A stretch of DNA of 64,000 nucleotides, taken from the NCBI GenBank assembly GCA_016193335.1, contig JACPSK010000001.1, forward strand, positions 585,440-649,439, given 5' to 3'. The notes below the pieces were generated by a model. That model saw nothing but the letters and a program-made list of their open reading frames with translations. It made no database searches and was not told the origin of the DNA. This document shows positions 1 to 64,000 of this stretch, piece after piece. The position numbers were made by a program, and so were the translations under genes. Numbering within the stretch: position 1 is the stretch's first letter; every line of letters starts with the position of its first letter. Origin of the DNA: Candidatus Magasanikiibacteriota bacterium. Lineage in GTDB: Bacteria; Patescibacteriota; Patescibacteriia; Magasanikbacterales; UBA922.

Positions 1-149
1 TTTTTCCCCACAACAAAGCCAATTTTTAAATCTTCCGGCTTGTAAGATCTACGAGGGTATTTATTTGGATCAATTTTCCAAATTTTCAAATCAAGCAACC
101 GACCTCCAAAAAATCGCCCCTCTTTAAAGAGAATTTCAAAATCTTTCAT
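1..149 (-). CDS. rnpA: Ribonuclease P protein component RnpA, N-terminal part (gene continues beyond the window start)
   Basis: Minus-strand ATG at 147-149. The translation MKDFEILFKEGRFFGGRLLDLKIWKIDPNKYPRRSYKPEDLKIGFVVGKK has the RnpA basic pattern ending in GxxVxKK, and the gene lies immediately downstream of rpmH in the conserved rpmH-rnpA operon order. Confidence 0.6.
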   Translation of the reverse strand, partial: MKDFEILFKEGRFFGGRLLDLKIWKIDPNKYPRRSYKPEDLKIGFVVGK

Positions 150-313
150 GTGTTTTAGGCGCAATTCCTTCGGAATCATACCGTTTCTTAAAAATTACCA
201 GATCCTCAAATATTTTCACCCAAATCCCTAAGAATTTGAGTATACCATAGGGCACAAAAAACCCGCGCATACGATAAGGCGGGCAGGACAAAATTAGGCT
301 AACTTCAGCAAAA

Positions 314-490
314 TTATCTCGTTTTTCTCAATCTCTTTCCTGACCTTTGGTCGCTCACGGTCAATTTTTTCCTTGCCTTGGCTCTGCGACGCTTAAGAAC
401 ATCGCGACCGGTTTTGGTCTGCATTCTCTCTCTAAATCCATGAGTTTTGGCTCTTTTTCTCTTTTTTGGCTGGTAAGTCCGTTTTGGCAT
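314..490 (-). CDS. rpmH: 50S ribosomal protein L34
   Basis: Minus-strand ORF below the 60-aa cutoff of the ORF track: [47 protein letters not shown]... This is the classical L34 sequence (MKRTFQPS..RKRTHGFRARM..GR.VL.RRRAKGRKRL), in the canonical position upstream of dnaA. Confidence 0.85.
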
Positions 491-689
491 ATGATACCCA
501 AAATTTTATGAAAAACGACGTCTGAACTTTATAATCAAAGGATGATTCACTCTTAAACGGGATTAAGTATATATAAATTACTTATATATGTCAATAGAAA
601 CCGTTCAATAAAATATACTTGATTTTTATTCCGCAATGGTATAAAACCAATTCATCCATGGCCGACCTTTTGAAGGGATAGGCCATTAC

Positions 690-719
690 TTATCCACAGA
701 ATCCACAGTCTTTCCACAC
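690..719 (+). promoter_or_regulatory. DnaA-box cluster upstream of dnaA (oriC / dnaA autoregulatory region)
   Basis: TTATCCACA (690-698, perfect consensus), AATCCACAG (700-708) and TTTCCACAC (711-719) lie back-to-back in the AT-rich rpmH-dnaA intergenic region. Confidence 0.7.
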
Positions 720-825
720 ATTACACACCACCACTCTATATCGAGTGTTTAGAAGGGTATTGTTGTATGCTACAATGTAACAACGGCCTGAAAAATTAAA
801 AAAGCATAAGGTACCCAATTGAGCT

Positions 826-2208
826 ATGACAAACTACGAAATCTGGCAAGCTGTCCTCGCTGAGTTTGAGCTCAAACTTTCAAAAGCAAACTTCACGACG
901 TGGTTTAGCAGTACAGGCATTGCCAAATTTGAAAAAGGCGAAGTAATCATTTGCGTACCAAATGCCTTCACCAAAAGTTGGCTTGAAAAAAAATACCATT
1001 CCGGTGTAATAAAATCCCTTGAAGAGATAACGGGAAAACCGGTCCGCAAAATTGATTACACAGTGGAAAGTATAAAAAACATAGATGAGCACGAATGTAC
1101 AATCGGCAAAGAAACGAACGTATCCACTTCCAAAACTCCTCTTTACTCACCCCAACTTAAAACGAATGTTCCTCAAAAATTTGGATTGAACGCCCATTAT
1201 ATTTTTGAAAACTTCATTGTGGGCAAAGGCAACGAATTGGCTCACGCCGCCGCCCAAGCTGTGGCCCAACGTCCGGGACAAGCTTACAATCCTCTGTTTA
1301 TCTACGGAGGCGTGGGACTTGGCAAAACCCATCTTTTACAGGCAATAGGCCAGGCCATGCTCAATTCCAACCCCCAGACCAAAATTCTTTATGTAAGCTC
1401 TGAAAAATTTACCAACGAGTTCGTGGCCTCTATCAAGGAGGGAAGAGCGAAAGAATTTAAAGATAAATACAGAAATGTAGATCTTCTCCTCATCGATGAT
1501 ATCCAATTTATCGGGGGAAAGGAACAAACTCAAGAAGAATTCTTTCATACTTTCAACGAACTTCACCAACAAGGAAAACAGGTCGTTATGACCAGTGACA
1601 GACCCCCCAAAGCAATACCGGCGCTTGAAGATCGCCTGCGAAGCAGATTTGAATGGGGAATGATTGCTGATATTTCCACTCCTGATCTTGAAACCCGTGT
1701 CGCCATTTTGCAATCAAAGGCACAAGAAAAAAATTTCGAATTAGATTCTGAAGTCCTTACCACAATCGCCACAAGCATACAAAGCAATATCAGAGAGTTG
1801 GAAGGCGCTCTTAACAAGGTTATAGCCTATCATCATCTCAAAAATCTCCAGCCCACAAAACAGTCAATAAAACACATTCTGGCCAGTTTTGAAGAACAAA
1901 ATATGCGCCGCTCGGTGACTCCCCGAGAACTTATTTCAGAAGTCTCCATTTTCTATGATATTGGAATCGAAGATGTGTTGGGAAAGAGCAGAGAAAAGCG
2001 TCTTGCCTTTCCAAGACAAATAATCATGTATCTGATGAGAGAGGAATTAAAACTCTCCTACCCGGCCATTGGAGACGAACTTGGCGGACGCGATCACACC
2101 ACGGCCATGCATGCCCACACCAAAATCATTTCAAACATTGAAAATGATCTAAAATTAAAACAAGACATCGACATGATCAAACAGCGGCTCTATACACAAA
2201 ATATGTAA
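826..2208 (+). CDS. dnaA: Chromosomal replication initiator protein DnaA
   Basis: 460-aa ORF with Walker A GGVGLGKTHLL, the AAA+ sensor LLIDDIQF, and a C-terminal DnaA-box-binding domain (RQIIMYLMREELKLSYPAIGDELGGRDHTTAMHAH). Confidence 0.97.
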   Translation: MTNYEIWQAVLAEFELKLSKANFTTWFSSTGIAKFEKGEVIICVPNAFTKSWLEKKYHSGVIKSLEEITGKPVRKIDYTVESIKNIDEHECTIGKETNVSTSKTPLYSPQLKTNVPQKFGLNAHYIFENFIVGKGNELAHAAAQAVAQRPGQAYNPLFIYGGVGLGKTHLLQAIGQAMLNSNPQTKILYVSSEKFTNEFVASIKEGRAKEFKDKYRNVDLLLIDDIQFIGGKEQTQEEFFHTFNELHQQGKQVVMTSDRPPKAIPALEDRLRSRFEWGMIADISTPDLETRVAILQSKAQEKNFELDSEVLTTIATSIQSNIRELEGALNKVIAYHHLKNLQPTKQSIKHILASFEEQNMRRSVTPRELISEVSIFYDIGIEDVLGKSREKRLAFPRQIIMYLMREELKLSYPAIGDELGGRDHTTAMHAHTKIISNIENDLKLKQDIDMIKQRLYTQNM

Positions 2209-2454
2209 AACCTGGGCATAAGCTGTCTAAAACCAAAAAAAAATCTGTTCATAAAAACAAAAGGTATACACACAAAATCAACAAACAATTCCAAACAAAA
2301 AAAATCACACACACATTAAACAAAAATATCCCCACAAATTGTTTAAAAAAAAAGAAGAAAAATTATCTTAACTGAGCCTTTTAAAAAATTTATCCACCGT
2401 ATTCACAGCCCTTATTATATATTACTACTATTTTAAAATTAAATAATATAATAT
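2209..2454 (+). promoter_or_regulatory. dnaA-dnaN intergenic AT-rich region with a DnaA box (candidate oriC DNA-unwinding element)
   Basis: Very AT-rich with poly-A runs. TTATCCACC at 2389-2397 is followed by a short TA-only stretch immediately 5' of dnaN. This matches the classical bipartite oriC layout. Confidence 0.55.
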
Positions 2455-3588
2455 ATGAAATTCATCTGCACCAAAGAAAATCTTATCAGGGCTTTGAATG
2501 TTGTGAGTCCTTTAGCGGGAAAACAAAGCAATCTGCCCATCTTGGATAATATTCTCATACAGGCAAAAGGTTCCCTTATAGAACTATATTCAACCAATCT
2601 TGAGTCAGCAATAAAAACAAGCTCCAGGGCGCGGGTAGAGAAAGAAGGAAGTTTTACCGTACCGGCAAAAACACTCACTGAATATGTTCACCTCCTAAAT
2701 GAGGAACAGGTTGAAGTGACCGTTGATGGAAATGAGTTGTTGATTGTTTGCGGCAGTTCAAGTACAAAAATAAAAGGAACTTCTTCCGATGAATACCCCG
2801 TGATACCGGAATTGGGAGAGCATCAAATTTTTTCTTTTGATTTGGCTTCTTTCAAAAACGCTTTGGCTCGAGTGGTTATAGCTGTGGCAAAAAATGAAAT
2901 ACGTCCCGAATTGTCCGGATTGTATTTTGGATTTGGAATGGAACATTATCCCGAGGGTTTGGTTTTGGCAGCCACGGATTCCTATCGCTTGGCTGAATCA
3001 AAAATACCTTTTAAAAAAAGAGAGAATGGAGACATCTCGAGTATTGTCCCCGCAAGGGTGGTACAGGAGATAATACGTTTACTTTCTTTGGCAGAAAGAG
3101 AGGCAAGCCCGGGAGAAGATCCTCAGTTGTTAATTAGTAAAAACCAGATCGCTTTGCATTTTTTCGGTACACAATTAATAGCCCGTTTGGTGGAAGGAAC
3201 CTATCCTGATTATGTTCAGATAATACCTAAAAATTTTAAGACAAGAGCCGTCGTGCCAGTGGATATAATGATAAACAAAATAAAAGCTGCGAGTCTTTTT
3301 AGCGCCAGTGGTATAAATGCGGTATCTTTTGATTTGAATGTCTCAAATAAAACAATGGGTATTTCCTCAATGAGCAGTCAAACCGGTGAACACAGCTCAG
3401 AAATAGAAAGTGAGTTGGAAGGTGAAGAAAATTCCATTTTACTTAACTTTCGTTATGTACTGGACGGTTTGCAGCATATGCCAGGAGAAACCATCTTTTT
3501 TGGAGTAAACAGCGGGGAGAGTCCCTGTGTGCTTAGACCCTCCAAAGAAGACGGCTACACATACGTGGTAATGCCAATAAGGAAATAG
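2455..3588 (+). CDS. dnaN: DNA polymerase III beta sliding clamp
   Basis: 377 aa with typical DnaN architecture (MKF.C.KE.L...L..V...) directly after dnaA. Confidence 0.95.
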   Translation: MKFICTKENLIRALNVVSPLAGKQSNLPILDNILIQAKGSLIELYSTNLESAIKTSSRARVEKEGSFTVPAKTLTEYVHLLNEEQVEVTVDGNELLIVCGSSSTKIKGTSSDEYPVIPELGEHQIFSFDLASFKNALARVVIAVAKNEIRPELSGLYFGFGMEHYPEGLVLAATDSYRLAESKIPFKKRENGDISSIVPARVVQEIIRLLSLAEREASPGEDPQLLISKNQIALHFFGTQLIARLVEGTYPDYVQIIPKNFKTRAVVPVDIMINKIKAASLFSASGINAVSFDLNVSNKTMGISSMSSQTGEHSSEIESELEGEENSILLNFRYVLDGLQHMPGETIFFGVNSGESPCVLRPSKEDGYTYVVMPIRK

Positions 3589-3611
3589 AAGATAAGCATC
3601 AAAATTTGAGA

Positions 3612-3640
3612 AAAAAGATCCTCTATAAGGATCTTTTTTA
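3612..3640 (+). terminator. Rho-independent terminator after dnaN
   Basis: Hairpin AAAAGATCCTCTATAAGGATCTTTT followed by a T run. Confidence 0.6.
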
Positions 3641-3779
3641 GCAATTTATAGTTTCTATCTAGCGTCTCTTTGGCCTGTGGCCGGTTAGAATAATTCTTTC
3701 TCATTTGTTAGCAAACTCTGGCTTAATCCTTACGCTGATAAATGGTGGAGGAAATATAAAAAGGAGGAGCTTAATCATA

Positions 3780-6665
3780 CTAAAGTATGGAAATTTTAAT
3801 TCGATCACTTTCTTTTGTAGTGCCGTCTTTGAGTTCTATGTAAGCCACCAAATCCCAAGTGCCGGAAAGTTCAGGAGCCTCTTTCCATGAAAAAAGGATC
3901 TGGTTGTCAAACAGCGAATCTGCGGGATTTTTTATGGTTTCTAGGTTCCATTCAAGTAGGTTGCTTTCTTCTTGTTGGATTTGGGCTTTAATGATTATAT
4001 TCGCGATTTGATCCAGTTTCACATGCCGTAAAGTGAGTGAATGCGGGAAAGTACTTTTGTTTAAAGATTGGGGCGGGTTATTCCAGAAAACACCCGGTTT
4101 ATGTTCTTCGGCCTCAAGAATAAAGATGATATCTTCGTTAATTTGGTTTCCTACGTCGTCTTCCACAAGGATACTAAGGATATGTTGCCCGGGGTTTAAG
4201 TCTGCCGCAAAATAATGTAAGTTGAAAGGATGTTCGCGAACCACGCCCACATAGACCCTGTCTATTTTATAGGTTACTTTTGTCACCCCTCTTGGTGCGC
4301 TTACGCGGATGTCGGTATCTATTTGTCGTGAATAAATACTTGAACTTGCTGAAGGATATACGACGGTGAGAGTAGGAATGAGATCAAGAGAGTGCTGATC
4401 ATCAAATTCAGTAGGCGGATCCTCCAGACTTACTTCCCACTCTGGGTTTTCTTCTTTTTTTCTTTTAATCCAGTCTTGGATTGCTTGTTCCCATATTGTG
4501 TATTGTGGGTCATCCTCAGGTTTTTCCGGAGCAGGCCCTTGTGGGTCGTCTTTTATGACATAGTGTAGAATACTATGGGGGAGCAAATACCTGCGTTCTG
4601 TGATATATTTTTCCGGTGTCGAGCTGGTAGCCAATTTCCCGGTTACTTTGTCTATTAAGAGCGTAATAGAACCGCCCGTTGTTCCTTTCAGGACAGGTTT
4701 TTCACTGTTATTTGAAGGGGGGGAAGGAAAATATTCCACGGGGCTATTCTTTAAGGCTTCGCGCATAAATTCGTTCCAGACTGGCGCTGCGACTCCGCTT
4801 CCTCCGAAGCCGCGCGACATTGGAGAATTATTGGTATTTCCGGCCCAAACTGCGGTGGCAAGACTGGGTGTATAGCCAATAGTCCAGGCGTCCACATAAC
4901 TGTTTGTGGTTCCTGTTTTGGTAGCTACCGGTCTCCCCGGCAAAGTTAGCAAACTACCAGCGCCAAAAATATAAGCACGGGCTGCGTCATCACTCAAGAC
5001 GTTGGAGATAGAAGAGGCCGCCTCTTTTGAAATGACTTGGTCTCCATGTTTTTTTTTCCATTCTTGGAGGTTTTTCCCATCTCTATCCTCTACGCGCAAT
5101 ATACTGATCGGGTCATCATACCTAACTCCATTGTTTGCGAACACGGCAAAAGCATTCGCATGTTCCAGCATGTTCACTTCGCCACCTCCTAAGACCAATG
5201 AAAGGCCCACGGTGTCTTTGTTGAAAGTGTTGTAACCAAGTTTTTGGGCAAAGGAAATAGCTTGTTCAATGCCTACCAGATAGAGCGTTTTTACGGCAAC
5301 GATATTAAGAGAACCTTGTAAAGCCTGGCGCATGGTAACAGGTCCATGTTCTGTGAGATCATAATTGCGTGGTTCATAAGATGTTCCTGAAACCGCAAAG
5401 TTAGTTATCACATCAAATAAGATTGTTTCAGGAGTGTATCCTTTATTAAAGGCCGCCGCGTAGATTATTGGTTTGATCGAAGAGCCTGGTTGTCTGCGCG
5501 CCATGGTAACCACATCGAATTTTCCTTTGATTGATTCATCAAAAAAATCTTTTGAACCGACCAGACTGAGTATTTGGTTTGTCTTGGGGTCAATCGCCAC
5601 GAGAGCGATATTGTCTGCCCCCGCCTTTTTGAGAAGTTCATCGGTTTTTTCTACAGCTTGTTCTGCTATATTTTGTTTTTCCCAATCCAAAGTGGTTATT
5701 ACTTTCAGACCGCCGGTGTCCACTAGCGCTTCTCCGTATTCTTTTACAAGAAGTTTTCTTACATATAGCACAAAATGTGGAGCTTTAATGTTTGTGAACT
5801 GTTCTTTTATATTCAATTCTTCGGTTTGAGCTTGTTCTGCTTCTTCTTTGCTTATGTACCCTTCATCTTTCATTCGGCCTAGGACAAAATTCCGTCTGTT
5901 TTTGAGAGCTTCAGAATTATTGAGATAAGTGCTTGGAGCTTTGGGCAAACCTGCCAAAGTGGCGGCTTCCGAAAGCGTCACTTCTGATACATGTTTACCA
6001 AAATAGCTTTGAGACGCCGATTCTACGCCGTAGTTGGTTGAACCGTAGGGTATCTCATTGAAATAAATTTTAAGTATCTGATCTTTCGTATATTTTTGTT
6101 CCAAGCGAATTGATAGAATGGCTTCCTTTATTTTTCTTGAAATGGTTCTCTCGTTCGTAAGTATGGCGTTTTTTACCAGTTGCTGGGTGAGGGTGGAAGA
6201 TCCGCCGACTCTTTTTTTGGTAAAAATTCCGTATACGAAACCACGAATGATGCTTAGAGGCCGTATACCTTTATGTTCGTAAAATTTGGTGTCCTCAGTA
6301 GCTATTACTCCTTGTATTAAATATTCAGGTATTTCATTGAGTTCAACCAGGGTGCGTTTTTCATCGGCGAATATCTCGTATAAGAGATGTTCTCCCGTGC
6401 GATCGTAAATTTTTGTGCTTTGAGCGACTTGTCTGTCGGTGAGTTTGTCGGGATTTGGGAGATCACGGCTGATCCAAGCCACATAGATGGTGCTGAATAA
6501 AGAAACAAAAATAAGAGACATGAGTGTCCACTTTATGAATTTTTGTTTTGACGGGATGAATCTGAAACCGGCCTGCCTCGGAGAATTTCTGTATTTTTTG
6601 TTGTTGTCCTTCCCTGTGTTTCCTAGATATCCGTAAGAGCGTTTTTTCAGCGGGTGTATGGGCAT
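3780..6665 (-). CDS. Class A penicillin-binding protein (bifunctional GT51 transglycosylase / transpeptidase, PBP1A-like) with a long C-terminal extension
   Basis: N-terminal TM segment. GT51 motifs GGSTLTQQLVKN and RKIKEA. Transpeptidase SxxK (SSIKP), SLN and KTGT motifs. 961 aa. Confidence 0.9.
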   Translation of the reverse strand: MPIHPLKKRSYGYLGNTGKDNNKKYRNSPRQAGFRFIPSKQKFIKWTLMSLIFVSLFSTIYVAWISRDLPNPDKLTDRQVAQSTKIYDRTGEHLLYEIFADEKRTLVELNEIPEYLIQGVIATEDTKFYEHKGIRPLSIIRGFVYGIFTKKRVGGSSTLTQQLVKNAILTNERTISRKIKEAILSIRLEQKYTKDQILKIYFNEIPYGSTNYGVESASQSYFGKHVSEVTLSEAATLAGLPKAPSTYLNNSEALKNRRNFVLGRMKDEGYISKEEAEQAQTEELNIKEQFTNIKAPHFVLYVRKLLVKEYGEALVDTGGLKVITTLDWEKQNIAEQAVEKTDELLKKAGADNIALVAIDPKTNQILSLVGSKDFFDESIKGKFDVVTMARRQPGSSIKPIIYAAAFNKGYTPETILFDVITNFAVSGTSYEPRNYDLTEHGPVTMRQALQGSLNIVAVKTLYLVGIEQAISFAQKLGYNTFNKDTVGLSLVLGGGEVNMLEHANAFAVFANNGVRYDDPISILRVEDRDGKNLQEWKKKHGDQVISKEAASSISNVLSDDAARAYIFGAGSLLTLPGRPVATKTGTTNSYVDAWTIGYTPSLATAVWAGNTNNSPMSRGFGGSGVAAPVWNEFMREALKNSPVEYFPSPPSNNSEKPVLKGTTGGSITLLIDKVTGKLATSSTPEKYITERRYLLPHSILHYVIKDDPQGPAPEKPEDDPQYTIWEQAIQDWIKRKKEENPEWEVSLEDPPTEFDDQHSLDLIPTLTVVYPSASSSIYSRQIDTDIRVSAPRGVTKVTYKIDRVYVGVVREHPFNLHYFAADLNPGQHILSILVEDDVGNQINEDIIFILEAEEHKPGVFWNNPPQSLNKSTFPHSLTLRHVKLDQIANIIIKAQIQQEESNLLEWNLETIKNPADSLFDNQILFSWKEAPELSGTWDLVAYIELKDGTTKESDRIKISIL

Positions 6666-6739
6666 TTTTTGGCTTTTTTTAGATAAAAAAGTGTTTGTTT
6701 AGCGTTTAGTATATACAGTATATTCAGTAGTGTACCATA

Positions 6740-7396
6740 TTGACATCGTCTGGAAAATATGCTATTATTCTTGGTTATTTTATGGCGGCCAAATTGACCA
6801 TTTGGCCTTGCGGTAGTATACTATCGCTCGCCTTATTTCTACATATGAAACAGAAAAAAAACCACAGGATTTTACAAGGCTCTATATTTAATGTAGTCAT
6901 GTCTTTGGTAGTAGGTTTTAGCCTTTTTCCCCGTAGCGTTTTTGCCACAGGTTTGGGTTCTTTTATGAGTACTTTTTCTGGCTTTTTTGTCGAAAACAGT
7001 GCAGCGGCGGTTGTTTCTAAGTCTACTTTTCCTCAGATGGCCGATGTAGAGCCTGTTTATGAAATGTGGGTTTTGGCCACTGCGTATTCAAGCGATGTGT
7101 GGCAGACCGATTCAACTCCGTGCAAACCAGCCATGCAGAATTTTGACCTTTGTGAACACTTCAAGCTGTACGGTGTGGCGGATACTATAGCCGCAAATTT
7201 TTTGCCTTTGGGCAAACGCGTTGAATTTATTGACGCCGGGAAATTTGGTCTTGCTGACTCTCAATATGTCGTTCGTGATCGCATGAATGGGAAATATAAT
7301 GGTACCGTACGCATAGACGTATGGATGCCTACTTATGAAGAGGCAAAACTGTTTGGCGCCCGATGGATAAAAATGAAGGTATACCCTTACAAATAA
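6740..7396 (+). CDS. 3D-domain (MltA-like double-psi beta-barrel) cell-wall protein with an N-terminal TM/signal segment; the true start may be the internal Met near 6845
   Basis: C-terminal ATAYSSDVWQTD...GVADTIAANFLPLGKRVEFIDAG...VVRDRMNGKYNGTVRIDVWMPTYEEAKLFG matches the 3D domain with its three conserved Asp positions. Confidence 0.65.
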   Translation: MTSSGKYAIILGYFMAAKLTIWPCGSILSLALFLHMKQKKNHRILQGSIFNVVMSLVVGFSLFPRSVFATGLGSFMSTFSGFFVENSAAAVVSKSTFPQMADVEPVYEMWVLATAYSSDVWQTDSTPCKPAMQNFDLCEHFKLYGVADTIAANFLPLGKRVEFIDAGKFGLADSQYVVRDRMNGKYNGTVRIDVWMPTYEEAKLFGARWIKMKVYPYK

Positions 7397-7424
7397 AAAA
7401 GACCCGGGAAACCGGGTTTTTTTA
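7394..7424. terminator. Bidirectional stem-loop terminator
   Basis: AAAAAAGACCCGGGAAACCCGGGTTTTTTT sits between the 3D-domain gene and the convergent tRNA-Cys. Confidence 0.6.
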
Positions 7425-7432
7425 AATTCATG

Positions 7433-7504
7433 AGGTACCGGTGGGAATCGAACCCACGAATAGAGGTTTTGCAGACCTCTGCCTTACCGCTTGGCTACGG
7501 TACC
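7433..7504 (-). tRNA. tRNA-Cys (GCA)
   Basis: The reverse complement folds as a cloverleaf: acceptor GGTACCG/CGGTACC, anticodon loop CTGCAAA, T-loop TTCGATT, U73 discriminator. CCA is not encoded. Confidence 0.85.
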
Positions 7505-7834
7505 ATTTTTGTAGATTCTTCTCGTAATAGAGTCCTATTTGCTTGTCAGGTTTTTTATTAAAGAATATGTAGGATATTTCCATCTTAAGATATCTTGTGA
7601 GCAGTGTTCTATGGCATTTATTGGTAAAGGCAGACTTGTTTGTTCTGTTGGTAGAGTTTCCTCAGCTTATCATGTATTTTAGTTGATTTCAAGCTCCAGT
7701 GCCGGTTATACCAGGGTAATCCTCCTCGGCCCGAATCTCTCTTAATTTTATTTTAAGTTTTTTGAATTAAAATACATGTCTTGCCACACATTGTTGACAG
7801 CGGTTGATGAATAGAGGATAATAAAGCTTCGAAT

Positions 7835-9226
7835 ATGCATGTTCGATATCTTTTTTACAAGATCCTCTTGTATGTACTTAAGTCCTTTGTTTATTTGAAA
7901 CGAGGCCTTTTTTTTGTTCTCACTAAAATCTGGCGGAGTTTACTGTATATTAATATAAAATACAGTAAAAGTTTGGGGTTTTATTTGTATAAGATATTTT
8001 TTTACATAAACAGATTTGTCAAAAAAAATATTTTACTTCATAAACATGCGCCAATAGAGCTTTTAAGCCAGCGCGCCTTTCTCCAATTTTTTCTTTTTTT
8101 GGTTGTTTTTATCATTATGATTCCTCATAGTAAACTGTATACCAAAGAATATGACTATGTGCCGGGGCGACGGACCTTGTTGTATCAGCTCGTCGGCCCG
8201 GGAGAATCCGACTTTGACACAGAAGAACTTGCCGGGGATATCTCTTTTATCGAGTCGTCTGGCGTTACCGGTTTGTGGAAAGAGGGCGCGGTAGTAGCAA
8301 GGCCAGGACAGTCTGGCGATGAAAAAATTGATGAATCTTTGCAGGAGATTTCAGGGGTTAGCGTGGGAGGAAGCGCGGTGACAAAACCTATCATAGCCCC
8401 CGGAGCTGGTGTTGATTTTAGTTCAGACACCGTTGAAGTGGCAAAACGTAGCTCTGTGATAATCTATGAAGTAAAATCCGGAGATTTGGTGTCTAGAATA
8501 GCCGAGTTTTATGGTATAAGTGTGGATACCATTCTCTGGGCTAATGGACTTTCGGCCAGATCTTATATCCGTCCAGGAGACGCATTAAAGATACTTCCGG
8601 CGGATGGAGTTTTGCATGTGGTTAAATCCGGTAATACGATATCTGGTATTGCCAAGACTTATGGGGCAAAGGCTGAAGATATTGTAAAATTTAATAAACT
8701 CCAATTAGACGGATCTGACATCGTGGTTGGAGAAGAACTCATAATTCCCGGAGGAAAGAAACAAGAATCAGCTAGCCGCTACGTCCAAGTTACGCCTCAA
8801 CAGTTGGCCGCCAGAAATAAAGTAGTGGCTCCGCCTCCTTCTATTTCAGCTCCCGCGGGTTCAGGCTATATCTGGCCGGCCGCCGCTCGGTATATTACTC
8901 AGTACTATGGTTTGAGACACACGGGACTCGATATCGCCGGAGACACGGGAGTGCCGGTTTACGCGTCCAAGTCTGGCACAGTGGTGAAATCCGCTTGCGG
9001 CTGGAACGGAGGCTATGGGTGTTACATCATTTTGGATCATGGCAATGGTATCCAAACCTTGTACGCCCACAATTCACAATTATTTGTATCTGAAGGTCAA
9101 GCAGTATCTCAGGGCCAAACCATTTCTCTGATTGGGTCTACCGGACGCTCCACCGGTCCTCATGTGCATTTCGAGGTGAGAGCCAGTGGCAGACGTCTTA
9201 ATCCTCTCCGTTACGTGAGGCAGTAA
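7835..9226 (+). CDS. LysM-repeat / M23 family peptidoglycan endopeptidase (start codon uncertain; the first ~90 codons of the listed ORF are probably not coding)
   Basis: Two LysM motifs (YEVKSGDLVSRIAEFYGISVDTILWANGL and HVVKSGNTISGIAKTYGAKAEDIVKFNKL). M23 catalytic motifs HTGLDIAG and GPHVHFEVR. A TM helix precedes them. Confidence 0.85.
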   Translation: MHVRYLFYKILLYVLKSFVYLKRGLFFVLTKIWRSLLYINIKYSKSLGFYLYKIFFYINRFVKKNILLHKHAPIELLSQRAFLQFFLFLVVFIIMIPHSKLYTKEYDYVPGRRTLLYQLVGPGESDFDTEELAGDISFIESSGVTGLWKEGAVVARPGQSGDEKIDESLQEISGVSVGGSAVTKPIIAPGAGVDFSSDTVEVAKRSSVIIYEVKSGDLVSRIAEFYGISVDTILWANGLSARSYIRPGDALKILPADGVLHVVKSGNTISGIAKTYGAKAEDIVKFNKLQLDGSDIVVGEELIIPGGKKQESASRYVQVTPQQLAARNKVVAPPPSISAPAGSGYIWPAAARYITQYYGLRHTGLDIAGDTGVPVYASKSGTVVKSACGWNGGYGCYIILDHGNGIQTLYAHNSQLFVSEGQAVSQGQTISLIGSTGRSTGPHVHFEVRASGRRLNPLRYVRQ

Positions 9227-9231
9227 TGTGT

Positions 9232-10755
9232 TTATTGTGTTCTTTTTCTAAACTGCAGGGCCTCTGCCACATGTTCTTTTTCGATGGGTACTTTGCCGGC
9301 GAGGTCAGCGATCGTTCTTGATAATTTTAGTATTTTGAAATAGCTTCTTGCGGATAAATTCATGTGCCTCATAGCGCTACGTAAAAGGTCTATTGAGTCC
9401 TCCCGAAGCCCGCAAAAAGTTTTGATTTCTTTTGTTCCCATTTCACTGTTCGTCTTAAAATGTAGGCCTGGGAATCTTTTGATTTGTATATTTCGCGCTT
9501 TCACGACTCTGGCGCGTATGATTTCGGATGATTCACCCAGATCTTCTGAGGCGAGTTTTTCAAATTTTATTTTGGGGACTTCCACACACATGTCGAAGCG
9601 GTCGAGAAAAGGTCCGCTTATTTTTTTTTGGTAACGAAGAATCGTATGAGGAGAACAGGTACAATTTTGTTCAGGATCTGTGGCAAATCCACAGGGGCAA
9701 GGATTCTGGCTGGCTACTAAAGTAAAACTGGCAGGGTAAGAAACACTGCTTAAAGCTCGGGAGATAGTAACGATTCTATCTTCGAGCGGTTGGCGTAGAT
9801 ACTCTAATACCGAAGAATTGAATTCCGGGAGTTCGTCCAGAAATAATATACCGCGGTGGGCGAGAGATATTTCTCCTGGTTTGGGGAATCTCCCTCCTCC
9901 CACTAAGGCCACGCCACTGCTGCTGTGGTGGGGCGCGCGGAAGGGGCGCTGGGTGATAAGAGGTTGCTTAGCCGGCAGAAGACCTGCCACTGAATATATT
10001 TTTGTGAGTTCTATTCCTTCTGATAAAGTAAGCGGTGGCATGATGGACGGCAGACTGCGTGCTAAAAGAGTTTTTCCTGAGCCTGGCGGTCCGTTGAAGA
10101 GTATATTGTGGCCGCCGCTCGCCGCTATCTCGAGTGCTCGTTTTGCGAATTCTTGTCCTTTGATGAAAGCTATATCCAATTCGTAATGTGTTTTTTGCAG
10201 AAAGGCTTCATAATTTTGGCTTGTACAGAAGGGCTTGATATATGTTTCTCCTTCTATGTGTTTAATGAGTTCGGAAAATGAATGAACCGGCAATATCTCG
10301 ATGCCTTGGGCGAGTCCGGCTTCCTTTGCGTTTATTGCGGGGATAAATAGATGTTTGTAGCCTTGTTCTGCCGCGAATAAAGCTATGGGTAAAATACTGT
10401 TTGTGTAACGGATTTCTCCGTTGAGGGCGAGCTCTCCCACGAATAAAGAATCGGAAAAATCTTTTTTGATTTTGTGATGCGATACGTACATCGCCGTGGC
10501 CATGGGTAAATCGTACAGAGCGCCTTCTTTACGCAAATCAGCGGGCGCGAGATTCGCGGTGATATGGAAGCTGTGAGGGAACTTGAGGCCTGAATTTTTC
10601 CAGGCTGCTTTGATTCGTTCTCTGGCTTCTTGTATGGCCGTGTCTGGCAGACCTACCACTTGGAAACCAGGCCAACCTCCGCCTATAAAGACTTCAACAA
10701 TGACTGTATTGCAATTTAGGCCGGTAAGAGCGGCCGAATGAATTTTTGCAAACAT
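9232..10755 (-). CDS. comM: Mg-chelatase-like AAA+ ATPase, YifB/ComM family
   Basis: 507 aa with the ChlI-type AAA+ motifs NILFNGPPGSGKTLLA and GILFLDELPEF, and a C-terminal ComM domain. Confidence 0.9.
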   Translation of the reverse strand: MFAKIHSAALTGLNCNTVIVEVFIGGGWPGFQVVGLPDTAIQEARERIKAAWKNSGLKFPHSFHITANLAPADLRKEGALYDLPMATAMYVSHHKIKKDFSDSLFVGELALNGEIRYTNSILPIALFAAEQGYKHLFIPAINAKEAGLAQGIEILPVHSFSELIKHIEGETYIKPFCTSQNYEAFLQKTHYELDIAFIKGQEFAKRALEIAASGGHNILFNGPPGSGKTLLARSLPSIMPPLTLSEGIELTKIYSVAGLLPAKQPLITQRPFRAPHHSSSGVALVGGGRFPKPGEISLAHRGILFLDELPEFNSSVLEYLRQPLEDRIVTISRALSSVSYPASFTLVASQNPCPCGFATDPEQNCTCSPHTILRYQKKISGPFLDRFDMCVEVPKIKFEKLASEDLGESSEIIRARVVKARNIQIKRFPGLHFKTNSEMGTKEIKTFCGLREDSIDLLRSAMRHMNLSARSYFKILKLSRTIADLAGKVPIEKEHVAEALQFRKRTQ

Positions 10756-11113
10756 AAAAAAATAGAATATATCAGATATGATTTTACGGTATTGGAGGTT
10801 AATTTTTTCTTAAGACAATTTTTTTGGGTTTTTGCGTACAATGTGGGAGATTGACAGAAAGATAGGATTCTGTTACATTAATTTATCACTTTTTAACTTA
10901 TTCCGGTTGAGAAGTGTTTGTTCTTTACAGGCTTTGAGCATAAGTCTATACAATTATCTATCAAGATAGATGCGTTCTTGACACAACGATAGACGAGGTT
11001 TCGGGCTTTATTTCGTTCCGAGTTATGCAAAAAAATCTGAGATTGTTTTTTCCGTTTTAAAAGGTTTTTTGGCACGACTTGGAACTGAGGCGTTCGAACT
11101 TGGGAGGGGACAA

Positions 11114-11908
11114 ATGGGAGACGCAAAGGTTGTGAGTTTGAGGGGCGAGCAGAATTCCAGCTCAGGTGGGCCGGGGGGACCGGAAAGGCCGTCTTCTTTC
11201 CTTGACAAGAGACGAGTTACCTGGCTGGTTACCGCTTTGGCGGTTTTGACGATGGCTCTTTTGTTTTTCGCCTTCGTTGCGGTCTGGACCAGGCTCAAGG
11301 CTTACGATGAGAGCCATGTCTTGGTGGGCGTTGAGAGTTTTCGCGCCTTGTCTTACCAAGCCTCATTGAGCGAGTCTTTGAGCAAAAACAACATTGTCTT
11401 TTATGAAGCGCTGAAACAGGCTCTGGACGAAAAGAAGTCCCTCGAGCTCCGGATTCAAGCCTTGCAGAAGGGACCCGGCTTTGGGGAAGGCTATGTTGAG
11501 GGCCGTCGGGAGGCCCTTGACCATGTGGCGCTACGTCTCGGCCTGGGAAGCGAGTTTTTCGACCAGCTTCTCTGGACTGCCGAGATTTGCCATGGTGACT
11601 CTAACTTGGTCTGGATGCGGGATCAACTCGCCGGCATCGCGGCCGGCTTTGGCTGCTCCTGCTACTGTTCAGAGCTGGTTAATCTGACAATTAAAGATGC
11701 CAGCCTGGAGCAGGTGCTTGCCTTTCTCGCAAGGGAATCCGGCGTTCCTGTGTTTAACGACGCCAAGATCACAGGAAACGTGACGTTGCGGTTCACAGAC
11801 ATACCCGCAAGTCTCGCGCTTCAGGCCATCGTAGGGCAGTTTGGCGCGGATCTGCGCTTCGAAGACGGCGCATACCATGTCGTGCCCTTTGTTGTAGGGG
11901 GAAAGTAA
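11114..11908 (+). CDS. GC-rich membrane-anchored protein with a C-terminal STN / secretin-N-like domain
   Basis: The ORF opens at TTG 11069. ATG 11114 is preceded by GGGAGGGG, so I prefer it. A single TM helix (LVTALAVLTMALLFFAFVAVW), a coiled-coil-like region, then VNLTIKDASLEQVLAFLARESGVPVFNDAKITGNVTLRFTDIPASLALQAIVGQFGADLRF. This resembles the STN / Secretin_N fold of TonB-dependent receptors and secretins. Codons are GC3-rich, unlike the neighbouring genes. Confidence 0.6.
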   Translation: MGDAKVVSLRGEQNSSSGGPGGPERPSSFLDKRRVTWLVTALAVLTMALLFFAFVAVWTRLKAYDESHVLVGVESFRALSYQASLSESLSKNNIVFYEALKQALDEKKSLELRIQALQKGPGFGEGYVEGRREALDHVALRLGLGSEFFDQLLWTAEICHGDSNLVWMRDQLAGIAAGFGCSCYCSELVNLTIKDASLEQVLAFLARESGVPVFNDAKITGNVTLRFTDIPASLALQAIVGQFGADLRFEDGAYHVVPFVVGGK

Positions 11909-11994
11909 GGACCCTGGACGCCTTGGAAAATATGGCGTTCGGGTTCACCTTCAACCTTTATATAATGTATGTAAGAGTTGAGCAGGGGCGCTTA

Positions 11995-12462
11995 TCATGC
12001 GGATAGGCGCTTATTTTTTTCATGCCGATCTGAGATTAATAGCAAGACTCCAAGTATAATGAGAATATCGGCCATATTGATGACTGAACCCAAAATGCGT
12101 ATATAATCAATAGTCGCCGAATACACAATACGGTCTATCAAATTTGAGATCGCTCCACTTGCGATGAAGGCGAGCGCGTAAAATGAAAGTATCGTTTTCT
12201 TTTCTGATTTTGAAAGATATAGGAAACCAATGAACAGAATAAGAAAACTAAGGGGGATGATCACATAATGGGGGATGGGTATGCCAAAAGCAACACCAGG
12301 ATTTTTTAAATATTCCCATCCGAGCCAGGGCTTGATGTAATAATAACTAAGATTTTGATGATATTCCGCAATATATTTTAAGATTTGGTCTGCTATTAAA
12401 AAAAGTCCACCGATTGCAGGAGCAATCAAGAGGTGGACTTTTTGTTTTTGCATATGCATCAC
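11995..12462 (-). CDS. lspA: Lipoprotein signal peptidase II
   Basis: 155 aa with four TM segments and the conserved blocks NPGVAFGI and INMADILIILGVLLL (FNxAD-like). Confidence 0.8.
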   Translation of the reverse strand: MMHMQKQKVHLLIAPAIGGLFLIADQILKYIAEYHQNLSYYYIKPWLGWEYLKNPGVAFGIPIPHYVIIPLSFLILFIGFLYLSKSEKKTILSFYALAFIASGAISNLIDRIVYSATIDYIRILGSVINMADILIILGVLLLISDRHEKNKRLSA

Positions 12463-12505
12463 GGTTCTCTGTGGTCTATGGTCTCGTTGCGAACAAACGA
12501 GTTGT

Positions 12506-12898
12506 CTAGACTTCGTTGGTAAGCGTTTTTTTGCAACTGACGCAGGAACTGGAGGTCGGCCGAGCCAATAATCTTTTTTCGTCTATGGGTTGATCGCAGT
12601 ATTTACAAATCCCGTAGCTATCTTCTTTTATTCGCTTTAGGGCTGTGTTGACATCACGCAAAGATTTTTCCAGAGTCATTTCCAAAGGTTTATTGCTGAG
12701 ATAGTCCGCGATTTCGCGCGCGTTTTCATCGCTTTCTTCACCATATTCAGGAAAACTTGCGTCAAAATCACCATCCACATGTGGGTTGGGGGTAGAGAAA
12801 CCCAAAAGCTCTTTTTCGAGTTTTTGTTTTGTGGCTTCGAGAGACAAGCGAATTTTTTCTAAAAAATCCGTGCTGAATGCGCTGGCTTTTTTTGCCAT
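12506..12898 (-). CDS. DksA/TraR-family C4 zinc-finger regulator (start placed at the internal MAKKASAF)
   Basis: C-terminal CKYCDQPIDEKRLLARPTSSSCVSCKK four-Cys finger preceded by a coiled-coil region. The upstream 32 codons of the listed ORF look non-coding. Confidence 0.7.
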   Translation of the reverse strand: MAKKASAFSTDFLEKIRLSLEATKQKLEKELLGFSTPNPHVDGDFDASFPEYGEESDENAREIADYLSNKPLEMTLEKSLRDVNTALKRIKEDSYGICKYCDQPIDEKRLLARPTSSSCVSCKKTLTNEV

Positions 12899-13185
12899 AT
12901 GAGTAAACGTATAAAGAAAGCAAAGGGGGAAATGAATCAAATAAAGTGAAGGGATTATACAGTGTGGAAGAACAAAAAGCAAGGTTTCGCGCAAGTCTCT
13001 GAGCTTGGCTAGTACTTGGTTTTAAATCCGGATCAAAGTTGGGGCAAGCGAGTGTCATAATTCTCCCTTGTTTGGTTTTGAAAACAACTTGTCTCAGCTA
13101 AATCGGATTTTTACCGGCCAACTCGGGTGGGAGACATGCTTAGCTATAGATAATATAGTATTTATAGAAAGAAACAATAAAAAAA

Positions 13186-13410
13186 GAGGCAGAGTACGCC
13201 CCAAGGAAGACTATGTGGCTTTCTGCCTCTAGTTATCCCAGGGTGCGGTGGTTCCGAACAATATAGACGTTTAATGAAGATAAGCGTACATATTGTTCGG
13301 AAGCAGCCAGCGTATGCTGGGATAAAGTGCTCTTACACCGCTCCTGCGTGATACGTTCCTACACCGTCCGGTTAGGGATGCAGGTGCGTAAACGGAACGC
13401 CACTGATGCT
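13186..13410 (+). ncRNA. Candidate structured non-coding RNA (identity unresolved; weak SRP-RNA-like GGAAGCAGCC motif)
   Basis: GC-rich island with no ORF inside a 1.3-kb non-coding stretch. Nested helices are GAGGCAG/CTGCCTC, CCCAGGG..CTGGG and CCGAACAATAT..ATATTGTTCGG. GTTCGGAAGCAGCCAG is similar to the SRP RNA helix-8 motif, but the expected GNRA tetraloop is replaced by an insertion. Confidence 0.3.
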
Positions 13411-13697
13411 TAGCCATTCACATATAATTTTAACCTTTGATGTTGGTTTTTGGATATCAAGCGATATCTAAGCGGCTAAGCAAAAGAAGCAGTGAAAAGA
13501 GAAGTACAACATCTGATCCATTATGGTGGAGAGTTGTACGATTTTAAGGATCACAAAAGTAGTATAGCATATTTTAAACATTTTGTCAACGGAGAGGTTT
13601 TTTTGTCTAGATTTAGCTAAAAAACGTTGTTATTTGGCTTATTTTAGCATATTTTTTTGTATACACCTTTATATACAAATATATATTGTGAAAGTAA

Positions 13698-13927
13698 TTA
13701 TCCACAAATTCCTGTATTTTTCCCCATACTTATCCACAGTGTATAGAATATTGTATACAAAAAGCATATTTTTTTGTTGATTTTCTGTGTTTTTCCTCTG
13801 ATTTCCTTGTTTATGTTTTGAATGTGACATTATTAAAGTTTCAGTATGAATGCCTTATGAATATATTTTTTAGTTATTTGGGTAGTTTTTCCACAGAAAT
13901 ATGGAGTTTTCCACCTTTTTATCCACA
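13698..13927 (+). promoter_or_regulatory. Second DnaA-box cluster (three perfect TTATCCACA plus two one-mismatch boxes), 11 kb from dnaA
   Basis: Perfect boxes at 13698-13706, 13730-13738 and 13919-13927. TTTTCCACA at 13887-13895 and TTTTCCACC at 13907-13915. All are on the same strand and flanked by AT-rich TTGTATAC repeats. Confidence 0.6.
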
Positions 13928-14383
13928 TTTGTATAGGTTTTTGTATACTTTTTATTCAATCAACTAATTTTTCGTGGGTTTGCTCCGGAGTTTCCTTTGA
14001 GCTACCTCGCGGCTCTGCTACGGAGTAGCTCATTCGGTCAGAGGCGCCGAGGTTGATAAGAGCTTTTTATTTTCAGCCCTTTTTCCCGCGTTAAGTTGTT
14101 TCCGTTCTTTGAAACAGAAAACCAAACACTGTCGAGTCATTGCGCCATGGTAAAAGGCGAAAGAGCTTGGAGCAGGTGTTTGGTTTTTGTTTTTGTAGGT
14201 GGAATTTTTGATTGATTCGCCCCTTAAAGATAAGTAAGCGGCATTGTTTGGTTCTTATGTGGAGTATTAAGGTATGTTTATCCCCAGCTTTGGATCTGAT
14301 CCTTGAATAAAAAAAATAATGTTGTTATTATTACAAATAACTTCAAACTTGCCTCGGGGCAAGAGGGAAATGGAGGTAGAGAA

Positions 14384-14641
14384 ATGTCTCGGTTCAAGTG
14401 GTTGGCGTTCGCCGCGATCCTCGCGGTGTCCGCCTTCATCATCGCGGCCAGTCCCCCGACGGACGAGGGTAGCACGGCCATCACGCAGAGCACGGGCAAC
14501 GCGCTGACCAACACGGGCCAGATCACGACCACGACGTCGCCGCCGGAGGTCGGTGACATCCCCACGGGCGTGGTCACGAGCGCCGCCGCGACGACGGGCA
14601 ACACCGGCCAGGTGAACACGGGCCCACAGATCGGCCCCTAG
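14384..14641 (+). CDS. Small secreted Thr/Gly/Asn-rich peptide encoded in a sharply GC-rich island
   Basis: SD GGAGGTAGAGAA precedes ATG 14384. Signal peptide MSRFKWLAFAAILAVSAFIIAASPP, then TGNALTNTGQITTTTSPPEVGDIPTGVVTSAAATTGNTGQVNTGPQIGP. Nearly every codon ends in G or C, whereas the flanks are AT-rich. Confidence 0.55.
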   Translation: MSRFKWLAFAAILAVSAFIIAASPPTDEGSTAITQSTGNALTNTGQITTTTSPPEVGDIPTGVVTSAAATTGNTGQVNTGPQIGP

Positions 14642-14709
14642 GCGCTCTCTCGACGTCTCGCCTTCTGGGTCTAGTGCTTCGACCCCCCTCCATTGGCACT
14701 GAAGTGAAG

Positions 14710-14791
14710 ACAACCGCACGCCAGACTACCATTTTTTATACGGCAAAATCGTGTAGAAAGCGGTGGGAGGACTGTGCGGTTGTTTTTTTGT
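14710..14791 (+). terminator. Long-stem terminator downstream of the GC-rich small ORF
   Basis: ACAACCGCAC (14710-14719) pairs with GTGCGGTTGT (14774-14783), followed by TTTTTTT. Confidence 0.45.
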
Positions 14792-14989
14792 TTTATATTT
14801 TTCGAAGCTCATTGAGCCTGGGTTAAAGAAAATTTTATTTGTTTTAAAAACCCCTTAAGAGAGCGGTTTTATTTTATTTTAATTTTGATTTTTGTATGGT
14901 TCTCATTGAACCCTGACCACACCTGTCCGGATAGGGAGCTTTTGCCAGTTTGTTGGAAGAGATTTGATTTATTAGAAATTAAAAATTTA

Positions 14990-15027
14990 AAATTGTTTAA
15001 AAATTATAAATTTTAAATTAAAAATTT
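14990..15027. repeat. Palindromic AT-rich intergenic motif, copy A
   Basis: AAATTGTTTAAAAATTATAAATTTTAAATTAAAAATTT lies immediately upstream of the 15043 gene. Near-identical copies are at 51923-51958 and 46593-46636, with a weaker one at 48733-48762. Confidence 0.5.
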
Positions 15028-15042
15028 AATCAGGGAGGGATT

Positions 15043-18000
15043 ATGGAATATATTTTGTCGCGTTTTTTGAATATGAGTTTGATGGTACTGACCAGTTTGG
15101 CATTTTCATTTCAAACACCGGAAGTATCAATGATCATAAATGAAATAGGCGCTTATGAGAAGAAAGATTATGAATGGATAGAAGTTTTTAATGCTTCAGA
15201 CCATGAGACGGATATGAAGGACTGGAGTTTTTGGGAACAAGACGTGAATCATGGTTTGACGCTGGCCCAAGGAGAAGACAGTATCGTTGGAGTTGGAGAA
15301 TACGCGCTGGTGGTTCAGAATTTTGGAAAATTTAAAGAATTGTATCCGAATGTTACGAGCACTATATTTGATAGTTCCTGGGCTTCGCTTAATGAAGGAG
15401 GAGAAGAAATAGGTTTGAGAGATCCCGAGGACAATCTGGCGGAACATTTTGTGTATATGCCGGCTGAGGAGAAATCACTCGAACGTGTGGAAATTTTTAC
15501 TGATATATACACAGAAGAAAACTGGAAGAAACATCCGGAGTCAAACTCAGCGGGATTTGCCAATTACTGGGCCGCGCAAGAAAGAGCAGAAGATTCCACT
15601 GACATTGATTTTGGTGAAGACTTTCCGGAAGAGCAAACCGGAACTCAAAGTGTTCCGGAATCTGCGGAGGAAGCTGGCACGGAATTTTTTAATAAGACCC
15701 TGGTCGCGCAGATGGAGCTCGGCGCCACGTCCACCTATGTGGGTGTAGCTGTTGTATTTGATGCCTCGGAGTCGTATGACAATGATGGACAAATACTTTC
15801 GTATTACTGGGATTTTGGCGATAAGTCTTTTTCAAGCAGTTCTCTTGCTTCGCATCATTATTCCGCTACAGGCACTTTTATGATTGAGCTCTCGGTAAAC
15901 GATGGATACGCGACAAATACAGCAAGCACGAGTTTGAAAGTGGAAGAGTTGTTTTTAGGAGGAAAAGGCGAAAATTCAAGTTTAGACAGCGGGCCTCAAC
16001 TGGGCGCGGATGCTCTCCCCAATCCTCTCGACCCGCGTGAATATATTTTTATCAATGAATTTGTTTCATATCCTAATGAAGGACAGACAGAATGGGTTGA
16101 ATTGTTTAACGCGGCCAGCTCTTCATTTCAGATTAATGGTTGGAGACTTAGAGATGGCAAGGGACAGATAGCTTTTGTGAGCTCTACCATAAACGGAGGA
16201 GCCTATATCCTTGTTGAATTGGAAAAGAATGTTTTAAATAACAGCGGCGATCTCATACGTCTTGAGGATGAAAAAGCGGTATTGGTTGACCAAGTAGCAT
16301 ACGGCGACTGGGAGAATGAAATTGGATTAACTAAGATGTTCTCAATTCCGCGCGCTTACTCATTGGGAAGGTTTGGAGATTACACAGGGAAAGTATATGG
16401 ACTCAATGTTTTTAAACTTACGTCTTTAACAAGTCCCGGGGCTCTGAACTATTGGAGTGGAAAGGGCGAAGAGCTTCAACCTACGCATCAGTCTTCACTT
16501 GATATCGGCAGTAATTCGGGCGGAGCGGTTCAGAATCCAAAGGGTTTGGAAAATATCTCAAAAGATACGTCTTACACGAAAGATACTTTTGTTTCTTCTT
16601 CAAAAATCATCTATAAAAAGGGTGAGATTGTAATAAGTGAAATTTTTCCCAATCCGAAGGGTTCGGATACGAGTGATGAATTTATAGAATTATATAATTT
16701 GGCTGATAGAAGTATCGATCTGTCGGCGTGGAAACTCGGGGATGGTTCTGCGCGAAGATATGCTATTGATGATGTCTTGCTTGGGCCGGGTGAATACCGG
16801 GCTTTTAAAAGAAGCGAAACTCATATTTCTCTGAACAACACGGGCGCTGAAGAAGTTTTGCTTTTTGGACCGGACGCAGGCCTCTTGGACCAGGTTTCTT
16901 ACGATGGATCGCACGAGGGACAGGCTTACATGCGTAATGACCGCGGAACATGGTTTTGGACGGCAGAGCCAAGCCCCGGGGCTGGCAATATCTTAAAAAA
17001 TTTAGATTCTGTTTCTTCAACGGCTTCAAGTACTATTCAACTTAAAACACAAGAGGAGAAGTCTGAAGAAGAATTTTCGTTTTTCGTTCCTGACGATTTT
17101 ATGTTTATTGAGATTTCAGAAATCTTCCCCAATCCTTCGGGACTTGATGACAAAGAATTTATTGAACTTTACAACAGGGGGAGCGCGGCCATTGATCTCG
17201 CGGGGCTCAAACTTGATGATGAAGAAGGTGGATCCAGACCTTATGAATTCTCGGACAATACGATTATACCCGCGTACTCATTCAGAGTTTTTTATAAAGA
17301 AGAGACCGGTTTGACTTTGAATAATTCGTTTGATTCGGCGCGTCTCTTGCTTCCTGGCGGAGAAATATTGCAGGAGATATTCTTTACAGACGTGATCGAA
17401 GGCGCTTCATTCAGCAGAGCCAATAATGACGCCTGGGACTGGACTATTATACTTACGCCTGGAGCCCCTAACGAGATTGTATTTGGAAATCAGACTTCTC
17501 CAAACACCAAAGCAGGTCTTCGCTCAGCCCTTCCGAAATCTTTCGCTGAAACACAGCTTGGCAGTCTGGCGAATTATGAGGCCGGGGACAGAATTAAAGT
17601 GAAAGGGACGGTTGCCGTGGCTCCCGGCGTGTTTGGATCTCAGTATTTTTATATGGTTGATATGGGACCGCTCGGCTCGGTATCGAGTTCGTTGGGCGGT
17701 GTCCAGGTGTATATGAATAAGAAAGATTTTCCACAATTAATTACAGGAGACTATGTTCAAGTGGCAGGAGAACTTTCTGATGTTCGAGGTGAGCCTCGGT
17801 TAAAAATTTCAGCGAAAGAAGATATTGTGAAACTCGATCATGTTGGCTTGGGTTCTCCAGGGCTTTTGGAGATATCGGAAATAGAAAATAGACAGCTTGG
17901 CGGGATGATTCGCGTGGAAGGCGAAATAACTTCTTTGAAAAGCACGTATATGTTCGTGGATGACGGGACTGGAGAAATAAAAGTGTATTTTAAAAAGGGG

Positions 18001-18273
18001 ACGGGCGTTCATGGTGGAAATTTTCAGGAAGGCTACAAGGTATCTGTTATTGGTTTGCTCGCCAAAGATGATAGCGCGTTACAGATTTTGCCTCGTTCTT
18101 TGGATGATATCGAAGTTATAGATTCAATGTTGAAGGTAGACAATAGCGAAAGGGATTTTTCATTTATCATTAAAGGCAATGAACGCTTGTACCTGTTTAT
18201 TATTTTTTGTTCCATCGCCCTTATTTGCGGGATTATTTATCTGCGTAGGGTGAAAAGCAAAAAAATTCAATAA
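15043..18273 (+). CDS. Large secreted/surface protein with four lamin-tail-like domains, a PKD domain, an OB-fold-like region and a C-terminal TM anchor
   Basis: Repeated LTD signatures (IINEIGAYEKKDYEWIEVFN, YIFINEFVSYPNEGQTEWVELFN, IVISEIFPNPKGSDTSDEFIELYN, IEISEIFPNPSGLDDKEFIELYN). PKD motif WDFGDKSFSSSS..HHYSATGTF. C-terminal hydrophobic LFIIFCSIALICGIIYL followed by RRVKSKK. Confidence 0.75.
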   Translation: MEYILSRFLNMSLMVLTSLAFSFQTPEVSMIINEIGAYEKKDYEWIEVFNASDHETDMKDWSFWEQDVNHGLTLAQGEDSIVGVGEYALVVQNFGKFKELYPNVTSTIFDSSWASLNEGGEEIGLRDPEDNLAEHFVYMPAEEKSLERVEIFTDIYTEENWKKHPESNSAGFANYWAAQERAEDSTDIDFGEDFPEEQTGTQSVPESAEEAGTEFFNKTLVAQMELGATSTYVGVAVVFDASESYDNDGQILSYYWDFGDKSFSSSSLASHHYSATGTFMIELSVNDGYATNTASTSLKVEELFLGGKGENSSLDSGPQLGADALPNPLDPREYIFINEFVSYPNEGQTEWVELFNAASSSFQINGWRLRDGKGQIAFVSSTINGGAYILVELEKNVLNNSGDLIRLEDEKAVLVDQVAYGDWENEIGLTKMFSIPRAYSLGRFGDYTGKVYGLNVFKLTSLTSPGALNYWSGKGEELQPTHQSSLDIGSNSGGAVQNPKGLENISKDTSYTKDTFVSSSKIIYKKGEIVISEIFPNPKGSDTSDEFIELYNLADRSIDLSAWKLGDGSARRYAIDDVLLGPGEYRAFKRSETHISLNNTGAEEVLLFGPDAGLLDQVSYDGSHEGQAYMRNDRGTWFWTAEPSPGAGNILKNLDSVSSTASSTIQLKTQEEKSEEEFSFFVPDDFMFIEISEIFPNPSGLDDKEFIELYNRGSAAIDLAGLKLDDEEGGSRPYEFSDNTIIPAYSFRVFYKEETGLTLNNSFDSARLLLPGGEILQEIFFTDVIEGASFSRANNDAWDWTIILTPGAPNEIVFGNQTSPNTKAGLRSALPKSFAETQLGSLANYEAGDRIKVKGTVAVAPGVFGSQYFYMVDMGPLGSVSSSLGGVQVYMNKKDFPQLITGDYVQVAGELSDVRGEPRLKISAKEDIVKLDHVGLGSPGLLEISEIENRQLGGMIRVEGEITSLKSTYMFVDDGTGEIKVYFKKGTGVHGGNFQEGYKVSVIGLLAKDDSALQILPRSLDDIEVIDSMLKVDNSERDFSFIIKGNERLYLFIIFCSIALICGIIYLRRVKSKKIQ

Positions 18274-18315
18274 AAACTTAGAAATAAATCATTTTTTCTG
18301 GTATACTATGCCCAC

Positions 18316-20001
18316 ATGGATAATATTTTTTTACAAATTAGCATCTTGCTCGCGCTCACCGTGAGTATAGCTTTTGTGGTGCGTCTTTTGAAACAACCGC
18401 TGATTATCGCTTACATTGTGGCGGGGGTGATAGCAGGGCCCGTCTTTTTAAATACCCAAGGAGCGGGTCTTTTTGACGCCTTTGCACAGTTTGGTTTGAT
18501 TCTTTTGTTGTTTGTAGTTGGTTTGAGTCTGAATTTTGACTATATAAAACGCGTTGGCAGAGTGGTGTTCGTAGCAGGGACCATACAATTCATAATCACT
18601 GCCGGTGTTGGTTTTTTCGTCATGAAAGTTTTGGGTTTTGGCCTTGCTTCTTCATTATTCGTGGCAGTCGCCCTTACATTTTCCAGTACTATCATTGTCG
18701 TCAAACTGCTTTCTGACAAAAAAGATCTCGAGACCGTGTATGGCCGATTCGTGATAGGGCTTCTTCTGGTGCAGGATGTGATCGCTATCATTATCATGAT
18801 TTTTTTGAATACCTCGAACACTCTTCAGGGTGTCTGGTATTATTCTCTATTCAGCACTCTTGGGAAGGTTTTTTTGCTTGTGGGTCTTGTTTTTCTTATG
18901 TCCCGTTACGTGCTGACCGTGATAATGGACAGAATAGCCGAGTCCTCTGAATTGTTGTTCATTTTTACCATTGCTTGGTGTTTTGGCGTGGCGAGTTTGG
19001 TCTATTGGTCTGGTTTCAGCATGGAAATAGGCGCTGTGGTGGCCGGCATATCCTTGGGGGCTTCTCCATATCAAAGACAGATAAGCAGTAGAATCCGTCC
19101 TCTGAGGGATTTTTTTATTGTGCTGTTTTTTATTGTTTTGGGCAGTGAGCTTCAGATTGGAAATCTCGGGCCGGCCCTTATTCCGGGTTTGGTACTTTCA
19201 ATTTTTGTTTTGATTGCTGATCCTTTGATTTTGTATGCGGTCATGCGCAAGATGAGATATACCAGACGCAATGCTTTTTTGGCGGGTATCACTGCCGCTC
19301 AAATCAGCGAATTCGGTTTTATATTGGCGTTTAAAGGTAAAGAACTTGGTTATTTGCAGGATGTAGAGTTTGCCATACTGACCATTGTGGCTCTCGTTAC
19401 TTTCGTAGTTTCTTCATATCTCATTGAATATAATGAGCGGATATACCGTTGGCTTTTGCCGTTTTTTCATATTTTTGGCAAGGATAAAGAGCAACAGAAA
19501 GATTCGCGCGGGGAAACGTATCCGGTATGGGTTTTTGGTTATCATCGCATAGGCTGGAAGATTTGCGAGGCTTTGAAAGAAAAAAATATACCGTTTGCCG
19601 TTGTTGATTTTAATCCTGAGATTATTTCGAGATTGCGAAGCAGAAATTTGCCGGCCTATTATGGCGATGCCGCGGATGTGGAGTTTTTGGACACTTTGCC
19701 TTTGACAAAAGCAGATCTGGTAATATCCACCATTCCGGAAGCAGATGATCAAATTACGCTTGTAAGTCATTTACGTTCTTTGTCCAGAAAACCTCGGATA
19801 ATAACGAATCTGTATCATGCTCGTCATTTGGAAGATTTGTACAGAGCAGGGGCTGATTATGTGATTATGCCGCATTTGCTGGGTGGAACCTGGATGTCGC
19901 AGATTTTGAAAGAAAAACCCTGGACTGCTTATACATTTAAAAAACTCAGAAAAGAACAGAAAGAGGAAATGAAATTGCGTTTTACGGTGGGCGTCCAGTA
20001 G
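18316..20001 (+). CDS. Monovalent cation:proton antiporter (CPA2, Kef-type) with a C-terminal TrkA-N/RCK domain
   Basis: 12-13 TM helices followed by a Rossmann-type domain (VWVFGYHRIGWKICEALKEKNIPFAVVDFN...YYGDAADVEFL). Confidence 0.85.
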   Translation: MDNIFLQISILLALTVSIAFVVRLLKQPLIIAYIVAGVIAGPVFLNTQGAGLFDAFAQFGLILLLFVVGLSLNFDYIKRVGRVVFVAGTIQFIITAGVGFFVMKVLGFGLASSLFVAVALTFSSTIIVVKLLSDKKDLETVYGRFVIGLLLVQDVIAIIIMIFLNTSNTLQGVWYYSLFSTLGKVFLLVGLVFLMSRYVLTVIMDRIAESSELLFIFTIAWCFGVASLVYWSGFSMEIGAVVAGISLGASPYQRQISSRIRPLRDFFIVLFFIVLGSELQIGNLGPALIPGLVLSIFVLIADPLILYAVMRKMRYTRRNAFLAGITAAQISEFGFILAFKGKELGYLQDVEFAILTIVALVTFVVSSYLIEYNERIYRWLLPFFHIFGKDKEQQKDSRGETYPVWVFGYHRIGWKICEALKEKNIPFAVVDFNPEIISRLRSRNLPAYYGDAADVEFLDTLPLTKADLVISTIPEADDQITLVSHLRSLSRKPRIITNLYHARHLEDLYRAGADYVIMPHLLGGTWMSQILKEKPWTAYTFKKLRKEQKEEMKLRFTVGVQ

Positions 20002-20149
20002 TTTTTTGTTCTGCGTTTCTTCTTTGTCGTACTTTTTAGCTCCTGTTTTTGGTTGACAGGAGATAGAGCCTTTGTTATACTTTTTCCACTTTCAGGAGTC
20101 TTTTTTCGTTTAGAGGAATGCTTTCTGAATTCTGGTTAATACACAATAC

Positions 20150-20225
20150 GGGCCAGTAGCTCAATTGGTAGAGCGCCTCGTTTGCACCGAGGAGGTAGCG
20201 GGTTCAAATCCTGTCTGGTCCACCA
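20150..20225 (+). tRNA. tRNA-Ala (TGC), CCA encoded
   Basis: Cloverleaf with anticodon loop TTTGCAC, the G3:U70 alanine identity pair, T-loop TTCAAAT and a 3' CCA. Confidence 0.85.
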
Positions 20226-20374
20226 GCCTTCGACAAGGCTTCGGCTGGCACAGCCAGCGAAAAGGTTTGGCGAAGGATCTCCTTCTTCGCTGAAGCTGCG
20301 AAGGGCAGTACAAAACAGATCATATTGTTGCGGTTCGGCAACGCCGTCTCTCGCAGCGCGCCACAATTTAACGA

Positions 20375-20446
<72 letters not shown>

Positions 20447-20521
20447 CATCTTCGTTCCGACAGTAGCCGGAACTTCAAAGTGTGGGCACGACGCTTGCGC
20501 TGTGAAGCTTTAGCGAAGCAG

Positions 20522-20598
20522 CGGGGTGTAGCTCAGTTGGCTAGAGCGCGTGGTTTGGGACCATGAGGCCGTAGGTTCAAGTCCTATCACCCCGACCA
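20522..20598 (+). tRNA. tRNA-Pro (TGG), CCA encoded
   Basis: Acceptor CGGGGTG/CACCCCG, anticodon loop TTTGGGA with G37, T-loop TTCAAGT, 3' ACCA. Confidence 0.85.
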
Positions 20599-20636
20599 AG
20601 TTAGACCATGAATTGTGTGATAAAAGTAGAAACAGA

Positions 20637-20661
20637 AAAGCGCCCAAAAGAGGCGCTTTTC
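20637..20661 (+). terminator. Terminator after the tRNA Ala-Phe-Pro operon
   Basis: AAAAGCGCCCAAAAGAGGCGCTTTT. Confidence 0.6.
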
Positions 20662-20825
20662 ATATTGCCATACAGTATAAGTAGTTAACTTAAAACTGTA
20701 CCATACAGTATAAAAGATTCCTGGGAAATGTCAAATTGTTGGGTTGTGGATTGTGGTTTCAATTAGTTTTGTCCATTAAATAAAAATCCTGTCAGATAGA
20801 CGGGATTTTTGATGATTCTCTAGAG

Positions 20826-20902
20826 TGGAGCGGTAGACCGGATTCGAACCGGCGACCTCCTCCTTGGCAAGGAGGCGTTCTAGCCAACTGAACTACTACC
20901 GC
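20826..20902 (-). tRNA. tRNA-Gly (GCC), CCA encoded
   Basis: The reverse complement GCGGTAGTAGTTCAGTTGGCTAGAACGCCTCCTTGCCAAGGAGGAGGTCGCCGGTTCGAATCCGGTCTACCGCTCCA is a canonical tRNA-Gly. Confidence 0.85.
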
Positions 20903-20981
20903 GTGTATCAACAATTTATGACTCACTTTTGACCGTTAAATTGTCTCAGTGAGCTATTATTAATTGTAAATTGCTGTCTTG

Positions 20982-21054
20982 TTGCGGGACCCGGATTCGA
21001 ACCGGGAACCTTCGGGTTATGGGCCCGACGAGCTGCCAATTGCTCTATCCCGCT
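20982..21054 (-). tRNA. Initiator tRNA-fMet (CAT)
   Basis: The reverse complement has the anticodon stem TCGGG/CCCGA with three consecutive G:C pairs, a CAT anticodon, an unpaired 1:72 position (A1/A72), and an anticodon arm nearly identical to E. coli tRNA-fMet (CTCGTCGGGC.CATAACCCGAAGGT). Confidence 0.75.
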
Positions 21055-21322
21055 ATGGGAGTACGGATAGTACGGATGATACAAGATCTACGGATAATTT
21101 AGAACATAAATTTATGCACATGGGATATGATAACATGTGCATCATTATATTTCAAGTGTCTGTATAGGGCGCAGATCCAAGCTGTTATTGACGAATGGGC
21201 TGTTTTCTGGTTAGATAAAAAATATCCATCGCGGAAGCACATCGGGGCGGAATCAAAACAACCCAATAGATGGGTTGTTTTGATTCTTATCTGTCGTCTG
21301 AGTATAGATCAATGTATGGAGT

Positions 21323-21733
21323 TCATAGCATAGTGTCCAGTTTTAGTTTGGTTTTGACCAACAACATGATGTATGCGTCCAATCCCTTTTTGGTTTTTTC
21401 CTCCAAAGACGCGAAATGCTCGTCCGTACCTGTATCGAGAATCAGTCTCATTTCATTCAGATCCTGTTCCACGGCTTGTTTTGAAAGTCTAAGTTCGTCA
21501 GGAACACGCGCCCACCAATTTCCAAGTTCCGCTTTCTGAGGATGAGTAAGTACCCGGGGCATCATTTCTCTGATAAAGTTATCTGCCGCTTCTGTCGTAA
21601 GATTTATTTGCGCTTGGATATAATCTATTTTGTATTCTTGGGTTTGCGGTTTGCTGGGAAGACCTGCAAGAGAAAATTTGCTTTTATAACTCAATTCACC
21701 CACTTTTTTATTTTTTTCCTCATTTTTTGCCAA
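21323..21733 (-). CDS. Hypothetical protein
   Basis: 136-aa ORF with Lys/Glu-rich hydrophilic composition and no recognisable domain. Confidence 0.4.
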   Translation of the reverse strand: MAKNEEKNKKVGELSYKSKFSLAGLPSKPQTQEYKIDYIQAQINLTTEAADNFIREMMPRVLTHPQKAELGNWWARVPDELRLSKQAVEQDLNEMRLILDTGTDEHFASLEEKTKKGLDAYIMLLVKTKLKLDTML

Positions 21734-22004
21734 TACTGTACCTGAGATCGGAACGGTTTTTTTTTACGAGACTGACGGCTGTCTGGCCTGGCGTTAGTGC
21801 CGGCCGCGCGTATCCGATGTCGTATGCGTATATATTCTCTGAATCGGTTTCAGGAATGATTGATTTGTCGATCTGTATGCTCGTATCGGCGGTATCTTTG
21901 CCCGAGTAAGAAATTTTATCCGCGCATCCTTGGCCCGTGAATATCAGAGCCGCGGAAAACATTAAAAGCGTATACAATGCTTTGCGTTTTGTCGTTTGGT
22001 TCAT
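21720..22004 (-). CDS. Hypothetical small lipoprotein/secreted protein
   Basis: Signal peptide with a lipobox-like LIFTGQGC. 94 aa. Confidence 0.4.
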   Translation of the reverse strand: MNQTTKRKALYTLLMFSAALIFTGQGCADKISYSGKDTADTSIQIDKSIIPETDSENIYAYDIGYARPALTPGQTAVSLVKKNRSDLRYSIGKK

Positions 22005-22355
22005 ATGTTTTAAGATTAAAAATAAAATATATAAATAAGAAATGGCCGTCTATTTCGTGTTCATTTTTTTAAAATAAGCTTTGGCTCAGTAAAAGCGCGG
22101 CCTCTATTTATAGATGACGCAGAAGAGTTTGTTTTCTTACAAGACAGAGATCCATAGGATAAACTTCGTCCTTACTACGCTTGGCGATTTTGAATAGAGA
22201 TCGGAGCGTTTGTATGTAAAATTTTTGTGCGTTTACATATTGGCTAAGCTCGAAGAAGGGAGACCTATCTGTTGTTTGTTGAACGACTTTGAGAACTGGC
22301 GCAGAAACCCTTTTACAAAAAAATCGCCCATGGAAGCGATTTTTTTAGAAAAAAT

Positions 22356-22430
22356 TGGAGCGAGCGACCGGAATCGAACCGGCGTCATCGGTTTGGAAAA
22401 CCGAGATAATAACCATTATACGACGCTCGC
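22356..22430 (-). tRNA. tRNA-Gly (TCC), CCA encoded
   Basis: The reverse complement GCGAGCG...TCGGTTTTCCAAACCGA...GCCGGTTCGATTCCGGTCGCTCGCTCCA has anticodon loop TTTCCAA and T-loop TTCGATT. The D-arm is irregular. Confidence 0.65.
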
Positions 22431-22697
22431 ATTGGTTTTATTTACTAGAGTCCCGGCTCTAGTAAAATGTTCCCGAATATGTATAGTTTTTAGCGTTTGT
22501 CTATATATTCAGCTTCTGAGTTCAGATTTAGCCAGAACCAGGAGATTTCCTCGTTTTGTGCTAGTACTTGCCTATGTATCCTCTCTCGACTTTCGGCGAA
22601 AATTGATTCTCAAAAAATTTTGGAAAATATGAAGTGAGTGTCAGTTTACTTAAATCAGCCTGCCTTGTCAATGTCGGCGGGGAATAGGTTTTTGTTT

Positions 22698-23099
22698 TTA
22701 ATGAAAAAGAGTTTTATCATTGATCGCCAAGATTGTAAAAATTACTCCACTGACTATGATAGCTTCCCAAAGCCATCCCGCTCCTATGGCTGTACCAATA
22801 GCGGCTATAACCCAGAGACCTGCCGCAGTGGTGAGGCCTTCTACGGCATTGCGTTTGTGCAGAATCATCCCGGCGCCTATAAAACCTATTCCTGTTATGA
22901 TTTGCGCGGCCATTCGGCTTGTTTCTCCCTCGCCAAAGGCTTGCATGGATAATATGGTAAACAAGGCAGAGCCAACGCAGACAAGGGCATAGGTTCTCGG
23001 CCCGGCGGCTTTGCCGATATGCTCTCGTTGCCATCCGACCGTTCCTCCCAAAATAACCGCGAGAAAAATTTGCAGAATAAAATAAAGATAATGTTCCAT
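22698..23099 (-). CDS. MgtC/SapB family membrane protein
   Basis: 133 aa with a conserved MgtC N-terminal block (GGTVGWQREHIGKAAGPRTYALVCVGSALFT). Confidence 0.8.
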   Translation of the reverse strand: MEHYLYFILQIFLAVILGGTVGWQREHIGKAAGPRTYALVCVGSALFTILSMQAFGEGETSRMAAQIITGIGFIGAGMILHKRNAVEGLTTAAGLWVIAAIGTAIGAGWLWEAIIVSGVIFTILAINDKTLFH

Positions 23100-23116
23100 A
23101 TATTGGCTATTGATTA

Positions 23117-24163
23117 TTGATGGCTTTTATTATAGCATGCAGTCGTCTGTCACGAAATATGCAACAGATACAACACATACGGGAAAATAAAGAATATTTG
23201 CTCTTACGTTCGCGTATTCTTTCAGTTATGCGGGATTTTTTTAATCAAAGAAGATATATTGAAGCTGATGTGCCCGTGGCGCTTGCCTTCCCCGGCCAGG
23301 AGCCATATCTTAACCCGATGCCGCTTGTGATTCATGATGAGAAAGGCGAAAGCCACCGGATGTATCTGCACACTTCTCCGGAGTATACATTAAAGAAAAT
23401 GTTGGCAGCCGGTTTTGAACGTGTTTTTTCCATAACGAAATGCTTTAGAGACTATGAGAGCTTCGGAGGTAATCATAACCCGGAATTTACTATGCTTGAA
23501 TGGTACTCGGTGAAGACAGATATGTTTGGACTTATGGATGAAATGGATGCTCTTTTTGGCTATCTCAAGGAAAAACTTGGGAATGAATTAAAGGGCTCTC
23601 TGTCTATTGCCAAAAGAATTCGGATGCGGGATCTTTGGTTTGAAATTATAGGTGTTGATTTGGACGATTACTTAGAATCTGGATCGCTTTTTGATCTTTG
23701 CCGTGATTTTGGCTTTAATCCTTCTCAAGAGGAAAGTTATGAAGATTTGTTTTACAGGATTTTTCTTAACAAAATTGAGCCGCTTCTTAAAAATATGGGG
23801 ACTGTTTTTGTTCATCATTATCCAGTACAAATGGCCGCTTTATCCAAAATTTCTATGAATGATCCGCGCTACGCCGAGCGGGTGGAGGTCTATCTTGAGG
23901 GCACCGAGCTTGCCAATGGATTTTCAGAGTTGACTGATTCCAAAGAACAATTGCGGCGTTTGGAAGCCGAGAAGGAAAGACGGAAAGAAATGAACAAAGA
24001 AACGTATGATATTGACCGAGAGTTTGTGGAAGCAGTGGGTTTGATGCCTGAATCTGCCGGCATTGCCCTTGGTGTAGATCGTCTCGTGCAGTATTGCGCG
24101 GCTTGTAAAGACATAGATAATGTGTTAGTCTTACCAATGTCAAAATTAACTTCTGGACTTTAA
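23117..24163 (+). CDS. epmA: Elongation factor P--(R)-beta-lysine ligase (EpmA/GenX/PoxA; LysRS class II paralog lacking the anticodon-binding domain). The start may be the internal MQQIQ.
   Basis: Class II aaRS core motifs (FTMLEWY, motif 3 GIALGVDRLV) without an N-terminal OB domain. Directly upstream of efp. Confidence 0.8.
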   Translation: MMAFIIACSRLSRNMQQIQHIRENKEYLLLRSRILSVMRDFFNQRRYIEADVPVALAFPGQEPYLNPMPLVIHDEKGESHRMYLHTSPEYTLKKMLAAGFERVFSITKCFRDYESFGGNHNPEFTMLEWYSVKTDMFGLMDEMDALFGYLKEKLGNELKGSLSIAKRIRMRDLWFEIIGVDLDDYLESGSLFDLCRDFGFNPSQEESYEDLFYRIFLNKIEPLLKNMGTVFVHHYPVQMAALSKISMNDPRYAERVEVYLEGTELANGFSELTDSKEQLRRLEAEKERRKEMNKETYDIDREFVEAVGLMPESAGIALGVDRLVQYCAACKDIDNVLVLPMSKLTSGL

Positions 24164-24172
24164 TGTTCTCAT

Positions 24173-24739
24173 ATGGGTGGTACCACGGACATAAAAAAAG
24201 GGGCCGTTATCAAACATCAAGGCGATCTGTATGTGGTGAGCAGTTTCCAATTTGTAAACCCGGGTAAAGGATCCGCTTTTACAAAGACAAAAATGAAAAG
24301 CATTTCTTCGGGGAAAACGATAGAAATAACGTATAAAAGCGGAGAGACTATTGATACGGTACAGGTTCAAAGACAGACCTTTCAGTATCTGTACAAGAGC
24401 GGCGGCACCTATTCTTTCATGGATAAAGATAGTTATGAAACTCTGGAAGTGAACGCGGAAATCTTGGGTGATGACGCTCAATTTTTGAAAGAAGGTTTGG
24501 ATGTGATTGGAATGCTCCATGATGGAAGCGTGGTATCGGTTCAGGTGCCTATAAAAATTCAATATATCGTGAAGGCGGCTCCGCCAGCGGTAAAGGGAGA
24601 TACAGCGAGCGGGAATGTAAGTAAAGAAGTGGAACTTGATAATGGTTTGAAAGTTCAGGTGCCTATTTTTATTAAAGAAGGCGAGAAGATTCTCGTGAAC
24701 ACTGAAGATGCTTCCTACGCAGGAAGAGTGACTGAATAA
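24173..24739 (+). CDS. efp: Translation elongation factor P
   Basis: 188 aa, with a conserved EF-P N-terminus and the modified-Lys loop region (VNPGKGSAFTKTKMK). Confidence 0.93.
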   Translation: MGGTTDIKKGAVIKHQGDLYVVSSFQFVNPGKGSAFTKTKMKSISSGKTIEITYKSGETIDTVQVQRQTFQYLYKSGGTYSFMDKDSYETLEVNAEILGDDAQFLKEGLDVIGMLHDGSVVSVQVPIKIQYIVKAAPPAVKGDTASGNVSKEVELDNGLKVQVPIFIKEGEKILVNTEDASYAGRVTE

Positions 24740-24749
24740 GGATTTATAA

Positions 24750-24785
24750 AGTCGTCCCGATACCCGGACGACTTTTGTTTTTTTG
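24750..24785 (+). terminator. Terminator after efp
   Basis: AGTCGTCCCGATACCCGGACGACTTTTGTTTTTTT. Confidence 0.65.
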
Positions 24786-25026
24786 GATTTCGGATGCAAG
24801 TTTGCAAATTTATCTGGAATACTTTTGCGATCAGCCCAAAGATATTAAATCTCCTTGAATTAAAGGATGTTCTTCTTCTCAACAGAACTCCCGAGGAACA
24901 CGCGTAAAATTCTGCTGGATTTTTACTCAGACTCGTCCCGTCCGTGACCTTTCGTAATTCAGGAAATATTTGGAGAATATTTCTGTATTGGCGAAGTCTG
25001 TGAAAGGTAGAATGTCTGGTCTGTAA

Positions 25027-27012
25027 TTACAGCAAGTTTTTCGTGTATTTTTCGATCCAAGGGGCTGAAATCTCCGCGGCATTGTATAATTCTTCGGCAG
25101 TTCCTGAAAGCTGGTATTGTTTGACTCCTAGTTTTTTGAAAGCCGTGATATGGATACCTTGCTCTGTCAGGTATGATCCCAGCGCGAATCCAAGCCCGGA
25201 GTTTACATTATGGTCTTCAACGCTTATCAGCCGTTTTGTTTTTTGGATCGAGTCAATAAGCGGTTTATCGAACTGTTTGATTGAACTTGTGATAAGTAAT
25301 TCTGCTTTTATGCCTTCTTTTTTCAGTGAGTCAGCGGCTTTCAGCGCTTCGTTGGCCACTCCGCCACAAGCGGCGATAGTAATATCTGTTCCTTTTCTAA
25401 GCACGTCGCAACGACCATAATAGTAGGTGTACTTTTCGTCAAAAAATGGAGAGCCGTCTTCCGCCGTCAGTACCGGTATTTTGTGTCTGCCCATCCGCAT
25501 ATAAAAATTGCCATAGTGAGCCGCAATATATCGAATCATTCGGTCGCAATGATTTGGATCGGCGGGTTCTATTTGCATGGTGTTGAACAGACCGAGCATT
25601 GAATTCATGTCATCTATGGCTTGGTGAGTGGGCCCGTCTTCACCGACTGAAAGACCACAGTGCGTGGCGACCATTTTTACGTTGGTATCATTTATGTCAT
25701 TTACGCGGACCTGGTCTTTTGCTCGGCTGGTCATAAAAGCGCCAAAAGTGGAGCAAAACGGGATCATACCGGAAAGCGAAAGACCCCCGGAGCAAGAAAG
25801 CATCTGCTGTTCGGCAATTCCCACTTCTATATGGCGTTCAGGTATTTGGTCTTTTACATAATCTGTTCTCACTGATCCGGCAAGATCGGCCGTGAGAGCG
25901 ATGATATTTTTATTGAGACGCGCGAGATCGAGCAGGGCTTTGCCATATGCGCTTCTGCAATCGGTAAGTTCTCCGGACTTGTATAAAATCGGCTTGCCGA
26001 TTTTTACCGGCATCGGAGAAAGGAGTCTGGGAAAAGAGGGTTTTTTTGGTTTCCACGTTATAGTTTTGCGAAAGGCTTGGAGTATTTTTTTTTCTTTAGA
26101 GTTTGGCTCCAGCGCAGAGAGGGTTTCTTTTGCTTCGTCGGATTTGGCGGCCTTTCCATGCCAGGTTGCTTTATGAAGCAATCCTTCTTTCTCCATGAAA
26201 TCGACACCTTTGCCCATGATCGTGTGCGCAAATAACAAAGTTGGTATTCCTTTTACATTGTGTGATTTTTTTAAAGCCTCCCATAAGGCGTGAAAATCAT
26301 GTCCATCCACGTCAATTACATTCCAGCCGCCGGCAGTAAAGATTGCTTTAGGATCAAAAGGCATTATTTGTTTCAGGCCATCGCTCAATTGGACTTTGTT
26401 GTAATCCATGAATGCGATGAGATTGTCCAGCTTGTATTTTGCGGCAAAATTCATCATTTCATATACTTGGCCTTCTTCAGATTCTCCGTCACCCAATAGA
26501 GCGTATACGTTTCGCGGTTTTCCTTTTCCGGGGACGAGCGGATTGACACTGGCGTTATATTTTTCAGCGAGCGCGAATCCTGTTGCCGCGGAAATTCCAC
26601 AGCCTAAGGGACCGGTGCCATACCATACACCGGGAACATGGCGGGTGACATGGCCTTCATAGGGCTGTCCGATTTTTCTGAATCCTTTGATAGCCGATTG
26701 TTTTGATGTGTATCCCATTTCCGCGAGCACGGAATACACTGCAGGCGAAATATGTCCATTTGAAACAATAACCGGTTCGCCGGTTTTTGTGATAATCTGC
26801 GTGTAGAGAAGCGCGAGATAATCAATGCAAGAGAGTGAGCCGCCGGGATGTCCGCTTTGCGCGTTTGTGGTCATGGCGAGGATAGAGTGGCGGCAAGATT
26901 TGCTGAAGGCGCGTAGCAGAGTAAGATCTTTGGATGAAAGTTTAGGTTTGTATTTCATATTTTTTCGCGTGCAACATATGGACTTTGATTTACTCTTGAC
27001 GGAAAGGATCAT
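25027..27012 (-). CDS. tkt: Transketolase
   Basis: 661 aa with the TPP-binding N-terminus (HPGGSLSCIDYLALLY, GHISPAVYSVLAEMGY), a Pyr domain and a C-terminal domain. Confidence 0.9.
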   Translation of the reverse strand: MILSVKSKSKSICCTRKNMKYKPKLSSKDLTLLRAFSKSCRHSILAMTTNAQSGHPGGSLSCIDYLALLYTQIITKTGEPVIVSNGHISPAVYSVLAEMGYTSKQSAIKGFRKIGQPYEGHVTRHVPGVWYGTGPLGCGISAATGFALAEKYNASVNPLVPGKGKPRNVYALLGDGESEEGQVYEMMNFAAKYKLDNLIAFMDYNKVQLSDGLKQIMPFDPKAIFTAGGWNVIDVDGHDFHALWEALKKSHNVKGIPTLLFAHTIMGKGVDFMEKEGLLHKATWHGKAAKSDEAKETLSALEPNSKEKKILQAFRKTITWKPKKPSFPRLLSPMPVKIGKPILYKSGELTDCRSAYGKALLDLARLNKNIIALTADLAGSVRTDYVKDQIPERHIEVGIAEQQMLSCSGGLSLSGMIPFCSTFGAFMTSRAKDQVRVNDINDTNVKMVATHCGLSVGEDGPTHQAIDDMNSMLGLFNTMQIEPADPNHCDRMIRYIAAHYGNFYMRMGRHKIPVLTAEDGSPFFDEKYTYYYGRCDVLRKGTDITIAACGGVANEALKAADSLKKEGIKAELLITSSIKQFDKPLIDSIQKTKRLISVEDHNVNSGLGFALGSYLTEQGIHITAFKKLGVKQYQLSGTAEELYNAAEISAPWIEKYTKNLL

Positions 27013-27050
27013 TTTATCTATCTTGTATAAAACGGACGGAGGACAAATTG

Positions 27051-27176
27051 ATGAAAAAGAGGGGAGAAGACTTTTTTGCGTGGTTGAGTTTTGTTTTGAT
27101 TTGTGCGGGATGCGTTACTTTGCTGTTCGTCTGGAAGCCTGCCCCGTCTTTCGTATCATACTATCTATATAATTAA
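27051..27176 (+). CDS. Possible 41-aa small membrane protein (below the ORF-track cutoff)
   Basis: ATG preceded by GGAGGACAAATTG. Translation MKKRGEDFFAWLSFVLICAGCVTLLFVWKPAPSFVSYYLYN has one TM helix. Confidence 0.25.
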   Translation: MKKRGEDFFAWLSFVLICAGCVTLLFVWKPAPSFVSYYLYN

Positions 27177-27353
27177 CAATCCCCGGAAGGGATTGTTTGT
27201 ATTGTAGCATATAACAGAGTGTTGGCAACTTTTTTGTTTGTCCGGTCTCAGCGGATCGTGGCAGGAGAACCTTGTGGCCGAGTTCTTCGATTTTTGGCTT
27301 TAGTATTCATGTGGTCTATGAATGAGAGAGAACCGCGGATAGTTGTGGCCATA

Positions 27354-28718
27354 TCATTTCATCCAAACGGTTTTGGTATTCACGAATTCTTTGATGCCAT
27401 AGTGTGACAGCTCTCGTCCATAGCCGGATTTTTTTATGCCGCCAAAGGGCAGACGAGGGTCAGATTTTACCATGCTGTTTATAAACACGGCTCCGGCTTC
27501 TATGTCTGCGGCAAGCTGTTCCGCAAGATTCATATCTGAAGTCCATAAAGAAGCGCCAAGCCCAAAGCGGGAATCATTGGCTACGCGAATTGCTTCGCTG
27601 GCATCTTTTACTTTTATAATAGAAGCCACTGGCCCAAAGATTTCTTGTTCATAAGCCGGCATGCCTGGGGATACGTCTCCCAAAATGGTGGGCTCAAAGA
27701 AATATCCCGGGCACTTTATGCGTCTGCCTCCGCACAGAATACGCGCTCCCTTGGCGACGCTGTCGTTTATTTGTTTTTGGATTTCATTGAGGCTTTGTTC
27801 ATTTACGAGAGGTCCGAGGTCTGTGTTTTCATTCATTGGATCACCCACTGAGAGAGATTCGAACTTTTTAATATATAAATCAACAAATTGTTCGGCAATG
27901 CTTTCAACCACAATAAATCGTTTTGCCGCGATACAACTTTGGCCATTGTTTTGCAAACGCGCGTTTACCGCGGCCGAGCAGGCTTCTTCGAGCTTTGCGT
28001 CGGCGAGCACGATAAACGGGTCAGAACCGCCGAGTTCCAACACTGAATGTTTGATTTCGTCGCCAGCGATTTCCGCCACTTTGCGTCCCGCCCATTCGCT
28101 GCCCGTAAGCGTAACGGCTTTTACGCGCGGATCGCGAAGCACGGACTCAACTTTTGGAGAGCTGATGTACAGATTTTGGAATACCCCTTCAGGGAATCCG
28201 GCTTTTGCGAATACATCTTCAATGGCGGCGGCGCATTGGGGAACGTTTGAAGCGTGCTTGAGCAAACCGACATTGCCGGCCATGCTTGCGGGCGCGATGA
28301 AACGGAATACTTGCCAGAACGGAAAATTCCATGGCATAACCGCGAGCACAATGCCGAGCGGATCGAAGCGGACATAGCTTTTTGTACCATCGGTTTTAAT
28401 ATACTCCGGTGAGAGCATGCGCTCGGCTTCATGAGCATAGTACTCACAAACCCAGGCGCATTTTTCCACTTCTGCGATTGCTTGTTTGATGGGTTTTCCC
28501 ATCTCGAGTGTCGCCAATTCGCCGTAGGTTCGTGAGTTTGTTTTTAAGACTTCAGCGGCTTTTTGTAATTTCGCGGCGCGGCTTGAGTAATCATTTCCGC
28601 GCCAATGCTCAAAAGTGGCTTGGGCGATTTCAAGCTTGGTTTTCAGCTCATCGTCAGTAAGCTCACTGAAGGTTTTTGCTATTTCACCGGTCGTAGGATT
28701 TCGCGATTGGATGGGCAT
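27354..28718 (-). CDS. NAD(P)-dependent aldehyde dehydrogenase (succinate-semialdehyde dehydrogenase-like)
   Basis: 454-aa ALDH fold with a catalytic Cys region (QNNGQSCIAAKR) and Glu (LELGGSDP). Confidence 0.88.
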   Translation of the reverse strand: MPIQSRNPTTGEIAKTFSELTDDELKTKLEIAQATFEHWRGNDYSSRAAKLQKAAEVLKTNSRTYGELATLEMGKPIKQAIAEVEKCAWVCEYYAHEAERMLSPEYIKTDGTKSYVRFDPLGIVLAVMPWNFPFWQVFRFIAPASMAGNVGLLKHASNVPQCAAAIEDVFAKAGFPEGVFQNLYISSPKVESVLRDPRVKAVTLTGSEWAGRKVAEIAGDEIKHSVLELGGSDPFIVLADAKLEEACSAAVNARLQNNGQSCIAAKRFIVVESIAEQFVDLYIKKFESLSVGDPMNENTDLGPLVNEQSLNEIQKQINDSVAKGARILCGGRRIKCPGYFFEPTILGDVSPGMPAYEQEIFGPVASIIKVKDASEAIRVANDSRFGLGASLWTSDMNLAEQLAADIEAGAVFINSMVKSDPRLPFGGIKKSGYGRELSHYGIKEFVNTKTVWMK

Positions 28719-28813
28719 ATATGTAAAAACAACCAGTTATTTAGACCGTGAGACATGAATAAACCAAATTGCTCTTGGTTTATGAATTGATGGATTTTTT
28801 GTCTCCTCTTTTG

Positions 28814-30451
28814 TCATTCCAGTTTGTTATTTTTCAATTCTTTGGTCAGAACTTTGTCATTTTCAGAATAATCAATTGGTACTTCGATGAGTTTTACGCC
28901 GGGTTCTTTTAGGCAAGATTCCAGCAGAGTTTTAAATTCTGCCGTATTTGTGACCCTGTATCCTTTGGCCCCGTAACTTTCCGCGTATTTTACGAAATCC
29001 GGATTTCCAAAATTAAGCCCAAAGTCAGGATAACCCATGGCCTGCTGTTTCCACTGTATCATGCCATAGGCATTGTCTGAGAGGATCAATACAGTGATGT
29101 TCATTTTGTAGCGGATCGCTGTTTCGAGTTCTTGAGAATTCATCATAAAACCGCCGTCCCCGCACACGGAGAGTATCGGTCTATCCGGGTATACCAGGTA
29201 GCTGGCCATGGCCGATGGAAGGCCTGCACCCATGCTTGCAAGCGCATTGTCGAGAAGCAGAGTATTTCGTTCATAGGCTGGATAATGCCGCGCGAACCAG
29301 ATTTTGTACATGCCATTATCAAGTGTTACTATGCCGTTCTCCGGCACAGCCGCGCGTACATCTGCCACTATACGCTGGGGCAAAAGAGGAAAGGATTCCG
29401 CGGATGCGTCACGAGCGATATGCGCGTTGATTTTTTGTTTCGTCTGAATAAATTCTGAAAAATCCCAATTCGCTTGCGGTCTTATATGTTCTTTTATATT
29501 CCAAATTGCGTTGCCAATGTCGCCAATCACTTCCCATTGAGGGAAATACACAGGATCAACTTCGGCCGATGTAAAGTTTATGTGTATAACATTCTGATTA
29601 TTTTGTTTCATAAAAAAGGGAGGTTTTTCGACCACATCATGTCCCACATTGATGATTAAGTCCGCTCTGTTCACTGCTTGATGGATAAAATCATTCGTAG
29701 ACAGGGCGGCTGTCCCAATATAGAGGGGATGGCGTTCATCGATTACCCCCTTTCCCATTTGTGTGTTGAAAAAAGGAATGCCGGTTTTTTCAACAAGTTC
29801 TTTGAGCATTTTTGAAATTAATTTTCTATTGGCGCCTGCTCCTATTAAAATAAGCGGTCGTTTCGCGGCTTCAATCATTCCTATAGCTATCTCTACCGCT
29901 TTTGTTTCAGCAGCCGGCCGTCTTATTTTGTGGAGAGGCAATATATCCAGGTTTGTTTCTTCGGCCGCTATATCTTCCGGGAGTTCGAGGTGAACAGCCC
30001 CGGGACGTTCTTCACTGGCGCGGCGGAAAGCCTCGCGGACTCGCGCGGGGATTGTATTTCCATTGATGATTTGCTTGCTGTACTTGGTTAGAGGGGACAT
30101 CATATTAACGATGTCTATGATTTGAAAATGTCCCTGTTTGCTTGATTTGATAGGTTTTTGTCCGGTAATCATGAGCATGGGCATAGCGCCGAGCTGGGCA
30201 AATGCCGCCGCTGTCACCAAGTTTGTGGCTCCTGGCCCCAAGGTTGATAAGCAGACTCCTACGTTTCCTGTGAGCCGTCCGTAGGTGGCAGCCATAAAAC
30301 CCGCGCCCTGTTCATGGCGCGTTATGATGAGTTTTATCTTAGATGTTCGTAGCGATTCGATGAGATCGAGATTTTCTTCTCCAGGCACGCCGAAAATATA
30401 TTCCACGCCTTCGTGTTCAAGAGCTTTTACAAAGAGGTCAGAGGCTTTCAT
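28814..30451 (-). CDS. Thiamine-pyrophosphate enzyme of the acetolactate synthase large-subunit / IlvB-AlsS family
   Basis: 545 aa with Pyr, central and PP domains and the TPP-binding GDGG...N motif (VCGDGGFMMNSQELETA). Confidence 0.85.
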   Translation of the reverse strand: MKASDLFVKALEHEGVEYIFGVPGEENLDLIESLRTSKIKLIITRHEQGAGFMAATYGRLTGNVGVCLSTLGPGATNLVTAAAFAQLGAMPMLMITGQKPIKSSKQGHFQIIDIVNMMSPLTKYSKQIINGNTIPARVREAFRRASEERPGAVHLELPEDIAAEETNLDILPLHKIRRPAAETKAVEIAIGMIEAAKRPLILIGAGANRKLISKMLKELVEKTGIPFFNTQMGKGVIDERHPLYIGTAALSTNDFIHQAVNRADLIINVGHDVVEKPPFFMKQNNQNVIHINFTSAEVDPVYFPQWEVIGDIGNAIWNIKEHIRPQANWDFSEFIQTKQKINAHIARDASAESFPLLPQRIVADVRAAVPENGIVTLDNGMYKIWFARHYPAYERNTLLLDNALASMGAGLPSAMASYLVYPDRPILSVCGDGGFMMNSQELETAIRYKMNITVLILSDNAYGMIQWKQQAMGYPDFGLNFGNPDFVKYAESYGAKGYRVTNTAEFKTLLESCLKEPGVKLIEVPIDYSENDKVLTKELKNNKLE

Positions 30452-30472
30452 AGGCAGAGGTTCATCATGAAT

Positions 30473-30775
30473 TTACGGCTTATTTTGCAGCAGAAAAATA
30501 GCAATAAGTATCTGGACCGTCAAGATACAGGCCATACCCGCCTGGAAGGAGAGTTTTTTTGTTTTATGTCTGAAGAAATACATCCCAAGCACCGCGCCAG
30601 CCGAGCCTCCGAAAAGAGATAAGAGCCATAAGGTGACTTCGCTGATTCTTCTGTTTTTAAACCGGGATTTTATTTTATCAATTCCAAAATAAAAAAAACT
30701 GAGGGCATTCATTCCCAGAAGATATAGTAAAAATATTTGATTTTCGAGTGAGAGATCGAGAAAAAACGTGAACAT
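30473..30775 (-). CDS. DUF1294-family small membrane protein
   Basis: 100 aa with a pattern typical of DUF1294 (GIDKIKSRF.NRRISEVTLWLLSLFGGSAGAVLGMYFFRHKT). Confidence 0.65.
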   Translation of the reverse strand: MFTFFLDLSLENQIFLLYLLGMNALSFFYFGIDKIKSRFKNRRISEVTLWLLSLFGGSAGAVLGMYFFRHKTKKLSFQAGMACILTVQILIAIFLLQNKP

Positions 30776-30793
30776 ATATTATGCAGTTACCGT

Positions 30794-31357
30794 CTAGCTG
30801 TTTTCCATTTTTTCCTGGTGGTAGTGGTAATGAAATTTGCGATCTTCATCCGCGAGTCGTATTAGTTCTTCTCTAATATGGTCTGGATGTCGGATACTTC
30901 TGAAAACAATGCTCGTATTGGTGGAAGCGGTGCTAATGACGATGTCTCCATAGCGGAGCAGTGTCCTCAGCACGCCGTTAATATGGGCCGTGACGTCTTG
31001 GATTCTGTATAAATCCAGCTCAGTGGTCACGCGGTTGAAAAGTCCGTGCTGTTCTATATCTATAATGCGGTCATTGGTAACAATCCACATGTCCAAGTAA
31101 TAATCGGTAAAACGAACATAGAAAAACAAATAAGCCGATAAATAATATATACTGCCGATAATTACTCCAATTGGAAAAAGCAGAGGGTCTTGCATCAAGG
31201 CCGGCGATAGGCTGTCTAGAAGAATGTAGAGTCCGAAGGGCACTACTAACATGGCCACAAATAATACAAGCACCGGCACAAAGTCCAACCAATGCCGGTG
31301 GAGGGTGTAGACGATTTTTTCGTAAGATTTTTCTTTTATCACCAGGCTCATGTTCAT
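30794..31357 (-). CDS. Membrane protein with a bacterial PH (bPH_2, YdbS/YdbT-like) domain
   Basis: Two N-terminal TM helices followed by the bPH_2 signature (DYYLDMWIVTNDRIIDIEQ...GDIVIST). Confidence 0.65.
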   Translation of the reverse strand: MNMSLVIKEKSYEKIVYTLHRHWLDFVPVLVLFVAMLVVPFGLYILLDSLSPALMQDPLLFPIGVIIGSIYYLSAYLFFYVRFTDYYLDMWIVTNDRIIDIEQHGLFNRVTTELDLYRIQDVTAHINGVLRTLLRYGDIVISTASTNTSIVFRSIRHPDHIREELIRLADEDRKFHYHYHQEKMENS

Positions 31358-31366
31358 AGAATCTGT

Positions 31367-31618
31367 TTATTGGTAAGAAAACCATACCGCGTTAAACACC
31401 GTGATACTCTGATGCCAGTCTGTTCCCTGGAGGAGATACATAGTGCCGTAAACGCTGAGCGCGGCGATGACGACAGTAAATAAAGTAACAGTGAAGGTGG
31501 CAATGGTAAATGAGGCGCTGATGAGTATATGATAGAAATCTATAGCCGCGAAGATGCAAAAAAAGGCGAGAAAAAATATATAGAAGAATAATATAGAATA
31601 AAGAGGAAAGGCGATCAT
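31367..31618 (-). CDS. Small hydrophobic membrane protein
   Basis: 83 aa with two or three TM helices. Confidence 0.4.
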   Translation of the reverse strand: MIAFPLYSILFFYIFFLAFFCIFAAIDFYHILISASFTIATFTVTLFTVVIAALSVYGTMYLLQGTDWHQSITVFNAVWFSYQ

Positions 31619-31620
31619 AT

Positions 31621-32775
31621 TTATAGCAGATTTTTTTGTTTCGCGTTTCGTGTTTTATTTAAATGTTCGTAGGCTCGTTTGGTTGCCATGCGGCCGCGAG
31701 CGCTACGTTCCAATAGACCTATTTGCAAAAGATAGGGTTCATATACTGATTCAATAGTCTCCATTTCTTCGGCAGTGGCGGCCGCGAGCGTATTCAAACC
31801 CACCGGGCCTCCGTCGAATTGCTCTATAATGATCTTTAAGATTTTGCGGTCGATTTCATCGAGTCCGTATTCGTCTATGTTTAACATGTTCAGGGCTTCG
31901 CTGGTGATGTTTAGATTTATTGATGAATCCGCATGCCGTATTTCCGCGTAGTCGCGCACTCTTTTAAGAAGTCTATTTGCAACACGGGGAGTGCGCCTGG
32001 CGCGTAGGGCAATGTTTTTTGAGGCTTCTGAGTTTATTTTTACGCTTAAAATATCGGCGTTTCTCTCTATAATTTGTTCTATCTCAGGATCTTCATAATA
32101 ATTGAGATGATACACATGGCCAAATCGATCCCTGAGAGGTGACGAAAGAAGATTCAATTTGGTGGTCGCTCCTATCAGCGTAAATTTCTGCAATGGCATC
32201 CTTAGAGTTCGGGCTGTTGGGCCTTTGCCTATAATTATATCTAAGGCAAAATCTTCCATGGCGCTATAGAGCACTTCCTCTATAGTTTTGTTCATGCGAT
32301 GGATTTCATCTATAAATAGAATATCGCCTTGGTTGAGATTGGAAAGTATGGCCGCCAAGTCTCCCACCCGCTCGAGGGCAGGTCCTGAGGTTACGCGGAT
32401 AGAGACCTCCATTTCGCGGGCTATGATATGAGCCAAAGTCGTTTTTCCAAGACCCGGATTACCATATAGGAGAATATGTTCCATGGGTTCTTCTCTTTTT
32501 CGGGCGGCTTGCATTGAGATGGAAAGTGGAATTTTTATATGTTTTTGCCCTATGAATTCTGCAAGCTGTTTTGGTCGCAGGTTTACTTCTACAATTGTTT
32601 CTTCATTATTTTCAGAAACAGCGGGATCTACCACTCTATTATTCAATATATGTTCTGGTATCAATTCTTTGGATTGCATACTTTTGCTATTATACGAGTT
32701 TACATAGCCTGGGGCAAGCAGGCTGTTTTTTTTGGGTTTTTTTATGAATCGTGTTAAGGTGTATCCTGCATACAA
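31621..32775 (-). CDS. ruvB: Holliday junction ATP-dependent DNA helicase RuvB (true start probably the internal MQSKEL, about 32679)
   Basis: Walker A LLYGNPGLGKTTLA, sensor LFIDEIHRM, and a C-terminal winged-helix domain. The palindromic terminator at 32770-32806 overlaps the N-terminal codons of the listed ORF. Confidence 0.9.
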   Translation of the reverse strand: MYAGYTLTRFIKKPKKNSLLAPGYVNSYNSKSMQSKELIPEHILNNRVVDPAVSENNEETIVEVNLRPKQLAEFIGQKHIKIPLSISMQAARKREEPMEHILLYGNPGLGKTTLAHIIAREMEVSIRVTSGPALERVGDLAAILSNLNQGDILFIDEIHRMNKTIEEVLYSAMEDFALDIIIGKGPTARTLRMPLQKFTLIGATTKLNLLSSPLRDRFGHVYHLNYYEDPEIEQIIERNADILSVKINSEASKNIALRARRTPRVANRLLKRVRDYAEIRHADSSINLNITSEALNMLNIDEYGLDEIDRKILKIIIEQFDGGPVGLNTLAAATAEEMETIESVYEPYLLQIGLLERSARGRMATKRAYEHLNKTRNAKQKNLL

Positions 32776-32806
32776 AACACGGGTTCAAATAACCCGTGTT
32801 TTGTAT
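32770..32806. terminator. Strong palindromic (bidirectional) terminator
   Basis: ATACAAAACACGGGTTCAAATAACCCGTGTTTTGTAT, downstream of the ParB-Crp fusion gene. Confidence 0.65.
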
Positions 32807-32895
32807 GCGGACGAATTTTGCAGAGCGTTCGTCCCTTCGCCTTGCCTTTATCTCTACTTGAGATAGAGATTCGGCGCTCCTTTTCGAAGTCTTGG

Positions 32896-34644
32896 CTAGC
32901 TGTCCAGTCTGCTCGGTCTCAGACGAGCCATGTCGTGGACCATGAACCCCCGTCCAGAACCCAGGTCGGAAATGACTCCGGCTTCTTTGATTCTACCCAT
33001 GACTCGGATCACGGTCTCGAGCGTCATCCCGGTGAGCTCGCCGAGCCGTTGCCGGGTAAGATCCAAGGACACGAGGCGTCCACGGCTGTCTCCTTCCACG
33101 CCGAACCTGGTGGCGAGCAAGAAGAACAAGTAGCGTAGTCTCGTCTCCGCCGAGGCGTTGGCCAGCAAGCTTGCACGCAGAGCGTCTCTCTGCGCACGTC
33201 CGCCGAGGCGGCCCCAGAACAAGCTGCGCAATCCCGGGTCTTTCTGGAATTTCTCCCAGAATGTGGCCGATGGAACCCGAATCAATACACCAGGATCCAG
33301 GGTCAGGATAGTTTCCGTGTACTTGGTGGTGCCACAGTACATATCCCCAAGGATTTCTCCACTGCCGTGCACATCGAGAATGCCGGTGTACTCACCGTTT
33401 TCATATTCTCGGACAACGCGGCCAGAGAGCAGGAGGAAAACGTCCTCAGGATCTGCACCCTGTCGGTACACGTGGGCCCTGCGCCGGTAGGCTTCGATCT
33501 CGCCGAGATCAAGCAGGTAGCTGGGCCAAGTTCCGGGGAGTCCGCCTTCCCGCTTGATCTGGCTCGCTACACGGCTGATTCTGGCGTTCGCTTTTTCTCC
33601 GTGCGATTGATAGGCTATGCTGGGCCTAAATGCCGGAGGATCAGGCCGGTCAATAACCAGGGCAGAGGCATCCGTCCGAGTGTAGACAGGGTGTCCAGTA
33701 TCTGGTCTCTTTTTTTCAGTTGCCGCCTCGTCGTCCGGAACACGGGTTTCCTCGTCTTCTCGGCTGTCTTCATGGTCATCATCTTCCCATTCCAGATCAG
33801 CCGGTTCAGGCAAGTCCTCAGGCTTATCAGTGAGAGGCTGGTCGCCCTCAGCTCTTGCTTCTGCGGCCGCTGCTCTAAGGGCGCGTTCGGCCAGTTGCTG
33901 AAAATACTGAATGGCCCCTTTGACCGAGATCTTGGCCATGCCATGGTAAACGTTGTTCAGCTCTCGGAGAGCTGCGCGCATGGCATCGTGAGTAGTACAG
34001 AAACGAATCAGCACTTCTGCCACGCCCAGCTTCAGACGATCGTCTGCTACTGCCTCCTGTAAGTCTTCAGGGAGCTTCAAGAGGTCGAGTCGCTTGCAGA
34101 TATGACCCTGGGAACGGCCCACCTTCTTCCCGAGTTGGCCTTGGGTAAAGCCGCCTTCATCGATCGCTTGCTGGAAGGCGTGGGCTTCCTCAATCGGGTT
34201 GAGGGGCGTTCTGACCAGGTTTTCCACGAGGCCGATCATGTAGGACTGCGGATCAGCAACCCTGATGACCGCGCGGATCAACTTTCTGCCGAGCCTGACG
34301 TGCGCCCGCCAGCGAGTCTCGCCAGCCACTAACATAAACAAACCCGTCTCAGCATGATCAGGCGCTGGCTTCAACACCACGGCGCTGATCAGGCCGTCGG
34401 CCTCGATTGAGTCGGCCATCTGTTGGATAGCCTCCTCCGTGAAACGCTTTCGACCCTGTTTGGGGTCAGCCACAATCCGAGCTACGGGAACCATGTATTC
34501 CCTGCTCGGGGCTTCTTCAACGTCCTCTCGGTGAACGACTTCTGCAAGTGTGCTGATAGACATGCCTAATGCCTCCCGTATCTTGGTTTTCCGCAGGACA
34601 AAAGACCCTGGAATACAATATCTAACTACCAGTTCCATTGTCAA
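32896..34644 (-). CDS. GC-rich fusion protein: ParB/Spo0J-like N-terminal and HTH domains, an acidic linker, then a Crp/Fnr-type cNMP-binding domain with a winged HTH
   Basis: N-terminal ParB motifs (GETRWRAHVRLG, LVENLVRTPLNPIEEAHAFQQAIDEGGFTQGQLGKKVGRSQGHICKRLDLLKLP). Asp/Glu-rich linker. C-terminal cNMP-binding beta-roll (VFLLLSGRVVREYENGEYTGILDVHGSGEILGDM) and Crp-type HTH (TRQRLGELTGMTLETVIRVMGRIKEAG). A likely alternative start is MSISTLAEV at 34563, preceded by GGGAGG. GC3-biased. Confidence 0.7.
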   Translation of the reverse strand: MTMELVVRYCIPGSFVLRKTKIREALGMSISTLAEVVHREDVEEAPSREYMVPVARIVADPKQGRKRFTEEAIQQMADSIEADGLISAVVLKPAPDHAETGLFMLVAGETRWRAHVRLGRKLIRAVIRVADPQSYMIGLVENLVRTPLNPIEEAHAFQQAIDEGGFTQGQLGKKVGRSQGHICKRLDLLKLPEDLQEAVADDRLKLGVAEVLIRFCTTHDAMRAALRELNNVYHGMAKISVKGAIQYFQQLAERALRAAAAEARAEGDQPLTDKPEDLPEPADLEWEDDDHEDSREDEETRVPDDEAATEKKRPDTGHPVYTRTDASALVIDRPDPPAFRPSIAYQSHGEKANARISRVASQIKREGGLPGTWPSYLLDLGEIEAYRRRAHVYRQGADPEDVFLLLSGRVVREYENGEYTGILDVHGSGEILGDMYCGTTKYTETILTLDPGVLIRVPSATFWEKFQKDPGLRSLFWGRLGGRAQRDALRASLLANASAETRLRYLFFLLATRFGVEGDSRGRLVSLDLTRQRLGELTGMTLETVIRVMGRIKEAGVISDLGSGRGFMVHDMARLRPSRLDS

Positions 34645-34755
34645 TTTATTTTTATTTTATACATTGTGTGGATAACTTTTTGATATTTGGTATTTAATGA
34701 TATTTTTTCGCTAGGTTGCGTTTTTTCTCTGGGGTTTGGAGGCCTTTTTGCTTTG

Positions 34756-34764
34756 TGTTATAAT
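34756..34764 (+). promoter_or_regulatory. Extended -10 promoter element for nrdJ
   Basis: TGTTATAAT (TGn-TATAAT). Confidence 0.5.
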
Positions 34765-34784
34765 GATTAAGCCTGTCGTTCAAT

Positions 34785-34828
34785 CCCATATATTGTGGTT
34801 AAAATATATTTGGGCCACTATATATGGG
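34785..34828 (+). promoter_or_regulatory. Pair of NrdR-box-like palindromes
   Basis: CCCATATATTGTGG (34785-34798) and CCACTATATATGGG (34815-34828) match the NrdR box consensus (acaCwAtATaTwGtgt). Their 30-bp centre spacing is close to the usual three helical turns. They sit between the promoter and the nrdJ start. Confidence 0.55.
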
Positions 34829-34835
34829 ATTGTTA

Positions 34836-34872
34836 ACGCCACAGACGAGAGGCAGAAGCGTGGCGTTTTTTT
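34836..34872 (+). promoter_or_regulatory. Terminator-like hairpin with a U-tract in the nrdJ 5' leader (possible attenuator)
   Basis: ACGCCAC-AGACGAGAGGCAGAAGC-GTGGCGT followed by TTTTTTT, 26 nt before the nrdJ ATG. No co-directional upstream gene exists for it to terminate. Confidence 0.45.
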
Positions 34873-34898
34873 AACTTTAGAGATTTACAAAAAACAAT

Positions 34899-37800
34899 AT
34901 GGGGTCAACACAAACGAAGAGTTTCCAAGGTCTTGCTCTCGGGCAAGGGGAAGATACCGAGTTTACATACAATGAGAACGGGCTTAGATTCAAGAGAAAA
35001 TTCAGTGAAGAGGGCAAAAGTCCTTTTGACTTGGTCGAATATGAGTTAAGGACCTCTACGATTCGAGAGCCGGACGGAACCGTGGTGTTTGAAATGAAAA
35101 ATCTGGAGATTCCCAAACAGTGGTCTCAAGTGGCCACGGATATTATCGCTCAGAAATATTTCAGAAAGGCCGGCGTGCCGCAGTATCAAGAAGATGGAAA
35201 CCCAAAATTGAACCCTGACGGATCTACCATGCTTGGATCCGAAACGAGCGCCAAACAGACTATGCATCGTCTGGCCGGCACTTGGCGCTATTGGGGCGAA
35301 AAGTACGGGTATTTCGCGTCTCGTGAAGACGCGCAGATTTTTTATGATGAATTGGTAGTGATGCTGCTCAAGCAAATGGCTGCCCCCAATTCTCCGCAAT
35401 GGTTTAATACAGGGCTCCAATGGGCCTATGGCATAGATGGTCCTGCTCAGGGACACTATTATGTGGATCCTGACACCGGGGCCATGACCCGTTCAAAAGA
35501 CGCTTATACGCATCCACAGCCGCATGCTTGTTTCATTCAGTCTGTGGAAGACGACCTGGTAAACGAAGGTGGAATAATGGATCTCTGGGTTAGAGAAGCT
35601 CGTTTGTTTAAATACGGTTCAGGCACAGGCACCAATTTTTCCGGTTTGCGGGGCAAAGGCGAACCTTTGTCCGGCGGTGGCAAATCAAGCGGCCTTATGA
35701 GCTGGCTCAAGATAGGAGATCGCGCGGCCGGCGCCATAAAATCCGGAGGTACCACCAGACGAGCCGCGAAGATGGTCATTTTGGACTTGGATCACCCTGA
35801 TATTGAAGAATTTGTTAATTGGAAAGTGGGAGAAGAAAAGAAAGTCGCGGCCATGATAGCCTCCGGGTATCCTTCTGATTATGAAGGCGAAGCGTACCAG
35901 ACCGTGTCAGGACAGAATTCAAATAATTCAGTGCGCGTGCCGAACAAGTTTATGGAAGCGCTGGAAAATAGTGGTAGCTGGAATTTTACCTGGCGCACAG
36001 ATGGAACCATTTGCAAAACAATTAAAGCCCGGACACTTTGGGACCAGATCGCTTACGCGGCTTGGGCTTGCGCTGATCCGGGACTTCAATTTGATGACAA
36101 TATAAACGAATGGCATACCTGTCCTGAATCCGGCAAAATTCGCGGCTCCAATCCTTGCAGTGAATACATGTTTTTGGATAATACATCTTGCAATCTCGCT
36201 TCTCTTAACCTTGAACATTTTTTTAATCAGGAAACTCAGACTTTTGACGTTGACTTGTTTAAACATGGAGTGCGTTTGTGGACCGTGGTCTTGGAAATAA
36301 GCGTCCTCATGGCTCAGTTTCCGAGCAAAGAAATAGCCGAGATGAGTTATGAGTTTAGAACGCTTGGTCTTGGCTATGCGAATATCGGTTCTGTATTGAT
36401 GACTGCGGGTATCCCATACGAATCTGAAGAAGCCTACGCGTTTACCGGCAGTGTTACTGCCATTATGACTGCGGAATCCTACAAAGCCAGCGCTGAAATG
36501 GCCAAATTTTTGGGTCCTTTTCAAAAATATGAATTGAATAAATCTGATATGCTTCGGGTGATGAGAAATCATCGGCGCGCATCCTTTAATGTCCCGGACA
36601 ATGAATACGAAAAATTGAGCGTAAAGCCTCAAGGTATCAGGCCAGAGCATGCCCCGGCTTATCTTCTCGCCGCCGCTCGTGAGCTTTGGAATGAAGCCGT
36701 GGATATGGGTGAAAAATATGGATACAGAAACGCCCAAACCACGCTTTTGGCCCCTACAGGCACTATTGGTCTTTTGATGGATTGCGCCACCACGGGGGTG
36801 GAGCCTGATTTTGCTTTGGTTAAATTCAAGAAATTGGCAGGCGGGGGATATTTTAAAATTGTGAATGAAGCAGTGCCAGTGGCGCTTAGAAATTTGGGGT
36901 ATGCCGAAGAGCAGGTAACTGATATCGTAAATTATATGAAAGGGGTGGGAAGCATCAATGAGGCTCCCCACATCAATTCCCTTTCCTTAAAAGAAAAAGG
37001 ATTCACGGATGAGGATATTAAGAGTGTGAACAAAGCTTTGGGCAGTGCGTTTGAAATACAATTCGCCTTTAATGTGTGGACTTTGGGTGAAGACTGTTTA
37101 AAGCGAGTTGGATTTGGCGCGGGAGAATATAATGACCCGAATTTCAATATGCTCAAAGCAATGGGTTTTAGCAGAGAACAGATCGAGGGGGCCAATGAAT
37201 ATGTATGCGGGACCATGACCATAGAAGGCGCTCCTTATCTCAAAGAAGAACATTACCCGATTTTTGATTGCGCGAACAAGTGCGGCAAAAAAGGAAAACG
37301 CTTTATACATTGGAGAGGGCATTTGCGACAGATGGCTTCGGCCCAGCCTTTTTTGTCAGGAGCCATTTCAAAGACGATAAATATGCCGAATGAGGTGACG
37401 GTGGAAGATGTAAAACAAGCATATTGGGAATCATGGGAATTGTGTTTGAAAGCTGTTGCTTTGTATCGTGACGGATGCAAGCTTAGCCAGCCACTTTCCA
37501 CTTCTTCGGACGCGAAAGAAGATGATGATGTTTCGCTTGAGTCTAAACCTTTGGCAAAAAAGGAAGAAGTCATATCAGAAGTCCCGAGTTCTGTCGTTGC
37601 GCCGACCACTTCTCCTCTGTCCGCCGCATCAATTCCTGAATTTGAATACGACGATGCTTCGGATATAGCCCGCGCCATACAAGAGGCCAGTAAATTACTC
37701 AAACAGCATATTCCGGATTCTCACGCTTTGGAGAGTTATAGCAAAGAAGGAGAAGTAACCGATCATCGCATCTATATTCATGGAGAAAAGCGAAGTCTAC

Positions 37801-38435
37801 CGGCCAAACGCAGTGGTATAACGGTTTCGGCTCGGATTGGAAATCAAAAGATATGGCTGAGAACCGGAGAATACCCGGATGGCAAACTCGCGGAGATTTT
37901 TATTGATATGTACAAAGAGGGGGCCGCTTTCAGAAGTTTGTTGAATTTGTTCGCTATTTCAATCTCCATAGGCCTTCAGTATGGAATTCCGCTCGAAAAA
38001 CTCGTGGATAAATTTACTTTCACCCGTTTTGATCCTGCGGGCATGACTGATCACCCGAATGTAAAAATATGCACTTCGGTTATAGATTGGGTGTTTCGTG
38101 TTTTGGGAATGGAATATCTGGGGAGAACCGATTTTGTCCAAGTTTCACCCAAGGGCGTGCAAAAAAATAAATTTGAACAAATGGCCAAGCTTGCGGAAAT
38201 CACCACCAAGCAAACATCTCTCGAGCTTGGGCGTTCCACTGCCCAGGAAGAAATGGATGCTCAAGCGGCATTACCCAGTTTAGAGAATCCCAAGACCATC
38301 GGTGGAGGTATTGACGAGGCCTTGAGTACTATGATGGGAGACGCGCCGGCTTGTCCCACCTGCGGACATATAACCGTTCGGAACGGGAGTTGTTACAAGT
38401 GTCTAAACTGCGGGGATAGTTTGGGGTGCAGTTAA
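34899..38435 (+). CDS. nrdJ: Adenosylcobalamin-dependent ribonucleoside-diphosphate/triphosphate reductase (class II RNR, NrdJ) with a C-terminal Zn ribbon
   Basis: 1178 aa. Class II RNR core with active-site NPCSE(Y) and TLLAPTG. C-terminal CPTCGHITVRNGSCYKCLNCGDSLGC. Confidence 0.92.
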   Translation: MGSTQTKSFQGLALGQGEDTEFTYNENGLRFKRKFSEEGKSPFDLVEYELRTSTIREPDGTVVFEMKNLEIPKQWSQVATDIIAQKYFRKAGVPQYQEDGNPKLNPDGSTMLGSETSAKQTMHRLAGTWRYWGEKYGYFASREDAQIFYDELVVMLLKQMAAPNSPQWFNTGLQWAYGIDGPAQGHYYVDPDTGAMTRSKDAYTHPQPHACFIQSVEDDLVNEGGIMDLWVREARLFKYGSGTGTNFSGLRGKGEPLSGGGKSSGLMSWLKIGDRAAGAIKSGGTTRRAAKMVILDLDHPDIEEFVNWKVGEEKKVAAMIASGYPSDYEGEAYQTVSGQNSNNSVRVPNKFMEALENSGSWNFTWRTDGTICKTIKARTLWDQIAYAAWACADPGLQFDDNINEWHTCPESGKIRGSNPCSEYMFLDNTSCNLASLNLEHFFNQETQTFDVDLFKHGVRLWTVVLEISVLMAQFPSKEIAEMSYEFRTLGLGYANIGSVLMTAGIPYESEEAYAFTGSVTAIMTAESYKASAEMAKFLGPFQKYELNKSDMLRVMRNHRRASFNVPDNEYEKLSVKPQGIRPEHAPAYLLAAARELWNEAVDMGEKYGYRNAQTTLLAPTGTIGLLMDCATTGVEPDFALVKFKKLAGGGYFKIVNEAVPVALRNLGYAEEQVTDIVNYMKGVGSINEAPHINSLSLKEKGFTDEDIKSVNKALGSAFEIQFAFNVWTLGEDCLKRVGFGAGEYNDPNFNMLKAMGFSREQIEGANEYVCGTMTIEGAPYLKEEHYPIFDCANKCGKKGKRFIHWRGHLRQMASAQPFLSGAISKTINMPNEVTVEDVKQAYWESWELCLKAVALYRDGCKLSQPLSTSSDAKEDDDVSLESKPLAKKEEVISEVPSSVVAPTTSPLSAASIPEFEYDDASDIARAIQEASKLLKQHIPDSHALESYSKEGEVTDHRIYIHGEKRSLPAKRSGITVSARIGNQKIWLRTGEYPDGKLAEIFIDMYKEGAAFRSLLNLFAISISIGLQYGIPLEKLVDKFTFTRFDPAGMTDHPNVKICTSVIDWVFRVLGMEYLGRTDFVQVSPKGVQKNKFEQMAKLAEITTKQTSLELGRSTAQEEMDAQAALPSLENPKTIGGGIDEALSTMMGDAPACPTCGHITVRNGSCYKCLNCGDSLGCS

Positions 38436-38498
38436 AAAATAGAACAGGTACTTTATTGCAAAGAGAAGGACATAAAAGTGTCCTTCCCTTAAACTGTT

Positions 38499-39053
38499 AT
38501 GAAGATTTATACCAAAACCGGTGATAAGGGAGACACTTCACTCTTGGGGGGCAAGCGTGTAAATAAGAATTGCGTTGAGATGCACGCTATCGGCGAAGTG
38601 GACGAATTGAACGCAGTCCTTGGTATCCTGTTGAGTTTTTTTTTAGAGAGAAACGAGATGGGACAAACAATTCGGGAGTTGACAAGAGTCCAGCATCGTT
38701 TGTTTACGGTTGGTTCTAACCTTGCCGCTCTCCAAACAGATTTGGTCCAAGTGCCCAAGCTTGTGGAAGAAGACGTGAGAACTTTGGAACAATGGATAGA
38801 TTGCATGCAAGAAGATCTTGAGCCTCTTCGGCATTTTATTCTGCCCGGTGGAGACCGGCTCGCGGCTTATTGTTTTTTTGCTCGGGCGCTGTGCAGGCGC
38901 GCGGAGCGTGAGATCGTTGGATTGTGGGATGAACAAAACAACATGGATCCTCTCTTGCTTCAATATATAAATCGTTTGAGTGATGTCTTATTTGTTCTTG
39001 GAAGGTGGGTGAATAGAAAACAGAATGTAGAGGATGTAAAATGGGAGAAATAG
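38499..39053 (+). CDS. PduO-type ATP:cob(I)alamin adenosyltransferase
   Basis: N-terminal MKIYTKTGDKGDTSL is the PduO/MMAB signature. 184 aa. Confidence 0.88.
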   Translation: MKIYTKTGDKGDTSLLGGKRVNKNCVEMHAIGEVDELNAVLGILLSFFLERNEMGQTIRELTRVQHRLFTVGSNLAALQTDLVQVPKLVEEDVRTLEQWIDCMQEDLEPLRHFILPGGDRLAAYCFFARALCRRAEREIVGLWDEQNNMDPLLLQYINRLSDVLFVLGRWVNRKQNVEDVKWEK

Positions 39054-39143
39054 AGTTGAACAGAAAGGTATCCTATGGTAATCTTGGGGCAGTTGTCATA
39101 GTTTGCAGGCAACGCATAGAGGATTAAATCAAAAAAGAAAAAA

Positions 39144-39229
39144 GGGCTAATGGCGGAATCGGTATACGCGCGACACTTAAAATGTCGTGGCCTCTGGCCT
39201 TGTGGGTTCGAGTCCCACTTAGCCCACCA
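39144..39229 (+). tRNA. tRNA-Leu (TAA), type II, CCA encoded
   Basis: Acceptor GGGCTAA/TTAGCCC, anticodon loop CTTAAAA, long variable arm TGGCCTCTGGCCTTG, T-loop TTCGAGT. Confidence 0.8.
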
Positions 39230-39232
39230 AAA

Positions 39233-40330
39233 TCAATTATTTTCCAACTCGTGTCGGTAATAGTGATGATAAATCGACACGATGGCCAGGAACAGCGCCG
39301 CGATGATAGGGCCGATGATGAAACCCGAAATTCCGAACATAAAAATACCGCCCAAGGTGGAAAACAAAACGACGAGCGGATGCATTTGAATGTCTTTTCC
39401 CACCAAGACGGGACGTATGAGATTGTCAACCGTGCTTATCACCAACACGCCAAAAATGAGTATGGTAAGGCCCTGCCATATATTTCCGAACAAAAGCATG
39501 GCAATCCCGGCCGGCAACCATACCAACCCGGGCCCCATGGCCGGAATGACGGAAAGCATGGTCATGACGAAGCCCCAGACAAAGGCCCCTTCAATGCCTG
39601 TTACCCAAAACATGATCCCTCCAAGGAGACCTTGCACCGCGCCTACCGCGAAGGTCCCTTTGATAGTGGCTCTGGTAGTGGAAGTGAAACGCTCGAAGAG
39701 CATACTTTCGTATGTGTCACCCAAAGGAGAGAGCATCATAAGTTTTTTTATGATTCGTTTTCCGTCTTTAAAAAGATAATACAAAGTATAAAACATCATA
39801 AAGAGCATAAAGAAAAAGCGCAGTGAATTTTGGGTGATGCTCTTTACAGTCTCGAATATATAAGCACTCATTTTTTGAGTCAGAGAACTCGCGTAATTTG
39901 TCCATTGGGCCTGTATATCTTGTATATACGGAGCCAAAGCCGTATTTTGCACCCACTCTGCCAAGTCTCCTACATTGCTCAGCACGCGGTTTTGGTTGAT
40001 TGCGTTATACAAGCTTATTGATTCATTTACCAAGAGCACGGTCATAAGGACGAGGGGAAGAAACAAGATCACAAAAACCAGCACCAAAGAAATAATGGCG
40101 CTTAGCCCGCTTATTTTTATATAACGATGCAAAAAATTGTACATCGGATAAAACAGCACAGCCACAATGGCGGCCCAGAATATGGGATATAGAAATGGAC
40201 GTATAATATAGAGCATGGCAAGAGCCAACATGATAATAAGCCCAAAAAAGAAAGCTGATCTCATGGTGCTGAACCGCACTTTTTCATTGTTTGGCATATA
40301 ATTTTGAGTATATTGATATAATTGTATCAA
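39233..40330 (-). CDS. AI-2E family transporter (UPF0118/PerM-like)
   Basis: 365 aa with eight TM helices and the conserved AI-2E central loop pattern. Confidence 0.75.
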   Translation of the reverse strand: MIQLYQYTQNYMPNNEKVRFSTMRSAFFFGLIIMLALAMLYIIRPFLYPIFWAAIVAVLFYPMYNFLHRYIKISGLSAIISLVLVFVILFLPLVLMTVLLVNESISLYNAINQNRVLSNVGDLAEWVQNTALAPYIQDIQAQWTNYASSLTQKMSAYIFETVKSITQNSLRFFFMLFMMFYTLYYLFKDGKRIIKKLMMLSPLGDTYESMLFERFTSTTRATIKGTFAVGAVQGLLGGIMFWVTGIEGAFVWGFVMTMLSVIPAMGPGLVWLPAGIAMLLFGNIWQGLTILIFGVLVISTVDNLIRPVLVGKDIQMHPLVVLFSTLGGIFMFGISGFIIGPIIAALFLAIVSIYHHYYRHELENN

Positions 40331-40385
40331 TTTGAGAAAGCTTTCACAATCCCGATGAAAAAACCACGGATTTATGCCTGAGTTT

Positions 40386-41420
40386 CTATTTTTTCTTTTG
40401 GGTAAATATACTCCGTATCACATCTTGCACATCAGCCTCATTTATAAGTATGTCATCCACGGGGAAAGAGCTCAGAAGCTCTATGGCAACAGATTTTGCT
40501 TTCGATTTGGGCACTTCGAGCACCACTCTTCTCGGAGTTTGTTCTTTTATGGTTCCAAGGCTTTCTAATTCTTTCTTGGTGATGTCCTTTTTAAAAGTCA
40601 CCTCGAGTATCTTGTGGTCTACATACTCATCCATAAGTTTTTTGAGAAGCCCATCATACATCACAGAACCGTGATTTATGATGATAACCCGTTCGCAGAG
40701 CTCTTCCACGTCTTCCATGTAATGCGAAGTAAGTATGATTGTGATTTTTTTTTCTTTATTATATTTTTTCAAAAATCCTCTGATATTATTTTGGGATACC
40801 ACGTCGAGGCCGATGGTTGGCTCATCGAGGAAAAGCACTTTTGGAGAATGAAGAAGCGCGGCCACGAGTTCGCATTTCATGCGCTGGCCAAGAGACAATT
40901 TTCGAACTTGCACGTCCAGAATATCCCGTATATCCAGAAGTTCGGTGAGTTCATCGATAGTTTCCTTGAATTGCGTATCCGGTACTTCGTAAATTTCTTT
41001 ATTTAAAATAAAGCTTTCCATGGCCGGCAGATCCCACCAGAGCTGGTTTTTTTGCCCCATCACCAAAGCGAATTGTTTTTGGAATTCTTTTTGGCGTTTC
41101 CATGGGGTAAAACCGAGCACTTTGGCTTCACCTGTCGTGGGGTACAGAATTCCTGAGAGCATTTTTAGAGTAGTGGTTTTGCCCGCTCCGTTCGGCCCGA
41201 GGAAACCCACTAATTCTCCTTCTTCAATGGAAAATTTCGCATTTTGCACGGCATGAGTAAAAAGTTTTTCTCTATGAAACAGACTTTTGATTGAATTCAA
41301 GAGCCCGACTTGTTTTTTGTGGTATTCGTAGGTTTTGGAAAGATTTTTTACTTCAATGACGGGCATATTATGATTTTTATGTACTGTGCAGATAGTATCA
41401 AGGAAACGGCATTTTGTCAC
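40386..41420 (-). CDS. ABC transporter ATP-binding protein (the start is probably the internal MPVIEV)
   Basis: Walker A GPNGAGKTT, signature LSLGQRMK, Walker B LFLDEPTIGLD. Confidence 0.9.
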   Translation of the reverse strand: MTKCRFLDTICTVHKNHNMPVIEVKNLSKTYEYHKKQVGLLNSIKSLFHREKLFTHAVQNAKFSIEEGELVGFLGPNGAGKTTTLKMLSGILYPTTGEAKVLGFTPWKRQKEFQKQFALVMGQKNQLWWDLPAMESFILNKEIYEVPDTQFKETIDELTELLDIRDILDVQVRKLSLGQRMKCELVAALLHSPKVLFLDEPTIGLDVVSQNNIRGFLKKYNKEKKITIILTSHYMEDVEELCERVIIINHGSVMYDGLLKKLMDEYVDHKILEVTFKKDITKKELESLGTIKEQTPRRVVLEVPKSKAKSVAIELLSSFPVDDILINEADVQDVIRSIFTQKKK

Positions 41421-41450
41421 GGTTGACGCTACTGTGGGATTGTTTCTATT

Positions 41451-42242
41451 TTAGCTCGAAGCGCTGGAGTATCGCTTGAGGGCGCTGTACCAAAAGCGCC
41501 GGGCGATAGAGAATAAAAGAATAGTAAAAAACAGCGTGTACAGTAAGATATACCAGGGCCAATGTCCGATAAGCAGCGAGGCACTCACCCAGCCATCGAA
41601 CGCGATCGGTATGAGAGTGAGCGTTATGATGCGGATGCTTTTCGGGAACACGTCAAGCGGATATTTGCCCATGGTGTTGAGCGCTTCCCACGCATCATTT
41701 ATATTATCGATGCGCAAGAACCAGAAACTGAGCGTGTTGATGATAAGCGACACTGAGTAGCGGATAATGACCGCGCAGACTATCACGAGTATGGCCGCCA
41801 CTATATATACGGGTCTGACTTCGATGTGGAAACGCGTTATGATCCATGTGAGGACAGGAATATGCAGTAGGAGGAGACGGTAGAGACTTCGCATCACAAA
41901 GGTATGGGTGGAAATGAGAAACAGCGATCCTACAGGACGAGTGAGATACATATCGAGTTTTCCGTCTGTTATAGTGTCCGGAATATTCCACATGTTGTAT
42001 TTCACGAACATGGTAAAAATTTCATCCACGATTACCCAGAGCAAGGTCAAGAGATACACTTCGTGTTTTTCCCAGCCCGCGATCGCGGGGGTGTGCGCGT
42101 AGATTACTTCGATAATAATGGCCATCATGCCGAGCCAAAGCGCGTTCGAAAACATATGGAGCCAGGTATCGGCGCGATACTCGGCTTCGTAGGAAACCGC
42201 GTTTAAAAAAAGGCGGCGGTAGATGCGCGATTGTTTTATCAT
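41451..42242 (-). CDS. ABC-2 family transporter permease, paralog 1
   Basis: 263 aa, six TM helices, conserved C-terminal ...ALKRYSSASS. Confidence 0.7.
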   Translation of the reverse strand: MIKQSRIYRRLFLNAVSYEAEYRADTWLHMFSNALWLGMMAIIIEVIYAHTPAIAGWEKHEVYLLTLLWVIVDEIFTMFVKYNMWNIPDTITDGKLDMYLTRPVGSLFLISTHTFVMRSLYRLLLLHIPVLTWIITRFHIEVRPVYIVAAILVIVCAVIIRYSVSLIINTLSFWFLRIDNINDAWEALNTMGKYPLDVFPKSIRIITLTLIPIAFDGWVSASLLIGHWPWYILLYTLFFTILLFSIARRFWYSALKRYSSASS

Positions 42243-43039
42243 ATTCCCACTCCTTCATATCTTTTTAGTCCGCGTCTCCACATGATCCAGCACAAGAAGC
42301 CAATGGCTCCGACCCAAGCGAGCCCCGACAGGAGTTGTTTTGCCGCTTCCAAAGCTTCCATTTGATTGAGGTATATCTGGGCCGGCACGTAGGCCATAAA
42401 CGCAAAGGGCAATACATCTGCCATGCGCTGAAAAATCGCCGGGAAAAAGGAGAGCGGCGCGATCATGCCGGAAAACACAATGGATACGATTTGAATGGCG
42501 TGCTCGGTGGCCCGTACTTCGCCCAGCCAAAAAGCTCCAATTCCGACGCCCCATTCGATAAGATGTGAAATAAGAAATGAAATTATGAGACTGCCGGCGA
42601 AAAAGAATATTGTCGCAATGTCAGCCGGTTTATGTATATAAGCCGGAGCAAAGAGAAAGACGCCGCTAAGAAGAACCAGAGCGATAATCACTGAAATTAT
42701 TTTGTATGAGGCCTCTGCGATGAATTGCTTAAAAAAATAATTAACCGGTTGGGTAAGCATCACACTCAGATCGCCCTGCATAATATGCAGACGTATGTGT
42801 CTGCCGGTGTGAGAAGTGAATCCCAAGCTTACGAAGGAGAGAATAATATAATAAGTGACGATGTCTTCCCGCGTATAGCCCGCGATTTCAGGTCGTGAGC
42901 CGTAAATGGCGAGCCAAAGAAAAGGAAAAATCAAAAAATGCACCATGTCCACGAGAGCCCAAATAACAAGGCGAGCGCGGTATATAAGGTAGCGTTGGGT
43001 ATAATTCGCGTAGATGTGATAATAGGCTTTGAAGGACAT
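42239..43039 (-). CDS. ABC-2 family transporter permease, paralog 2
   Basis: 266 aa, six TM helices. The 4-nt overlap with paralog 1 suggests translational coupling. Confidence 0.7.
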   Translation of the reverse strand: MSFKAYYHIYANYTQRYLIYRARLVIWALVDMVHFLIFPFLWLAIYGSRPEIAGYTREDIVTYYIILSFVSLGFTSHTGRHIRLHIMQGDLSVMLTQPVNYFFKQFIAEASYKIISVIIALVLLSGVFLFAPAYIHKPADIATIFFFAGSLIISFLISHLIEWGVGIGAFWLGEVRATEHAIQIVSIVFSGMIAPLSFFPAIFQRMADVLPFAFMAYVPAQIYLNQMEALEAAKQLLSGLAWVGAIGFLCWIMWRRGLKRYEGVGI

Positions 43040-43069
43040 GGAGATATGGTATCAAAATTCAGCAAACTA

Positions 43070-43098
43070 AAAAACCCCGCTATGTCGGGGTTTTTTTT
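43070..43098. terminator. Stem-loop terminator
   Basis: AAAAACCCCGCTATGTCGGGGTTTTTTTT. Confidence 0.55.
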
Positions 43099-43111
43099 GG
43101 AGTCTCTATCT

Positions 43112-43267
43112 TTAGGCGGCTTCTTCTAAGCTTTCAGGGTTCGGTACTTTGTCTTTTTTTTCTTCTTCACCCGGTTCCCAATCTTTTTCCCATGTGGCTC
43201 TATTGAGCTCATCTTCCACATCTCCTAATTCATTCGGATTCATGCCTTTTGGTAGACCTTCAGACAT
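43112..43267 (-). CDS. Possible 51-aa acidic small protein (below the ORF-track cutoff)
   Basis: MSEGLPKGMNPNELGDVEDELNRATWEKDWEPGEEEKKDKVPNPESLEEAA. There is no clear SD. It lies between permease paralogs 2 and 3. Confidence 0.2.
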   Translation of the reverse strand: MSEGLPKGMNPNELGDVEDELNRATWEKDWEPGEEEKKDKVPNPESLEEAA

Positions 43268-43336
43268 ATAATTTTGATTAAAAAATAACTAATGAAGTAT
43301 AGCAGAAAAAGCTTATTTTGTCAATGTTTTGACACT

Positions 43337-44128
43337 TCAGCTCGAAGCGCTCGCGTAGCTTCTAAGGGCGATTTTCCAGATTATACGACAGACAATAAAA
43401 CTGAGGACAGCCGCGAGAAGGGCTCCAACGATGAGGAGAATATCAAATTCCTTGGTCAAAAGTTTAACCGGAACCGTAGTCACGAAAACGAGAGGAAGCA
43501 CAAAGGTATAAACAACGCGGGCTATGCCACGGTATATGTCGGTTGGGTAGCGGGCCAGATCCTGGAATCTCCATGAAATGGCATTGGTCGACCAGCCTTC
43601 TATGGATTTGAAGCTGATTGTTTTGACCGAAAGCATGACAGCGTAAAGAACCATTTGTCCGCACATAAGTGTTAGAAAAAATACGGGTAGGCGCAGAATA
43701 GTCTCGAAGAGGGGTGCTTCTCTTAAGCCGGCGAACACAATGAATATTCCCACGATGGAACGCCCGGCGTCTTCCAGATCCATTCTATGAGTGCTTACTA
43801 TGAATTGCGGATCTACCGGTTTTACGAGAAGCCAATCCAAATCCCCGCGTTTTACTAAGCCATCGAGTTCACTTACTCCGCCTTTAAAAAGTATCCATGA
43901 TAAAGAACTGGTAATCATAAATACCCCTATGAGGACCAGCATATCATTATAAGTCCAGCCGGCTATGTTCGTGACATGATTAAATAAAATAACAATAGAA
44001 ACATAGATGCTCAAGGATTCAAGACCGGTTAAAAAGACAAAGAGCCAAAAACGGACGCGGCGGTAAGAAAGCGCGCGCATGGCGTTTGCTTTGAAAAAGA
44101 TGGCGTAGAGTTTGAAATAGCGCGACAT
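43337..44128 (-). CDS. ABC-2 family transporter permease, paralog 3
   Basis: 263 aa, six TM helices, C-terminal ...ALRSYASASS. Confidence 0.7.
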   Translation of the reverse strand: MSRYFKLYAIFFKANAMRALSYRRVRFWLFVFLTGLESLSIYVSIVILFNHVTNIAGWTYNDMLVLIGVFMITSSLSWILFKGGVSELDGLVKRGDLDWLLVKPVDPQFIVSTHRMDLEDAGRSIVGIFIVFAGLREAPLFETILRLPVFFLTLMCGQMVLYAVMLSVKTISFKSIEGWSTNAISWRFQDLARYPTDIYRGIARVVYTFVLPLVFVTTVPVKLLTKEFDILLIVGALLAAVLSFIVCRIIWKIALRSYASASS

Positions 44129-44139
44129 ATGCTTATGGG

Positions 44140-44931
44140 TTACCTTCCGACGGCTTCAAATTTTTTTATGCCTCGTGTCCAAGCGAGTTTGATGATCAGC
44201 ACAAAAATAAGAATCCAAACTGCGGCAGTGGCGAGAAGCCGGGCGTCCAATTCCATACGACCCAAAAATATCTGTATGGGCACATACAATAAGAATTGAA
44301 AAGGCGAATAACGGTTTACGGGCGCGAACCATTCCGGGAAGAGATCGAGAGGGAGGGAATTTCCGTTGAGGAGATTGCTGAAAATGAGAAACATATATAC
44401 TATGGGTCTGCCATTGATCATCCAAAAAGAAGACAAAGCCGCGAAATAATAAATGAGATAATAAAACAAAGCCGCTACTACGGTCATGCCGGAGAAAGCA
44501 ATCCATCCGGCCGTATTTGGGAGCTCTGTATACGCGCCAAACAGCAGAAGCAGTATCGCGATCACAGGAGACAAGAATATCGCGTTGATCGAAACCTTGG
44601 CGAATAATTTTAAGCAGTTTTCAATGGAAAAACTGAAAGGTTTGAGCAGATAATTGCTTATTTCGCCTTGATTGATTTGTTCGCAGACATCAAAACCGAG
44701 TCCTACGCCTTCTGAAACCAACATAAGGAGAAGTGTCAGCAAAACATAATACAAGACAAGATCAGGCAGCGAGTAGGTACCGAGATGCTCTCCGCTTTCA
44801 TAGACTGAAATCCACAGGTACATAATGCCACTCAGGCTCAGTATGTGGCTGATTACCAAGAGACCCAGGTTCAGCCGGTATTGCAGCGCCGCGGAGACTG
44901 CGTTTTTGTAGGAGAGAAAATATTTTTTCAT
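44140..44931 (-). CDS. ABC-2 family transporter permease, paralog 4
   Basis: 263 aa, six TM helices, the same length class and C-terminal pattern as the other three. Confidence 0.7.
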   Translation of the reverse strand: MKKYFLSYKNAVSAALQYRLNLGLLVISHILSLSGIMYLWISVYESGEHLGTYSLPDLVLYYVLLTLLLMLVSEGVGLGFDVCEQINQGEISNYLLKPFSFSIENCLKLFAKVSINAIFLSPVIAILLLLFGAYTELPNTAGWIAFSGMTVVAALFYYLIYYFAALSSFWMINGRPIVYMFLIFSNLLNGNSLPLDLFPEWFAPVNRYSPFQFLLYVPIQIFLGRMELDARLLATAAVWILIFVLIIKLAWTRGIKKFEAVGR

Positions 44932-44955
44932 GCAAAGAAAATTTATTCGGGCGTC

Positions 44956-45696
44956 TTACCTTATCTGTTCCCTTTTAATGTATCTCCATTTTCCTGTCGG
45001 CAAGGTATTAAGTTTTAATTTTCCTATTCTGATCCGTTTCAGGGACAATACATGATAACCCAGTATGCCAAACATTTTTCTGATTTGTTTGTTCTCTTTT
45101 TTTAGGATAATGGTAATAATACTGCGTTTTCCTTTATTCCATTTTTTTGCGATGTGTATGCCTTGGACAAATTCGTTTCCTAATTTCATGCCATGTCCCA
45201 GCACTTTTTCCGCGGGCCTTGAGAGCCGGTTATCTATGCTTATTTCGTACTCTTTTTCAAGCTCATGGCAAGAATGGGCCAATGTTTTGTCATTGCTTAA
45301 AAGAACCAATCCCTCGGATTCTTTGTCCAATTCCTCAACAGAGAAAATATTTTTGTTTGGGTTTTGTTTTGCGTTTCCAATGACGTTGTGAGTACGGAGT
45401 AGATCAAAAATTGAAGCCTCCCGCTCTTTGCCCGCATCGCAGATGTAATCAATGGGTTTGTTGAGTGCGATATATGTGAGTCTTGGCCTTGCTTCAATTT
45501 TATTTTTTATTTTTTGAATTTTTGTTAGGTCCGAATCGGACACTGATACTTTGTCTTTTTCCGGGTCAATCATCACTCCCATACGGGTGATAATTTGACC
45601 GTTTATTGTTATTTTGCCGGCGGCAATAAGCTCTTCTGCCTTGCGACGTGAGGCGATACCGAGATCGGCTATATGTTTTTGGAGGCGAATAAGCAT
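44956..45696 (-). CDS. Pseudouridine synthase, RsuA/RluB family, with an N-terminal S4 domain
   Basis: S4 motif (LQKHIADLGIASRRKAEELIAAGKITINGQ) and the catalytic Asp region of the RsuA family. Confidence 0.85.
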   Translation of the reverse strand: MLIRLQKHIADLGIASRRKAEELIAAGKITINGQIITRMGVMIDPEKDKVSVSDSDLTKIQKIKNKIEARPRLTYIALNKPIDYICDAGKEREASIFDLLRTHNVIGNAKQNPNKNIFSVEELDKESEGLVLLSNDKTLAHSCHELEKEYEISIDNRLSRPAEKVLGHGMKLGNEFVQGIHIAKKWNKGKRSIITIILKKENKQIRKMFGILGYHVLSLKRIRIGKLKLNTLPTGKWRYIKREQIR

Positions 45697-45765
45697 AGAG
45701 ACAGGGGTCTGATAATACGCTGATGAGCGGCTCGGTTGAGTTGAATAAATCGGATTGATAAAGGA

Positions 45766-46467
45766 TCACTTCGCGAGCAAGATTTTTCTTTTTGATTCGG
45801 GGAATTTCTCTATGGCATAGCGCAGAGCCGTGCGTGGCATTTTATTTTTGCGTTTCATCACGAATTCAAAGACTTCTGTGGGGAATACATTACTTGCTTC
45901 TTTGAGCATCCAACCATAGCCTTTTTGTACCATATTGTCTTGATCCATCAAGAGCAAGTCGGCCGCTTTGAGGACGTCATCAAGACATTTTTTCCCCCTT
46001 ACGGAAACAATCAAGCTGACAGCCGATGCCCGTCTGACCCAGCGGTTTTTTGATTTGACCCATTTTTTTATTTGGGGAATAAGTTCGGGAAATTTTGAGA
46101 TCAAATATCCGAGCGCGTGGGTGCACAGATCATCACACATACCCCAGTTTGTAACATAGGTTTTTATCCATTTTTCAAACGTTTTGAATTCAGCCTTCGT
46201 GTAATCAACTCTCAGGCGAAACGCCCAGTCAAAAGCTATGGAAGCTTCTTCATTATAGTTTGAGGCGAGAAGTTGTTCGGATATTTTATATATGTTTTTT
46301 TTAGGAAGATCTTTGAGGAGTTTGAAATAATTTTTGGCGATTTTTTTTACGATAGGAGCGCGCACGCCATAGAGTTTGACCGGTTCTTTGAAAAAACCGA
46401 GAGAACAGGTTTTGTATGCCGGTTCTATATGGGATTTGAGTTCGCGGCGGATCGTGGATAGGGGCAT
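45766..46467 (-). CDS. DNA alkylation repair enzyme, AlkD/AlkC-like HEAT-repeat glycosylase
   Basis: 233 aa. The N-terminus and periodic HEAT-like helices are typical of the AlkD family. Confidence 0.7.
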   Translation of the reverse strand: MPLSTIRRELKSHIEPAYKTCSLGFFKEPVKLYGVRAPIVKKIAKNYFKLLKDLPKKNIYKISEQLLASNYNEEASIAFDWAFRLRVDYTKAEFKTFEKWIKTYVTNWGMCDDLCTHALGYLISKFPELIPQIKKWVKSKNRWVRRASAVSLIVSVRGKKCLDDVLKAADLLLMDQDNMVQKGYGWMLKEASNVFPTEVFEFVMKRKNKMPRTALRYAIEKFPESKRKILLAK

Positions 46468-46592
46468 ATGACGAGAGTATGAATAGTATGAACGCGATGG
46501 ATAGAGGCAAATTGATGTCTGATTTTCAGATGCTCTCTGTATTTAATCGTATTTATGCTTATTTTTCAATAGAGATGAGGGGCATGTGTTAC

Positions 46593-46636
46593 AAATTTAT
46601 AATTTGAAATTTTTAATTTTTAAACAATTTTTAATG
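46593..46636. repeat. Palindromic AT-rich motif, copy C
   Basis: TTATAATTTGAAATTTTTAATTTTTAAACAATTT is the reverse-complement version of the 14990 motif, upstream of the minus-strand AlkD gene. Confidence 0.4.
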
Positions 46637-46840
46637 ATGTGATATCGCGTGAAGAGTTGTTGTTTGTGTGTGGTTTATACTTTCTGTTTAAAGGTTTATC
46701 AAGTCTGGCGCTTGATTTAAATTCATAGCATTAAATGTAAGTTTGGAAGCGTACAGTTATTTGACAAAGATTAACTTATATATTATTTTTCCATGCGTCT
46801 TCGATTTTTGTTTCCATCGACCTTAAGGAGAAAAAAGACC

Positions 46841-46954
46841 ATGCGTTCTTTGGACGACAAGATGGGCAAGGGACAGCGTCCGCCCCGCGGACTGCGTAAG
46901 CACATCCGCCTGAAGAAGGCGGAGGAGAGGAGGGGGCGTAAAGTCGCAGAGTAG
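46841..46954 (+). CDS. GC-rich 37-aa basic peptide ORF. It continues in-frame past a TAG into a Cys-rich Zn-ribbon-like extension ending at 47110.
   Basis: SD AAGGAG precedes ATG 46841. MRSLDDKMGKGQRPPRGLRKHIRLKKAEERRGRKVAE, then TAG, then in the same frame PVSVRYWVCKAEKGPHWHTVTCNHHNRWGDNPCRRCGAARPRSPESIELPA and a second TAG. GC3-rich codons. Below the ORF-track cutoff. Confidence 0.35.
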   Translation: MRSLDDKMGKGQRPPRGLRKHIRLKKAEERRGRKVAE

Positions 46955-47163
46955 CCGGTCTCGGTTCGCTACTGGGTCTGCAAGGCGGAGAAGGGACCGC
47001 ACTGGCACACGGTGACCTGTAACCACCACAACCGCTGGGGGGATAACCCTTGCCGTAGGTGCGGAGCCGCAAGGCCTCGGTCGCCCGAATCGATCGAGCT
47101 CCCGGCCTAGCCGTCTTTGCTCTGAGCCGCACTGGATTTTGACAGGGTCGGCTCGGAGAATTC

Positions 47164-47194
47164 AAAAAATACTCTTTATTAAGAGTATTTTTTG
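47164..47194. terminator. Bidirectional terminator
   Basis: AAAAAATACTCTTTATTAAGAGTATTTTTTG. Confidence 0.6.
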
Positions 47195-47238
47195 TAAGCT
47201 CAGCCCCGTTTCATAGTTCAAAGCATCTCCGTTATTGT

Positions 47239-48651
47239 TTAGTATCTGTATGATTCCGGTTTAAAAGGTCCGTTTTGATCCACGTCTATATACGCGGCTT
47301 GTTCCTGGCTGAGCTTCGTCAGTTTCACGCCGATTTTTTCCAGATGCAATCGTGCCACTTCTTCGTCCAATTTTTTGGGCAGGGTGTATACGCCGATTTT
47401 GTAATCATTTTTCCATAGTTCCAATTGCGCCAGGACCTGATTTGAAAAACTGCTGCTCATTACAAAACTGGGATGACCCGTGGCGCAGCCCAGGTTCATA
47501 AGCCGTCCTTCGGCAAGCATGTATATTTCATGTCCGTCCGGGAATATGTATTTATCAACCTGCGGTTTTATGTTTACGCGTTTTACATCAGATTGCGCAT
47601 TGAGAGGCTCCACTTGGATTTCATTATCAAAATGTCCGATATTCGCGACTACGGTCTGATCTTTCATGCGCTTCATATGTTCAAGCCGAATCACATCTTT
47701 GTTTCCAGTGGCCGTAACATAAATGTCTGCTCGGCCAAGTGTATCTTCCACGGTGGCGACTTCGTATCCTTCCATCGCGGCCTGGAGAGCGCAGATAGGG
47801 TCTATTTCCGTGACAATCACTCGCGCGCCCTGGCCCTTGAGAGCTTGAGCGCAGCCTTTGCCCACTTCGCCGTAACCGCAGACTACTGCGGTTTTGCCCG
47901 CGATCATTACATCCATCGCGCGGTTGAGACCATCCACCACCGAATGTCGGCATCCGTATATATTGTCGAATTTGCTTTTGGTTACCGAGTCATTTACGTT
48001 TATCGCGGGGAATAAAAGTTTTCCTTCTTTGGCCATTTTGTACAAGCGATGAACTCCGGTGGTGGTTTCCTCGGATACGCCTTTTACGTGTTTTGAAATT
48101 TCAGTCCACTTTTTTGGATTTTTTTCGTATTCTTTTTTGAGAAGTTTCATGAGTTCGCGCGTGTCTTCGCCTTCTGTGGAATAATTTTGATCCAGGAGGG
48201 TCGGGTTTTTTTCAGCTTCAAGGCCTTTGTGAATGAGAAGCGTGGCATCTCCCCCATCGTCTACAATAAGATTCGGCCCTTTTTCATTGCCAAAGTCCAA
48301 AGCTCGCTCAGTACACCACCAATACTCTTCCAGGCTTTCTCCTTTCCACGCGAAAACAGGAACGCCGGCTTTGGCGATGGCGGCCGCGGCGTGGTTTTGA
48401 GTGGAAAAAATGTTGCAGGAAGCCCAGCGGACAGAGGCTCCAAGAGCGCAAAGAGTTTCTATGAGGACAGCGGTTTGTATGGTCATGTGCAGAGAACCGG
48501 TGATATTCACGCCTTTGAGAGGCAGCTCTGCCGCGTATTTTTCGCGAATGGCCATAAGGCCGGGCATTTCTTTTTCTGCTATTTCAATTTCTTTGCGGCC
48601 GAGATCCGCAAGAGTGATGTCAGCGATTTTGTAGGATTCAGAACCTGTCAT
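47239..48651 (-). CDS. ahcY: Adenosylhomocysteinase
   Basis: 470 aa with an NAD-binding [10 protein letters not shown] and conserved AhcY blocks ([18 protein letters not shown]). Confidence 0.93.
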
Positions 48652-48833
48652 GTTGTTTGTGTGAATGCCTTAGTATAAATGTGGACTATAGTATATCGTT
48701 TTGAGATTCCGGTCAATCCCGTGTGTATGATTAGTAATTTTCAATTTGTAATTTTTAATTACTGCTTACCTTGTATCCCGCCCGCCTGCTTGCGAGTTTT
48801 TAATTTTTGATGAATGAATCCCTCCTCAGTTTG

Positions 48834-49409
48834 CTATGGAGAACTTGTCCCAAAGGCGTAGCCGGCGAAAACCAATACAAAAATGCCGGCTGTGTTTAAG
48901 AGATAGGTAATGAGCGACAAGTATTTTGGTTTGAAATTCACCAATCCGAAAAGCGCGATGCCTATTTCATCCGGCAGTGGAGAAGCAATAAGCAGACTGG
49001 CGAGAAATGGGACTCCAATGAGAAAAACGCGTTTTTTGGTAAAGCGTTCCATGCGCTGTCGTCTGTGTTTGGGTATGAGCATGGCGGCGATGAGCTTTAA
49101 TTCTTGCAGTATGGTGCCGTTGATGAATCTGAACATTAAAAGATCCGCGATCATGGCTCCAAAACCCCCGAGCAAAGCTGTGATTATAGGGTTTAATCTG
49201 GTTCCCAACTCCATCAAATATAAACCGCCCGCCGCCGCGGTAAAAGTAATGGGAAATAAAAAACCCGCCACTATGGCGCTCGGATAACCCGCTCCATTGA
49301 GAGAGTCTGCCAGCAAATCGAAGACTCCGGTTAGAAACAGAATAAAGGCAAGACAAACAGAGAGGATGAAGCCGATAGTATATTTGTATTGCTTCAAGGC
49401 TTTGATCAT
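48834..49409 (-). CDS. Small integral membrane protein (COG2426-like putative small exporter)
   Basis: 191 aa with four or five TM helices. Confidence 0.4.
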   Translation of the reverse strand: MIKALKQYKYTIGFILSVCLAFILFLTGVFDLLADSLNGAGYPSAIVAGFLFPITFTAAAGGLYLMELGTRLNPIITALLGGFGAMIADLLMFRFINGTILQELKLIAAMLIPKHRRQRMERFTKKRVFLIGVPFLASLLIASPLPDEIGIALFGLVNFKPKYLSLITYLLNTAGIFVLVFAGYAFGTSSP

Positions 49410-49444
49410 AGTAGCACGGATCCGTGAACAAACTGATTATGTGT

Positions 49445-50470
49445 TTATCCGCGGTATAAGACAAAACTCAAATAGCCTATGTACATAAGGATAAAAAGGA
49501 TGCCTTGCCAGCGGTTTATTCTATGTTTGTCGTGAATGAACATAAAGGCGAACAGAAACATGGTGGCCGCGACATTTGCCGCGATGTCCACATTTATACT
49601 CGGGGCGAAAGCCAAAGGCTGCATGGTGGCGGTGAGGCCGAGAATCCAGAATATGTTGAATATGTTAGAGCCAACCACATTGCCTACCGCGATGTCGTCG
49701 TGTTTGTGGATAGCGGCAAGGATCGAAGTTATGAGTTCGGGAAGAGAAGTGCCCACCGCCACTATGGTGGCTCCTATAAGAAGCTCTGAGAGTCCGGCAA
49801 GACGAGCGAGTATAATGGCATTGTCTACTAAGATTTTTCCTCCGATGAACAAGGCGATGATGCCGGCTAAAGTAAAAAGTATCGATTTTCCTTTTGAATA
49901 TAATTTTATCTCATCCCCTTCTGTCTCGTCCGTTTTTCCATGGTCTCCTTTTGCTATTCCAAAGGTGTAATAGAGAAAAATAATAAAGAACGCGAGTAAA
50001 GCGAGCCCGTCAGATCTGGAGAGTTCTGTCGTGATTTTGCCGTCGATGAACGCGTCATTGCCCATGATCAATATAAGGATCGCGGCGAGAAGGGCCATGG
50101 GGATTTCTTTCCACGTTGTCGCGCTTTTTACCTTAAGAGGGAGTATGATGGAGGCGATTCCAAGGATCAAAAGTATATTCGCGATATTGCTGCCGATTAC
50201 GTTTCCGATGGCTATTTCCGTGCTTCCTTTGATTGCTGAAAAAATATTCACGATTAACTCGGGCATTGAAGTGCCAAAAGCCACTACCGTGAGCCCGATT
50301 ACGATGTTTGGGATTTTGAAAATTTTTGCCAGAGAGGCTGAACCTCTCACCAATATCTCTCCGCCGAATAAGAGAATGGCGAGGCCGGTCGTTATAAGAA
50401 CAGCGGGTATTATCATAGTGGAATAGGATAAAATATGGGCTATTATACCAAGCGACAAGATTGGAAGCAA
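49445..50470 (-). CDS. Ca2+/cation antiporter, CaCA family (YrbG-like)
   Basis: Two alpha-repeat motifs (GTSMPELIVNIFSAIKG and GTSLPELITSILAAIHKHDDIAVGNVVGSNIFNI). Confidence 0.88.
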   Translation of the reverse strand: MLPILSLGIIAHILSYSTMIIPAVLITTGLAILLFGGEILVRGSASLAKIFKIPNIVIGLTVVAFGTSMPELIVNIFSAIKGSTEIAIGNVIGSNIANILLILGIASIILPLKVKSATTWKEIPMALLAAILILIMGNDAFIDGKITTELSRSDGLALLAFFIIFLYYTFGIAKGDHGKTDETEGDEIKLYSKGKSILFTLAGIIALFIGGKILVDNAIILARLAGLSELLIGATIVAVGTSLPELITSILAAIHKHDDIAVGNVVGSNIFNIFWILGLTATMQPLAFAPSINVDIAANVAATMFLFAFMFIHDKHRINRWQGILFILMYIGYLSFVLYRG

Positions 50471-50684
50471 TAATTATTTACAAGTTTTTTCCGAAATGTT
50501 ACCGTACTTTGCATGGAGGTGCTTTTATGAGGAGGGTCATAGGAAAGAGTATAGGAAAGAGTTTCGTGCTTGTGAGAACCGTTTTTATAGCGGTTGTCAT
50601 TGTGGGGGTTTTTACAGTCGCGGAATGGCGGCTGCCGGACAGAGCTTTCAAGTTGTTCATCTCGATTTGTCTGAGAGAAAAGTG

Positions 50685-50840
50685 ATGAGGATTCTGTTCT
50701 TTATCGGCGATTGGTTTTTGTTCATGGGCGTCATACAAGGCTATGACTACCATGTTTTTTGGCTGAAGACTTTGGATTTCTTCTTTTTCGTCTTGCTCAT
50801 CTTGGTGAGCTACGATGAACTTTGCGCGGGTGAAGTCTGA
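50685..50840 (+). CDS. Possible 51-aa two-TM small protein (below the ORF-track cutoff)
   Basis: MRILFFIGDWFLFMGVIQGYDYHVFWLKTLDFFFFVLLILVSYDELCAGEV, in the 470-bp gap between two minus-strand genes. Confidence 0.2.
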   Translation: MRILFFIGDWFLFMGVIQGYDYHVFWLKTLDFFFFVLLILVSYDELCAGEV

Positions 50841-50942
50841 ACTCTTGCATTACAAAACCGTCCCCATGCCTCGCGAGTCTCAGAGTTTATTTGAGATTTG
50901 CGAGGAGAACGGACGGTTTTGTTTGTTTTGGATCGTTCGATG

Positions 50943-51884
50943 TTAGAATTTAAAATTTTCTTTGTAGGCGTCTTTGTATCTTTGAGAGAATTCATCAATG
51001 GTGAACGAATGATTTTGAGTGCCGTATTGCTCTATGGCGTAGCTCGCGGCTACGCTGCCAGCTTGCCCGCAGGTTTTAAGATCATGGCCTTTGGCATAGG
51101 CTGCGAAAAATCCGGCGCGATAGGCATCGCCCGCGCCGGTGGGGTCGTCCACCGAATGGGGTTTGCATGCTTGGATTTCTATGGTTTCACTTCCTTTTGC
51201 CACTCTCGATCCTTTTTCTCCGAGGGTCGTTACCAACACATCCACATGTTCCAGCATCTCAGAAGCGTCCCAGCCGGTTTTCTCTTGGATGAGTTTCATT
51301 TCATAGTCATTGGCAATGAGGAAATGGGCCTGTCCCATAAGCATGGCCATTTCGCGGCCGGATAAAGCGGTAATTTGCTGGCCAGGGTCTAGCACGATCG
51401 GTATATTGCGCTCATAAGCTTCTTTGGCATGCTTTATCATGGTTTCTTTTTTTGATGGGGCGATAATGGCGAGCTCCATGTTTTCTGTTATGGTGTCTAA
51501 ACTTAATTCAGGTCCTTCTTCTCCGGCTCCGCTGTAGAAGGCGGTAATTTGGTTGTCGTCTTTGTCTGTAGTGATGTGGGCTGAAGCGCTTAGACGTTGT
51601 TCGGATTTTCGAATCCGCGCTGTTTCAATATTTTGTTTTTTAAGCGCCTCAAGATAATCCTTGGCGTCTGTACCGAGCACTCCAAGGATAAGCGGTTCGC
51701 CTCCGAGAAGTTTCATGGTATAGGCGATATTGCCAGCGGTTCCGCCAAGATTTTTTTTAAGTTCATCCACCACAAAACATACATTCAAGATGTGGATTTG
51801 GTCTGGCAAGATATGATTTTTGAAGCTATCCGGGAAATCCATGATATAGTCGTAGGCGAGAGAGCCGGAGATAAGGATGGACAT
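50943..51884 (-). CDS. PfkB-family carbohydrate/nucleoside kinase (ribokinase or adenosine kinase-like)
   Basis: 313 aa with an N-terminal GG motif and a C-terminal DPTGAGDA anion hole. Confidence 0.85.
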   Translation of the reverse strand: MSILISGSLAYDYIMDFPDSFKNHILPDQIHILNVCFVVDELKKNLGGTAGNIAYTMKLLGGEPLILGVLGTDAKDYLEALKKQNIETARIRKSEQRLSASAHITTDKDDNQITAFYSGAGEEGPELSLDTITENMELAIIAPSKKETMIKHAKEAYERNIPIVLDPGQQITALSGREMAMLMGQAHFLIANDYEMKLIQEKTGWDASEMLEHVDVLVTTLGEKGSRVAKGSETIEIQACKPHSVDDPTGAGDAYRAGFFAAYAKGHDLKTCGQAGSVAASYAIEQYGTQNHSFTIDEFSQRYKDAYKENFKF

Positions 51885-51922
51885 ACTTTGTTAATTTTTA
51901 TTTAGAAATTAAGAATGTGGGA

Positions 51923-51958
51923 TTGTTTAAAAATTATAAATTTCAAATTAAAAATTGT
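51923..51958. repeat. Palindromic AT-rich motif, copy B
   Basis: TTGTTTAAAAATTATAAATTTCAAATTAAAAATTG differs by one base from copy A. It overlaps the last six codons of the aminotransferase gene. Confidence 0.5.
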
Positions 51959-52767
51959 TTCCGTAGGTATTGATCATAGAGCCGGATCAAGTTTTGTATT
52001 TCCGGAGTAATTGATGAAAATGACTTTTGGTCTATTGTCCGTATGGGCACTATTTTCCCTGAAGTATTGGTGAGAAAGGCTCCTTCAAAATCGAATATTT
52101 TATTCAATTTTATGTTTTGTTCTTTTATTTTGTATCCGTTTTGTTTCGCGCAATCTATGACAGTCTGCCGCGTAACTCCATTGAGAACTTTATCAAGAGG
52201 AGGGGTATAGAGGATTTTATCTTTTATGAGAAAGATATTTGAACGCGTCCCTTCGAGCAGACACCCTTTTGAATCTGCTAGGAGCATGTCATAAGCTTTT
52301 TTTTCTCGCGCTTCTCTAAAAAAAAGATAGCTGGGTAGCATGTTGAGCGTTTTCGCTTGAGGAAGGAAACGTTCGTATACTCTACTTGAGACGGCCACGC
52401 CTTGTTTGTAGATTTTTTTGTCGGGGTATGAAGGAGCGAGTAGTATGATATAGAGCCGGGCCTTGTCCGGGTCTTTGTCGCCTATAAGAAGAATTTTTAT
52501 GTTGGCTGTGGGGATTTTATTTTTTTTGATTAGATCTTTGATCCATTGTTCTACATTTTTTTTTGTAAAGCCGTGTTTGAGTTTTATTATTTTTGCCGAA
52601 TCAATCAGACGTTCAGCATGTTTGTCGGGAAAATAGAGTTTGTCGTTTCTCAGACGAATATTTTCGTAGACCCCAAAGCCATAAGAAAATTCTATGTCGT
52701 CAAGATTAATAAAGGCTTTATCGGTTTTGCTGAGAATTCCATTACAAGAAAAATGAGTGCCTAGCAT
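51943..52767 (-). CDS. Class IV (fold type IV) aminotransferase, branched-chain or D-amino-acid aminotransferase-like
   Basis: 274 aa. PLP fold-type IV pattern (FGVYENIR..., catalytic Lys region, EGTRSNIF). Confidence 0.8.
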   Translation of the reverse strand: MLGTHFSCNGILSKTDKAFINLDDIEFSYGFGVYENIRLRNDKLYFPDKHAERLIDSAKIIKLKHGFTKKNVEQWIKDLIKKNKIPTANIKILLIGDKDPDKARLYIILLAPSYPDKKIYKQGVAVSSRVYERFLPQAKTLNMLPSYLFFREAREKKAYDMLLADSKGCLLEGTRSNIFLIKDKILYTPPLDKVLNGVTRQTVIDCAKQNGYKIKEQNIKLNKIFDFEGAFLTNTSGKIVPIRTIDQKSFSSITPEIQNLIRLYDQYLRKQFLI

Positions 52768-52798
52768 ATGAGAACTTTTTTCAAAGTTTTTTTATTTT

Positions 52799-53299
52799 CT
52801 AGATGTTTTTTTTGCTTGGGAGATAAAATAAAATTATCTGTCCGAATATAAAAAGCAGACTTGAACTGAGCGCTGAACCTATACAATATAAACAGATCGC
52901 TTTGATTACGAATACTTGCAAATAAGTAAACCACAGCGAGGCGAGAAGCCCGGCCCAGGTGAAATAGGCTGTGTAACGTAGAAGATTTTCTTTTTTGCGG
53001 TCAAGATAAGCTATCGTTAAAATTAAGATCAGAAAATAGTAGAGAGCCCCGAGCAGAGCTACGGGTAGTCCCAACACATGCGAATATGAGCTCGTTGCCA
53101 CCGTTTCACAGCCTTTGAGAATGGAACAGGATGGTATCTGCCCCATATAATCCTTAAAGCTCAGGTATGAGGCATCCGAGAAGCCAAAGAGGGCGCTTAT
53201 GATCATCGCGAAGGGGAGCCATTTAGGAAGCATTGATTGTGCTTTCGATGAGTTGTTTGAATTGTTCATAAGTCCCTGGATTGCTGATTCGTGTTCCAT
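52799..53299 (-). CDS. Vitamin K epoxide reductase (VKOR) family membrane protein; start uncertain, with candidates at 53299, 53233 and 53203
   Basis: CxxC active site (IPSCSILKGCETV) and a second Cys pair (CLYC) within four TM helices. Confidence 0.75.
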   Translation of the reverse strand: MEHESAIQGLMNNSNNSSKAQSMLPKWLPFAMIISALFGFSDASYLSFKDYMGQIPSCSILKGCETVATSSYSHVLGLPVALLGALYYFLILILTIAYLDRKKENLLRYTAYFTWAGLLASLWFTYLQVFVIKAICLYCIGSALSSSLLFIFGQIILFYLPSKKNI

Positions 53300-53891
53300 T
53301 TAAGAAAAAGGTTGGAGTCCCGGGAATACCCGAAGCAATACCGCTTTTATAATCTCGGTCGACTCGGTTTTGCGTTTCTTTTGATCGCAGATCTGTTTTG
53401 AATGTTTCGAGATCAAGACCAAGAGAAGAAGCGAGATTTATAAAAAATTCCTCAGGATTGTTTAGGCCGGTCCAGTCTGTTTGGGTATTGAACAGACTGT
53501 CGTGCATTTCCCAAAATTTTCCTTGTTTAGCGGCCGCTTCGGCCGCTTCGGCCGCCGGCTGGGCGTTTGGATGGATTTGCTTTAGAGGAAAATGTCGGTA
53601 CACCAGATATAATGTATCGGGCAACTCTTCGGATAATCGTTTGAGTAGCGGATATGTAGCGGCGCAGGCCGGGCATTGGAAATCACTGTATTCCACCAGC
53701 ACGGCAGGAGCTTGCTGATTCCCTTTGCCATGGTCCAACTCATTTATTTCTTCTGCCAGCTTTGCACTTTTTACGTTGGCAGTTTTTTCTCCTGAATTTG
53801 ATCCTAATTTAGCCAAAATAATAAGCAAGAGAACAGTGCCGAGTATGAAACCTCCCCAGAGGAAAATACTTTTTAGGTTATTTGTTTGCAT
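53223..53891 (-). CDS. DsbA-family thiol:disulfide oxidoreductase (secreted/membrane-anchored)
   Basis: N-terminal signal/anchor and the thioredoxin-fold active site FQCPACAATYP. Confidence 0.8.
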   Translation of the reverse strand: MQTNNLKSIFLWGGFILGTVLLLIILAKLGSNSGEKTANVKSAKLAEEINELDHGKGNQQAPAVLVEYSDFQCPACAATYPLLKRLSEELPDTLYLVYRHFPLKQIHPNAQPAAEAAEAAAKQGKFWEMHDSLFNTQTDWTGLNNPEEFFINLASSLGLDLETFKTDLRSKETQNRVDRDYKSGIASGIPGTPTFFLNGTRISNPGTYEQFKQLIESTINAS

Positions 53892-54000
53892 ACTAAATAA
53901 GTAAAATATTGATATTCGAGTTAAAAATATTTTTTTTGAAACTAATGTAGGTCAATCTCATTTTGACACAAAAAGATTCTTCGGGCAACAGAGAGTCTGG

Positions 54001-55281
54001 CTAGGTATTTTTCAATTCAAGAACAGCGAGGCTTTCTATATGAGGTGTGCGCGGGAAAAAGTTGTACAGTTTAAAGAATCGTGGAGTGTAATTTTCGCCC
54101 AGCAATTTTATGTCTCTGGCCTGAGTAGGTATATTGCAAGAAAGGTATATAACACGTTTTGGTTTCTTTGCGTGGAGTGTTTCAATAATTCGTTTATGGA
54201 GGCCTGCCCGCGGCGGGTCGAAGACAACAATGTCGTTTGGGGAAATGAGATCAAGGGCTCGTTCGGCCGGCAGACAGAAAGCCTCAATATTTTTTAAACC
54301 GAGCTTATCTATGTTTTCTTTTGCGTATTCTATGGCCTCTTCATTACTGTCCACCAAGATAGCTTTACTTAGAATATGAGAAAGAGGAATACTTATAGCT
54401 CCCACTCCTGAGTAATAATCGAGCAAAGTGGCTCCCGGATCCACAAAGCTTGAGATGTCTTTGAGCGCTTGTTCGAAAACAGGAATGTTTATTTGAAAAA
54501 AACTGAGTAACCCGAATTTGAGTTTGGTACCCAACAGTTCCGCGTTTAAATGATGGAGTCCTTCATGGTGAAGCAGTTCGGTGGGCACAGAGGCCGGACT
54601 TTTGTGCGTGGAATAATAGAGCTGGAAACCAAGAAAATATTCAGACAAGGTCGGGTATTTGTTAAAGCGGATTCTATCTTTAATAAATAAAGCGGCTATG
54701 CTTTGGCCCTGTCCGTTACTTCGTATAATTAAAGACTTGAGACTTCTGATGGGTATTTTTTCTTCGTTTATCCATTTCAAAATATGAGCTGCGGACTTAT
54801 TTATAATATCCTCAGCCAGGAGAGAACTTTGGATCGGCATTTTGTATTTTTTTCCTCTTTCAAAAAAAGCCAGAGATATTTTTTTATGTTCAAGTTCAGT
54901 AAAACTGAATTCTATTTTATTGCGGTACCCGTAGGAAGCTTCGTTAGCATAGTATTCCAGATTTTTTTCTTCCAAAGCAAGTCCTCCGTTTTTTCTATAA
55001 GCTTCCAAAGCTATGCTTTTTTTCATTTCCGCTTCATATGCCGGATCCATCATTTCCCAAGGCCCGGAAGAAAGAAAATGCGGCTCTTTGGGATTGATTC
55101 TGTGTGGAGAACTTTTGATGATACTTGTGGCGACAGTTTCTATATAATCTTTTTTATTTTTTATAATCTCAAACCCCAGTTCTTCATCCGGGAGCGCGTT
55201 CCACACAAAGGCCACTTTGCCATTGAACCTGCCTAAGCCTTGGCCGCCAAAGACAAGTTTTTCTATATATAAGGTATTCAT
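54001..55281 (-). CDS. Class I SAM-dependent RNA (uracil-5)-methyltransferase, TrmA/RlmD family, with an N-terminal TRAM domain
   Basis: 426 aa. TRAM-like N-terminus, SAM motif LDYYSGVGAISIPL, catalytic region DPPRAGL and C-terminal Cys. Confidence 0.8.
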   Translation of the reverse strand: MNTLYIEKLVFGGQGLGRFNGKVAFVWNALPDEELGFEIIKNKKDYIETVATSIIKSSPHRINPKEPHFLSSGPWEMMDPAYEAEMKKSIALEAYRKNGGLALEEKNLEYYANEASYGYRNKIEFSFTELEHKKISLAFFERGKKYKMPIQSSLLAEDIINKSAAHILKWINEEKIPIRSLKSLIIRSNGQGQSIAALFIKDRIRFNKYPTLSEYFLGFQLYYSTHKSPASVPTELLHHEGLHHLNAELLGTKLKFGLLSFFQINIPVFEQALKDISSFVDPGATLLDYYSGVGAISIPLSHILSKAILVDSNEEAIEYAKENIDKLGLKNIEAFCLPAERALDLISPNDIVVFDPPRAGLHKRIIETLHAKKPKRVIYLSCNIPTQARDIKLLGENYTPRFFKLYNFFPRTPHIESLAVLELKNT

Positions 55282-55523
55282 GTTTTCACAGGATATAGTA
55301 TGGAGGCTTATTGGTCAATGAATGATATATGAGCTTGAGATTGACATCCAAAGCTATCTATGGTATAAAATCTAGTCAAAAGTTTCTCCGACTGTTTTTT
55401 TCTCTTTATTAACACAAAATAAAGGGCAGAAGTCAGTCGGGAGAAACGCCCGACCAGTTGGCGGTCTGGGGCTCCGGCATGGCGCTGGAGTGAGAGGCTG
55501 CCATTGCGTAGGAGGAAGTCCCC

Positions 55524-56399
55524 ATGGGACGACGTAGTAGGAGTGAAATCTCCGCGATCATGAGCGGAGCAGGTGTCGTTACCGCTGTCTGGACCAAGCT
55601 CGACGCCGCCGTGAGGAAGCTCGACAGCGCGGCTGCGGATGCCTGTCTCTATCGGCTGGCGACGGAGGAGGGAGACGATGTCATCCTCGAGATGGCGAAG
55701 GCTGCCGTGGCGGCACAGAAGAAGGGCACGGCGGCTCCTGTGGCGGCGCCGCAACTGCCGCCTCCGTCCGTCATAGACATCTCGAAGTTCTTCGCGCCGG
55801 TCGCGGACAGTGAGGCCATCATCCTGCTCACGCCGCAGTTCGGTAGCGAAGAGGCGGCGCGGATCGTGTACCAGTGCCGTCAGCTCGCCATGGACGAGGG
55901 CTACACCGGCTTCATCTTCTGGCGCGCCGCGGCCGGCTTCCTGTGGCGGACGCACGGTCCGCTTTTCGGCACCTGCCGCGAGAACTGGAAGTACCTCCAG
56001 ACCTGGAGGCTGAAGAACGACCCGACCACGACCGACTCCCTGGCCTTCTTCGTCCCGCGGCTGCTCACTGGCAGCACGGGCAAGGCGGTCACGGACCAGC
56101 GCAAGCTCCTCGTCGAGACGCGAGCCAAGTACACGCTCCCCGAGCCCTTCCTCAAGGACTTTGGTTCGGCCGCGTACGTCGCCGGACTGACGCTCTCGCA
56201 CCACCGCATCACGAGCGAGCGCACGCCGCTCGACCTGCTGTGGGCGCGCTGCGAAACGTTCCGCGAGGATGGCGGTCGCCTCGGCTTCGGCTTCTTCCTC
56301 GAGTCGAGCGGCCTCGGCTGCCTCAACTGGGACGACGGCCTCCCGGTCGACTTCATCGGCATCTTCCCCCTGGGGGTGGTGCCGATCCTCGGTCACTAG
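55524..56399 (+). CDS. DGR target (variable) protein; GC-rich; the C-terminal about 38 aa are encoded by the variable repeat
   Basis: RBS AGGAGG precedes ATG 55524. Strong GC3 codon bias on the plus strand. The C-terminus ...REDGGRLGFGFFLESSGLGCLNWDDGLPVDFIGIFPL is encoded by the VR. Confidence 0.85.
   Translation: MGRRSRSEISAIMSGAGVVTAVWTKLDAAVRKLDSAAADACLYRLATEEGDDVILEMAKAAVAAQKKGTAAPVAAPQLPPPSVIDISKFFAPVADSEAIILLTPQFGSEEAARIVYQCRQLAMDEGYTGFIFWRAAAGFLWRTHGPLFGTCRENWKYLQTWRLKNDPTTTDSLAFFVPRLLTGSTGKAVTDQRKLLVETRAKYTLPEPFLKDFGSAAYVAGLTLSHHRITSERTPLDLLWARCETFREDGGRLGFGFFLESSGLGCLNWDDGLPVDFIGIFPLGVVPILGH
56259..56372 (+). repeat. DGR variable repeat (VR)
   Basis: About 114 bp aligning to 56739-56852 with about 20 mismatches. 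Every mismatch is at an A in the TR copy (e.g. GGC/GAC, TTC/AAC, CTC/AAC, GTC/AAC). The 3' end ATCGGCATCTTCCCCCTG is identical in both (IMH-like). Confidence 0.9.
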
Positions 56400-56738
56400 G
56401 ATCCTCGGTACTGACACGAAGTCGGTACCTTGGTCCATCGGTCTTTGGGCCCCACCCGCAACGCATTTCGGTGCAACGCGCGTGAGGCTTCTTCTTTTAT
56501 ATACAAAATGTGATATACTTTTTTTGCATTATACCGACAGCACCGGCGTCCACGGATGCCGGCCGATAATGTCTGGCAACAGAATTGTAGAATTACAAAA
56601 CGTACGCGTTTTGTAAGAACATCCCTGTTGTTTGTGGGTTCACACACCCCGTGTTGGACGTTAAGAGACAGCGGTTTCACATTCGATACAGCTCGGAGAG
56701 TTTTCAACGAGCAGTGGCACGGACAGCGCTCAACACTT

Positions 56739-56852
56739 TTCCACGAGGATGGCGGACGCCTCGACTTCGGCAACTTCAACGAGTCGAACGGCCTCAACTG
56801 CAACAACTGGAACGACGACAACCCGAACGACAACATCGGCATCTTCCCCCTG
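56739..56852 (+). repeat. DGR template repeat (TR)
   Basis: Carries AAC (Asn) codons wherever the VR has diversified codons. It lies between the target gene and the avd/RT genes. The listed ORF 56556-56885 merely reads through it. Confidence 0.9.
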
Positions 56853-56898
56853 ATGATGTGTGCACCCAAAAGACGATTCCTCTGAATCGTCTTTGACG

Positions 56899-57282
56899 TT
56901 ATTTCAAACTGTGTAGCCACCCGCCGATCATTTTACCGATTACTGCCAGGCGTTCTGACAATTGCGCGTATTTGTTATTGTCCAGTGCTTTGATTTCCCA
57001 AAGAATTTGCAGAAAGAATTTTAACGCGTCAAATTGAGCACTTAATTTTTTAACAATGGCTAGCTTGTTTGTCCGTTCCGCATAACCGGCCGCGAGCGCC
57101 AGTGATAAAATATCGGTAAAAATTGCATCAATTTTTATACCCAATGAATACCGTGTGAGTCGTGGCAAATGAATTAAAAAACTATGCCAGAGTTTATAGG
57201 CGTTACTCAAACCATCAACGATCGGAATGTAGCTCTGGGGGGGGGGATTCCTAGTTTCGGATTGCGTAAGCAATTGCTTCAT
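56899..57282 (-). CDS. avd: Accessory variability determinant (Avd)-like four-helix-bundle protein (start placed at MKQLL; the ORF opens at 57330)
   Basis: About 127 aa. ...LPRLTRYSLGIKIDAIFTDILSLALAAGYAERTNKLAIVKKLSAQFDALKFFLQILWEIKAL...ERLAVIGKMIGGWLHSLK resembles Bordetella-phage bAvd and the 23S-rRNA-intervening-sequence four-helix-bundle family. It is on the strand opposite to the TR and RT. Confidence 0.7.
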   Translation of the reverse strand: MKQLLTQSETRNPPPQSYIPIVDGLSNAYKLWHSFLIHLPRLTRYSLGIKIDAIFTDILSLALAAGYAERTNKLAIVKKLSAQFDALKFFLQILWEIKALDNNKYAQLSERLAVIGKMIGGWLHSLK

Positions 57283-58281
57283 AGCTATGGTGATATTATT
57301 TCTATATCCAATCTTCTTGCCGCTTGGCAAGAGTTTGAAGTTGGAAAGAGTAAGAAATATGACGTTGTTCTGTTTGCGGATAGGTTAATGGACAACATCC
57401 TAGCACTCTATACGGATTTAGTAAACCGGACATATATCCACGGTGGTTATCGTGAATTTCGCATCAACGATCCCAAACCGCGTCTGATTCACAAAGCGAG
57501 TGTGCGCGACCGTTTGCTACATCATGCGGTACATAGAATGCTCTATCCTTTTTTTGATCGAATTTTTATTTTTGATTCCTTTTCTTGTCGGACCAATAAG
57601 GGCGTGCGTGCGGCGATTAACCGATTCAGAAAATGCGCGCACAAGGTCGGGCGCAACCATACACGCACAGTATGGGTCTTGAAATGTGATATTCGAAAGT
57701 TTTTTGCGAATATTGATCATGAAATTTTGTTGCGTATTCTTGATTATTATATTCCGGATAAAAGAATTGTGGATTTGCTGGAGAATATTATTGTAAGTTT
57801 TTCTATGACATCTGGTACTTCAGTTGGTTTGCCGTTGGGAAATTTGACCTCGCAGTTATTTTCCAACATTTATTTAGACCGACTCGATAGATGGGTGAAG
57901 CATCAGTTAAAAGAAAAGCATTATATTCGTTACGCGGATGATTTTGTGTTTTTATCCGCGGACAGAAATTATTTGCTGTCCTTGATTCCACAGGTGCAAC
58001 ATCTTTTATCCTGCACCTTAAAATTAGATCTGCATCCGAATAAATTTTTTTTAAAAACTATTGCGTCAGGTGTGGATTTTTTGGGCTGGATACACTTTTC
58101 AGATCACCGTGTACTTCGAAAAGTGACAAAACGGCGAATGACGAGAAAATTGGCGGAAAATTTCAAACCGGAAGTCCTGCAGTCGTATTTGGGATTACTC
58201 TCGCATGGGAATACGTTTAAGCTGCAAGAGACGATTAAGAATCAATTTTGGTTGGGCGGCACGCATATGTTAATGGGGTAG
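57184..58281 (+). CDS. DGR reverse transcriptase
   Basis: DGR-RT N-terminal block (NLLAAWQEFEVGKSKKYDVVLFADRLMDNILALYTDLVNRTYIHGGYREFRINDPKPRLIHKASVRDRLLHHAV), motif GLPLGNLTSQLFSNIYL and the catalytic IRYADDFVF. An alternative TTG start near 57262 is possible. Confidence 0.9.
   Translation: MPEFIGVTQTINDRNVALGGGIPSFGLRKQLLHSYGDIISISNLLAAWQEFEVGKSKKYDVVLFADRLMDNILALYTDLVNRTYIHGGYREFRINDPKPRLIHKASVRDRLLHHAVHRMLYPFFDRIFIFDSFSCRTNKGVRAAINRFRKCAHKVGRNHTRTVWVLKCDIRKFFANIDHEILLRILDYYIPDKRIVDLLENIIVSFSMTSGTSVGLPLGNLTSQLFSNIYLDRLDRWVKHQLKEKHYIRYADDFVFLSADRNYLLSLIPQVQHLLSCTLKLDLHPNKFFLKTIASGVDFLGWIHFSDHRVLRKVTKRRMTRKLAENFKPEVLQSYLGLLSHGNTFKLQETIKNQFWLGGTHMLMG
57237..57246. repeat. G10/C10 homopolymer tract inside the avd coding sequence and the RT 5' region
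   Basis: CTGGGGGGGGGGATTCC. It encodes GGG in the RT frame (if the ATG at 57184 is used) and NPPPQ in avd on the opposite strand. Confidence 0.85.
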
Positions 58282-58486
58282 TAGAGCTACTATAAGTAAG
58301 TAAGCTTGATAAAGCCGTTTTTTTATTTTATAGTCAAAAGTCAATTTGCGTGAGACGCAAAGACATCGCAATGGATTGCGGCTTTTTTGCGTCTTGCGAC
58401 CGGAATATCGGTTTCGAGACAGACTCGGGCTTTGCTCGGGTTTCAGGACGACAATTGGGTTTGAGAATGAAAAGAGGAGACAGCAA

Positions 58487-59944
58487 GTGAACAGGTTGGC
58501 CAAAATTTTTGTTGTTTTGTTCTATGTGTCTTGTTCCTGTCCTGAAGAGGACGGGGCGGTCATTGCGGATGTTTCGAGTTTTGGCAAGGACGCCGCCGCT
58601 TCCGTTGACACGACCGTGGCCGATATGAACGGCCAACTCGGGTTGTGCTACGTGGCTGAAGATGGCACGCCTTGCGACGATGAGAACGCCTGCACCACGG
58701 GCGATGAGTGCGAGGATGGACATTGCATCGGCGCCACGAGCGTGGTCTGCAAGAGCGACAGCGCTTGCGTGCCGACGAGCTGTGACCCACAGACCGGCTG
58801 TCTTATTGGCGAGACCTTGCCTGATGGCTCGGCCTGCAGCTTGGCTTGCCATGTGGAGGCTTACTGCGAAGCAGGCGACTGCTTGCCTGCCCAAGGCTCC
58901 AAGGTCCAATGTCCGAAGAGCGAGAACCCTTGCGTGGATCACCTGGAGTGCGACTCGGCCAACGGCCAGTGCACGATCCAGATCTTCAAGCCCGAGGGAG
59001 CTTCTTGCGACACGGACGTGAACACTTGCACGTTGGAGACCTGTGACGGTAACGGCCTATGCGCGGCTCAAGGCAAGAACGATTGCGCCGGCCTCAAGGC
59101 CATTGATCCGTGCTGGGCTTACCAGTGTTTGCCGGGCAAGGGTTGCGTGAAGCAACCGGGCGTGTTCTTCTTCAGCCTCTCTTGCGACGACGGGAGTCCT
59201 TGCACGATCAACGACGAATGTCAGCTCTCCGAGGGCGGCCTCGGTGGTTGCAAGGGAACTCCGCTGAAGACGAACGACGGCAACCCCTGCACCAGCGACT
59301 CCTGTGTCGCGGGTGAGGTCTTGCACGAGCCCATCAACGGCGCGCCCTGCGACGACGGCAACCCCTGCAGCGTCTCGGTCTGTGAGGGCAAGATCTGCGT
59401 CTACTACTCGCCGAGCGACTGCACAGACGGCAACCCCTGCACGGACGACGCCTGCAGTGACACCAGCGGCTGCGTCTACTTCGTCAACGACGGCAACCCT
59501 TGCGACGACGGCAACCCCTGCACCAGTGACTTTTGCAAGCAAGGGGTTGGCTGTGAGGCCGAAGTGCTGGTCGCGACGCCCTGTGAGGATGGGAGTCTCT
59601 GTAGCCTCGAGGACTTCTGCTTCGCGGGTGTCTGTCAGCCTGGCGCGAAGAGTCTCGGCTGCACAGACGGCAACCCCTGCACAGACGACGCCTGCCAACC
59701 GGCCAAGGGCTGCGTGTTCACGAACAACGCCAAGCCCTGCGACGACGGCAGCGCCTGCACCGAGGGGAGCTTCTGCAAGAACGGCTCTTGCAGTGGCTAC
59801 GCGGTGCTGAAGACCTGCCTGGACAACAACTCTTGCACCGAGGACATCTGCACCCCGCTGATTCCGGACTGCGTCTTCCCCACGAAGACCGATGGCGTCC
59901 CTTGCGGCGGAGACAAGATCTGTCTCTCGGGCGTCTGCCTGTAG
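58487..59944 (+). CDS. GC-rich secreted cysteine-repeat protein (CDDGNPC / DGNPCTDDAC repeats, Myxococcales-type Cys-rich repeat-like)
   Basis: GTG 58487 is preceded by AAGAGGAG. Lipoprotein-like signal MNRLAKIFVVLFYVSCSC, then at least 12 tandem Cys-rich units (...DGNPCTSDSC..., APCDDGNPCSVSVC, TDGNPCTDDACSDTSGC, NPCDDGNPCTSDFC, TDGNPCTDDACQPAKGC, KPCDDGSACTEGSFC). The ORF opens at TTG 58346. Confidence 0.75.
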   Translation: MNRLAKIFVVLFYVSCSCPEEDGAVIADVSSFGKDAAASVDTTVADMNGQLGLCYVAEDGTPCDDENACTTGDECEDGHCIGATSVVCKSDSACVPTSCDPQTGCLIGETLPDGSACSLACHVEAYCEAGDCLPAQGSKVQCPKSENPCVDHLECDSANGQCTIQIFKPEGASCDTDVNTCTLETCDGNGLCAAQGKNDCAGLKAIDPCWAYQCLPGKGCVKQPGVFFFSLSCDDGSPCTINDECQLSEGGLGGCKGTPLKTNDGNPCTSDSCVAGEVLHEPINGAPCDDGNPCSVSVCEGKICVYYSPSDCTDGNPCTDDACSDTSGCVYFVNDGNPCDDGNPCTSDFCKQGVGCEAEVLVATPCEDGSLCSLEDFCFAGVCQPGAKSLGCTDGNPCTDDACQPAKGCVFTNNAKPCDDGSACTEGSFCKNGSCSGYAVLKTCLDNNSCTEDICTPLIPDCVFPTKTDGVPCGGDKICLSGVCL

Positions 59945-60285
59945 AGAGGCCTTTGTTCTTTTGATGATCCGGACCTGATATTCGTGAACTCAGGTCCTCG
60001 CTTCCCGTCTAGATGAAATATTCCTCTGAACAGGAAGAAAAAAGAAGTTATTTTGGCTTCTTTTTTATTTGAGATGAAAATTAAGTTTCCTTTAAGGAGC
60101 ATCTAAATTTGCTTATGATCTTTGTCGTTAAAGTCTCCTGGATATTTGCTTTTAAACAGGCTAATTTTTTTGTTGGTATGTTAATTGAAGCTTTTTGTAC
60201 TACTATGTTATACTTATTTGGTAGTAATTTCATTATTAGAATATAGGTCGGTTCTAATAATAAATCATTCTTAAAATAATATAGT

Positions 60286-60699
60286 ATGGCTAAAAAAGTC
60301 GTCATGACCTTGGGGGTAGTATTTGTGCTCGTGGGTCTCCTGGGTTTTGTAAACGATCCGGTTCTCGGGCTGTTTGAAGTTGATCTTTGGCATAATCTCG
60401 TTCACTTGGTGAGTGGCGTGCTGGCTCTTCTTTTTGCCATGAAAGGAGAAGAAGGAGCAAAGATGTTCGCGAAAGTATTCGGCGTAGTGTATGCTTTGGT
60501 CGCCGTTCTTGGACTTTTGCTCCCGGGTGACATGCTCCTTGGTCTTATCGAAGTAAATTTGGCAGATGATTTGCTTCATGTGCTTTTGGCTCTTGTATTT
60601 TTGTATGCTGGTTTTGCCAAGGCGTCAGGAGCTCCTTCGATGCCCGCACAGAATCCTCCAATGTCTTCTTCCGGAATGGATTCACACATGCATTCGTAA
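60286..60699 (+). CDS. DUF4383-like small membrane protein
   Basis: 137 aa with four TM helices and the DUF4383-like pattern (GLLGFVNDPVLGLFEVDLWHNLVHLVSG). Confidence 0.5.
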   Translation: MAKKVVMTLGVVFVLVGLLGFVNDPVLGLFEVDLWHNLVHLVSGVLALLFAMKGEEGAKMFAKVFGVVYALVAVLGLLLPGDMLLGLIEVNLADDLLHVLLALVFLYAGFAKASGAPSMPAQNPPMSSSGMDSHMHS

Positions 60700-60726
60700 A
60701 GCCGGGGTTTTGTCCTACGATATTTT

Positions 60727-60760
60727 GAAACCACACTCTATAAATCAGAGCGTGGTTTTT
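60727..60760 (+). terminator. Terminator
   Basis: GAAACCACACTCTATAAATCAGAGCGTGGTTTTT. Confidence 0.6.
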
Positions 60761-61083
60761 GGTCCCAATAAATCAGGTTGGGCCTGCCTGGCCCGAGTTT
60801 CGCATAAATGGTCCATTCGTATTCCACCGGGGCTGTTTGTTTGTCACGGATGGAACGGCGGATAGGTTGATTCTGGCGCGGTAAAATGGGACTTTAACAT
60901 TTAAAGCCCCCACCGGGGAATATATCAAATTCTATGTTAGAATAATCTAAACTGCATATATCCAGGCTTGTATCGGAGATAAAATCGGTTTGAGCGGGCT
61001 TGATTTTCCGCAGCCTGTCGCGGGGATGACTTATTTGTTTTCCCTTAATCTGTCGTCGCTGGGTTGTTTTAGAGTTTCACGCT

Positions 61084-61959
61084 ATGTCACAAAATTTCAT
61101 TAAAAAAATACAGGCACTTGAGAATAAAATAAAAAAAGAAGGCTCCAGTCCCGCTGTCTTGCGTTCATTCAAGAGAATAATATGGGAGTATTATAAGAAA
61201 AATAAACGGGATTTTGATTGGAGAAATACAGATAATCCATATCACATTGCGGTATCTGAAATAATGCTTCAACAAACTCAAACCAAACGCGTGGAGCAAA
61301 AATATCTTGAGTGGATCAATAGTTTTCCGGATTGGCAAAGCTTGTCCTCGGCTCCTCTGAAAAAAATTTTACTGGTCTGGCAGGGCATGGGGTATAATCG
61401 TCGCGCAATAGCGCTCAAAGCCTGCGCTCTTAAAATTATAAAAGAATACAAAGGCTCTTTGCCTTCTGATTCTGAGACTCTCAAGACATTTCCACATATT
61501 GGGCCTAATACAGCCGGTTCCATTCTTGCTTTTGCGTTTAACAAGCCGTCCGTGTTTTTGGAAACGAATATACGCAGTGTTTTTATTTTTTTCTTTTTTT
61601 CAAAAAATAAAAAGGTGCGCGATCAAGACATTTTGACATTGGTGGAAAAAACTTTGGATAAAAAGAATCCCAAAGAATGGTACTGGGCGCTTATGGATTT
61701 TGGAGCTTTTTTAAAGAAAGAATTTCCGAATCCAAGCAGAAAAAGCAAACATTATTCCAGGCAGCCCAAATTTGAAGGTTCAAACAGGCAGCTGAGAGGC
61801 AGACTCCTGAAGCTCTTGTCAGAAGCCGAGGGTCTGAGAGCGGGACAGATCGCGGATGAGTTGAAATTAGATTCAAGACAGATAAGAATGAATTTGGAAA
61901 ATCTGGAAAGAGAGGGATTCATCATTAAAAAACATGGCAGATTTATAATTGTCCCATAA
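61084..61959 (+). CDS. HhH-GPD DNA glycosylase, MutY/A-G-specific adenine glycosylase-like (no obvious 4Fe-4S Cys cluster)
   Basis: Helix-hairpin-helix plus Gly/Pro-rich loop and catalytic Asp region (PHIGPNTAGSILAFAF...). C-terminal extension. Confidence 0.65.
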   Translation: MSQNFIKKIQALENKIKKEGSSPAVLRSFKRIIWEYYKKNKRDFDWRNTDNPYHIAVSEIMLQQTQTKRVEQKYLEWINSFPDWQSLSSAPLKKILLVWQGMGYNRRAIALKACALKIIKEYKGSLPSDSETLKTFPHIGPNTAGSILAFAFNKPSVFLETNIRSVFIFFFFSKNKKVRDQDILTLVEKTLDKKNPKEWYWALMDFGAFLKKEFPNPSRKSKHYSRQPKFEGSNRQLRGRLLKLLSEAEGLRAGQIADELKLDSRQIRMNLENLEREGFIIKKHGRFIIVP

Positions 61960-61961
61960 GT

Positions 61962-62624
61962 ATGCACCGTCATATGCAGTCTCAATTATCCAAAAAACAG
62001 CGGGCGAACATAGTTCTCCGCGAACTCAAAAAGTATGTTCCTAGTTCGAAGACTATTTTGGAATTTTCGAATCATTGGGAATTGCTCGTGGCAGTTATGC
62101 TATCGGCTCAGACCACGGACAAACAGGTTAATGTAGTAACCAGAACTTTATTTAAAAAATATCCGGACTTAAGACATTACCTCAATGCCAAAGCGTCTGA
62201 ATTTGAAAAAGATATTTCATCAGTGAATTATTTTCGCAGTAAAGCAAAACATTTACTTGTCACCGCAGAACTCTTGCATAACAGATTCAATGGCTTGATA
62301 CCCAAAACGGCAAAAGAACTCATGACCCTGCCCGGCGTGGGAAGGAAAACGGCGTTGGTGGTTCTCGGCAATGCCCATGGAATCGTTGAAGGCATAGCGG
62401 TGGACACTCATGTTGAGCGTTTGTCGAGATTGTTTGGTTTGAGCGCTGAAAAAAGCGTTGAAAAAATGGAAAAGGAACTGAGGGAGTGTATACCAAAAAG
62501 AGAATGGTTCCATTTTACAAATAGAATGATTGCATATGGCAGAGCCTACTGTCCTGCGCGTTGTCTTCACGATTCTTGTCCAATATACAACATTATCAAG
62601 AAGACAGGCGCTGTATTCACATGA
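61962..62624 (+). CDS. nth: Endonuclease III (Nth)
   Basis: LVAVMLSAQTTDKQVN, HhH LPGVGRKTALVVL, catalytic VDTHVERL, and a C-terminal Cys cluster (YCPARCLHDSCPI). Confidence 0.85.
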   Translation: MHRHMQSQLSKKQRANIVLRELKKYVPSSKTILEFSNHWELLVAVMLSAQTTDKQVNVVTRTLFKKYPDLRHYLNAKASEFEKDISSVNYFRSKAKHLLVTAELLHNRFNGLIPKTAKELMTLPGVGRKTALVVLGNAHGIVEGIAVDTHVERLSRLFGLSAEKSVEKMEKELRECIPKREWFHFTNRMIAYGRAYCPARCLHDSCPIYNIIKKTGAVFT

Positions 62625-62711
62625 TCGGGATTATAAATAAAAATCCTTTTTTCTCAGTTGTATTATTACATGTAAGAAAAAAGGATTTTGGACGTCTGAT
62701 AGACATCCTGT

Positions 62712-64000
62712 CTAGCTCTCCTTGGACTCGGAGATTGCTCCTTGCAAGATTCTTTGCCCTATGGCCGAAAGCGTGGAAACACGTTCACGGTTGGGCCCGT
62801 CCACATAGAGACGGAGCTTGCCTTCTGTACCGCTGGCTCTGAACATGACGTAGGTGTGGTCGGCCAAGTTGATTCTTGTGCCGTCCATGGTGTTTACGTC
62901 AAGAACGCTTGTGAATGATTTGCGAGCCACTTCTACGGCTCGCGCAAGGACATCCACCTTCGCGGAGTCTGAGACCTCGAAGCCATGCTCTTCGTGGTAG
63001 AAGCGCGGCAGTTCGGCGGCAAGTTCGCTGAGGAGCTTGCCGGTTCTCGCCATGATCTCGAGCATCTTCGCCACGGCAAAGACCCCATCATACCAGATGA
63101 AGCCGCCTTTCACAAAGGCGTACTTTGCCGAGTTCTCATAGGCAAAGGCTGCTCTTTCGCGCTTGATTGCCGTGCCGGTATCCGGCTGGCCAATCTTGCA
63201 GTAGCAGACTCGAGCGCCGAGCTCTTCGCAAACAGCTTCGATGAGCTTGCTGGAGTTTACCGGTGTTACCACGGTCTCGCCGCGTCTTACCAGGTACTTG
63301 GCAAAGATCGCGCCGATCACGTCTTCGCCGACAGCTTCGCCCTTCTCGTTGATGAAGAGGACACGGTCGGCATCGCCATCGAAGCAGACTCCCATGTGGC
63401 AGGAGTCGCCGACAACTCGACGCAGAGCTTCGCCGCAGCTCGAGGCACGGCATTCGCTCTTGCGATCTGGCACTTCCTTCGGCTCAGTAAAGATCTGGAC
63501 CACATCACAGCCCAGGGCTCTGAACAAAGGTCCGGCAACTCCGCCTGCGGTGCCGTTGCCAGCATCCACGAGGAGCTTGGGGGCCTCTTCGCCAAACTTC
63601 AGAGAGCTGATGCCCTCGATGTCCAGTCGTTCAAGCAAGGCCCTCGTATAGATTGTTTCAGAGCGTTCAGTCGACACCCTTTGGCTGTGACCGAGGGACA
63701 AGGGTTTGGCGCTGTGAAGCCTTCCGGATTCGAACCAGCGCTCTATCACACTAGTGACCTCTATGTCACAGTAGGTGCCATCGCCATTCACCAAGATGAT
63801 CCCAATCCGGTTCGGCTCCATGTGAGAACCGGTGATCTCGATGCCCCCATCTACAGCGTCCTCTCCCAGGAAGCTCAGCACGGAGAACATCCCGGTGGAC
63901 ATCTGGCCCAAATCCAGTACATCCGCGCCTGCGGACATGGCGCCAGCCATCGCGGCCGCCGCCAAAGCCTGAGCGCCGTTGCGCTGGTCATGCCCTATGG
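62712..64000 (-). CDS. GC-rich phosphohexomutase (phosphoglucosamine mutase / phosphomannomutase family); the N-terminus lies beyond the window end
   Basis: Active-site-like loop GIEITGSHMEPNRIGIILVNGDG (TASHNP-type) and the four-domain alpha-D-phosphohexomutase layout. The reading frame is open to the window edge. GC3-rich. Confidence 0.7.
   Translation of the reverse strand, partial: IGHDQRNGAQALAAAAMAGAMSAGADVLDLGQMSTGMFSVLSFLGEDAVDGGIEITGSHMEPNRIGIILVNGDGTYCDIEVTSVIERWFESGRLHSAKPLSLGHSQRVSTERSETIYTRALLERLDIEGISSLKFGEEAPKLLVDAGNGTAGGVAGPLFRALGCDVVQIFTEPKEVPDRKSECRASSCGEALRRVVGDSCHMGVCFDGDADRVLFINEKGEAVGEDVIGAIFAKYLVRRGETVVTPVNSSKLIEAVCEELGARVCYCKIGQPDTGTAIKRERAAFAYENSAKYAFVKGGFIWYDGVFAVAKMLEIMARTGKLLSELAAELPRFYHEEHGFEVSDSAKVDVLARAVEVARKSFTSVLDVNTMDGTRINLADHTYVMFRASGTEGKLRLYVDGPNRERVSTLSAIGQRILQGAISESKES

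Follow-up and report, generated by a model that had tools for sequence, protein, structure and literature searches.

Seven short GC-rich islands interrupt the moderately AT-leaning chromosome of a Candidatus Magasanikbacteria organism, a groundwater member of the CPR/Patescibacteria with tiny cells, and we think it probable that they are foreign genes, picked up from higher-GC sources in several separate horizontal transfers of differing age. The islands lie in the origin-proximal 64 kb of the chromosome (the window: the whole stretch analysed, 64,000 nucleotides, with dnaA and dnaN at its start), measure 0.3-1.8 kb each and together make up 11.3% of it; six of them hold a protein-coding gene, and the seventh is a patch that is non-coding or a pseudogene (Table 1).

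Table 1. GC-rich islands of the window and components of the diversity-generating retroelement (DGR); z-scores are against 40 background genes
Feature	Position	Strand	Content	GC / GC3 (z)
Island 1	11050..11920	+	CDS 11114-11908, 264 aa, orphan membrane-anchored protein	0.552 / 0.64 (4.0 / 3.4)
Island 2	14345..14730	+	CDS 14384-14641, 85 aa: signal peptide, then Thr/Gly/Pro-rich peptide	0.690 / 0.94 (8.6 / 8.9)
Island 3	32790..34600	-	CDS 32896-34563, 555 aa, ParB-Crp fusion	0.579 / 0.63 (4.9 / 3.3)
Island 4	46830..47135	+	GC-rich patch of ~300 nt without intact ORF	0.64 / 0.79
Island 5	55410..56460	+	CDS 55524-56399, 291 aa, DGR target gene	0.663 / 0.87 (7.7 / 7.6)
DGR variable repeat (VR)	56259-56372		within 3' end of target CDS	
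DGR template repeat (TR)	56739..56852	+	direct repeat of VR, 82% identity	0.58
DGR accessory gene (bAvd-like)	56899..57330	-	Pfam bAvd E=5e-11; native AT-rich composition	
DGR reverse transcriptase (RT)	57184..58281	+	Pfam RVT_1 E=9e-23; native AT-rich	0.406
Island 6	58520..60000	+	CDS 58487-59944, 485 aa from GTG start, secreted cysteine-repeat protein	0.615 / 0.79 (6.1)
Island 7	62700..64000	-	phosphohexomutase, archaeal-GlmM-like PGM/PMM family; values for 62712-63965	0.577 / 0.69 (4.8 / 4.3)

Composition of the islands

The islands differ from the backbone in GC content, third-position GC (GC3), dinucleotide signature and amino-acid usage. The window as a whole has a GC of 0.446, and 40 neighbouring background genes have GC 0.434±0.030 and GC3 0.450±0.055; the islands reach GC 0.55-0.69, with a GC3 of 0.62-0.94 (gene GC z 4.0-8.6, GC3 z 3.3-8.9). 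They stand out in a sliding GC profile, the check proposed by the first-pass annotation, with boundaries that are sharp at 60-nt resolution. That annotation, made from the sequence alone, had counted at least seven GC-rich genes with codons ending almost uniformly in G or C. Six genes hold up (z 4-8.6), but the seventh, at 46841-47110, has no intact ORF, and the codon description fits only 14384-14641 (GC3 0.94) and 55524-56399 (0.87), the rest having GC3 0.62-0.79. The long ORFs it had seen opposite the GC-rich genes are present, at 55308-56438 (-, 376 aa), 14267-14719 (-, 150 aa), 33367-34062 (+, 231 aa) and 59057-59698 (-, 213 aa). GC content also peaks at 20150-20600, where a tRNA cluster and not another island accounts for it.

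Dinucleotide distances (delta*) to the background, a signature that does not depend on base composition, are 150-241 for the five long islands, where background pieces of equal length give a 95th percentile of 81-112; by the same measure the two shortest islands are borderline (215 versus 199 for the 85-aa peptide island, 148 versus 196 for island 4). Island proteins are depleted in FYMINK residues (z -2.5 to -3.5) and raised in GARP residues, a shift that argues against selection on synonymous sites alone. Around several island CDSs GC-rich DNA also continues, for ~100 nt on the upstream side and 50-100 nt on the downstream side, and together with the island that has no intact ORF this marks GC-richness as a property of the DNA rather than of the codons.

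Could the peaks reflect function rather than history, as structured RNA genes or proteins rich in Gly, Ala, Pro or Cys? We give this very little credence. The tRNA cluster is indeed such a peak, amino-acid use is biased in the 85-aa peptide (GC2 0.62) and the Cys-repeat protein (GC2 0.52), and island 4 could be RNA; but the ParB-Crp fusion and the phosphohexomutase are ordinary globular proteins, and an Rfam search gave no match in the islands, with only noise for island 4 at E<=5. Moreover, the GC excess is greatest at codon position 3 in five of the six genes, and at fourfold sites, where amino-acid composition is controlled for, GC exceeds background in four of the six. In the STN-like and ParB-Crp genes (fourfold-site GC 0.62 versus 0.54 in the background), much of the excess sits at codon position 1.

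Contiguity with the chromosome

The islands are physically contiguous with the backbone and are not assembly errors. Every island junction recurs at 99.8-100% identity in independent Logan single-run assemblies (SRR12113383 to SRR12113431), with window-matching assemblies crossing junctions in more than a dozen runs (L082-L084, L099-L106 and L188-L195). Island 1 is found with identical flanks in eight single-run assemblies, the junctions of island 2 recur in L099-L104, L082 covers both ParB-Crp junctions at 99.99% identity, island 4 is 100% identical in five assemblies, and L188 and L190 cover island 6 at 100%. A second NCBI MAG contig (686,675 bp) carries identical ParB-Crp and STN-like proteins.

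At the assembly level, this evidence disposes of the chimeric contig that the first-pass annotation had offered as its second explanation. Sharp compositional breaks and a metagenome-assembled source are the sole support for an assembly or binning chimera, in which GC-rich pieces of another organism were stitched into the contig. Against it stand junctions shared by the runs and by two NCBI MAGs, assemblies that differ from one another only by DGR-type changes within the VR, and a sister species, sampled in another study, whose phosphohexomutase island is syntenic; we consider such an artefact next to impossible.

Contents of islands 1-4

The C-terminal ~75 aa of the island 1 protein resemble a secretin/TonB N-terminal (STN/N0) domain. 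The STN assignment made at first pass is nevertheless weak, with a Pfam STN match at E=0.0086, below the gathering score, and a match to a PilQ/HofQ N-terminal-like region at E=2e-5; the only full-length match among 1.84 billion representatives is the protein itself. In the relatives L114 and L122 ComM adjoins DksA with no STN-like gene between them, weak evidence given that both are distant. The 85-aa peptide of island 2 has no Pfam or NCBIfam match and no relatives in the family libraries and the viral and plasmid collections searched. A sigma-70-like site (14303-14331) lies upstream of its CDS, and its GC-rich stretch continues ~90 nt beyond the stop codon to end at a terminator hairpin.

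Island 3, placed between ruvB and the class II ribonucleotide reductase, does encode the ParB-Crp fusion originally proposed: Pfam matches ParB_N and HTH_ParB fused with a cNMP-binding domain and a Crp HTH, and NCBIfam parB_part scores 101 bits. Protein searches (5.8-15 billion proteins) found no homologue above 37% identity and none of the same architecture. In island 4, by contrast with the small Zn-ribbon ORF once annotated there, an in-frame TAG at 46952-46954, shared by five independent assemblies, breaks the frame despite coding-like periodicity (GC1/2/3 0.60/0.53/0.79). A bidirectional terminator hairpin follows at ~47165-47200 and contributes in part to the folding z-scores, which are -2.7 on one strand and -3.4 on the other and are not diagnostic; the patch is what remains of a pseudogene or else an uncharacterised RNA. 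No homologues of it were found that could show covariation. The syntenic ahcY-alkylation-repair interval of the relative L008 is AT-rich throughout and has no island 4.

A compositionally divided retroelement

The most GC-rich long gene in the window had been called a DGR target, and a TR/VR pair, an RT and a bAvd were found nearby. The retroelement to which it belongs is active: all mismatches between VR and TR fall at TR adenines, and three VR variants among the assemblies differ only at TR-adenine sites. Over 89 nt the TR shares ~71% identity with its counterpart in the IMG/VR locus L093, the TR(+)/Avd(-)/RT(+) layout is common to L092 and L093, and the RT is 51% and 45% identical to the RTs of these two AT-rich IMG/VR contigs, respectively. 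The target's only homologue is 46% identical, has a GC3 of 0.85 and lies behind a flank of GC 0.47. The system is thus split in composition, with a target of GC 0.66 and RT and Avd of about 0.40, and since these parts must cooperate, an extra step is needed, in which the target module was exchanged or a foreign gene was captured.

In the relatives L003 and L008 the HhH2 and methyltransferase genes are adjacent, whereas the window has a 5.8-kb insert there that contains the DGR, the Cys-repeat protein and a DUF4383 gene. The Cys-repeat protein (island 6) carries repeats of the form C-x-DGNPC-T-x-D-x-C (repeat family D1/D2) and matches Pfam Dicty_CTDC at E=4.7e-12; its homologues were sought in viral and plasmid collections and family libraries only.

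A phosphohexomutase shared with a sister species

The phosphohexomutase annotated at the window's end is confirmed by Pfam PGM_PMM I-IV and TIGR03990 (244 bits), and its full CDS runs beyond the window (62712-64151, 479 aa). It forms a single-gene island between the genes for an HhH-GPD glycosylase (GC 0.418) and dihydroorotate dehydrogenase (GC 0.399). A sister species (L086) has an orthologue of 74-75% amino-acid identity and GC 0.60 between flanks of GC 0.36-0.38, with a homologous promoter and next to the same neighbour gene (81% identity), showing that the island was already in the ancestor shared with that species; among loci L002-L081 no phosphohexomutase lies near this methyltransferase. 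The two orthologues are 47% identical at fourfold sites (33% by chance), and both keep a fourfold GC of 0.72-0.76. The sister phosphohexomutase and the DGR-target homologue are each as GC-rich as their counterparts here, an observation that would also fit an actively maintained bias.

Origin of the islands

We propose that the seven segments are accessory DNA shaped under a higher-GC regime, and that separate horizontal transfers would have brought them into the lineage at different times. With GC3 still at 0.79-0.94, three look youngest, namely the genes for the 85-aa secreted peptide and the Cys-repeat protein and the DGR target; in the phosphohexomutase, ParB-Crp and STN-like genes, perhaps older, synonymous sites would have drifted partly towards the host value while first codon positions stayed GC-rich and the amino-acid make-up stayed of GC type. 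Several islands are missing at matching positions in relatives (island 4, the phosphohexomutase and those of the DGR/Cys block), and relatives carry GC-rich orphan islands of their own, non-homologous to these.

From these patterns we infer the direction of transfer, into this lineage, as well as how many events there were and what the donors were like. Even the closest homologues reach no more than 46% identity, except for the sister-species phosphohexomutase, and for the ParB-Crp, STN-like and DGR-target proteins none exceeds 37-46% among 5.8-15 billion proteins; since the island proteins are mostly orphans, we name no donors. High-GC relatives within the Patescibacteria are one plausible source, since the nearest phosphohexomutase outgroups lie in contigs of GC 0.60-0.69. 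Several points count against transfer. A GC3 of 0.87-0.94 suggests a recent event, for which close relatives would be expected unless the donors are unsampled. The genes for the phosphohexomutase and the 85-aa peptide directly follow AT-rich promoters of sigma-70 type that look native. The islands' neighbours include no integrase or transposase Pfam domains, there are no flanking direct or inverted repeats of at least 11 nt, tRNA genes do not adjoin the islands, and viral and plasmid collections yielded no island relatives.

The first-pass annotation had envisaged many transfers from one high-GC donor. Its transfer component is supported only indirectly, by signature, amino acids, flanks and absence in relatives; its single donor is not supported, given GC3 values of 0.62-0.94, differing signatures (pairwise delta* 55-199) and at least one island older than a species split. 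Much the same evidence makes it highly unlikely that one high-GC donor delivered everything in a single transfer and that rearrangement then scattered the pieces. Although the ParB-Crp and phosphohexomutase signatures are very similar (delta* 55) and the DGR target is not far from ParB-Crp (95), the STN-like island is unlike the others (134-199), the islands are dispersed over 53 kb of otherwise conserved backbone, and the DGR/Cys block occupies a variable hot spot while the phosphohexomutase predates the split.

Alternatively, GC-richness might be actively maintained by a gene-specific force (codon or mRNA selection, recombination hot spots with GC-biased gene conversion, or alleles repeatedly re-imported from a GC-rich pool) in genes that are native or long acquired, rather than being an undecayed state; we judge this unlikely, though it accounts for several observations. 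The phosphohexomutase orthologues retain their fourfold GC near fourfold saturation, the copy in the more AT-rich genome being no less GC-rich; GC3 is 0.85-0.87 in the DGR target as well as in its 46%-identical homologue; the GC-rich sequence sets in at the start codon or close to it, following conserved native promoters; orphan islands of high GC are found repeatedly in the clade; and in the mosaic contig L087 blocks of GC3 0.65-0.78 adjoin blocks of 0.33-0.39. However, a rough two-state calculation shows that the phosphohexomutase data need no special force and are fitted by simple relaxation if fourfold GC began at ~0.9, and its divergence does not differ significantly from that of the flanking gene (0.47, n=162 versus 0.60, n=70). 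GC-rich sequence also enters untranslated flanks and the patch without an intact ORF, amino-acid composition is shifted as synonymous-site selection would not do, and the known flank of L085 is only 409 nt.

A broader version holds that a GC-rich state is kept across the Magasanikbacteria in an accessory set of genes for surface, secreted, DNA-binding and sugar-metabolism proteins and is no fading trace of transfer, a proposition we find decidedly doubtful. Gene-specific selection, biased conversion or continuing flow from one high-GC partner, such as the organism's host, could be the cause; in the case of continuing flow, the islands would point, at the level of sequence, to the host of a groundwater CPR lineage.

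Comparison with known systems

Under repeated transfer, the reading we favour, the islands depart from the usual pattern in one respect: Daubin, Lawrence and Ochman reportedly found acquired bacterial DNA to be usually more AT-rich than its host, whereas all islands here are GC-richer. In the amelioration model of Lawrence and Ochman, synonymous sites of transferred genes relax first. The islands likewise form a graded series, in which GC3 can be near the host value while GC1 and amino acids are still foreign (GC1/GC2/GC3 of about 0.65/0.44/0.62 in ParB-Crp); the shared phosphohexomutase differs in having kept a strong GC-richness although the two lineages are about one substitution per fourfold site apart, a retention at the limit of simple relaxation.

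Separately acquired foreign genes are an already known kind of event in CPR bacteria. Across 125 aquifer genomes of groundwater Patescibacteria, islands and transferred genes reach up to 13% of genome length, with hundreds of islands as well as singly transferred genes, mostly exchanged among Patescibacteria (PMC12455944). The window resembles these in its groundwater CPR setting, in the share of DNA involved (11.3%, mostly as single genes) and in gene content that includes a transcription/partition regulator and a sugar-phosphate mutase; it differs in having no mobility genes, tRNA anchors or flanking repeats, and no named donors.

For DGRs of CPR bacteria, atypical GC content has been used as a sign of transfer (PMC5758913). 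The DGR described here is chromosomal like those, with an RT, a bAvd, adenine-only TR/VR mismatches and a VR at the 3' end of a target bearing the C-type-lectin-like motif 'DG..L..G.F...GL', and its core is common to the AT-rich L092 and L093, where the target genes are likewise AT-rich and show no relationship beyond the VR. In this DGR, by contrast, the target alone is GC-rich, while RT and Avd have the composition of the host.

GC-rich islands in an AT-rich background

With a GC content of 0.446 overall, the window carries 40 ordinary genes that define a background of GC 0.434±0.030 and GC3 (GC at third codon positions) 0.450±0.055. The first-pass annotation had described sharply GC-rich genes in AT-rich surroundings, and computation bears this out: six coding genes have GC 0.55-0.69 and GC3 0.63-0.94 (z 3.3 to 8.9), with a seventh GC-rich patch at GC ~0.64. 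These seven islands, numbered 5' to 3', sum to 7.2 kb, or 11.3% of the window, and at their edges the GC shift is completed in 60-100 nt. The long spurious ORFs reported on the opposite strand are indeed seen antisense to the GC-rich genes. Codons ending almost uniformly in G or C, as described there, are found only in the 85-aa peptide (GC3 0.94) and the target gene of a diversity-generating retroelement (DGR; 0.87), not in the rest; in the STN-like (secretin/TonB N-terminal domain) and ParB-Crp genes the GC excess at codon position 1 equals that at position 3. A further GC peak (20150-20600) is a tRNA cluster unrelated to the islands, and structured RNAs were rejected as the cause of the islands, Rfam matches at gathering score being to tRNAs only. 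A family of dispersed GC-rich repeats or elements was likewise rejected: when small GC-rich patches from the window and from its relatives were compared, their similarity did not exceed that of shuffled controls.

Positions of the islands, the origin-proximal genes and the DGR components in the window
Feature	Position	Strand or location
dnaA	826-2208	window start
dnaN	2455-3588	after dnaA
Island 1: orphan membrane protein, C-terminal secretin/STN-like domain (~75 aa)	11114-11908	
Island 2: secreted Thr/Gly-rich peptide, 85 aa, without family	14384-14641	
Island 3: ParB_N + HTH_ParB fused to cNMP-binding + Crp HTH	32896-34563	(-)
Island 4: no intact ORF	46830-47135	
Island 5: DGR target	55524-56399	
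Variable repeat (VR)	56259-56372	in target gene
Template repeat (TR)	56739-56852	
bAvd (accessory protein)	56899-57330	(-)
Reverse transcriptase (RT)	57184-58281	
Island 6: secreted cysteine-repeat protein	58487-59944	
Island 7: phosphohexomutase, nearest to archaeal-type GlmM	62712-64151	(-)

Around the islands lies the housekeeping set of a small genome (PBP1, ComM, LspA, DksA, EF-P, transketolase, RuvB, class II ribonucleotide reductase, AhcY, DsbA/VKOR and a TrmA-like methyltransferase). Within the genome collection, methyltransferase identity to the nearest relatives at species level does not exceed 61%; those relatives with informative names are Magasanikbacteria, of the CPR/Patescibacteria lineage. 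Three background regions stand out in other ways. A 1.2-kb AT-rich stretch between dksA and the 85-aa peptide gene (13058-14267; GC ~0.36) has no ORF of at least 80 aa and no Rfam match. At 41451-44931 one ABC ATPase is adjoined by four tandem paralogous ABC-2 membrane protein genes (PF06182), the first with a GC3 of 0.63 yet an overall GC of only 0.485. At 1178 aa the class II ribonucleotide reductase (34899-38435) is long; two stretches of it match the barrel domain, a TSCPD domain is also present, and the protein may carry an insertion, for instance an intein.

The fusion in island 3 of a ParB N-terminal domain and HTH to a cyclic-nucleotide-binding domain and Crp-type HTH appears to be unique: neither a search of 5.8 billion proteins nor plasmids gave a second example of the architecture. 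We saw no parA in the 64 kb of the window, which is origin-proximal. In island 4, the ORF first read as intact (46841-47110) is broken by an in-frame TAG, beyond which lies a C-x12-C...C-x2-C motif; its periodicity is coding-like, its folding is not diagnostic of a structured RNA, and it matches no Rfam family, a permissive scan of 46500-47300 returning noise only. The region (46790-47200) comprises a ~300-nt GC-rich patch flanked on one side by a promoter-like TTGACA/TATATT site and on the other by a perfect bidirectional terminator hairpin. For island 4, a pseudogene, a gene decoded by read-through and an RNA of unknown kind are all conceivable.

Contiguity of the assembly

A chimeric contig, the artefactual explanation initially offered for the mosaic, is contradicted by the recurrence of each junction in single-run Logan assemblies of many different runs. 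One such assembly (L082) reproduces window 31736-39190 with one mismatch and another (L084) corresponds to 54911-56678, while sets of assemblies span 7468-20404 (L099-L106), 41766-50467 (L191-L195) and 56354-64000 and beyond (L188-L190). An exact protein match places the window on a 246-kb contig of GCA_964404105.1, and identical island proteins are recorded for a contig of 686,675 bp that carries the label 'Candidatus Magasanikbacteria bacterium'. The assemblies differ from each other only by four to six bases of the DGR VR, all where the TR has adenine; these differences are biology, not assembly error. This settles that the mosaic is a feature of the organism and was not created by metagenome assembly.

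A retroelement of mixed composition

The DGR (55524-58281) has the order target(+)-TR(+)-Avd(-)-RT(+), its Avd and RT ORFs sharing a head-to-head overlap, and it is active in the population: the window, the GCA_964404105.1 contig (L187) and L084 differ at seven VR positions only, each opposite a TR adenine. Two AT-rich IMG/VR contigs (L092 and L093) repeat the TR(+)-Avd(-)-RT(+) core, with a similar TR, RT identities of 51% and 45% and, in L092, a matching VR-to-TR spacing (487 nt; ~480 nt in the window). The target, by contrast, is GC-rich and unrelated outside the VR to the targets of these relatives. We therefore rejected transfer of the whole cassette as a unit from a high-GC donor, since the composition of RT and Avd is that of the host and an AT-rich relative has a TR ~71% identical to this one; a core like that of AT-rich relatives with a GC-rich target implies instead that the target module was exchanged or a foreign gene captured. 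The Cys-repeat protein contains no TR-like repeat and was discarded as a second target.

The only homologue of the target, at 46% identity, is as GC-rich as the target itself. This, and the split between an AT-rich-type RT/Avd/TR core and a GC-rich target, also leave room for a minority reading in which the GC-richness of the islands is actively maintained.

Evidence for horizontal acquisition

The best-supported explanation is that the islands were acquired horizontally in several events. For the five long islands the GC-normalised dinucleotide-signature distance (delta*) to the backbone is 150-241, whereas the 95th percentile of the null is 81-112, and their proteins have fewer FYMINK and more GARP residues, indicating that GC pressure acted on proteins as well as on synonymous sites. 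The GC-rich DNA of several islands reaches past the coding sequence, and one island is non-coding.

Comparison with related Magasanikbacteria loci points the same way. In L003 and L008 an HhH2 glycosylase adjoins the methyltransferase, and in the window the two stand 5.8 kb apart, with the DGR, the gene for the Cys protein and a DUF4383 gene in between; neither relative has a phosphohexomutase near this site. The L008 interval corresponding to island 4 is AT-rich throughout. ComM adjoins DksA in two distant relatives, with no STN-like gene between them; a ComM metagenome scan for close syntenic relatives returned matches at no more than 56% identity, its yield being this adjacency. The methyltransferase/ahcY neighbourhood looks like an insertion hot spot. 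Relatives have non-homologous GC-rich islands of their own there (L008 10258-12027; L003 9369-9620 and 15314-16168; L007 14900-15300 and 17091-17993). In L008 the methyltransferase is adjoined by one such GC-rich orphan, a Cys-rich secreted protein with the MopE motif, which shows no homology to the window Cys protein.

The many transfers from a high-GC donor proposed in the first-pass annotation thus stand as several events, from donors that we cannot name: the STN-like protein, ParB-Crp and the DGR target are effectively orphans in searches of billions of sequences. Phage origin was rejected, these three and the Cys protein having no IMG/VR relatives, as was plasmid origin, plasmids having yielded no match to either the 85-aa peptide or the Cys protein; of ParB-Crp, the ParB N-terminal part alone matches plasmids, at up to 43% identity. 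We found no mobility genes and no flanking repeat or attachment site of at least 11 nt. The want of a donor, of integration marks and of phage or plasmid relatives likewise leaves room for the minority reading of active maintenance.

Age and probable amelioration

GC3 is graded across the islands from 0.94 down to 0.62, with GC1 (first codon positions) and amino-acid composition lagging behind, a series consistent with transfers that differed in age or in donor. In signature, ParB-Crp and phosphohexomutase are alike (delta* 55), and the STN-like island stands apart.

Phosphohexomutase gives a relative age. A sister-species locus from a different study (L086) carries an orthologue 74-75% identical (GC 0.60, GC3 0.73; flanks GC 0.36-0.38), adjoining the same HhH-GPD gene (81% amino-acid identity) and with a homologous promoter upstream, so this island is older than the split of the two species. 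Fourfold sites of the pair are 47% identical (chance 33%, n=162), and fourfold GC is still 0.72-0.76 in both. A rough two-state relaxation, with flank divergence as clock, gives a starting fourfold GC of ~0.9, which is plausible given values of 0.86-0.93 in the youngest-looking islands; simple amelioration from that level is sufficient, if only just, to explain the present composition. Given the background fourfold GC of 0.54 and the per-lineage divergence, we dropped the view that neutral amelioration is impossible here. A more distant homologue (46% identical) lies on another mosaic contig (L087 1-18042), where a ~8-kb block of GC3 0.65-0.78 is followed by T4SS-pilin-like genes of GC3 0.33-0.39.

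Beyond the window end (L187 15182-18338, equivalent to window 67143-70299), guanylate kinase, inositol monophosphatase and PALP enzyme genes have GC 0.52-0.55 amid AT-rich neighbours. The mosaic runs on there, and GC elevation can therefore also affect genes that appear to be core.

Relation to known genomic islands

The composition of these genes has affected their annotation. Gene calls recorded for the GCA_964404105.1 contig (L187 3347-4477, 6373-6891 and 7096-7737) and for a Logan assembly (L099 6800-7252) read the wrong strand at the genes of the DGR target, the Cys-repeat protein and the 85-aa peptide, where they place antisense ORFs of 376, 172, 213 and 150 aa. The miscalls come from gene callers trained on the AT-rich backbone, and the true proteins are consequently largely missing from protein databases.

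On the favoured reading, the window shows cleanly how a streamlined CPR genome repeatedly took single genes from higher-GC sources, beside its replication origin. Its shared, still GC-rich phosphohexomutase island is a natural test of whether transferred CPR genes ameliorate at all, and, were the donors nameable, the islands might give a clue to which partners these uncultured cells have. For DGRs, atypical GC is an accepted marker of transfer (PMC5758913). In groundwater Patescibacteria, genomic islands and singly transferred genes make up as much as 13% of genome length and are exchanged mostly within the phylum (PMC12455944). The islands described here are a fresh instance of this phenomenon and are unusual in that every one is GC-richer than its host, and one is demonstrably old.

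Follow-up and report, generated by a model that had tools for sequence, protein, structure and literature searches.

The 64,000-nucleotide stretch of DNA from Magasanikbacteria, which are uncultivated CPR bacteria, analysed here (hereafter the window) carries, 11 kb from its replication origin, a long intergenic region in which a group of DnaA boxes is followed by a strong predicted promoter and, beyond it, by a candidate RNA gene and then the dksA–lspA gene pair (Table 1). An earlier note on this DNA had drawn attention to the boxes as a second cluster apart from dnaA, and the cluster is real: three perfect TTATCCACA boxes start at 13698, 13730 and 13919, all on the plus strand. The whole 64 kb holds five such boxes, the other two at 690 and 34667, and the locus is therefore the densest group of perfect boxes in the window. 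The note also counted two one-mismatch boxes, which is correct for 13887 (TTTTCCACA) but not for 13907 (TTTTCCACC), where there are two mismatches; a further two-mismatch box lies at 13718 (TTTTCCCCA). The 230 bp from 13698 to 13927 thus contain three perfect, one one-mismatch and two two-mismatch boxes, which qualifies as a DnaA-box cluster of the kind looked for in oriC, and all of them are co-oriented as claimed, in DNA of 28% GC compared with 44.6% across the window. The possibility raised in the note that such densities arise by chance is excluded, since none of 400 sequences simulated with a first-order Markov model (mean 0.46 perfect boxes per 64 kb) had at least two perfect boxes within 230 bp. 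DnaA boxes also occur upstream of nrdJ in this genome.

The surrounding stretch had been called gene-free. It is indeed free of open reading frames from 12899 to 14384, and as far as 15042 if an odd 69%-GC ORF at 14385–14641 is ignored, but it holds a predicted RNA gene on the minus strand (13180–13554). The structured GC-rich element mentioned in the same note is indeed structured, and corresponds to this gene with its own promoter and terminator. Likewise, the “TTGTATAC-type repeats” resolve into three copies of the palindrome GTATA-N8-TATAC at 13659, 13741 and 13931, and the window has no other exact copy.

The cluster is best described as one module in duplicate, box-N11-weak box-N3-box, abutting a GTATA-N8-TATAC palindrome. 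The cassette as a whole runs from palindrome P1 through three co-oriented DnaA boxes at a fixed 20/12-bp spacing to palindrome P2, so that operator-like palindromes, which are conserved, bracket the boxes. The weak middle box keeps its position in relatives with the consensus TTTTnCACA, and the family consensus of P1 is TTTGTATAG/C-N6-C/GTATACAAA. The stretch that follows the third box of module B (tttgtataggtttttgta-t/g-ac) equals the second module of a related locus, L058, except for one base.

Table 1. Features of the DnaA-box locus and of the dnaA region, in window coordinates.
Feature	Start	End	Strand	Remarks
Three tandem boxes upstream of dnaA	690	718	+	TTATCCACA, GAATCCACA, CTTTCCACA
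Canonical unwinding region	2390	2454	+	Tandem boxes TTATCCACC, GTATTCACA (2390–2407), GCCC spacer, trios, AT-rich stretch
lspA	11995	12459		After the DksA/TraR-type gene
DksA/TraR-type zinc-finger gene	12506	12898	-	Syntenic anchor; own promoter TTGCTT-17-TGTATAAT at 12954–12984
Candidate new structured non-coding RNA gene, ~375 nt	13180	13554	-	Folding z = -7.9; conserved promoter and terminator
Intrinsic terminator stem of the RNA	13186	13202	-	T-run on to about 13176
Conserved core of the RNA	13328	13402	-	GGYG..UCCC-A.UUAUG-hairpin-GGGA..CACC..YGGU-AGAAGGG; window match 34.7 bits, E = 1.7e-5
Near-consensus sigma-70 promoter	13561	13589	-	TTGACA-17-TG-n-TATACT; 11/12 matches plus TG
Small imperfect inverted repeat	13605	13617		Family consensus GCTAAnTTnAGC (alignment consensus line); just upstream of the -35 hexamer
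Palindrome P1	13659	13676		GTATACACCTTTATATAC; between RNA promoter and box 1
Module A, DnaA box 1	13698	13706	+	TTATCCACA, perfect; positions unchanged or almost unchanged across the alignment of 37 relatives
Module A, weak DnaA box 2	13718	13726	+	TTTTCCCCA, two mismatches; starts 20 bp after the start of box 1
Module A, DnaA box 3	13730	13738	+	TTATCCACA, perfect; starts 12 bp after the start of box 2
Palindrome P2	13741	13758		GTATAGAATATTGTATAC; begins 2 bp past box 3
Module B	13887	13927	+	TTTTCCACA-N11-TTTTCCACC-N3-TTATCCACA; 20/12 spacing as in module A; 189 bp downstream
Palindrome P3	13931	13948		GTATAGGTTTTTGTATAC; after module B

The promoter next to the cassette reads away from the boxes, with its -35 hexamer 108 bp from box 1. 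Among 37 aligned loci, alignment columns T180, G182, A183 and A185 of the TTGACA hexamer are invariant, and T181 and C184 nearly so. The predicted transcript has a median length of 388 nt in relatives, is closed by the terminator in every one of them, and is encoded once per locus; it was recovered in these genomes solely through synteny, the promoter and terminator, and a covariance model. This model (R1) found 43 syntenic single copies at E ≤ 0.01, while its best off-target match in 687 kb had E = 0.066. The RNA shows covariation, with 91.8% paired compared with 83.4% after shuffling (0 of 500 shuffles reached the observed value) and 45–55% in slid controls. The structural claim covers the two core helices, since RNAalifold, given MAFFT alignments that spanned the entire RNA, returned fragments only.

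Several searches bear on the identity of this RNA. At gathering score, neither the window nor any of 12 relatives matched an Rfam 15 family; with the threshold relaxed to E ≤ 10, the interval 12800–15200 and the RNA of one relative (L029) returned chance-level matches only (miRNA, Phe leader, CbSR1, lncRNA). ARAGORN found no tmRNA, and an identity as RNase P RNA, SRP RNA or tmRNA was rejected given the absence of strict RNase P CR-I, SRP domain IV and tmRNA T-arm motifs; looser RNase P patterns matched in just 2–6 of 36 RNA sequences. No conserved small ORF was found within the RNA. The gene thus appears to be undescribed, and is a candidate for a new structured-RNA family.

Comparison with related Magasanikbacteria indicates what is maintained at this locus. 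By the measure of at least two boxes within 120 bp, in a zone from -1250 to -400 relative to the dksA-like gene, the cassette is conserved in 48 of the 55 related loci with enough upstream sequence, compared with 17 of 510 background windows; it lies upstream of the DksA/TraR-like gene and on the same strand. About 36 loci have the exact three-box module, again on the same strand. Second modules are common, 100–330 bp away, and relatives usually carry two further inverted weak boxes besides, giving 5–10 boxes, some in each orientation, within about 300 bp. In the alignment of 37 loci, the invariant columns are the box columns. The only spacer DNA conserved by blastn in relatives is 13698–13763; searches with 12899–13180, the RNA, 13955–14200, the GC-rich ORF and 14700–15042 against 61 relatives gave no matches, and to the right of the cassette neither sequence nor gene content is conserved among relatives. 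The strictly fixed geometry comprises the spacing of boxes 1, 2 and 3 and that of box 3 and P2. The distance between boxes and promoter is not fixed and varies by about 45 bp, with a cassette–promoter gap of about 85–130 bp and boxes about 105–150 bp upstream of the -35 hexamer. Nevertheless, the cassette and one RNA promoter are kept together in a single orientation in about 45 genomes, while the other side is variable. The cassette is under strong purifying selection. The earlier note had overlooked the phylum-wide conservation of the cassette, its tie in fixed orientation to the promoter of an RNA gene beside dksA–lspA, and the operator-like palindromes.

The palindromes are concentrated in the cassette, at 1.6 per kb inside compared with 0.035 per kb outside, and many of their spacers are symmetric (AATATT, ACTAGT), so that the sites lack polarity. 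In one subclade a copy lies within the spacer of the RNA promoter, and this position inside a core promoter points to transcription control of an operator-like kind. Six loci have more palindrome clusters 4.5–5.5 kb away; in L037, L045 and L051 these flank tRNA-Arg(CCT), and L051 also has a second three-box module there. Several known elements were considered as the identity of the palindrome. It is unrelated to canonical parS, the ParB centromere site TGTTNCACGTGAAACA, whose sole window match needs three mismatches and is at chance level, and the IHF site WATCAANNNNTTR does not occur in 13560–13960. Presumably it also has no good match among LexA, NrdR, CRP, NtcA and TyrR boxes or dif-like recombinase sites. 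Half-sites such as GTATAG/CTATAC speak against a GTATAC methylation motif in a SeqA-like scheme, a -10 element is disfavoured by the usual lack of the final T, and a terminator by a T-run on the wrong side. The 18–24-bp palindromes around the boxes imply a putative operator for a partner protein, for which a ParB-Crp fusion gene elsewhere in the window, at 32896–34644, is one candidate.

The earlier note had left room for the distal cluster being the functional oriC. Cumulative GC skew, computed on 73 kb (the window plus 9.2 kb upstream taken from L001), has a single sharp V-shaped minimum at 2625, in the dnaA–dnaN spacer, and rises steadily through 13.8 kb without the inflection that the note had proposed to look for. 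The skew is positive (+0.1) throughout 2.6–13.8 kb despite mixed gene orientation, and 26 of 27 related loci have the same skew sign to the left and to the right of the cassette. The boxes and AT-rich region reported at dnaA (826–2208) are present as tandem boxes and a 24%-GC dnaA–dnaN spacer. An oriC is expected to have at least three DnaA-trios (typically 3'-GAT-5') no more than 16 bp from a box and leading into an AT-rich unwinding region (PMC8287927). Such trios (3'-TAT AAT GAT GAT AAA-5', 2419–2433) start 11 bp from the tandem boxes of the dnaA–dnaN spacer, the only place where box, trios and AT-rich DNA occur together. The distal boxes have at most three trios of the permissive NAN form, which AT-rich DNA readily supplies by chance; none is GAT, and they overlap box 2 or the palindrome.

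The position of the cassette relative to dnaA leads to the same view. The two are 10.7 kb apart in the window and 0.8–6 kb apart in L044, L055, L037, L039 and L067, and the side and orientation of dnaA differ among those five loci, so that the cassette lacks the constant position of an oriC. Judged within the 6-kb flanks available for most relatives, dnaA lies within 6 kb of the cassette in 5 of 61, compared with about 1% for random placement in a ~1-Mb genome. Proximity at variable distance, side and orientation fits a trans-acting or promoter-linked site and not a cis-acting part of oriC. The distal cluster is therefore not where replication starts. An origin predictor guided by box density alone would go wrong in this DNA, as perfect boxes are more numerous in the distal cluster than at the true origin.

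We favour, with moderate confidence, the explanation that the cassette is a non-origin, origin-proximal DnaA-box cluster of the kind called DBC in Bacillus subtilis, and that it forms the upstream control region of the new ~375-nt RNA gene. The suggestion of a datA- or DBC-like locus in the earlier note holds as to kind, given an intergenic and origin-proximal cluster of high-affinity-type boxes under strong purifying selection; it does not hold for datA in the strict sense, as there is no IHF-type site, and the DARS-like element that the note also named finds no support in either direction. From the anatomy of the locus we infer DnaA binding, an RNA transcript and a regulatory effect, as follows. 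DnaA would occupy the two strong boxes and fill the weak middle box cooperatively, while a dimeric protein would bind the flanking palindromes. Together, DnaA and this partner could make the output of the RNA promoter depend on the level or nucleotide state of DnaA. Binding to the cassette may also sequester DnaA near the origin and damp re-initiation, a role suggested by the densest set of perfect boxes in the window lying 11 kb from oriC. Most likely, then, the cassette would link the RNA, and the level of free DnaA, to the replication initiator. Because the boxes are about 105–150 bp from the -35 hexamer and the gap is variable, it is not obvious that DnaA would touch RNA polymerase directly, nor is it predictable whether regulation would be positive or negative.

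The B. subtilis DBCs are intergenic and oriC-proximal, and are proposed to regulate adjacent genes and to restrain initiation by holding DnaA; the authors of that study expect bacteria without SeqA and Hda to have such clusters commonly (Okumura et al., 2012; PMC3245932). Like them, the cluster described here is an intergenic group of consensus boxes near, but outside, the dnaA–dnaN origin and at the promoter of a neighbouring gene. Unlike them, its neighbour is a predicted non-coding RNA gene, and its boxes form a fixed three-box module between conserved 18–24-bp palindromes. The pairing of cluster and gene is also kept across the candidate phylum, whereas the Bacillus clusters lie upstream of different genes in different species (PMC3245932). 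DnaA-regulated promoters (dnaA, nrdAB and sda; gidAB–parAB at oriCII in Pseudomonas aeruginosa, PMC13438810) likewise have boxes upstream of the promoter, through which their transcription comes to depend on the initiator, but here the boxes are about 105–150 bp from the -35 hexamer, at variable distance, and the target is a structured RNA.

The geometry that is fixed within the cassette, and not between boxes and promoter, means that the cassette could have a function of its own beside a promoter that is merely adjacent. One such alternative, which we consider rather unlikely, is a dedicated locus of the datA or DARS kind, in which a complex on the boxes and both palindromes would alter the nucleotide state of DnaA or store it, the palindrome protein would be architectural, as IHF and Fis are in Escherichia coli, and the RNA promoter would be incidental or a source of supercoiling. 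The cassette resembles datA, DARS1 and DARS2 in being non-coding and origin-linked, with a few high-affinity-type boxes and putative sites for architectural proteins. The 5–10 boxes in both orientations of the relatives exceed the needs of a simple operator, perfect boxes outnumber those of oriC, the cassette is near the origin, and datA too adjoins a strongly transcribed stable-RNA operon, encoding tRNAs (PMC10950094). Unlike datA and the DARS loci, the cassette lacks an IHF consensus, the three boxes of its module are co-directional, and its partner site is a perfect palindrome dissimilar to IHF or Fis sites. Also against this alternative are the tie to one RNA promoter in one orientation in about 45 genomes with a varying other side, and the palindrome within the core promoter of one subclade. 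We know, moreover, of no Hda-, datA- or DARS-type biochemistry outside Proteobacteria.

It is doubtful that the boxes act on the other side, repressing rightward promoters in which a -35-like TCCACA would be overlapped by box 3 of either module and the -10 element (TATACT, 13944–13949) would come from the palindrome's right half, with 13955–14200 and beyond as the target. A promoter scan does score TCCACA-16-TATACT at 13922–13949 with 9 of 12 matches, and 13955–14200 folds somewhat better than shuffled sequences (z = -2.7) and ends in a stem and T-run. In most relatives, though, the would-be -10 element reads TATACA, without the key final T; neither sequence nor genes are conserved to the right of the cassette; and the palindrome also stands upstream of box 1, where a -10 role is impossible.

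Still less probable is that palindromes and boxes form a structural or recombination repeat (either REP-like or the core sites of a tyrosine recombinase, the arms being 9 bp and the spacer 6 bp long) that would explain rearrangements of the origin area. The distant palindrome clusters of six loci, some at tRNA-Arg(CCT), would suit such a repeat, and so would the variation among relatives in where dnaA lies and which way it points with respect to the locus. Against it, copies occur in two kinds of place only and the rest of the 64-kb window has none, their placement inside the cassette is constant across phylum-level divergence, the symmetric spacers give sites without polarity, and neither the genes called at the window locus nor the unannotated ORFs of ten relatives showed a recombinase gene.

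That the cassette is the functional origin, or works with the dnaA–dnaN region as one half of a bipartite origin, is very improbable and already largely refuted: perfect boxes are dense in DNA of 26–28% GC, the L044 cassette lies about 0.8 kb from the dnaA promoter region, and a strong promoter firing away from the origin is familiar from gidA at the oriC of E. coli, but skew, the lack of GAT-type trios beside boxes of which the third leads directly into a palindrome, and a distance to dnaA of 0.8 to >10 kb with variable side and orientation all oppose it, and known bipartite origins are split by the dnaA gene only (PMC3479198). What the cassette shares with the basal unwinding system of oriC (PMC8287927) is tandem TTATCCACA-type boxes in AT-rich DNA; the trios and the skew switch are at the 2390–2454 spacer.

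The control of an RNA gene by an origin-proximal DnaA-box cluster, which we prefer among these explanations, would concern a group of bacteria with ~1-Mb genomes that are mostly unculturable. To our knowledge, nothing is known experimentally about replication control in CPR/Patescibacteria, and we know of none of the Proteobacterial replication regulators in CPR bacteria. The present findings provide a concrete, phylum-conserved candidate for a DnaA target outside the origin. They also provide a candidate new structured RNA family with a consensus promoter, one copy per examined locus and clear covariation, and a conserved palindromic putative operator that always accompanies the DnaA boxes. 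More speculatively, and with low confidence, we hypothesize that cassette and RNA constitute a replication-control unit peculiar to the candidate phylum, either through an RNA under DnaA control that in turn acts on initiation or the cell cycle, or as a palindrome–boxes–palindrome switch of DnaA activity, of the datA/DARS type, with a new palindrome-binding partner. If true, either version would give CPR bacteria their first described element of replication control.

Five perfect TTATCCACA DnaA boxes occur in the window (690, 13698, 13730 and 13919 on the plus strand, 34667 on the minus strand), and three of them fall within 13698–13927, where all boxes lie on the plus strand and the DNA is 28% GC (44.6% window-wide). 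An earlier note had described these three boxes, their common orientation and their AT-rich setting, and was slightly generous in adding two one-mismatch boxes, because only 13887 has one mismatch and the second, 13907, has two. First-order Markov simulation of the window (400 sequences) gave an average of 0.46 perfect boxes per sequence, and none of the 400 carried two inside 230 bp. The cluster consists of two copies (modules A and B), 189 bp apart, of a box-N11-weak box-N3-box module with 20/12-bp spacing in both, each followed after 2–3 bp by a GTATA-N8-TATAC palindrome (P2 and P3), with a third palindrome (P1) upstream of box 1.

Features of the window that bear on the DnaA-box cassette, the RNA gene and the origin
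Feature	Position	Strand	Remarks
Three tandem boxes	690-718		upstream of dnaA
dnaA-dnaN spacer			tandem boxes TTATCCACC and GTATTCACA, GCCC spacer, trios, 24% GC DNA
DksA/TraR-type zinc-finger gene	12506-12898	-	lspA comes next
Promoter of DksA-like gene	12984-12954	-	TTGCTT-17-TGTATAAT
Intrinsic terminator of RNA	13202-13186	-	
RNA promoter	13589-13561	-	TTGACA-17-TG-n-TATACT; 11/12 matches and extended -10
Two-mismatch box	13718	+	TTTTCCCCA
One-mismatch box	13887	+	TTTTCCACA; sole one-mismatch box in 13698-13927
Two-mismatch box	13907	+	TTTTCCACC
ParB_N + ParB-HTH + cNMP-binding + Crp-HTH fusion ORF	32896-34644		unusual; in GC-rich island
Class II ribonucleotide reductase nrdJ	34899-38435		box 34667 in its upstream spacer

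Conservation was assessed in 61 loci from GTDB species representatives, anchored on the DksA-like protein and nearly all from Candidatus Magasanikbacteria or related Patescibacteria. Many records (L018–L021, L029, L030, L053 and others) bear the title 'uncultured Gammaproteobacteria bacterium', although gene content and nearest relatives place them in Magasanikbacteria/Patescibacteria; the titles seem to be a systematic labelling error of the submissions concerned. Of the 55 loci whose upstream sequence was long enough, 48 have at least two boxes (≤1 mismatch) no more than 120 bp apart, 400–1250 bp upstream of the DksA-like gene, compared with 17 of 510 background windows, several of which are true origins adjoining dnaA. 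The exact three-box 20/12 module recurs in ~36 loci and never switches strand with respect to the DksA-like gene. When parts of the window's spacer were compared with the relatives by blastn, only 13698–13763 (module A and P2) matched; the flanks, including the RNA gene, gave no match, having diverged past blastn reach. An alignment of 37 sequences has its invariant columns in the three boxes, the arms of the palindrome and the hexamers of the promoter. Read away from the RNA gene, the consensus runs promoter, small GCTAAnTTnAGC repeat, P1, box 1, weak box 2, box 3 and P2, followed after ~15–20 bp by two weak inverted boxes and often, 100–330 bp further on, by a second box-box-box-palindrome module, which is module B of the window; the stretch after module B box 3, tttgtataggtttttgta-t/g-ac, differs by one base from that of L058.

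The palindrome consensus is TTTGTATAG/C-N6-C/GTATACAAA, often with perfect symmetry, and its density is 1.6 copies/kb in the cassette zone vs 0.035/kb in the rest of the loci; elsewhere in the 64-kb window no copies were found beyond the cluster. One subclade (L029, L030, L043, L046, L047, L049, L065 and L074) carries a copy within the RNA promoter spacer, TTGACAAATTGTATACACTATGGTATACT, which is a repressor-operator position. Second clusters of 4–6 GTATA-N8-TATAC copies flank tRNA-Arg(CCT), 4.5–5.5 kb from the dksA-like gene, in three loci (L037 491–968, L045 1111–1514 and L051 1020–1434), with a further three-box module of 20/12 spacing in L051. These clusters suggest a second stable-RNA gene as a target of the palindrome-binding factor, or else a duplication of the cassette.

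The spacer around the cassette, bounded by the start of the DksA/TraR-type gene (12898) and a lamin-tail-domain protein gene at 15043, is ORF-free if the GC-rich ORF at 14385–14641 is left aside but, contrary to the earlier note, not gene-free: its structured GC-rich element extends ~375 nt from promoter to terminator and folds at −129 kcal/mol (z = −7.9). The near-perfect promoter has its −35 hexamer 108 bp from box 1 (84–130 bp among relatives) and directs transcription away from the boxes. In the 35 relatives with a delimitable RNA, a stretch of 296–490 nt (median 388) comes after the promoter and closes with a strong terminator; the DksA-like gene then has a separate promoter. Relatives share a 5' hairpin, a tract of pyrimidines, a linker rich in A (AAAACAAAAACAAAAG), a core domain and, within the terminator, the 3' motif GCCACAUAUUACCUAGGGC. 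Pairing holds in 91.8% of cells for two helices of the core, GGYG/CACC and UCC/GGA, compared with 83.4% when shuffled (0 of 500 shuffles as high) and 45–55% with slid partners. In 29 cells both partners had changed, as when G-C became A-U (six sequences) or U-A became C-G (ten), and covariation is strong in the enclosed hairpin too. A covariance model built on the core matched 43 sources at E ≤ 0.01, 15 of them outside the seed, with a single copy in each locus. Every copy is on the strand of the DksA-like gene and upstream of that gene, in the spacer that separates it from the cassette; off target, the best match in 687 kb had E = 0.066. Comparison of relatives revealed no conserved ORF, and Rfam returned no family at gathering score or E ≤ 10 for the window RNA and no credible match at E ≤ 10 for the L029 copy. 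ARAGORN found no tmRNA, and signatures of RNase P CR-I (strict form), SRP domain IV and the tmRNA T-arm were not found in 36 RNA sequences, looser RNase P patterns matching just 2–6 of them. We regard 13180–13554 as a real structured RNA, previously uncatalogued.

The ~200 nt that separate the terminator of the RNA from the dksA promoter (12985–13180) gave no Rfam match; judged by eye, this gap is much shorter in most relatives. Strongly GC-rich islands lie at 14385–14641, 11069–11908, ~32–35 kb, 55–60 kb and 62–64 kb, the first being an 85-codon plus-strand ORF (69% GC) that would encode a signal peptide and a low-complexity Thr/Gly/Pro-rich tail. This ORF was not present in any relative compared; six independent Logan assemblies agree on the length of the spacer holding it, so an assembly chimera is unlikely.

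The distal cluster had also been offered as the functional oriC, a reading that the GC-skew test set in the earlier note rules out. When the 9.2 kb upstream (L001) was joined to the window, cumulative G−C fell steadily to a single minimum at 2625, inside the start of dnaN and just beyond the dnaA-dnaN spacer, and then rose steadily over the remaining 61 kb, with no change at 13.8 kb. Skew is ~+0.1 over 2.6–13.8 kb, where genes run in both directions, so that it is a replication signal. Five bottom-strand DnaA-trios (3'-TAT AAT GAT GAT AAA-5') start 11 bp from the box in the dnaA-dnaN spacer, which matches the box/trio/unwinding arrangement described in PMC8287927. A trio scan found none of this kind at the distal modules, where box 3 abuts the palindrome directly; the oriC reading is refuted because of this and the turn of the skew at 2625. 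The skew sign is the same on both sides of the cassette in 26 of 27 relatives' loci. The dnaA-dnaN spacer of L044 has TTATCCACC and then CTA CTA trios. The strongly promoted RNA gene and dksA-lspA (11995–12898) are transcribed head-on to the fork leaving the origin at ~2.6 kb, and skew sign suggests the same in ~20 of 27 relatives.

Origin proximity in most relatives was judged within 6-kb flanks, which include dnaA in five loci. Only rnpA-rpmH separates the cassette from the dnaA promoter boxes in L044, dnaA-dnaN is at the opposite side of the cassette in L055, and dnaA lies 5.5–6 kb past lspA, oriented opposite to the window's, in L037, L039 and L067. Across these loci and the window, the cassette-RNA-dksA-lspA block thus has dnaA-dnaN on either side of it, in either orientation and at distances of 0.8 to >10 kb, and the locus is therefore near the origin in a changing arrangement, while the link of cassette to RNA promoter is constant. 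This pattern fits a promoter-linked and/or trans-acting DnaA site, not a cis-acting origin piece, and origin-proximal rearrangement seems frequent in Magasanikbacteria.

From the sequence of this uncultivated organism we infer that DnaA would bind the two strong boxes and cooperatively fill the weak box, which lies 3 bp from box 3; closely spaced co-oriented box pairs are the preferred substrate of E. coli DnaA (PMC11317965). A dimeric protein would occupy the flanking palindromes, and together with DnaA would form a complex that modulates the RNA promoter, up or down. Boxes as far upstream as these (~−105 to −150) more typically serve in activation or as architectural sites. The same occupancy may keep DnaA close to the origin, a putative likeness to the B. 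subtilis DBCs, which are proposed to hold DnaA near the origin, and which regulate neighbouring genes and delay initiation (PMC3245932).

The main alternative is a pure datA/DARS-like DnaA-control locus, consistent with geometry that is rigid inside the cassette and not between cassette and promoter, and with relatives that have up to ten boxes in both orientations; however, an IHF-type site was looked for in the cluster and not found, and conservation of the link to the promoter is very tight. A promoter-like TCCACA-16-TATACT overlapping box 3' and P3, together with the fold of 13955–14200 (z = −2.7), gives a weak indication of a rightward DnaA-repressed promoter, but the −10 is poor in relatives and that side of the cassette is not conserved. 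The 246 nt of 13955–14200 (plus strand), with a long stem and terminal T-run (~14127–14197) and likewise not conserved, are possibly a lineage-specific small RNA. Palindromes as a repeat or recombination-site element, prompted by extra clusters in six loci (flanking tRNA-Arg(CCT) in three), would leave fixed positions over deep divergence unexplained.

Elsewhere in the window, the spacer of divergent genes at 34645–34898 has minus-strand boxes at 34667 (the only perfect box outside oriC and the cluster) and 34794 (one mismatch), and an IHF-consensus match at 34673–34685; nrd genes are classic DnaA targets.

Literature searches, incomplete in coverage and therefore no proof of absence, returned nothing on Patescibacteria DnaA boxes or origins, or on such an RNA. 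Non-origin DnaA-box clusters and DnaA-regulated promoters are already known kinds of element; new here are the fixed box/palindrome cassette, its candidate-phylum-wide conservation and its association with a structured RNA gene not catalogued before.

Follow-up and report, generated by a model that had tools for sequence, protein, structure and literature searches.

An uncultured member of the Magasanikbacteria carries, between nrdJ and ruvB, a gene that was described in an earlier note on this DNA as an unusual fusion of a ParB/Spo0J-type partition protein with a Crp/Fnr-type transcription factor, and as one that could encode a cyclic-nucleotide-gated DNA-binding protein or a CTP-dependent clamp. 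The question raised by this locus is whether both modules really belong to one protein, and what such a protein could do. The name given by NCBI to the product is 'ParB/RepB/Spo0J family partition protein'. All positions refer to the window, which is the whole stretch of 64,000 nucleotides that was analysed.

On the minus strand, the gene is contained in a single unbroken ORF with a maximal extent of 32896..34644 (-), or 582 aa when counted from a TTG at 34644, and neither a stop codon nor a frameshift was found inside it. A second possible ATG lies at 34638 (580 aa), and the ATG at 34563 is probably the true start; the start call by NCBI also gives 555 aa. The promoter-like site upstream of it (Table 1) is surrounded by AT-rich, host-like DNA. 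At least eight independent read-set assemblies, including the runs SRR12113383, -84, -85, -90, -419, -422 and -425 and the NCBI MAG, contain the identical gene, with 100% protein identity and in unchanged flanking sequence.

The product is a chimera of an orphan-type ParB module, a 76-residue acidic disordered linker and a complete Crp/Fnr-family protomer. Four Pfam domains score above their cut-offs, and with ParB_N and HTH_ParB the N-terminal half is more than a generic HTH. It also matches the NCBIfam model TIGR00180 (parB_part) with 101 bits at a cut-off of 58, and the ParB_N region aligns with the ParB structures 7BNK (M. xanthus), 1VZ0 and 6T1F, so that both profile match and predicted fold place it in the ParB-CTPase fold superfamily (PF02195). 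The linker block (aa 241-320) has a net charge of -16 and a GC3 of 0.475, which is below that of either folded half, and no homologues of it were found by phmmer, whose matches end at about aa 250 and restart at about aa 338. In the C-terminal half, beta-roll, long C-helix and C-terminal winged HTH are all present, the latter being matched also by PF00325 (25.7 bits), and Foldseek superposes the module onto CRP, NtcA and GlxR with TM 0.80-0.88. By analogy with Crp/Fnr proteins, the C-helix would serve as the dimerisation helix. Both modules are predicted by AF2 with pLDDT >90, from an alignment that does not contain any second fusion. The single-ORF fusion, the GETRWRA motif and the Asp/Glu-rich linker of the earlier note are thus all real.

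Table 1. Features of the ParB-Crp gene, its product and its flanks (domain coordinates in 555-aa numbering).
Feature	Residues	Window position (strand)	Evidence and remarks
ParB-Crp fusion CDS	555 aa + stop	32896..34563 (-)	start ATG 34563 backed by Shine-Dalgarno motif
Shine-Dalgarno GGGAGG		34572..34577 (-)	8 nt 5' of ATG 34563; read from sequence
Promoter-like site TTGACA-N18-TATTGT (alternative N16-GATATT)		34615..34644 (-)	consensus match only
ParB_N (PF02195), CTPase-fold domain	24-116	34216..34494 (-)	55 bits, cut-off 26.3; AF2 pLDDT >90
Box II motif GETRWRA	81-87	34303..34323 (-)	Thr83 at first Arg of GERRxRA
Box III motif ENLVR	114-118	34210..34224 (-)	E, N, R kept; Val for Gln
HTH_ParB (PF17762)	121-196	33976..34203 (-)	59.1 bits, cut-off 22.6
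Helical extension of ParB DNA-binding module	197-240	33844..33975 (-)	AF2; subgroup signature VLIRFCTTHDAM around Cys189/Thr191
Disordered linker, acidic and Pro-rich, 76 residues	245-320	33604..33831 (-)	AF2 pLDDT <50
Crp-type beta-roll, cNMP_binding fold (PF00027)	358-442	33238..33492 (-)	41.9 bits, cut-off 27.5
Long C-helix	443-469	33157..33237 (-)	AF2 secondary structure; superposition on CRP/NtcA protomers
HTH_Crp_2 winged HTH (PF13545)	481-549	32917..33123 (-)	44.8 bits, cut-off 27; recognition helix T-L-E-T-V-I-R
3' structured region, three hairpins, one of them with a perfect 18-bp stem (32768-32808)		32740..32895 (-)	z = -7.5
Compositional island		32810..34612 (.)	GC about 0.55-0.62, flanks 0.20-0.45; gene plus short flanks, in the nrdJ-ruvB spacer

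The gene is divergently transcribed from nrdJ (34899..38435 +) and, with a GC content of 0.58 compared to 0.33-0.45 in the flanks and a GC3 of 0.63 compared to about 0.40-0.50 in its neighbours, it is also as GC-rich as had been noted. Besides nrdJ, the neighbouring genes are cobA, ruvB and those for bPH_2, DUF1294 and TPP-enzyme proteins. Two NrdR-box-like palindromes are found at 34785-34798 and 34815-34828, and the strict NrdR-box pattern has almost no matches in the loci of relatives. In six related Magasanikbacteria, nrdJ and ruvB are directly adjacent with a gap of 308-533 bp, as opposed to 2220 bp here, neither half of the fusion is present there, and neither has a match in any of 80 loci. 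The spacer is a variable hot spot, in which other relatives hold unrelated strain-specific ORFs. The fusion gene is a horizontally acquired, strain-specific insertion that is intact. No integrase or transposase is encoded beside it, and a flanking 12-nt direct repeat, considered as a mark of a mobile element, is a chance match inside the coding sequences of ruvB and nrdJ. The structured region at the 3' side, which is seen only in contigs of this organism, is likely a terminator or insulator that separates the fusion gene from ruvB.

The architecture was searched for with the full protein and with profiles of the Crp half and of the ParB half in a word index of 5.8 billion clusters, exhaustively by phmmer in 1.84 billion representatives, by Pfam analysis of ten long ParB hits, and by tblastn against plasmids and phages. 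Among the matches listed (the best 150 and the best 120, at about 100 bits and above), there is no second protein with both modules. A 580-aa cluster member (P0287) that could have passed as an independent occurrence comes from the same sequencing project and is this gene again, called from a start further upstream. An origin from an operon pair in the Rosetta-stone sense was also considered and rejected, as ParB and Crp genes are paired in none of four contexts of standalone Crp-subfamily genes and three of ParB-subgroup genes. The ParB-CTPase fold has repeatedly been fused to lineage-specific partners, often in mobile or orphan loci, with CBS domains (in archaea), HNH, methyltransferases and DUF3850 among the known partners, and changes of partner are accompanied by changes in the pocket motifs (Kaljevic et al. 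PNAS 2025, PMC12704722). In the text and seven supplement files of that survey, a cNMP_binding or HTH_Crp partner does not appear (PMC12704722), and to judge from its sequence the present protein would differ from those fusions in that its partner is a complete dimeric DNA-binding transcription factor. Within this scope, the view that no ParB-Crp architecture has been described holds: the fusion is confined to one population of uncultured CPR Magasanikbacteria and was otherwise not found among the matches listed. On sequence comparison, each half appears as the most divergent member of its family. The ParB half is off-consensus at 4 of the 23 columns that are conserved at 90% or more, and only 3 of 149 homologues have as many deviations; in the Crp half, this concerns 24 of 65 subfamily-conserved columns.

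With canonical ParB proteins (M. xanthus 7BNK, T. thermophilus Spo0J 1VZ0, C. crescentus 6T1F), the fusion can be aligned over about 160 residues at 93-98 bits, and it largely keeps the motifs Q-x-R, GE-R-R-A, EN--R and NPIEEA. It differs from them in the GETRWRA motif, which reads GERRWRA in canonical ParB, and in the Crp protomer at its C-terminus, while the ParB_C dimerisation domain (PF23552) of the canonical homologues is absent according to Pfam. Compared to 149 homologues, the residues of HTH_ParB that contact parS are altered (N157K, R160D, H181V and R183E). A scan of the 64-kb window for the parS consensus gave 2 matches where 1.9 are expected, each more than 6 kb away from the fusion gene, and the roughly 10 kb to each side of the gene contain no parA, in line with the earlier statement that the gene is not next to parA. 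The N-terminal ParA-activating peptide of ParB proteins is an LG(R/K)GL-type motif, and none is found in aa 1-23 of the fusion, where the N-terminus reads MSISTLAEVVHREDVEEAPSREY. The score against the Noc model TIGR04285 is 122 bits, below the cut-off of 315, and Pfam gives no match to the KorB domain (PF08535). Because ParB_C, an adjacent parA and parS are lacking and the parS-contact residues are altered, the protein is, to judge from its sequence, not a chromosome-partition ParB, which corrects its database name.

The best profile matches of the N-terminal half are instead with an orphan ParB-like subgroup of about 300 aa (P0042, P0015, P0043, P0010, P0103 and P0167-P0169), which is matched with 221-269 bits compared to at most 196 for canonical ParB. 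Its members share with the fusion the signature LVRxCxTxEEM behind the HTH, likewise lack ParB_C and a ParA neighbour, and are often encoded by genes that are GC-richer than their own contig. They differ in that they are only 33-37% identical to the fusion, keep GERRWR, never contain a Crp module, and are encoded next to small Sigma70_r4 or HTH_8 genes. One member of the subgroup occurs in a Magasanikbacteria-like MAG (the assembly that also contains L041).

The nucleotide pocket of the ParB module is preserved in most positions, with Q36, R38, S52, G57, E82, R84, R86, E114, N115 and R118 being kept, but R83T, P37G, Q60S/P61A and Q117V depart from the motifs GERR, QPR, LQPI and ENLQR. The first Arg of GERRxRA is present in 148 of 149 homologues, whereas the Gln of Box III is less strict (Gln in 121 of 149, Val in 6). 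Exchange of the residue equivalent to Thr83 in Caulobacter ParB, R103A, leads to weak or no CTP binding (PMC8367383). As Thr replaces this near-invariant Arg, CTP clamping by the fusion protein is uncertain on the basis of these motifs. The paper on the CTP-independent ParT says nothing about individual residues of the GERR motif (PMC12260392).

The Crp module had been described as a canonical cNMP-binding unit. This holds for the fold, but not for the phosphate-binding cassette. Although the G-x-x-x-G-D/E portion is present, the G-E-x...R-[ST]-A pattern of cAMP and cGMP receptors is not found, and the position of CRP Arg82 is occupied by Tyr415 (Lys414 with a one-residue shift); in the whole subfamily, Pro or His is found there. 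In the comparison with CRP, E72 corresponds to D407, R82 to Y415, S83 to T416 and A84 to E417. The phosphate-binding segment thus reads Y415-T416-E417 in the fusion and P-D-T in the subfamily, while RSAT is kept in P0163. Because the module and its whole subfamily lack the phosphate-binding Arg, gating by cAMP or cGMP is, as judged from these residues, very unlikely. The subfamily in question consists of standalone Crp/Fnr proteins of 200-230 aa (P0007, P0025, P0031, P0125 and P0155-P0161) with 32-38% identity to the fusion, from genomes with 66-71% GC, one of them binned to Myxococcota. As in FNR, NtcA, DNR and FixK2, the full Crp/Fnr protomer fold is present in them, and they share with the fusion the N-terminal GxWP motif, RFGVxGDxRG, the LTR motif and the recognition helix TLETVIR, of which LETVIR is conserved together with LTR. 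Their genes lie beside HemN-like, cbb3-oxidase, Usp and cytochrome genes. The fusion differs from them in having lost three of the four conserved His positions of the sensor domain, and it also lacks the [4Fe-4S] Cys cluster of FNR-type oxygen sensors: it contains only three Cys (156, 189 and 410), with a single one in the Crp module.

An operator candidate did not emerge from the scans for parS, for FNR and CRP boxes, and for shared palindromes. In the 64-kb window, FNR- and CRP-type boxes show no enrichment, with FNR boxes at chance level, and they are absent from the loci of the subfamily; the search for palindromes shared upstream of the standalone genes gave only sigma-54-type promoters, which lie in front of these genes.

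Several explanations of this protein have to be weighed. The sharp GC jump at the beginning and end of the gene could suggest an artefact, with two neighbouring genes joined via a missed stop or frameshift or in a chimeric contig, which we regard as hardly credible: the same gene and flanks were assembled independently from at least eight runs and the MAG, the genes on both flanks are syntenic with relatives, and homology is absent across the linker in every alternative frame. That the protein is simply a partition ParB of a chromosome or plasmid, as implied by the NCBI annotation, would fit the TIGR00180 score and the roughly 36-43% identity with chromosomal ParBs across about 160-180 residues, but it is extremely unlikely given the missing ParB_C, parA, ParA-activating peptide and parS above chance, the altered parS contacts, and the fact that tblastn matches in plasmid and phage records concern only the N-terminal half. 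A switch of DNA binding by cAMP or cGMP in the beta-roll would agree with the cNMP_binding score, the superposition onto cAMP-bound CRP, GlxR and Vfr, and the partial cassette. We nevertheless consider it very improbable, and the gating proposed earlier was not borne out, since the Arg and Ser/Thr-Ala of the cassette are missing in fusion and subfamily alike, FNR and NtcA, not cAMP receptors, are the closest solved relatives by sequence, and the gene context of the subfamily is of an FNR/FixK-like respiratory type and not that of a cyclase.

Two further readings carry more weight. The protein could be a true CTP-gated sliding clamp, in which CTP is bound by the N-domains and these close, the C-terminal gate is formed by the Crp dimer, and neighbouring DNA is silenced as the clamp spreads from a Crp-type loading site. 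Its predicted topology of N-gate, DNA-binding domain, flexible linker and C-terminal dimer is as in ParB clamps, most pocket residues are kept, and pocket motifs are known to co-vary with fusion partners (PMC12704722). The GETRWRA motif also occurs in another ParB-like lineage, P0004, whose cluster at 90% identity has a member of 649 aa that is found on 6 contigs of up to 490 kb, and so the Thr may be tolerated. R83T, P37G, Q60S/P61A and Q117V are, however, all within the nucleotide pocket, R103A of Caulobacter belongs to the class with weak or no CTP binding (PMC8367383), and according to the 2025 survey, sequence does not predict nucleotide specificity in the ParB-CTPase fold (PMC12704722), so that we consider this reading improbable. 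A more serious contender, though still unlikely in our view, is a recently transferred chimeric ORF in decay, with little or no function and not under selection, which would have arisen when recombination or the loss of a stop joined unrelated genes, either in an unknown donor or in situ. In its favor, the GC content is un-ameliorated, the insertion site is a hot spot with unrelated strain-specific ORFs in relatives, the linker differs in composition, both halves have lost near-invariant residues of their ligand pockets, and the protein is a singleton among the matches listed from 1.84 billion representatives and 5.8 billion clusters. As a singleton in one population without an orthologue, the fusion gives no evolutionary sign of selection. 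Against decay, the frame of 555 codons is uninterrupted and comes with a good Shine-Dalgarno motif and a promoter-like site, both modules are predicted with high confidence from an alignment free of other fusions, conservation extends to the DNA-binding helices and most residues of the core, and at least eight population samples carry the identical sequence.

Our tentative preference, held with somewhat less than even confidence, is that the acquired chimera of an orphan-type ParB with a Crp protein is a site-anchored regulator or a local DNA-organising protein. The Crp module would stand in for the C-terminal domain that this ParB lacks and provide a constitutive dimer interface via its C-helix, and its well-conserved winged HTH would bind a specific operator. 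The two tethered ParB modules could then provide another DNA contact, one that is not to parS, and perhaps also a nucleotide-dependent self-engagement of the N-domains. The intact gene with its Shine-Dalgarno motif and promoter-like site supports this reading. The published accounts of KorB (from plasmid RK2) with KorA, of VirB and of BisD provide precedents for ParB-family clamps in transcription control rather than in segregation; KorB is described there as a sliding clamp that depends on CTP and turns into a repressor once a separate protein, a site-specific HTH factor, holds it. By this analogy, the dimer may resemble KorB and KorA in a single polypeptide, as the fusion has its ParB module in one chain with a dimeric HTH factor for a specific site, although it reaches only 35 bits with KorB 8QA8, has no match to the KorB Pfam domain and has a degenerate pocket. 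A precedent for the fusion of a ParB-CTPase fold to a sensor domain is given by CBS (PMC12704722). That the chain is, beyond this, a self-contained signal-responsive clamp, in which the Crp sensor and operator dimer replaces the ParB C-terminal gate and is coupled to NTP-gated clamping or spreading, seems doubtful to us; if true, it would be a fused KorA-KorB equivalent and the first ParB clamp closed by a transcription-factor dimer.

The CTP switches of the ParB family act beyond chromosome segregation, for example in KorB, VirB, BisD and Noc, and the extent to which the ParB fold is re-used through domain fusion is a current question. As the fusion occurs in one CPR population only, has degenerate ligand pockets in both halves and gave no target site in the scans, its value is limited, and it is an interesting curiosity and not a new system. 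What stands is a real ParB-Crp fusion with an architecture that was not found elsewhere, although without canonical cNMP binding. It indicates that the C-terminal dimerisation domain of ParB can be swapped for a whole Crp/Fnr transcription factor. If functional, the protein would offer a small natural system in which a site-specific regulator is coupled to a ParB clamp, and it would show whether a ParB pocket with Thr in place of the first Arg of GERRxRA can still bind nucleotides.

The ParB-Crp fusion is encoded on the minus strand by a reading frame that runs without interruption. Of its three candidate starts only the ATG at 34563 has a Shine-Dalgarno sequence (GGGAGG, 8-nt spacing), and a promoter-like TTGACA-N18-TATTGT lies upstream of it. 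The NCBI product call gives the same 555 aa (MBI2990085.1, 'Candidatus Magasanikbacteria bacterium'). All four domains exceed the Pfam gathering cut-offs, and the protein scores above the cut-off of NCBIfam parB_part and far under every cut-off of the equivalog models Noc, RepB, FNR, CRP, NtcA and FixK. AlphaFold2, supplied with a 37-row alignment without any other fusion, predicted two modules with good confidence, aa 21-240 and aa 321-552 (pLDDT >90 for the most part), with aa 245-320 disordered between them (pLDDT <50). The linker block aa 241-320 is indeed Asp/Glu-rich, as described in the earlier note; it also abounds in proline and carries a net charge of -16. The N-module finds its structural match in M. 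xanthus ParB, and the C-module aligns in structure with entire protomers of CRP, NtcA and GlxR (target-normalised TM 0.80-0.88). The fusion is not an assembly artefact; the identical protein was assembled independently from at least seven Logan runs, all of one project, and again in the NCBI MAG, with 99.99-100% DNA identity to the window, and with cobA-nrdJ on one flank and ruvB on the other. The intact frame and its recurrence in independent assemblies make it very unlikely that two genes split by a missed stop or frameshift had been read as one. A second candidate cluster member, P0287, was rejected, since it is this very gene called from a start further upstream.

Positions of the features discussed (window coordinates, residues of the 555-aa product, or positions in the named context)
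Feature	Position	Remark
Fusion ORF	32896..34644 (-)	582 aa counted from TTG
Candidate starts	TTG 34644; ATG 34638; ATG 34563	
Shine-Dalgarno	34577-34572	
Promoter-like element	34644-34615	
ParB_N	aa 24-116	Pfam
HTH_ParB	aa 121-196	Pfam
Linker	aa 241-320; 33604-33843	
cNMP_binding	aa 358-442	Pfam
HTH_Crp_2	aa 481-549	Pfam
Inverted repeat	32768-32808	
Palindrome CCCATATATTGTGG	34785-34798	upstream of nrdJ
Palindrome CCACTATATATGGG	34815-34828	upstream of nrdJ
Other compositional islands	11069-11908; 55308-56438; 58346-59944; 62712-63965	
Six tRNA genes	20150-22430	both strands
Reverse transcriptase	57184..58281 (+)	RVT_1, 81.5 bits
Cys-rich repeat ORF	58346..59944 (+)	GC3 0.76
Sigma-54-type elements	L003 ~7340-7360; L006 ~7860-7880; L010 ~5670-5690; L009 ~1390-1410	upstream of Crp-subfamily genes
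Orphan ParB-like genes	L013 5789-6739; L012 6879-7835; L015 2351-3268	

The ParB-Crp fusion is thus real, and it is otherwise unreported. In an exhaustive phmmer search of 1.84 billion cluster representatives it matched itself with 1240 bits, and all others among the best 150 matches cover one half only, at 126 bits or less; this view reaches down to about 100 bits, and very divergent independent ParB-Crp fusions could score lower. Ten long ParB matches are devoid of Crp and cNMP domains. No protein with both Pfam families came up in word-index searches, run with the whole protein and with a profile of each half, and plasmid and phage records cover at most 40% of the fusion. The same domain order was therefore not met a second time among the matches listed. 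A 2025 survey of ParB-CTPase fusions names HTH, ParB_C, HNH, UPF0020, methyltransferases, DUF3850, DUF4417, CBS, ASCH and MT-A70 as partners, and a cNMP or Crp partner is not mentioned in its text or in the accessible supplement files (PMC12704722).

The gene is a foreign, strain-specific insertion. It is GC-rich, as previously remarked (GC 0.58, GC3 0.63 versus a GC3 of about 0.40-0.50 in its neighbours), and the compositional step falls at both of its ends. Among ruvB loci from 80 species-level genomes, nrdJ and ruvB are direct divergent neighbours in six Magasanikbacteria (L022, L023, L026, L032, L039, L042), where they lie 308-533 bp apart versus 2220 bp in the window, and tblastn of either fusion half against the 80 loci gave no match. 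Because other relatives possess unrelated ORFs at the same spot, namely a 539-aa membrane protein (L031), a 237-aa ORF (L024) and a 168-aa ORF (L033), this spacer is a variable insertion hot spot. The divergent position next to nrdJ reflects insertion into it, and no evidence of a regulatory link was found. The spacer between the fusion gene and nrdJ contains no FNR- or CRP-type box, and its two 14-nt palindromes, 30 bp apart, resemble tandem NrdR boxes and belong to the nrdJ side; a simple zinc-ribbon pattern found no nrdR in the window, and a strict pattern recovered no NrdR boxes in relatives. The 3' region of the gene is strongly structured, with a folding far stronger than that of shuffled sequences (z = -7.5). 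Within it, between the gene and ruvB, lies an inverted repeat of 18 perfectly paired bp around a 5-nt loop, present only in contigs of the source organism. The repeat lacks a U-tract and is therefore not a textbook intrinsic terminator.

Several further islands in the window (GC 0.55-0.62, GC3 0.60-0.76, against a genome GC of about 43%) make the ParB-Crp gene one of several probable foreign genes; their ORFs include two without a Pfam match and a phosphoglucomutase. One island is a very GC-rich ORF with Dicty_CTDC-type Cys-rich repeats directly after a reverse transcriptase gene, and both together (57184-59944) might represent a retroelement or a cassette that generates diversity. The window also holds a cluster of tRNA genes (Ala, Phe, Pro, Gly, Met, Gly). 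Many MAGs labelled 'uncultured Gammaproteobacteria bacterium' (L022, L025, L029, L030, L032, L033, L041 and others) have a RuvB 64-73% identical to that of the window and share the Magasanikbacteria-type nrdJ-ruvB-bPH-DUF1294 synteny; these taxonomic labels look wrong.

The C-terminal half belongs to a small Crp/Fnr subfamily without a name, whose standalone members have 200-230 aa, are 32-38% identical to it and share with it the motifs GGWP, RFGVxGDxRG, LTR and TLETVIR. They are encoded on contigs of 66-71% GC, one of which is binned as Myxococcota, and have as neighbours a HemN-like radical-SAM gene, fix genes for cbb3 oxidase, Usp genes and genes for multihaem cytochromes, surroundings typical of an FNR/FixK/Dnr-type respiratory setting. 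The HemN-like gene is downstream in three of four contexts, and sigma-54-type elements TGGCAC-N5-(T)TGCA, imperfect in one case, precede the genes. The subfamily thus appears to be a regulator, so far uncharacterised, that controls a respiratory or anaerobic regulon in GC-rich genomes, some of them from Myxococcota. The N-terminal half scores best with an orphan ParB-like subgroup of about 300 aa (221-269 bits versus at most 196 for canonical ParB), which has neither ParB_C nor ParA neighbours and shares a post-HTH signature with the fusion. One member, P0010, shares its assembly with the Magasanikbacteria-like locus L041, and the contigs of the two are equal in GC. Genes of this subgroup are GC-richer than their own contigs (L013: 0.58 versus 0.49) and adjoin small genes of the Sigma70_r4 or HTH_8 kind, a hint that the group is mobile and works with a small regulator. 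None of the examined gene contexts pairs the ParB and Crp families, so the fusion does not stem from a conserved operon pair. No homologues of the linker were found; its GC3 of 0.475 is near that of host genes, versus 0.64 and 0.68 in the folded halves, and it may have a different origin (e.g. former non-coding or host DNA) or have evolved faster.

The ParB pocket was read from an alignment to CTP-bound M. xanthus ParB and 149 homologues. Most residues are kept (Q36, R38, S52, G57, G81, E82, R84, R86, E114, N115 and R118), and the first Arg of GERRxRA, present in 148 of the 149, is Thr. The lone exception, P0004, likewise reads GETRWRA; together with P0282 and P0283 it represents a ParB-like lineage of its own, 632-649 aa long, with an extended C-terminus that finishes in a Cys-rich motif. 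Its cluster members occur on contigs of up to 490 kb, and the lineage is a natural comparison for asking whether this Thr is compatible with function. Further changes are QPR to QGR, LQPI to ISAV and ENLQR to ENLVR. Among the 23 columns with 90% conservation or more the fusion departs at four, and only three of the 149 homologues depart to the same extent. As the Caulobacter ParB variant R103A, changed at the equivalent position, is grouped with variants that show at most weak CTP binding and fail to close the clamp (PMC8367383), this substitution and the departures at conserved columns make CTP binding appear doubtful. According to the 2025 survey, pocket motifs co-vary with fusion partners and specificity is not yet predictable from sequence (PMC12704722). 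In the ParB HTH, residues conserved in 83-88% of homologues are replaced (N157K, R160D, H181V, R183E), no parS was found in the 64-kb window, and canonical parS recognition is unlikely. The fusion is not a partition protein, and its database name is therefore misleading.

The Crp module had been called a canonical cNMP-binding one. In the cassette alignment, G406-D407...Y415-T416-E417 of the fusion face G71-E72...R82-S83-A84 of CRP; the conclusion holds with a one-residue shift either way. The Crp subfamily has P-D-T at the last three cassette positions, and an ordinary family member keeps RSAT. Since the cassette has changed, an Fe-S Cys cluster is absent, the sensor domain has lost three of the subfamily's four conserved His positions and 24 of 65 subfamily-conserved columns deviate, cyclic-nucleotide gating is not supported, judging from these residues, and the ligand site of the ancestor has probably changed. 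The fusion retains the recognition helix T-L-E-T-V-I-R and adjacent wHTH motifs. Of the interpretation in the earlier note, the fusion itself thus stands, cyclic-nucleotide gating is unsupported, and CTP clamping is uncertain.

Like a ParB clamp, the fusion orders an N-terminal NTP domain, a ParB DNA-binding domain, a long flexible linker and a C-terminal dimer; unlike in the clamp, this dimer would be a Crp/Fnr protomer pair joined via the C-helix (aa 443-469). The most likely mechanism, in our view, is that the protein would be a dimeric regulator anchored by its Crp module, in which two tethered ParB modules would contribute non-specific or new-specificity DNA contacts and possibly self-associate in a nucleotide-dependent manner. 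The nearest functional likeness would be the KorB clamp with its KorA lock, here in one chain. The main rival is a recent chimera that drifts without function, which would fit the singleton status, the hot-spot location and the degenerated pockets, but has against it the unbroken reading frame, the signals for expression and the folds predicted with high confidence. ParB-Crp is a new domain architecture made from two well-known modules, in a single uncultured population.
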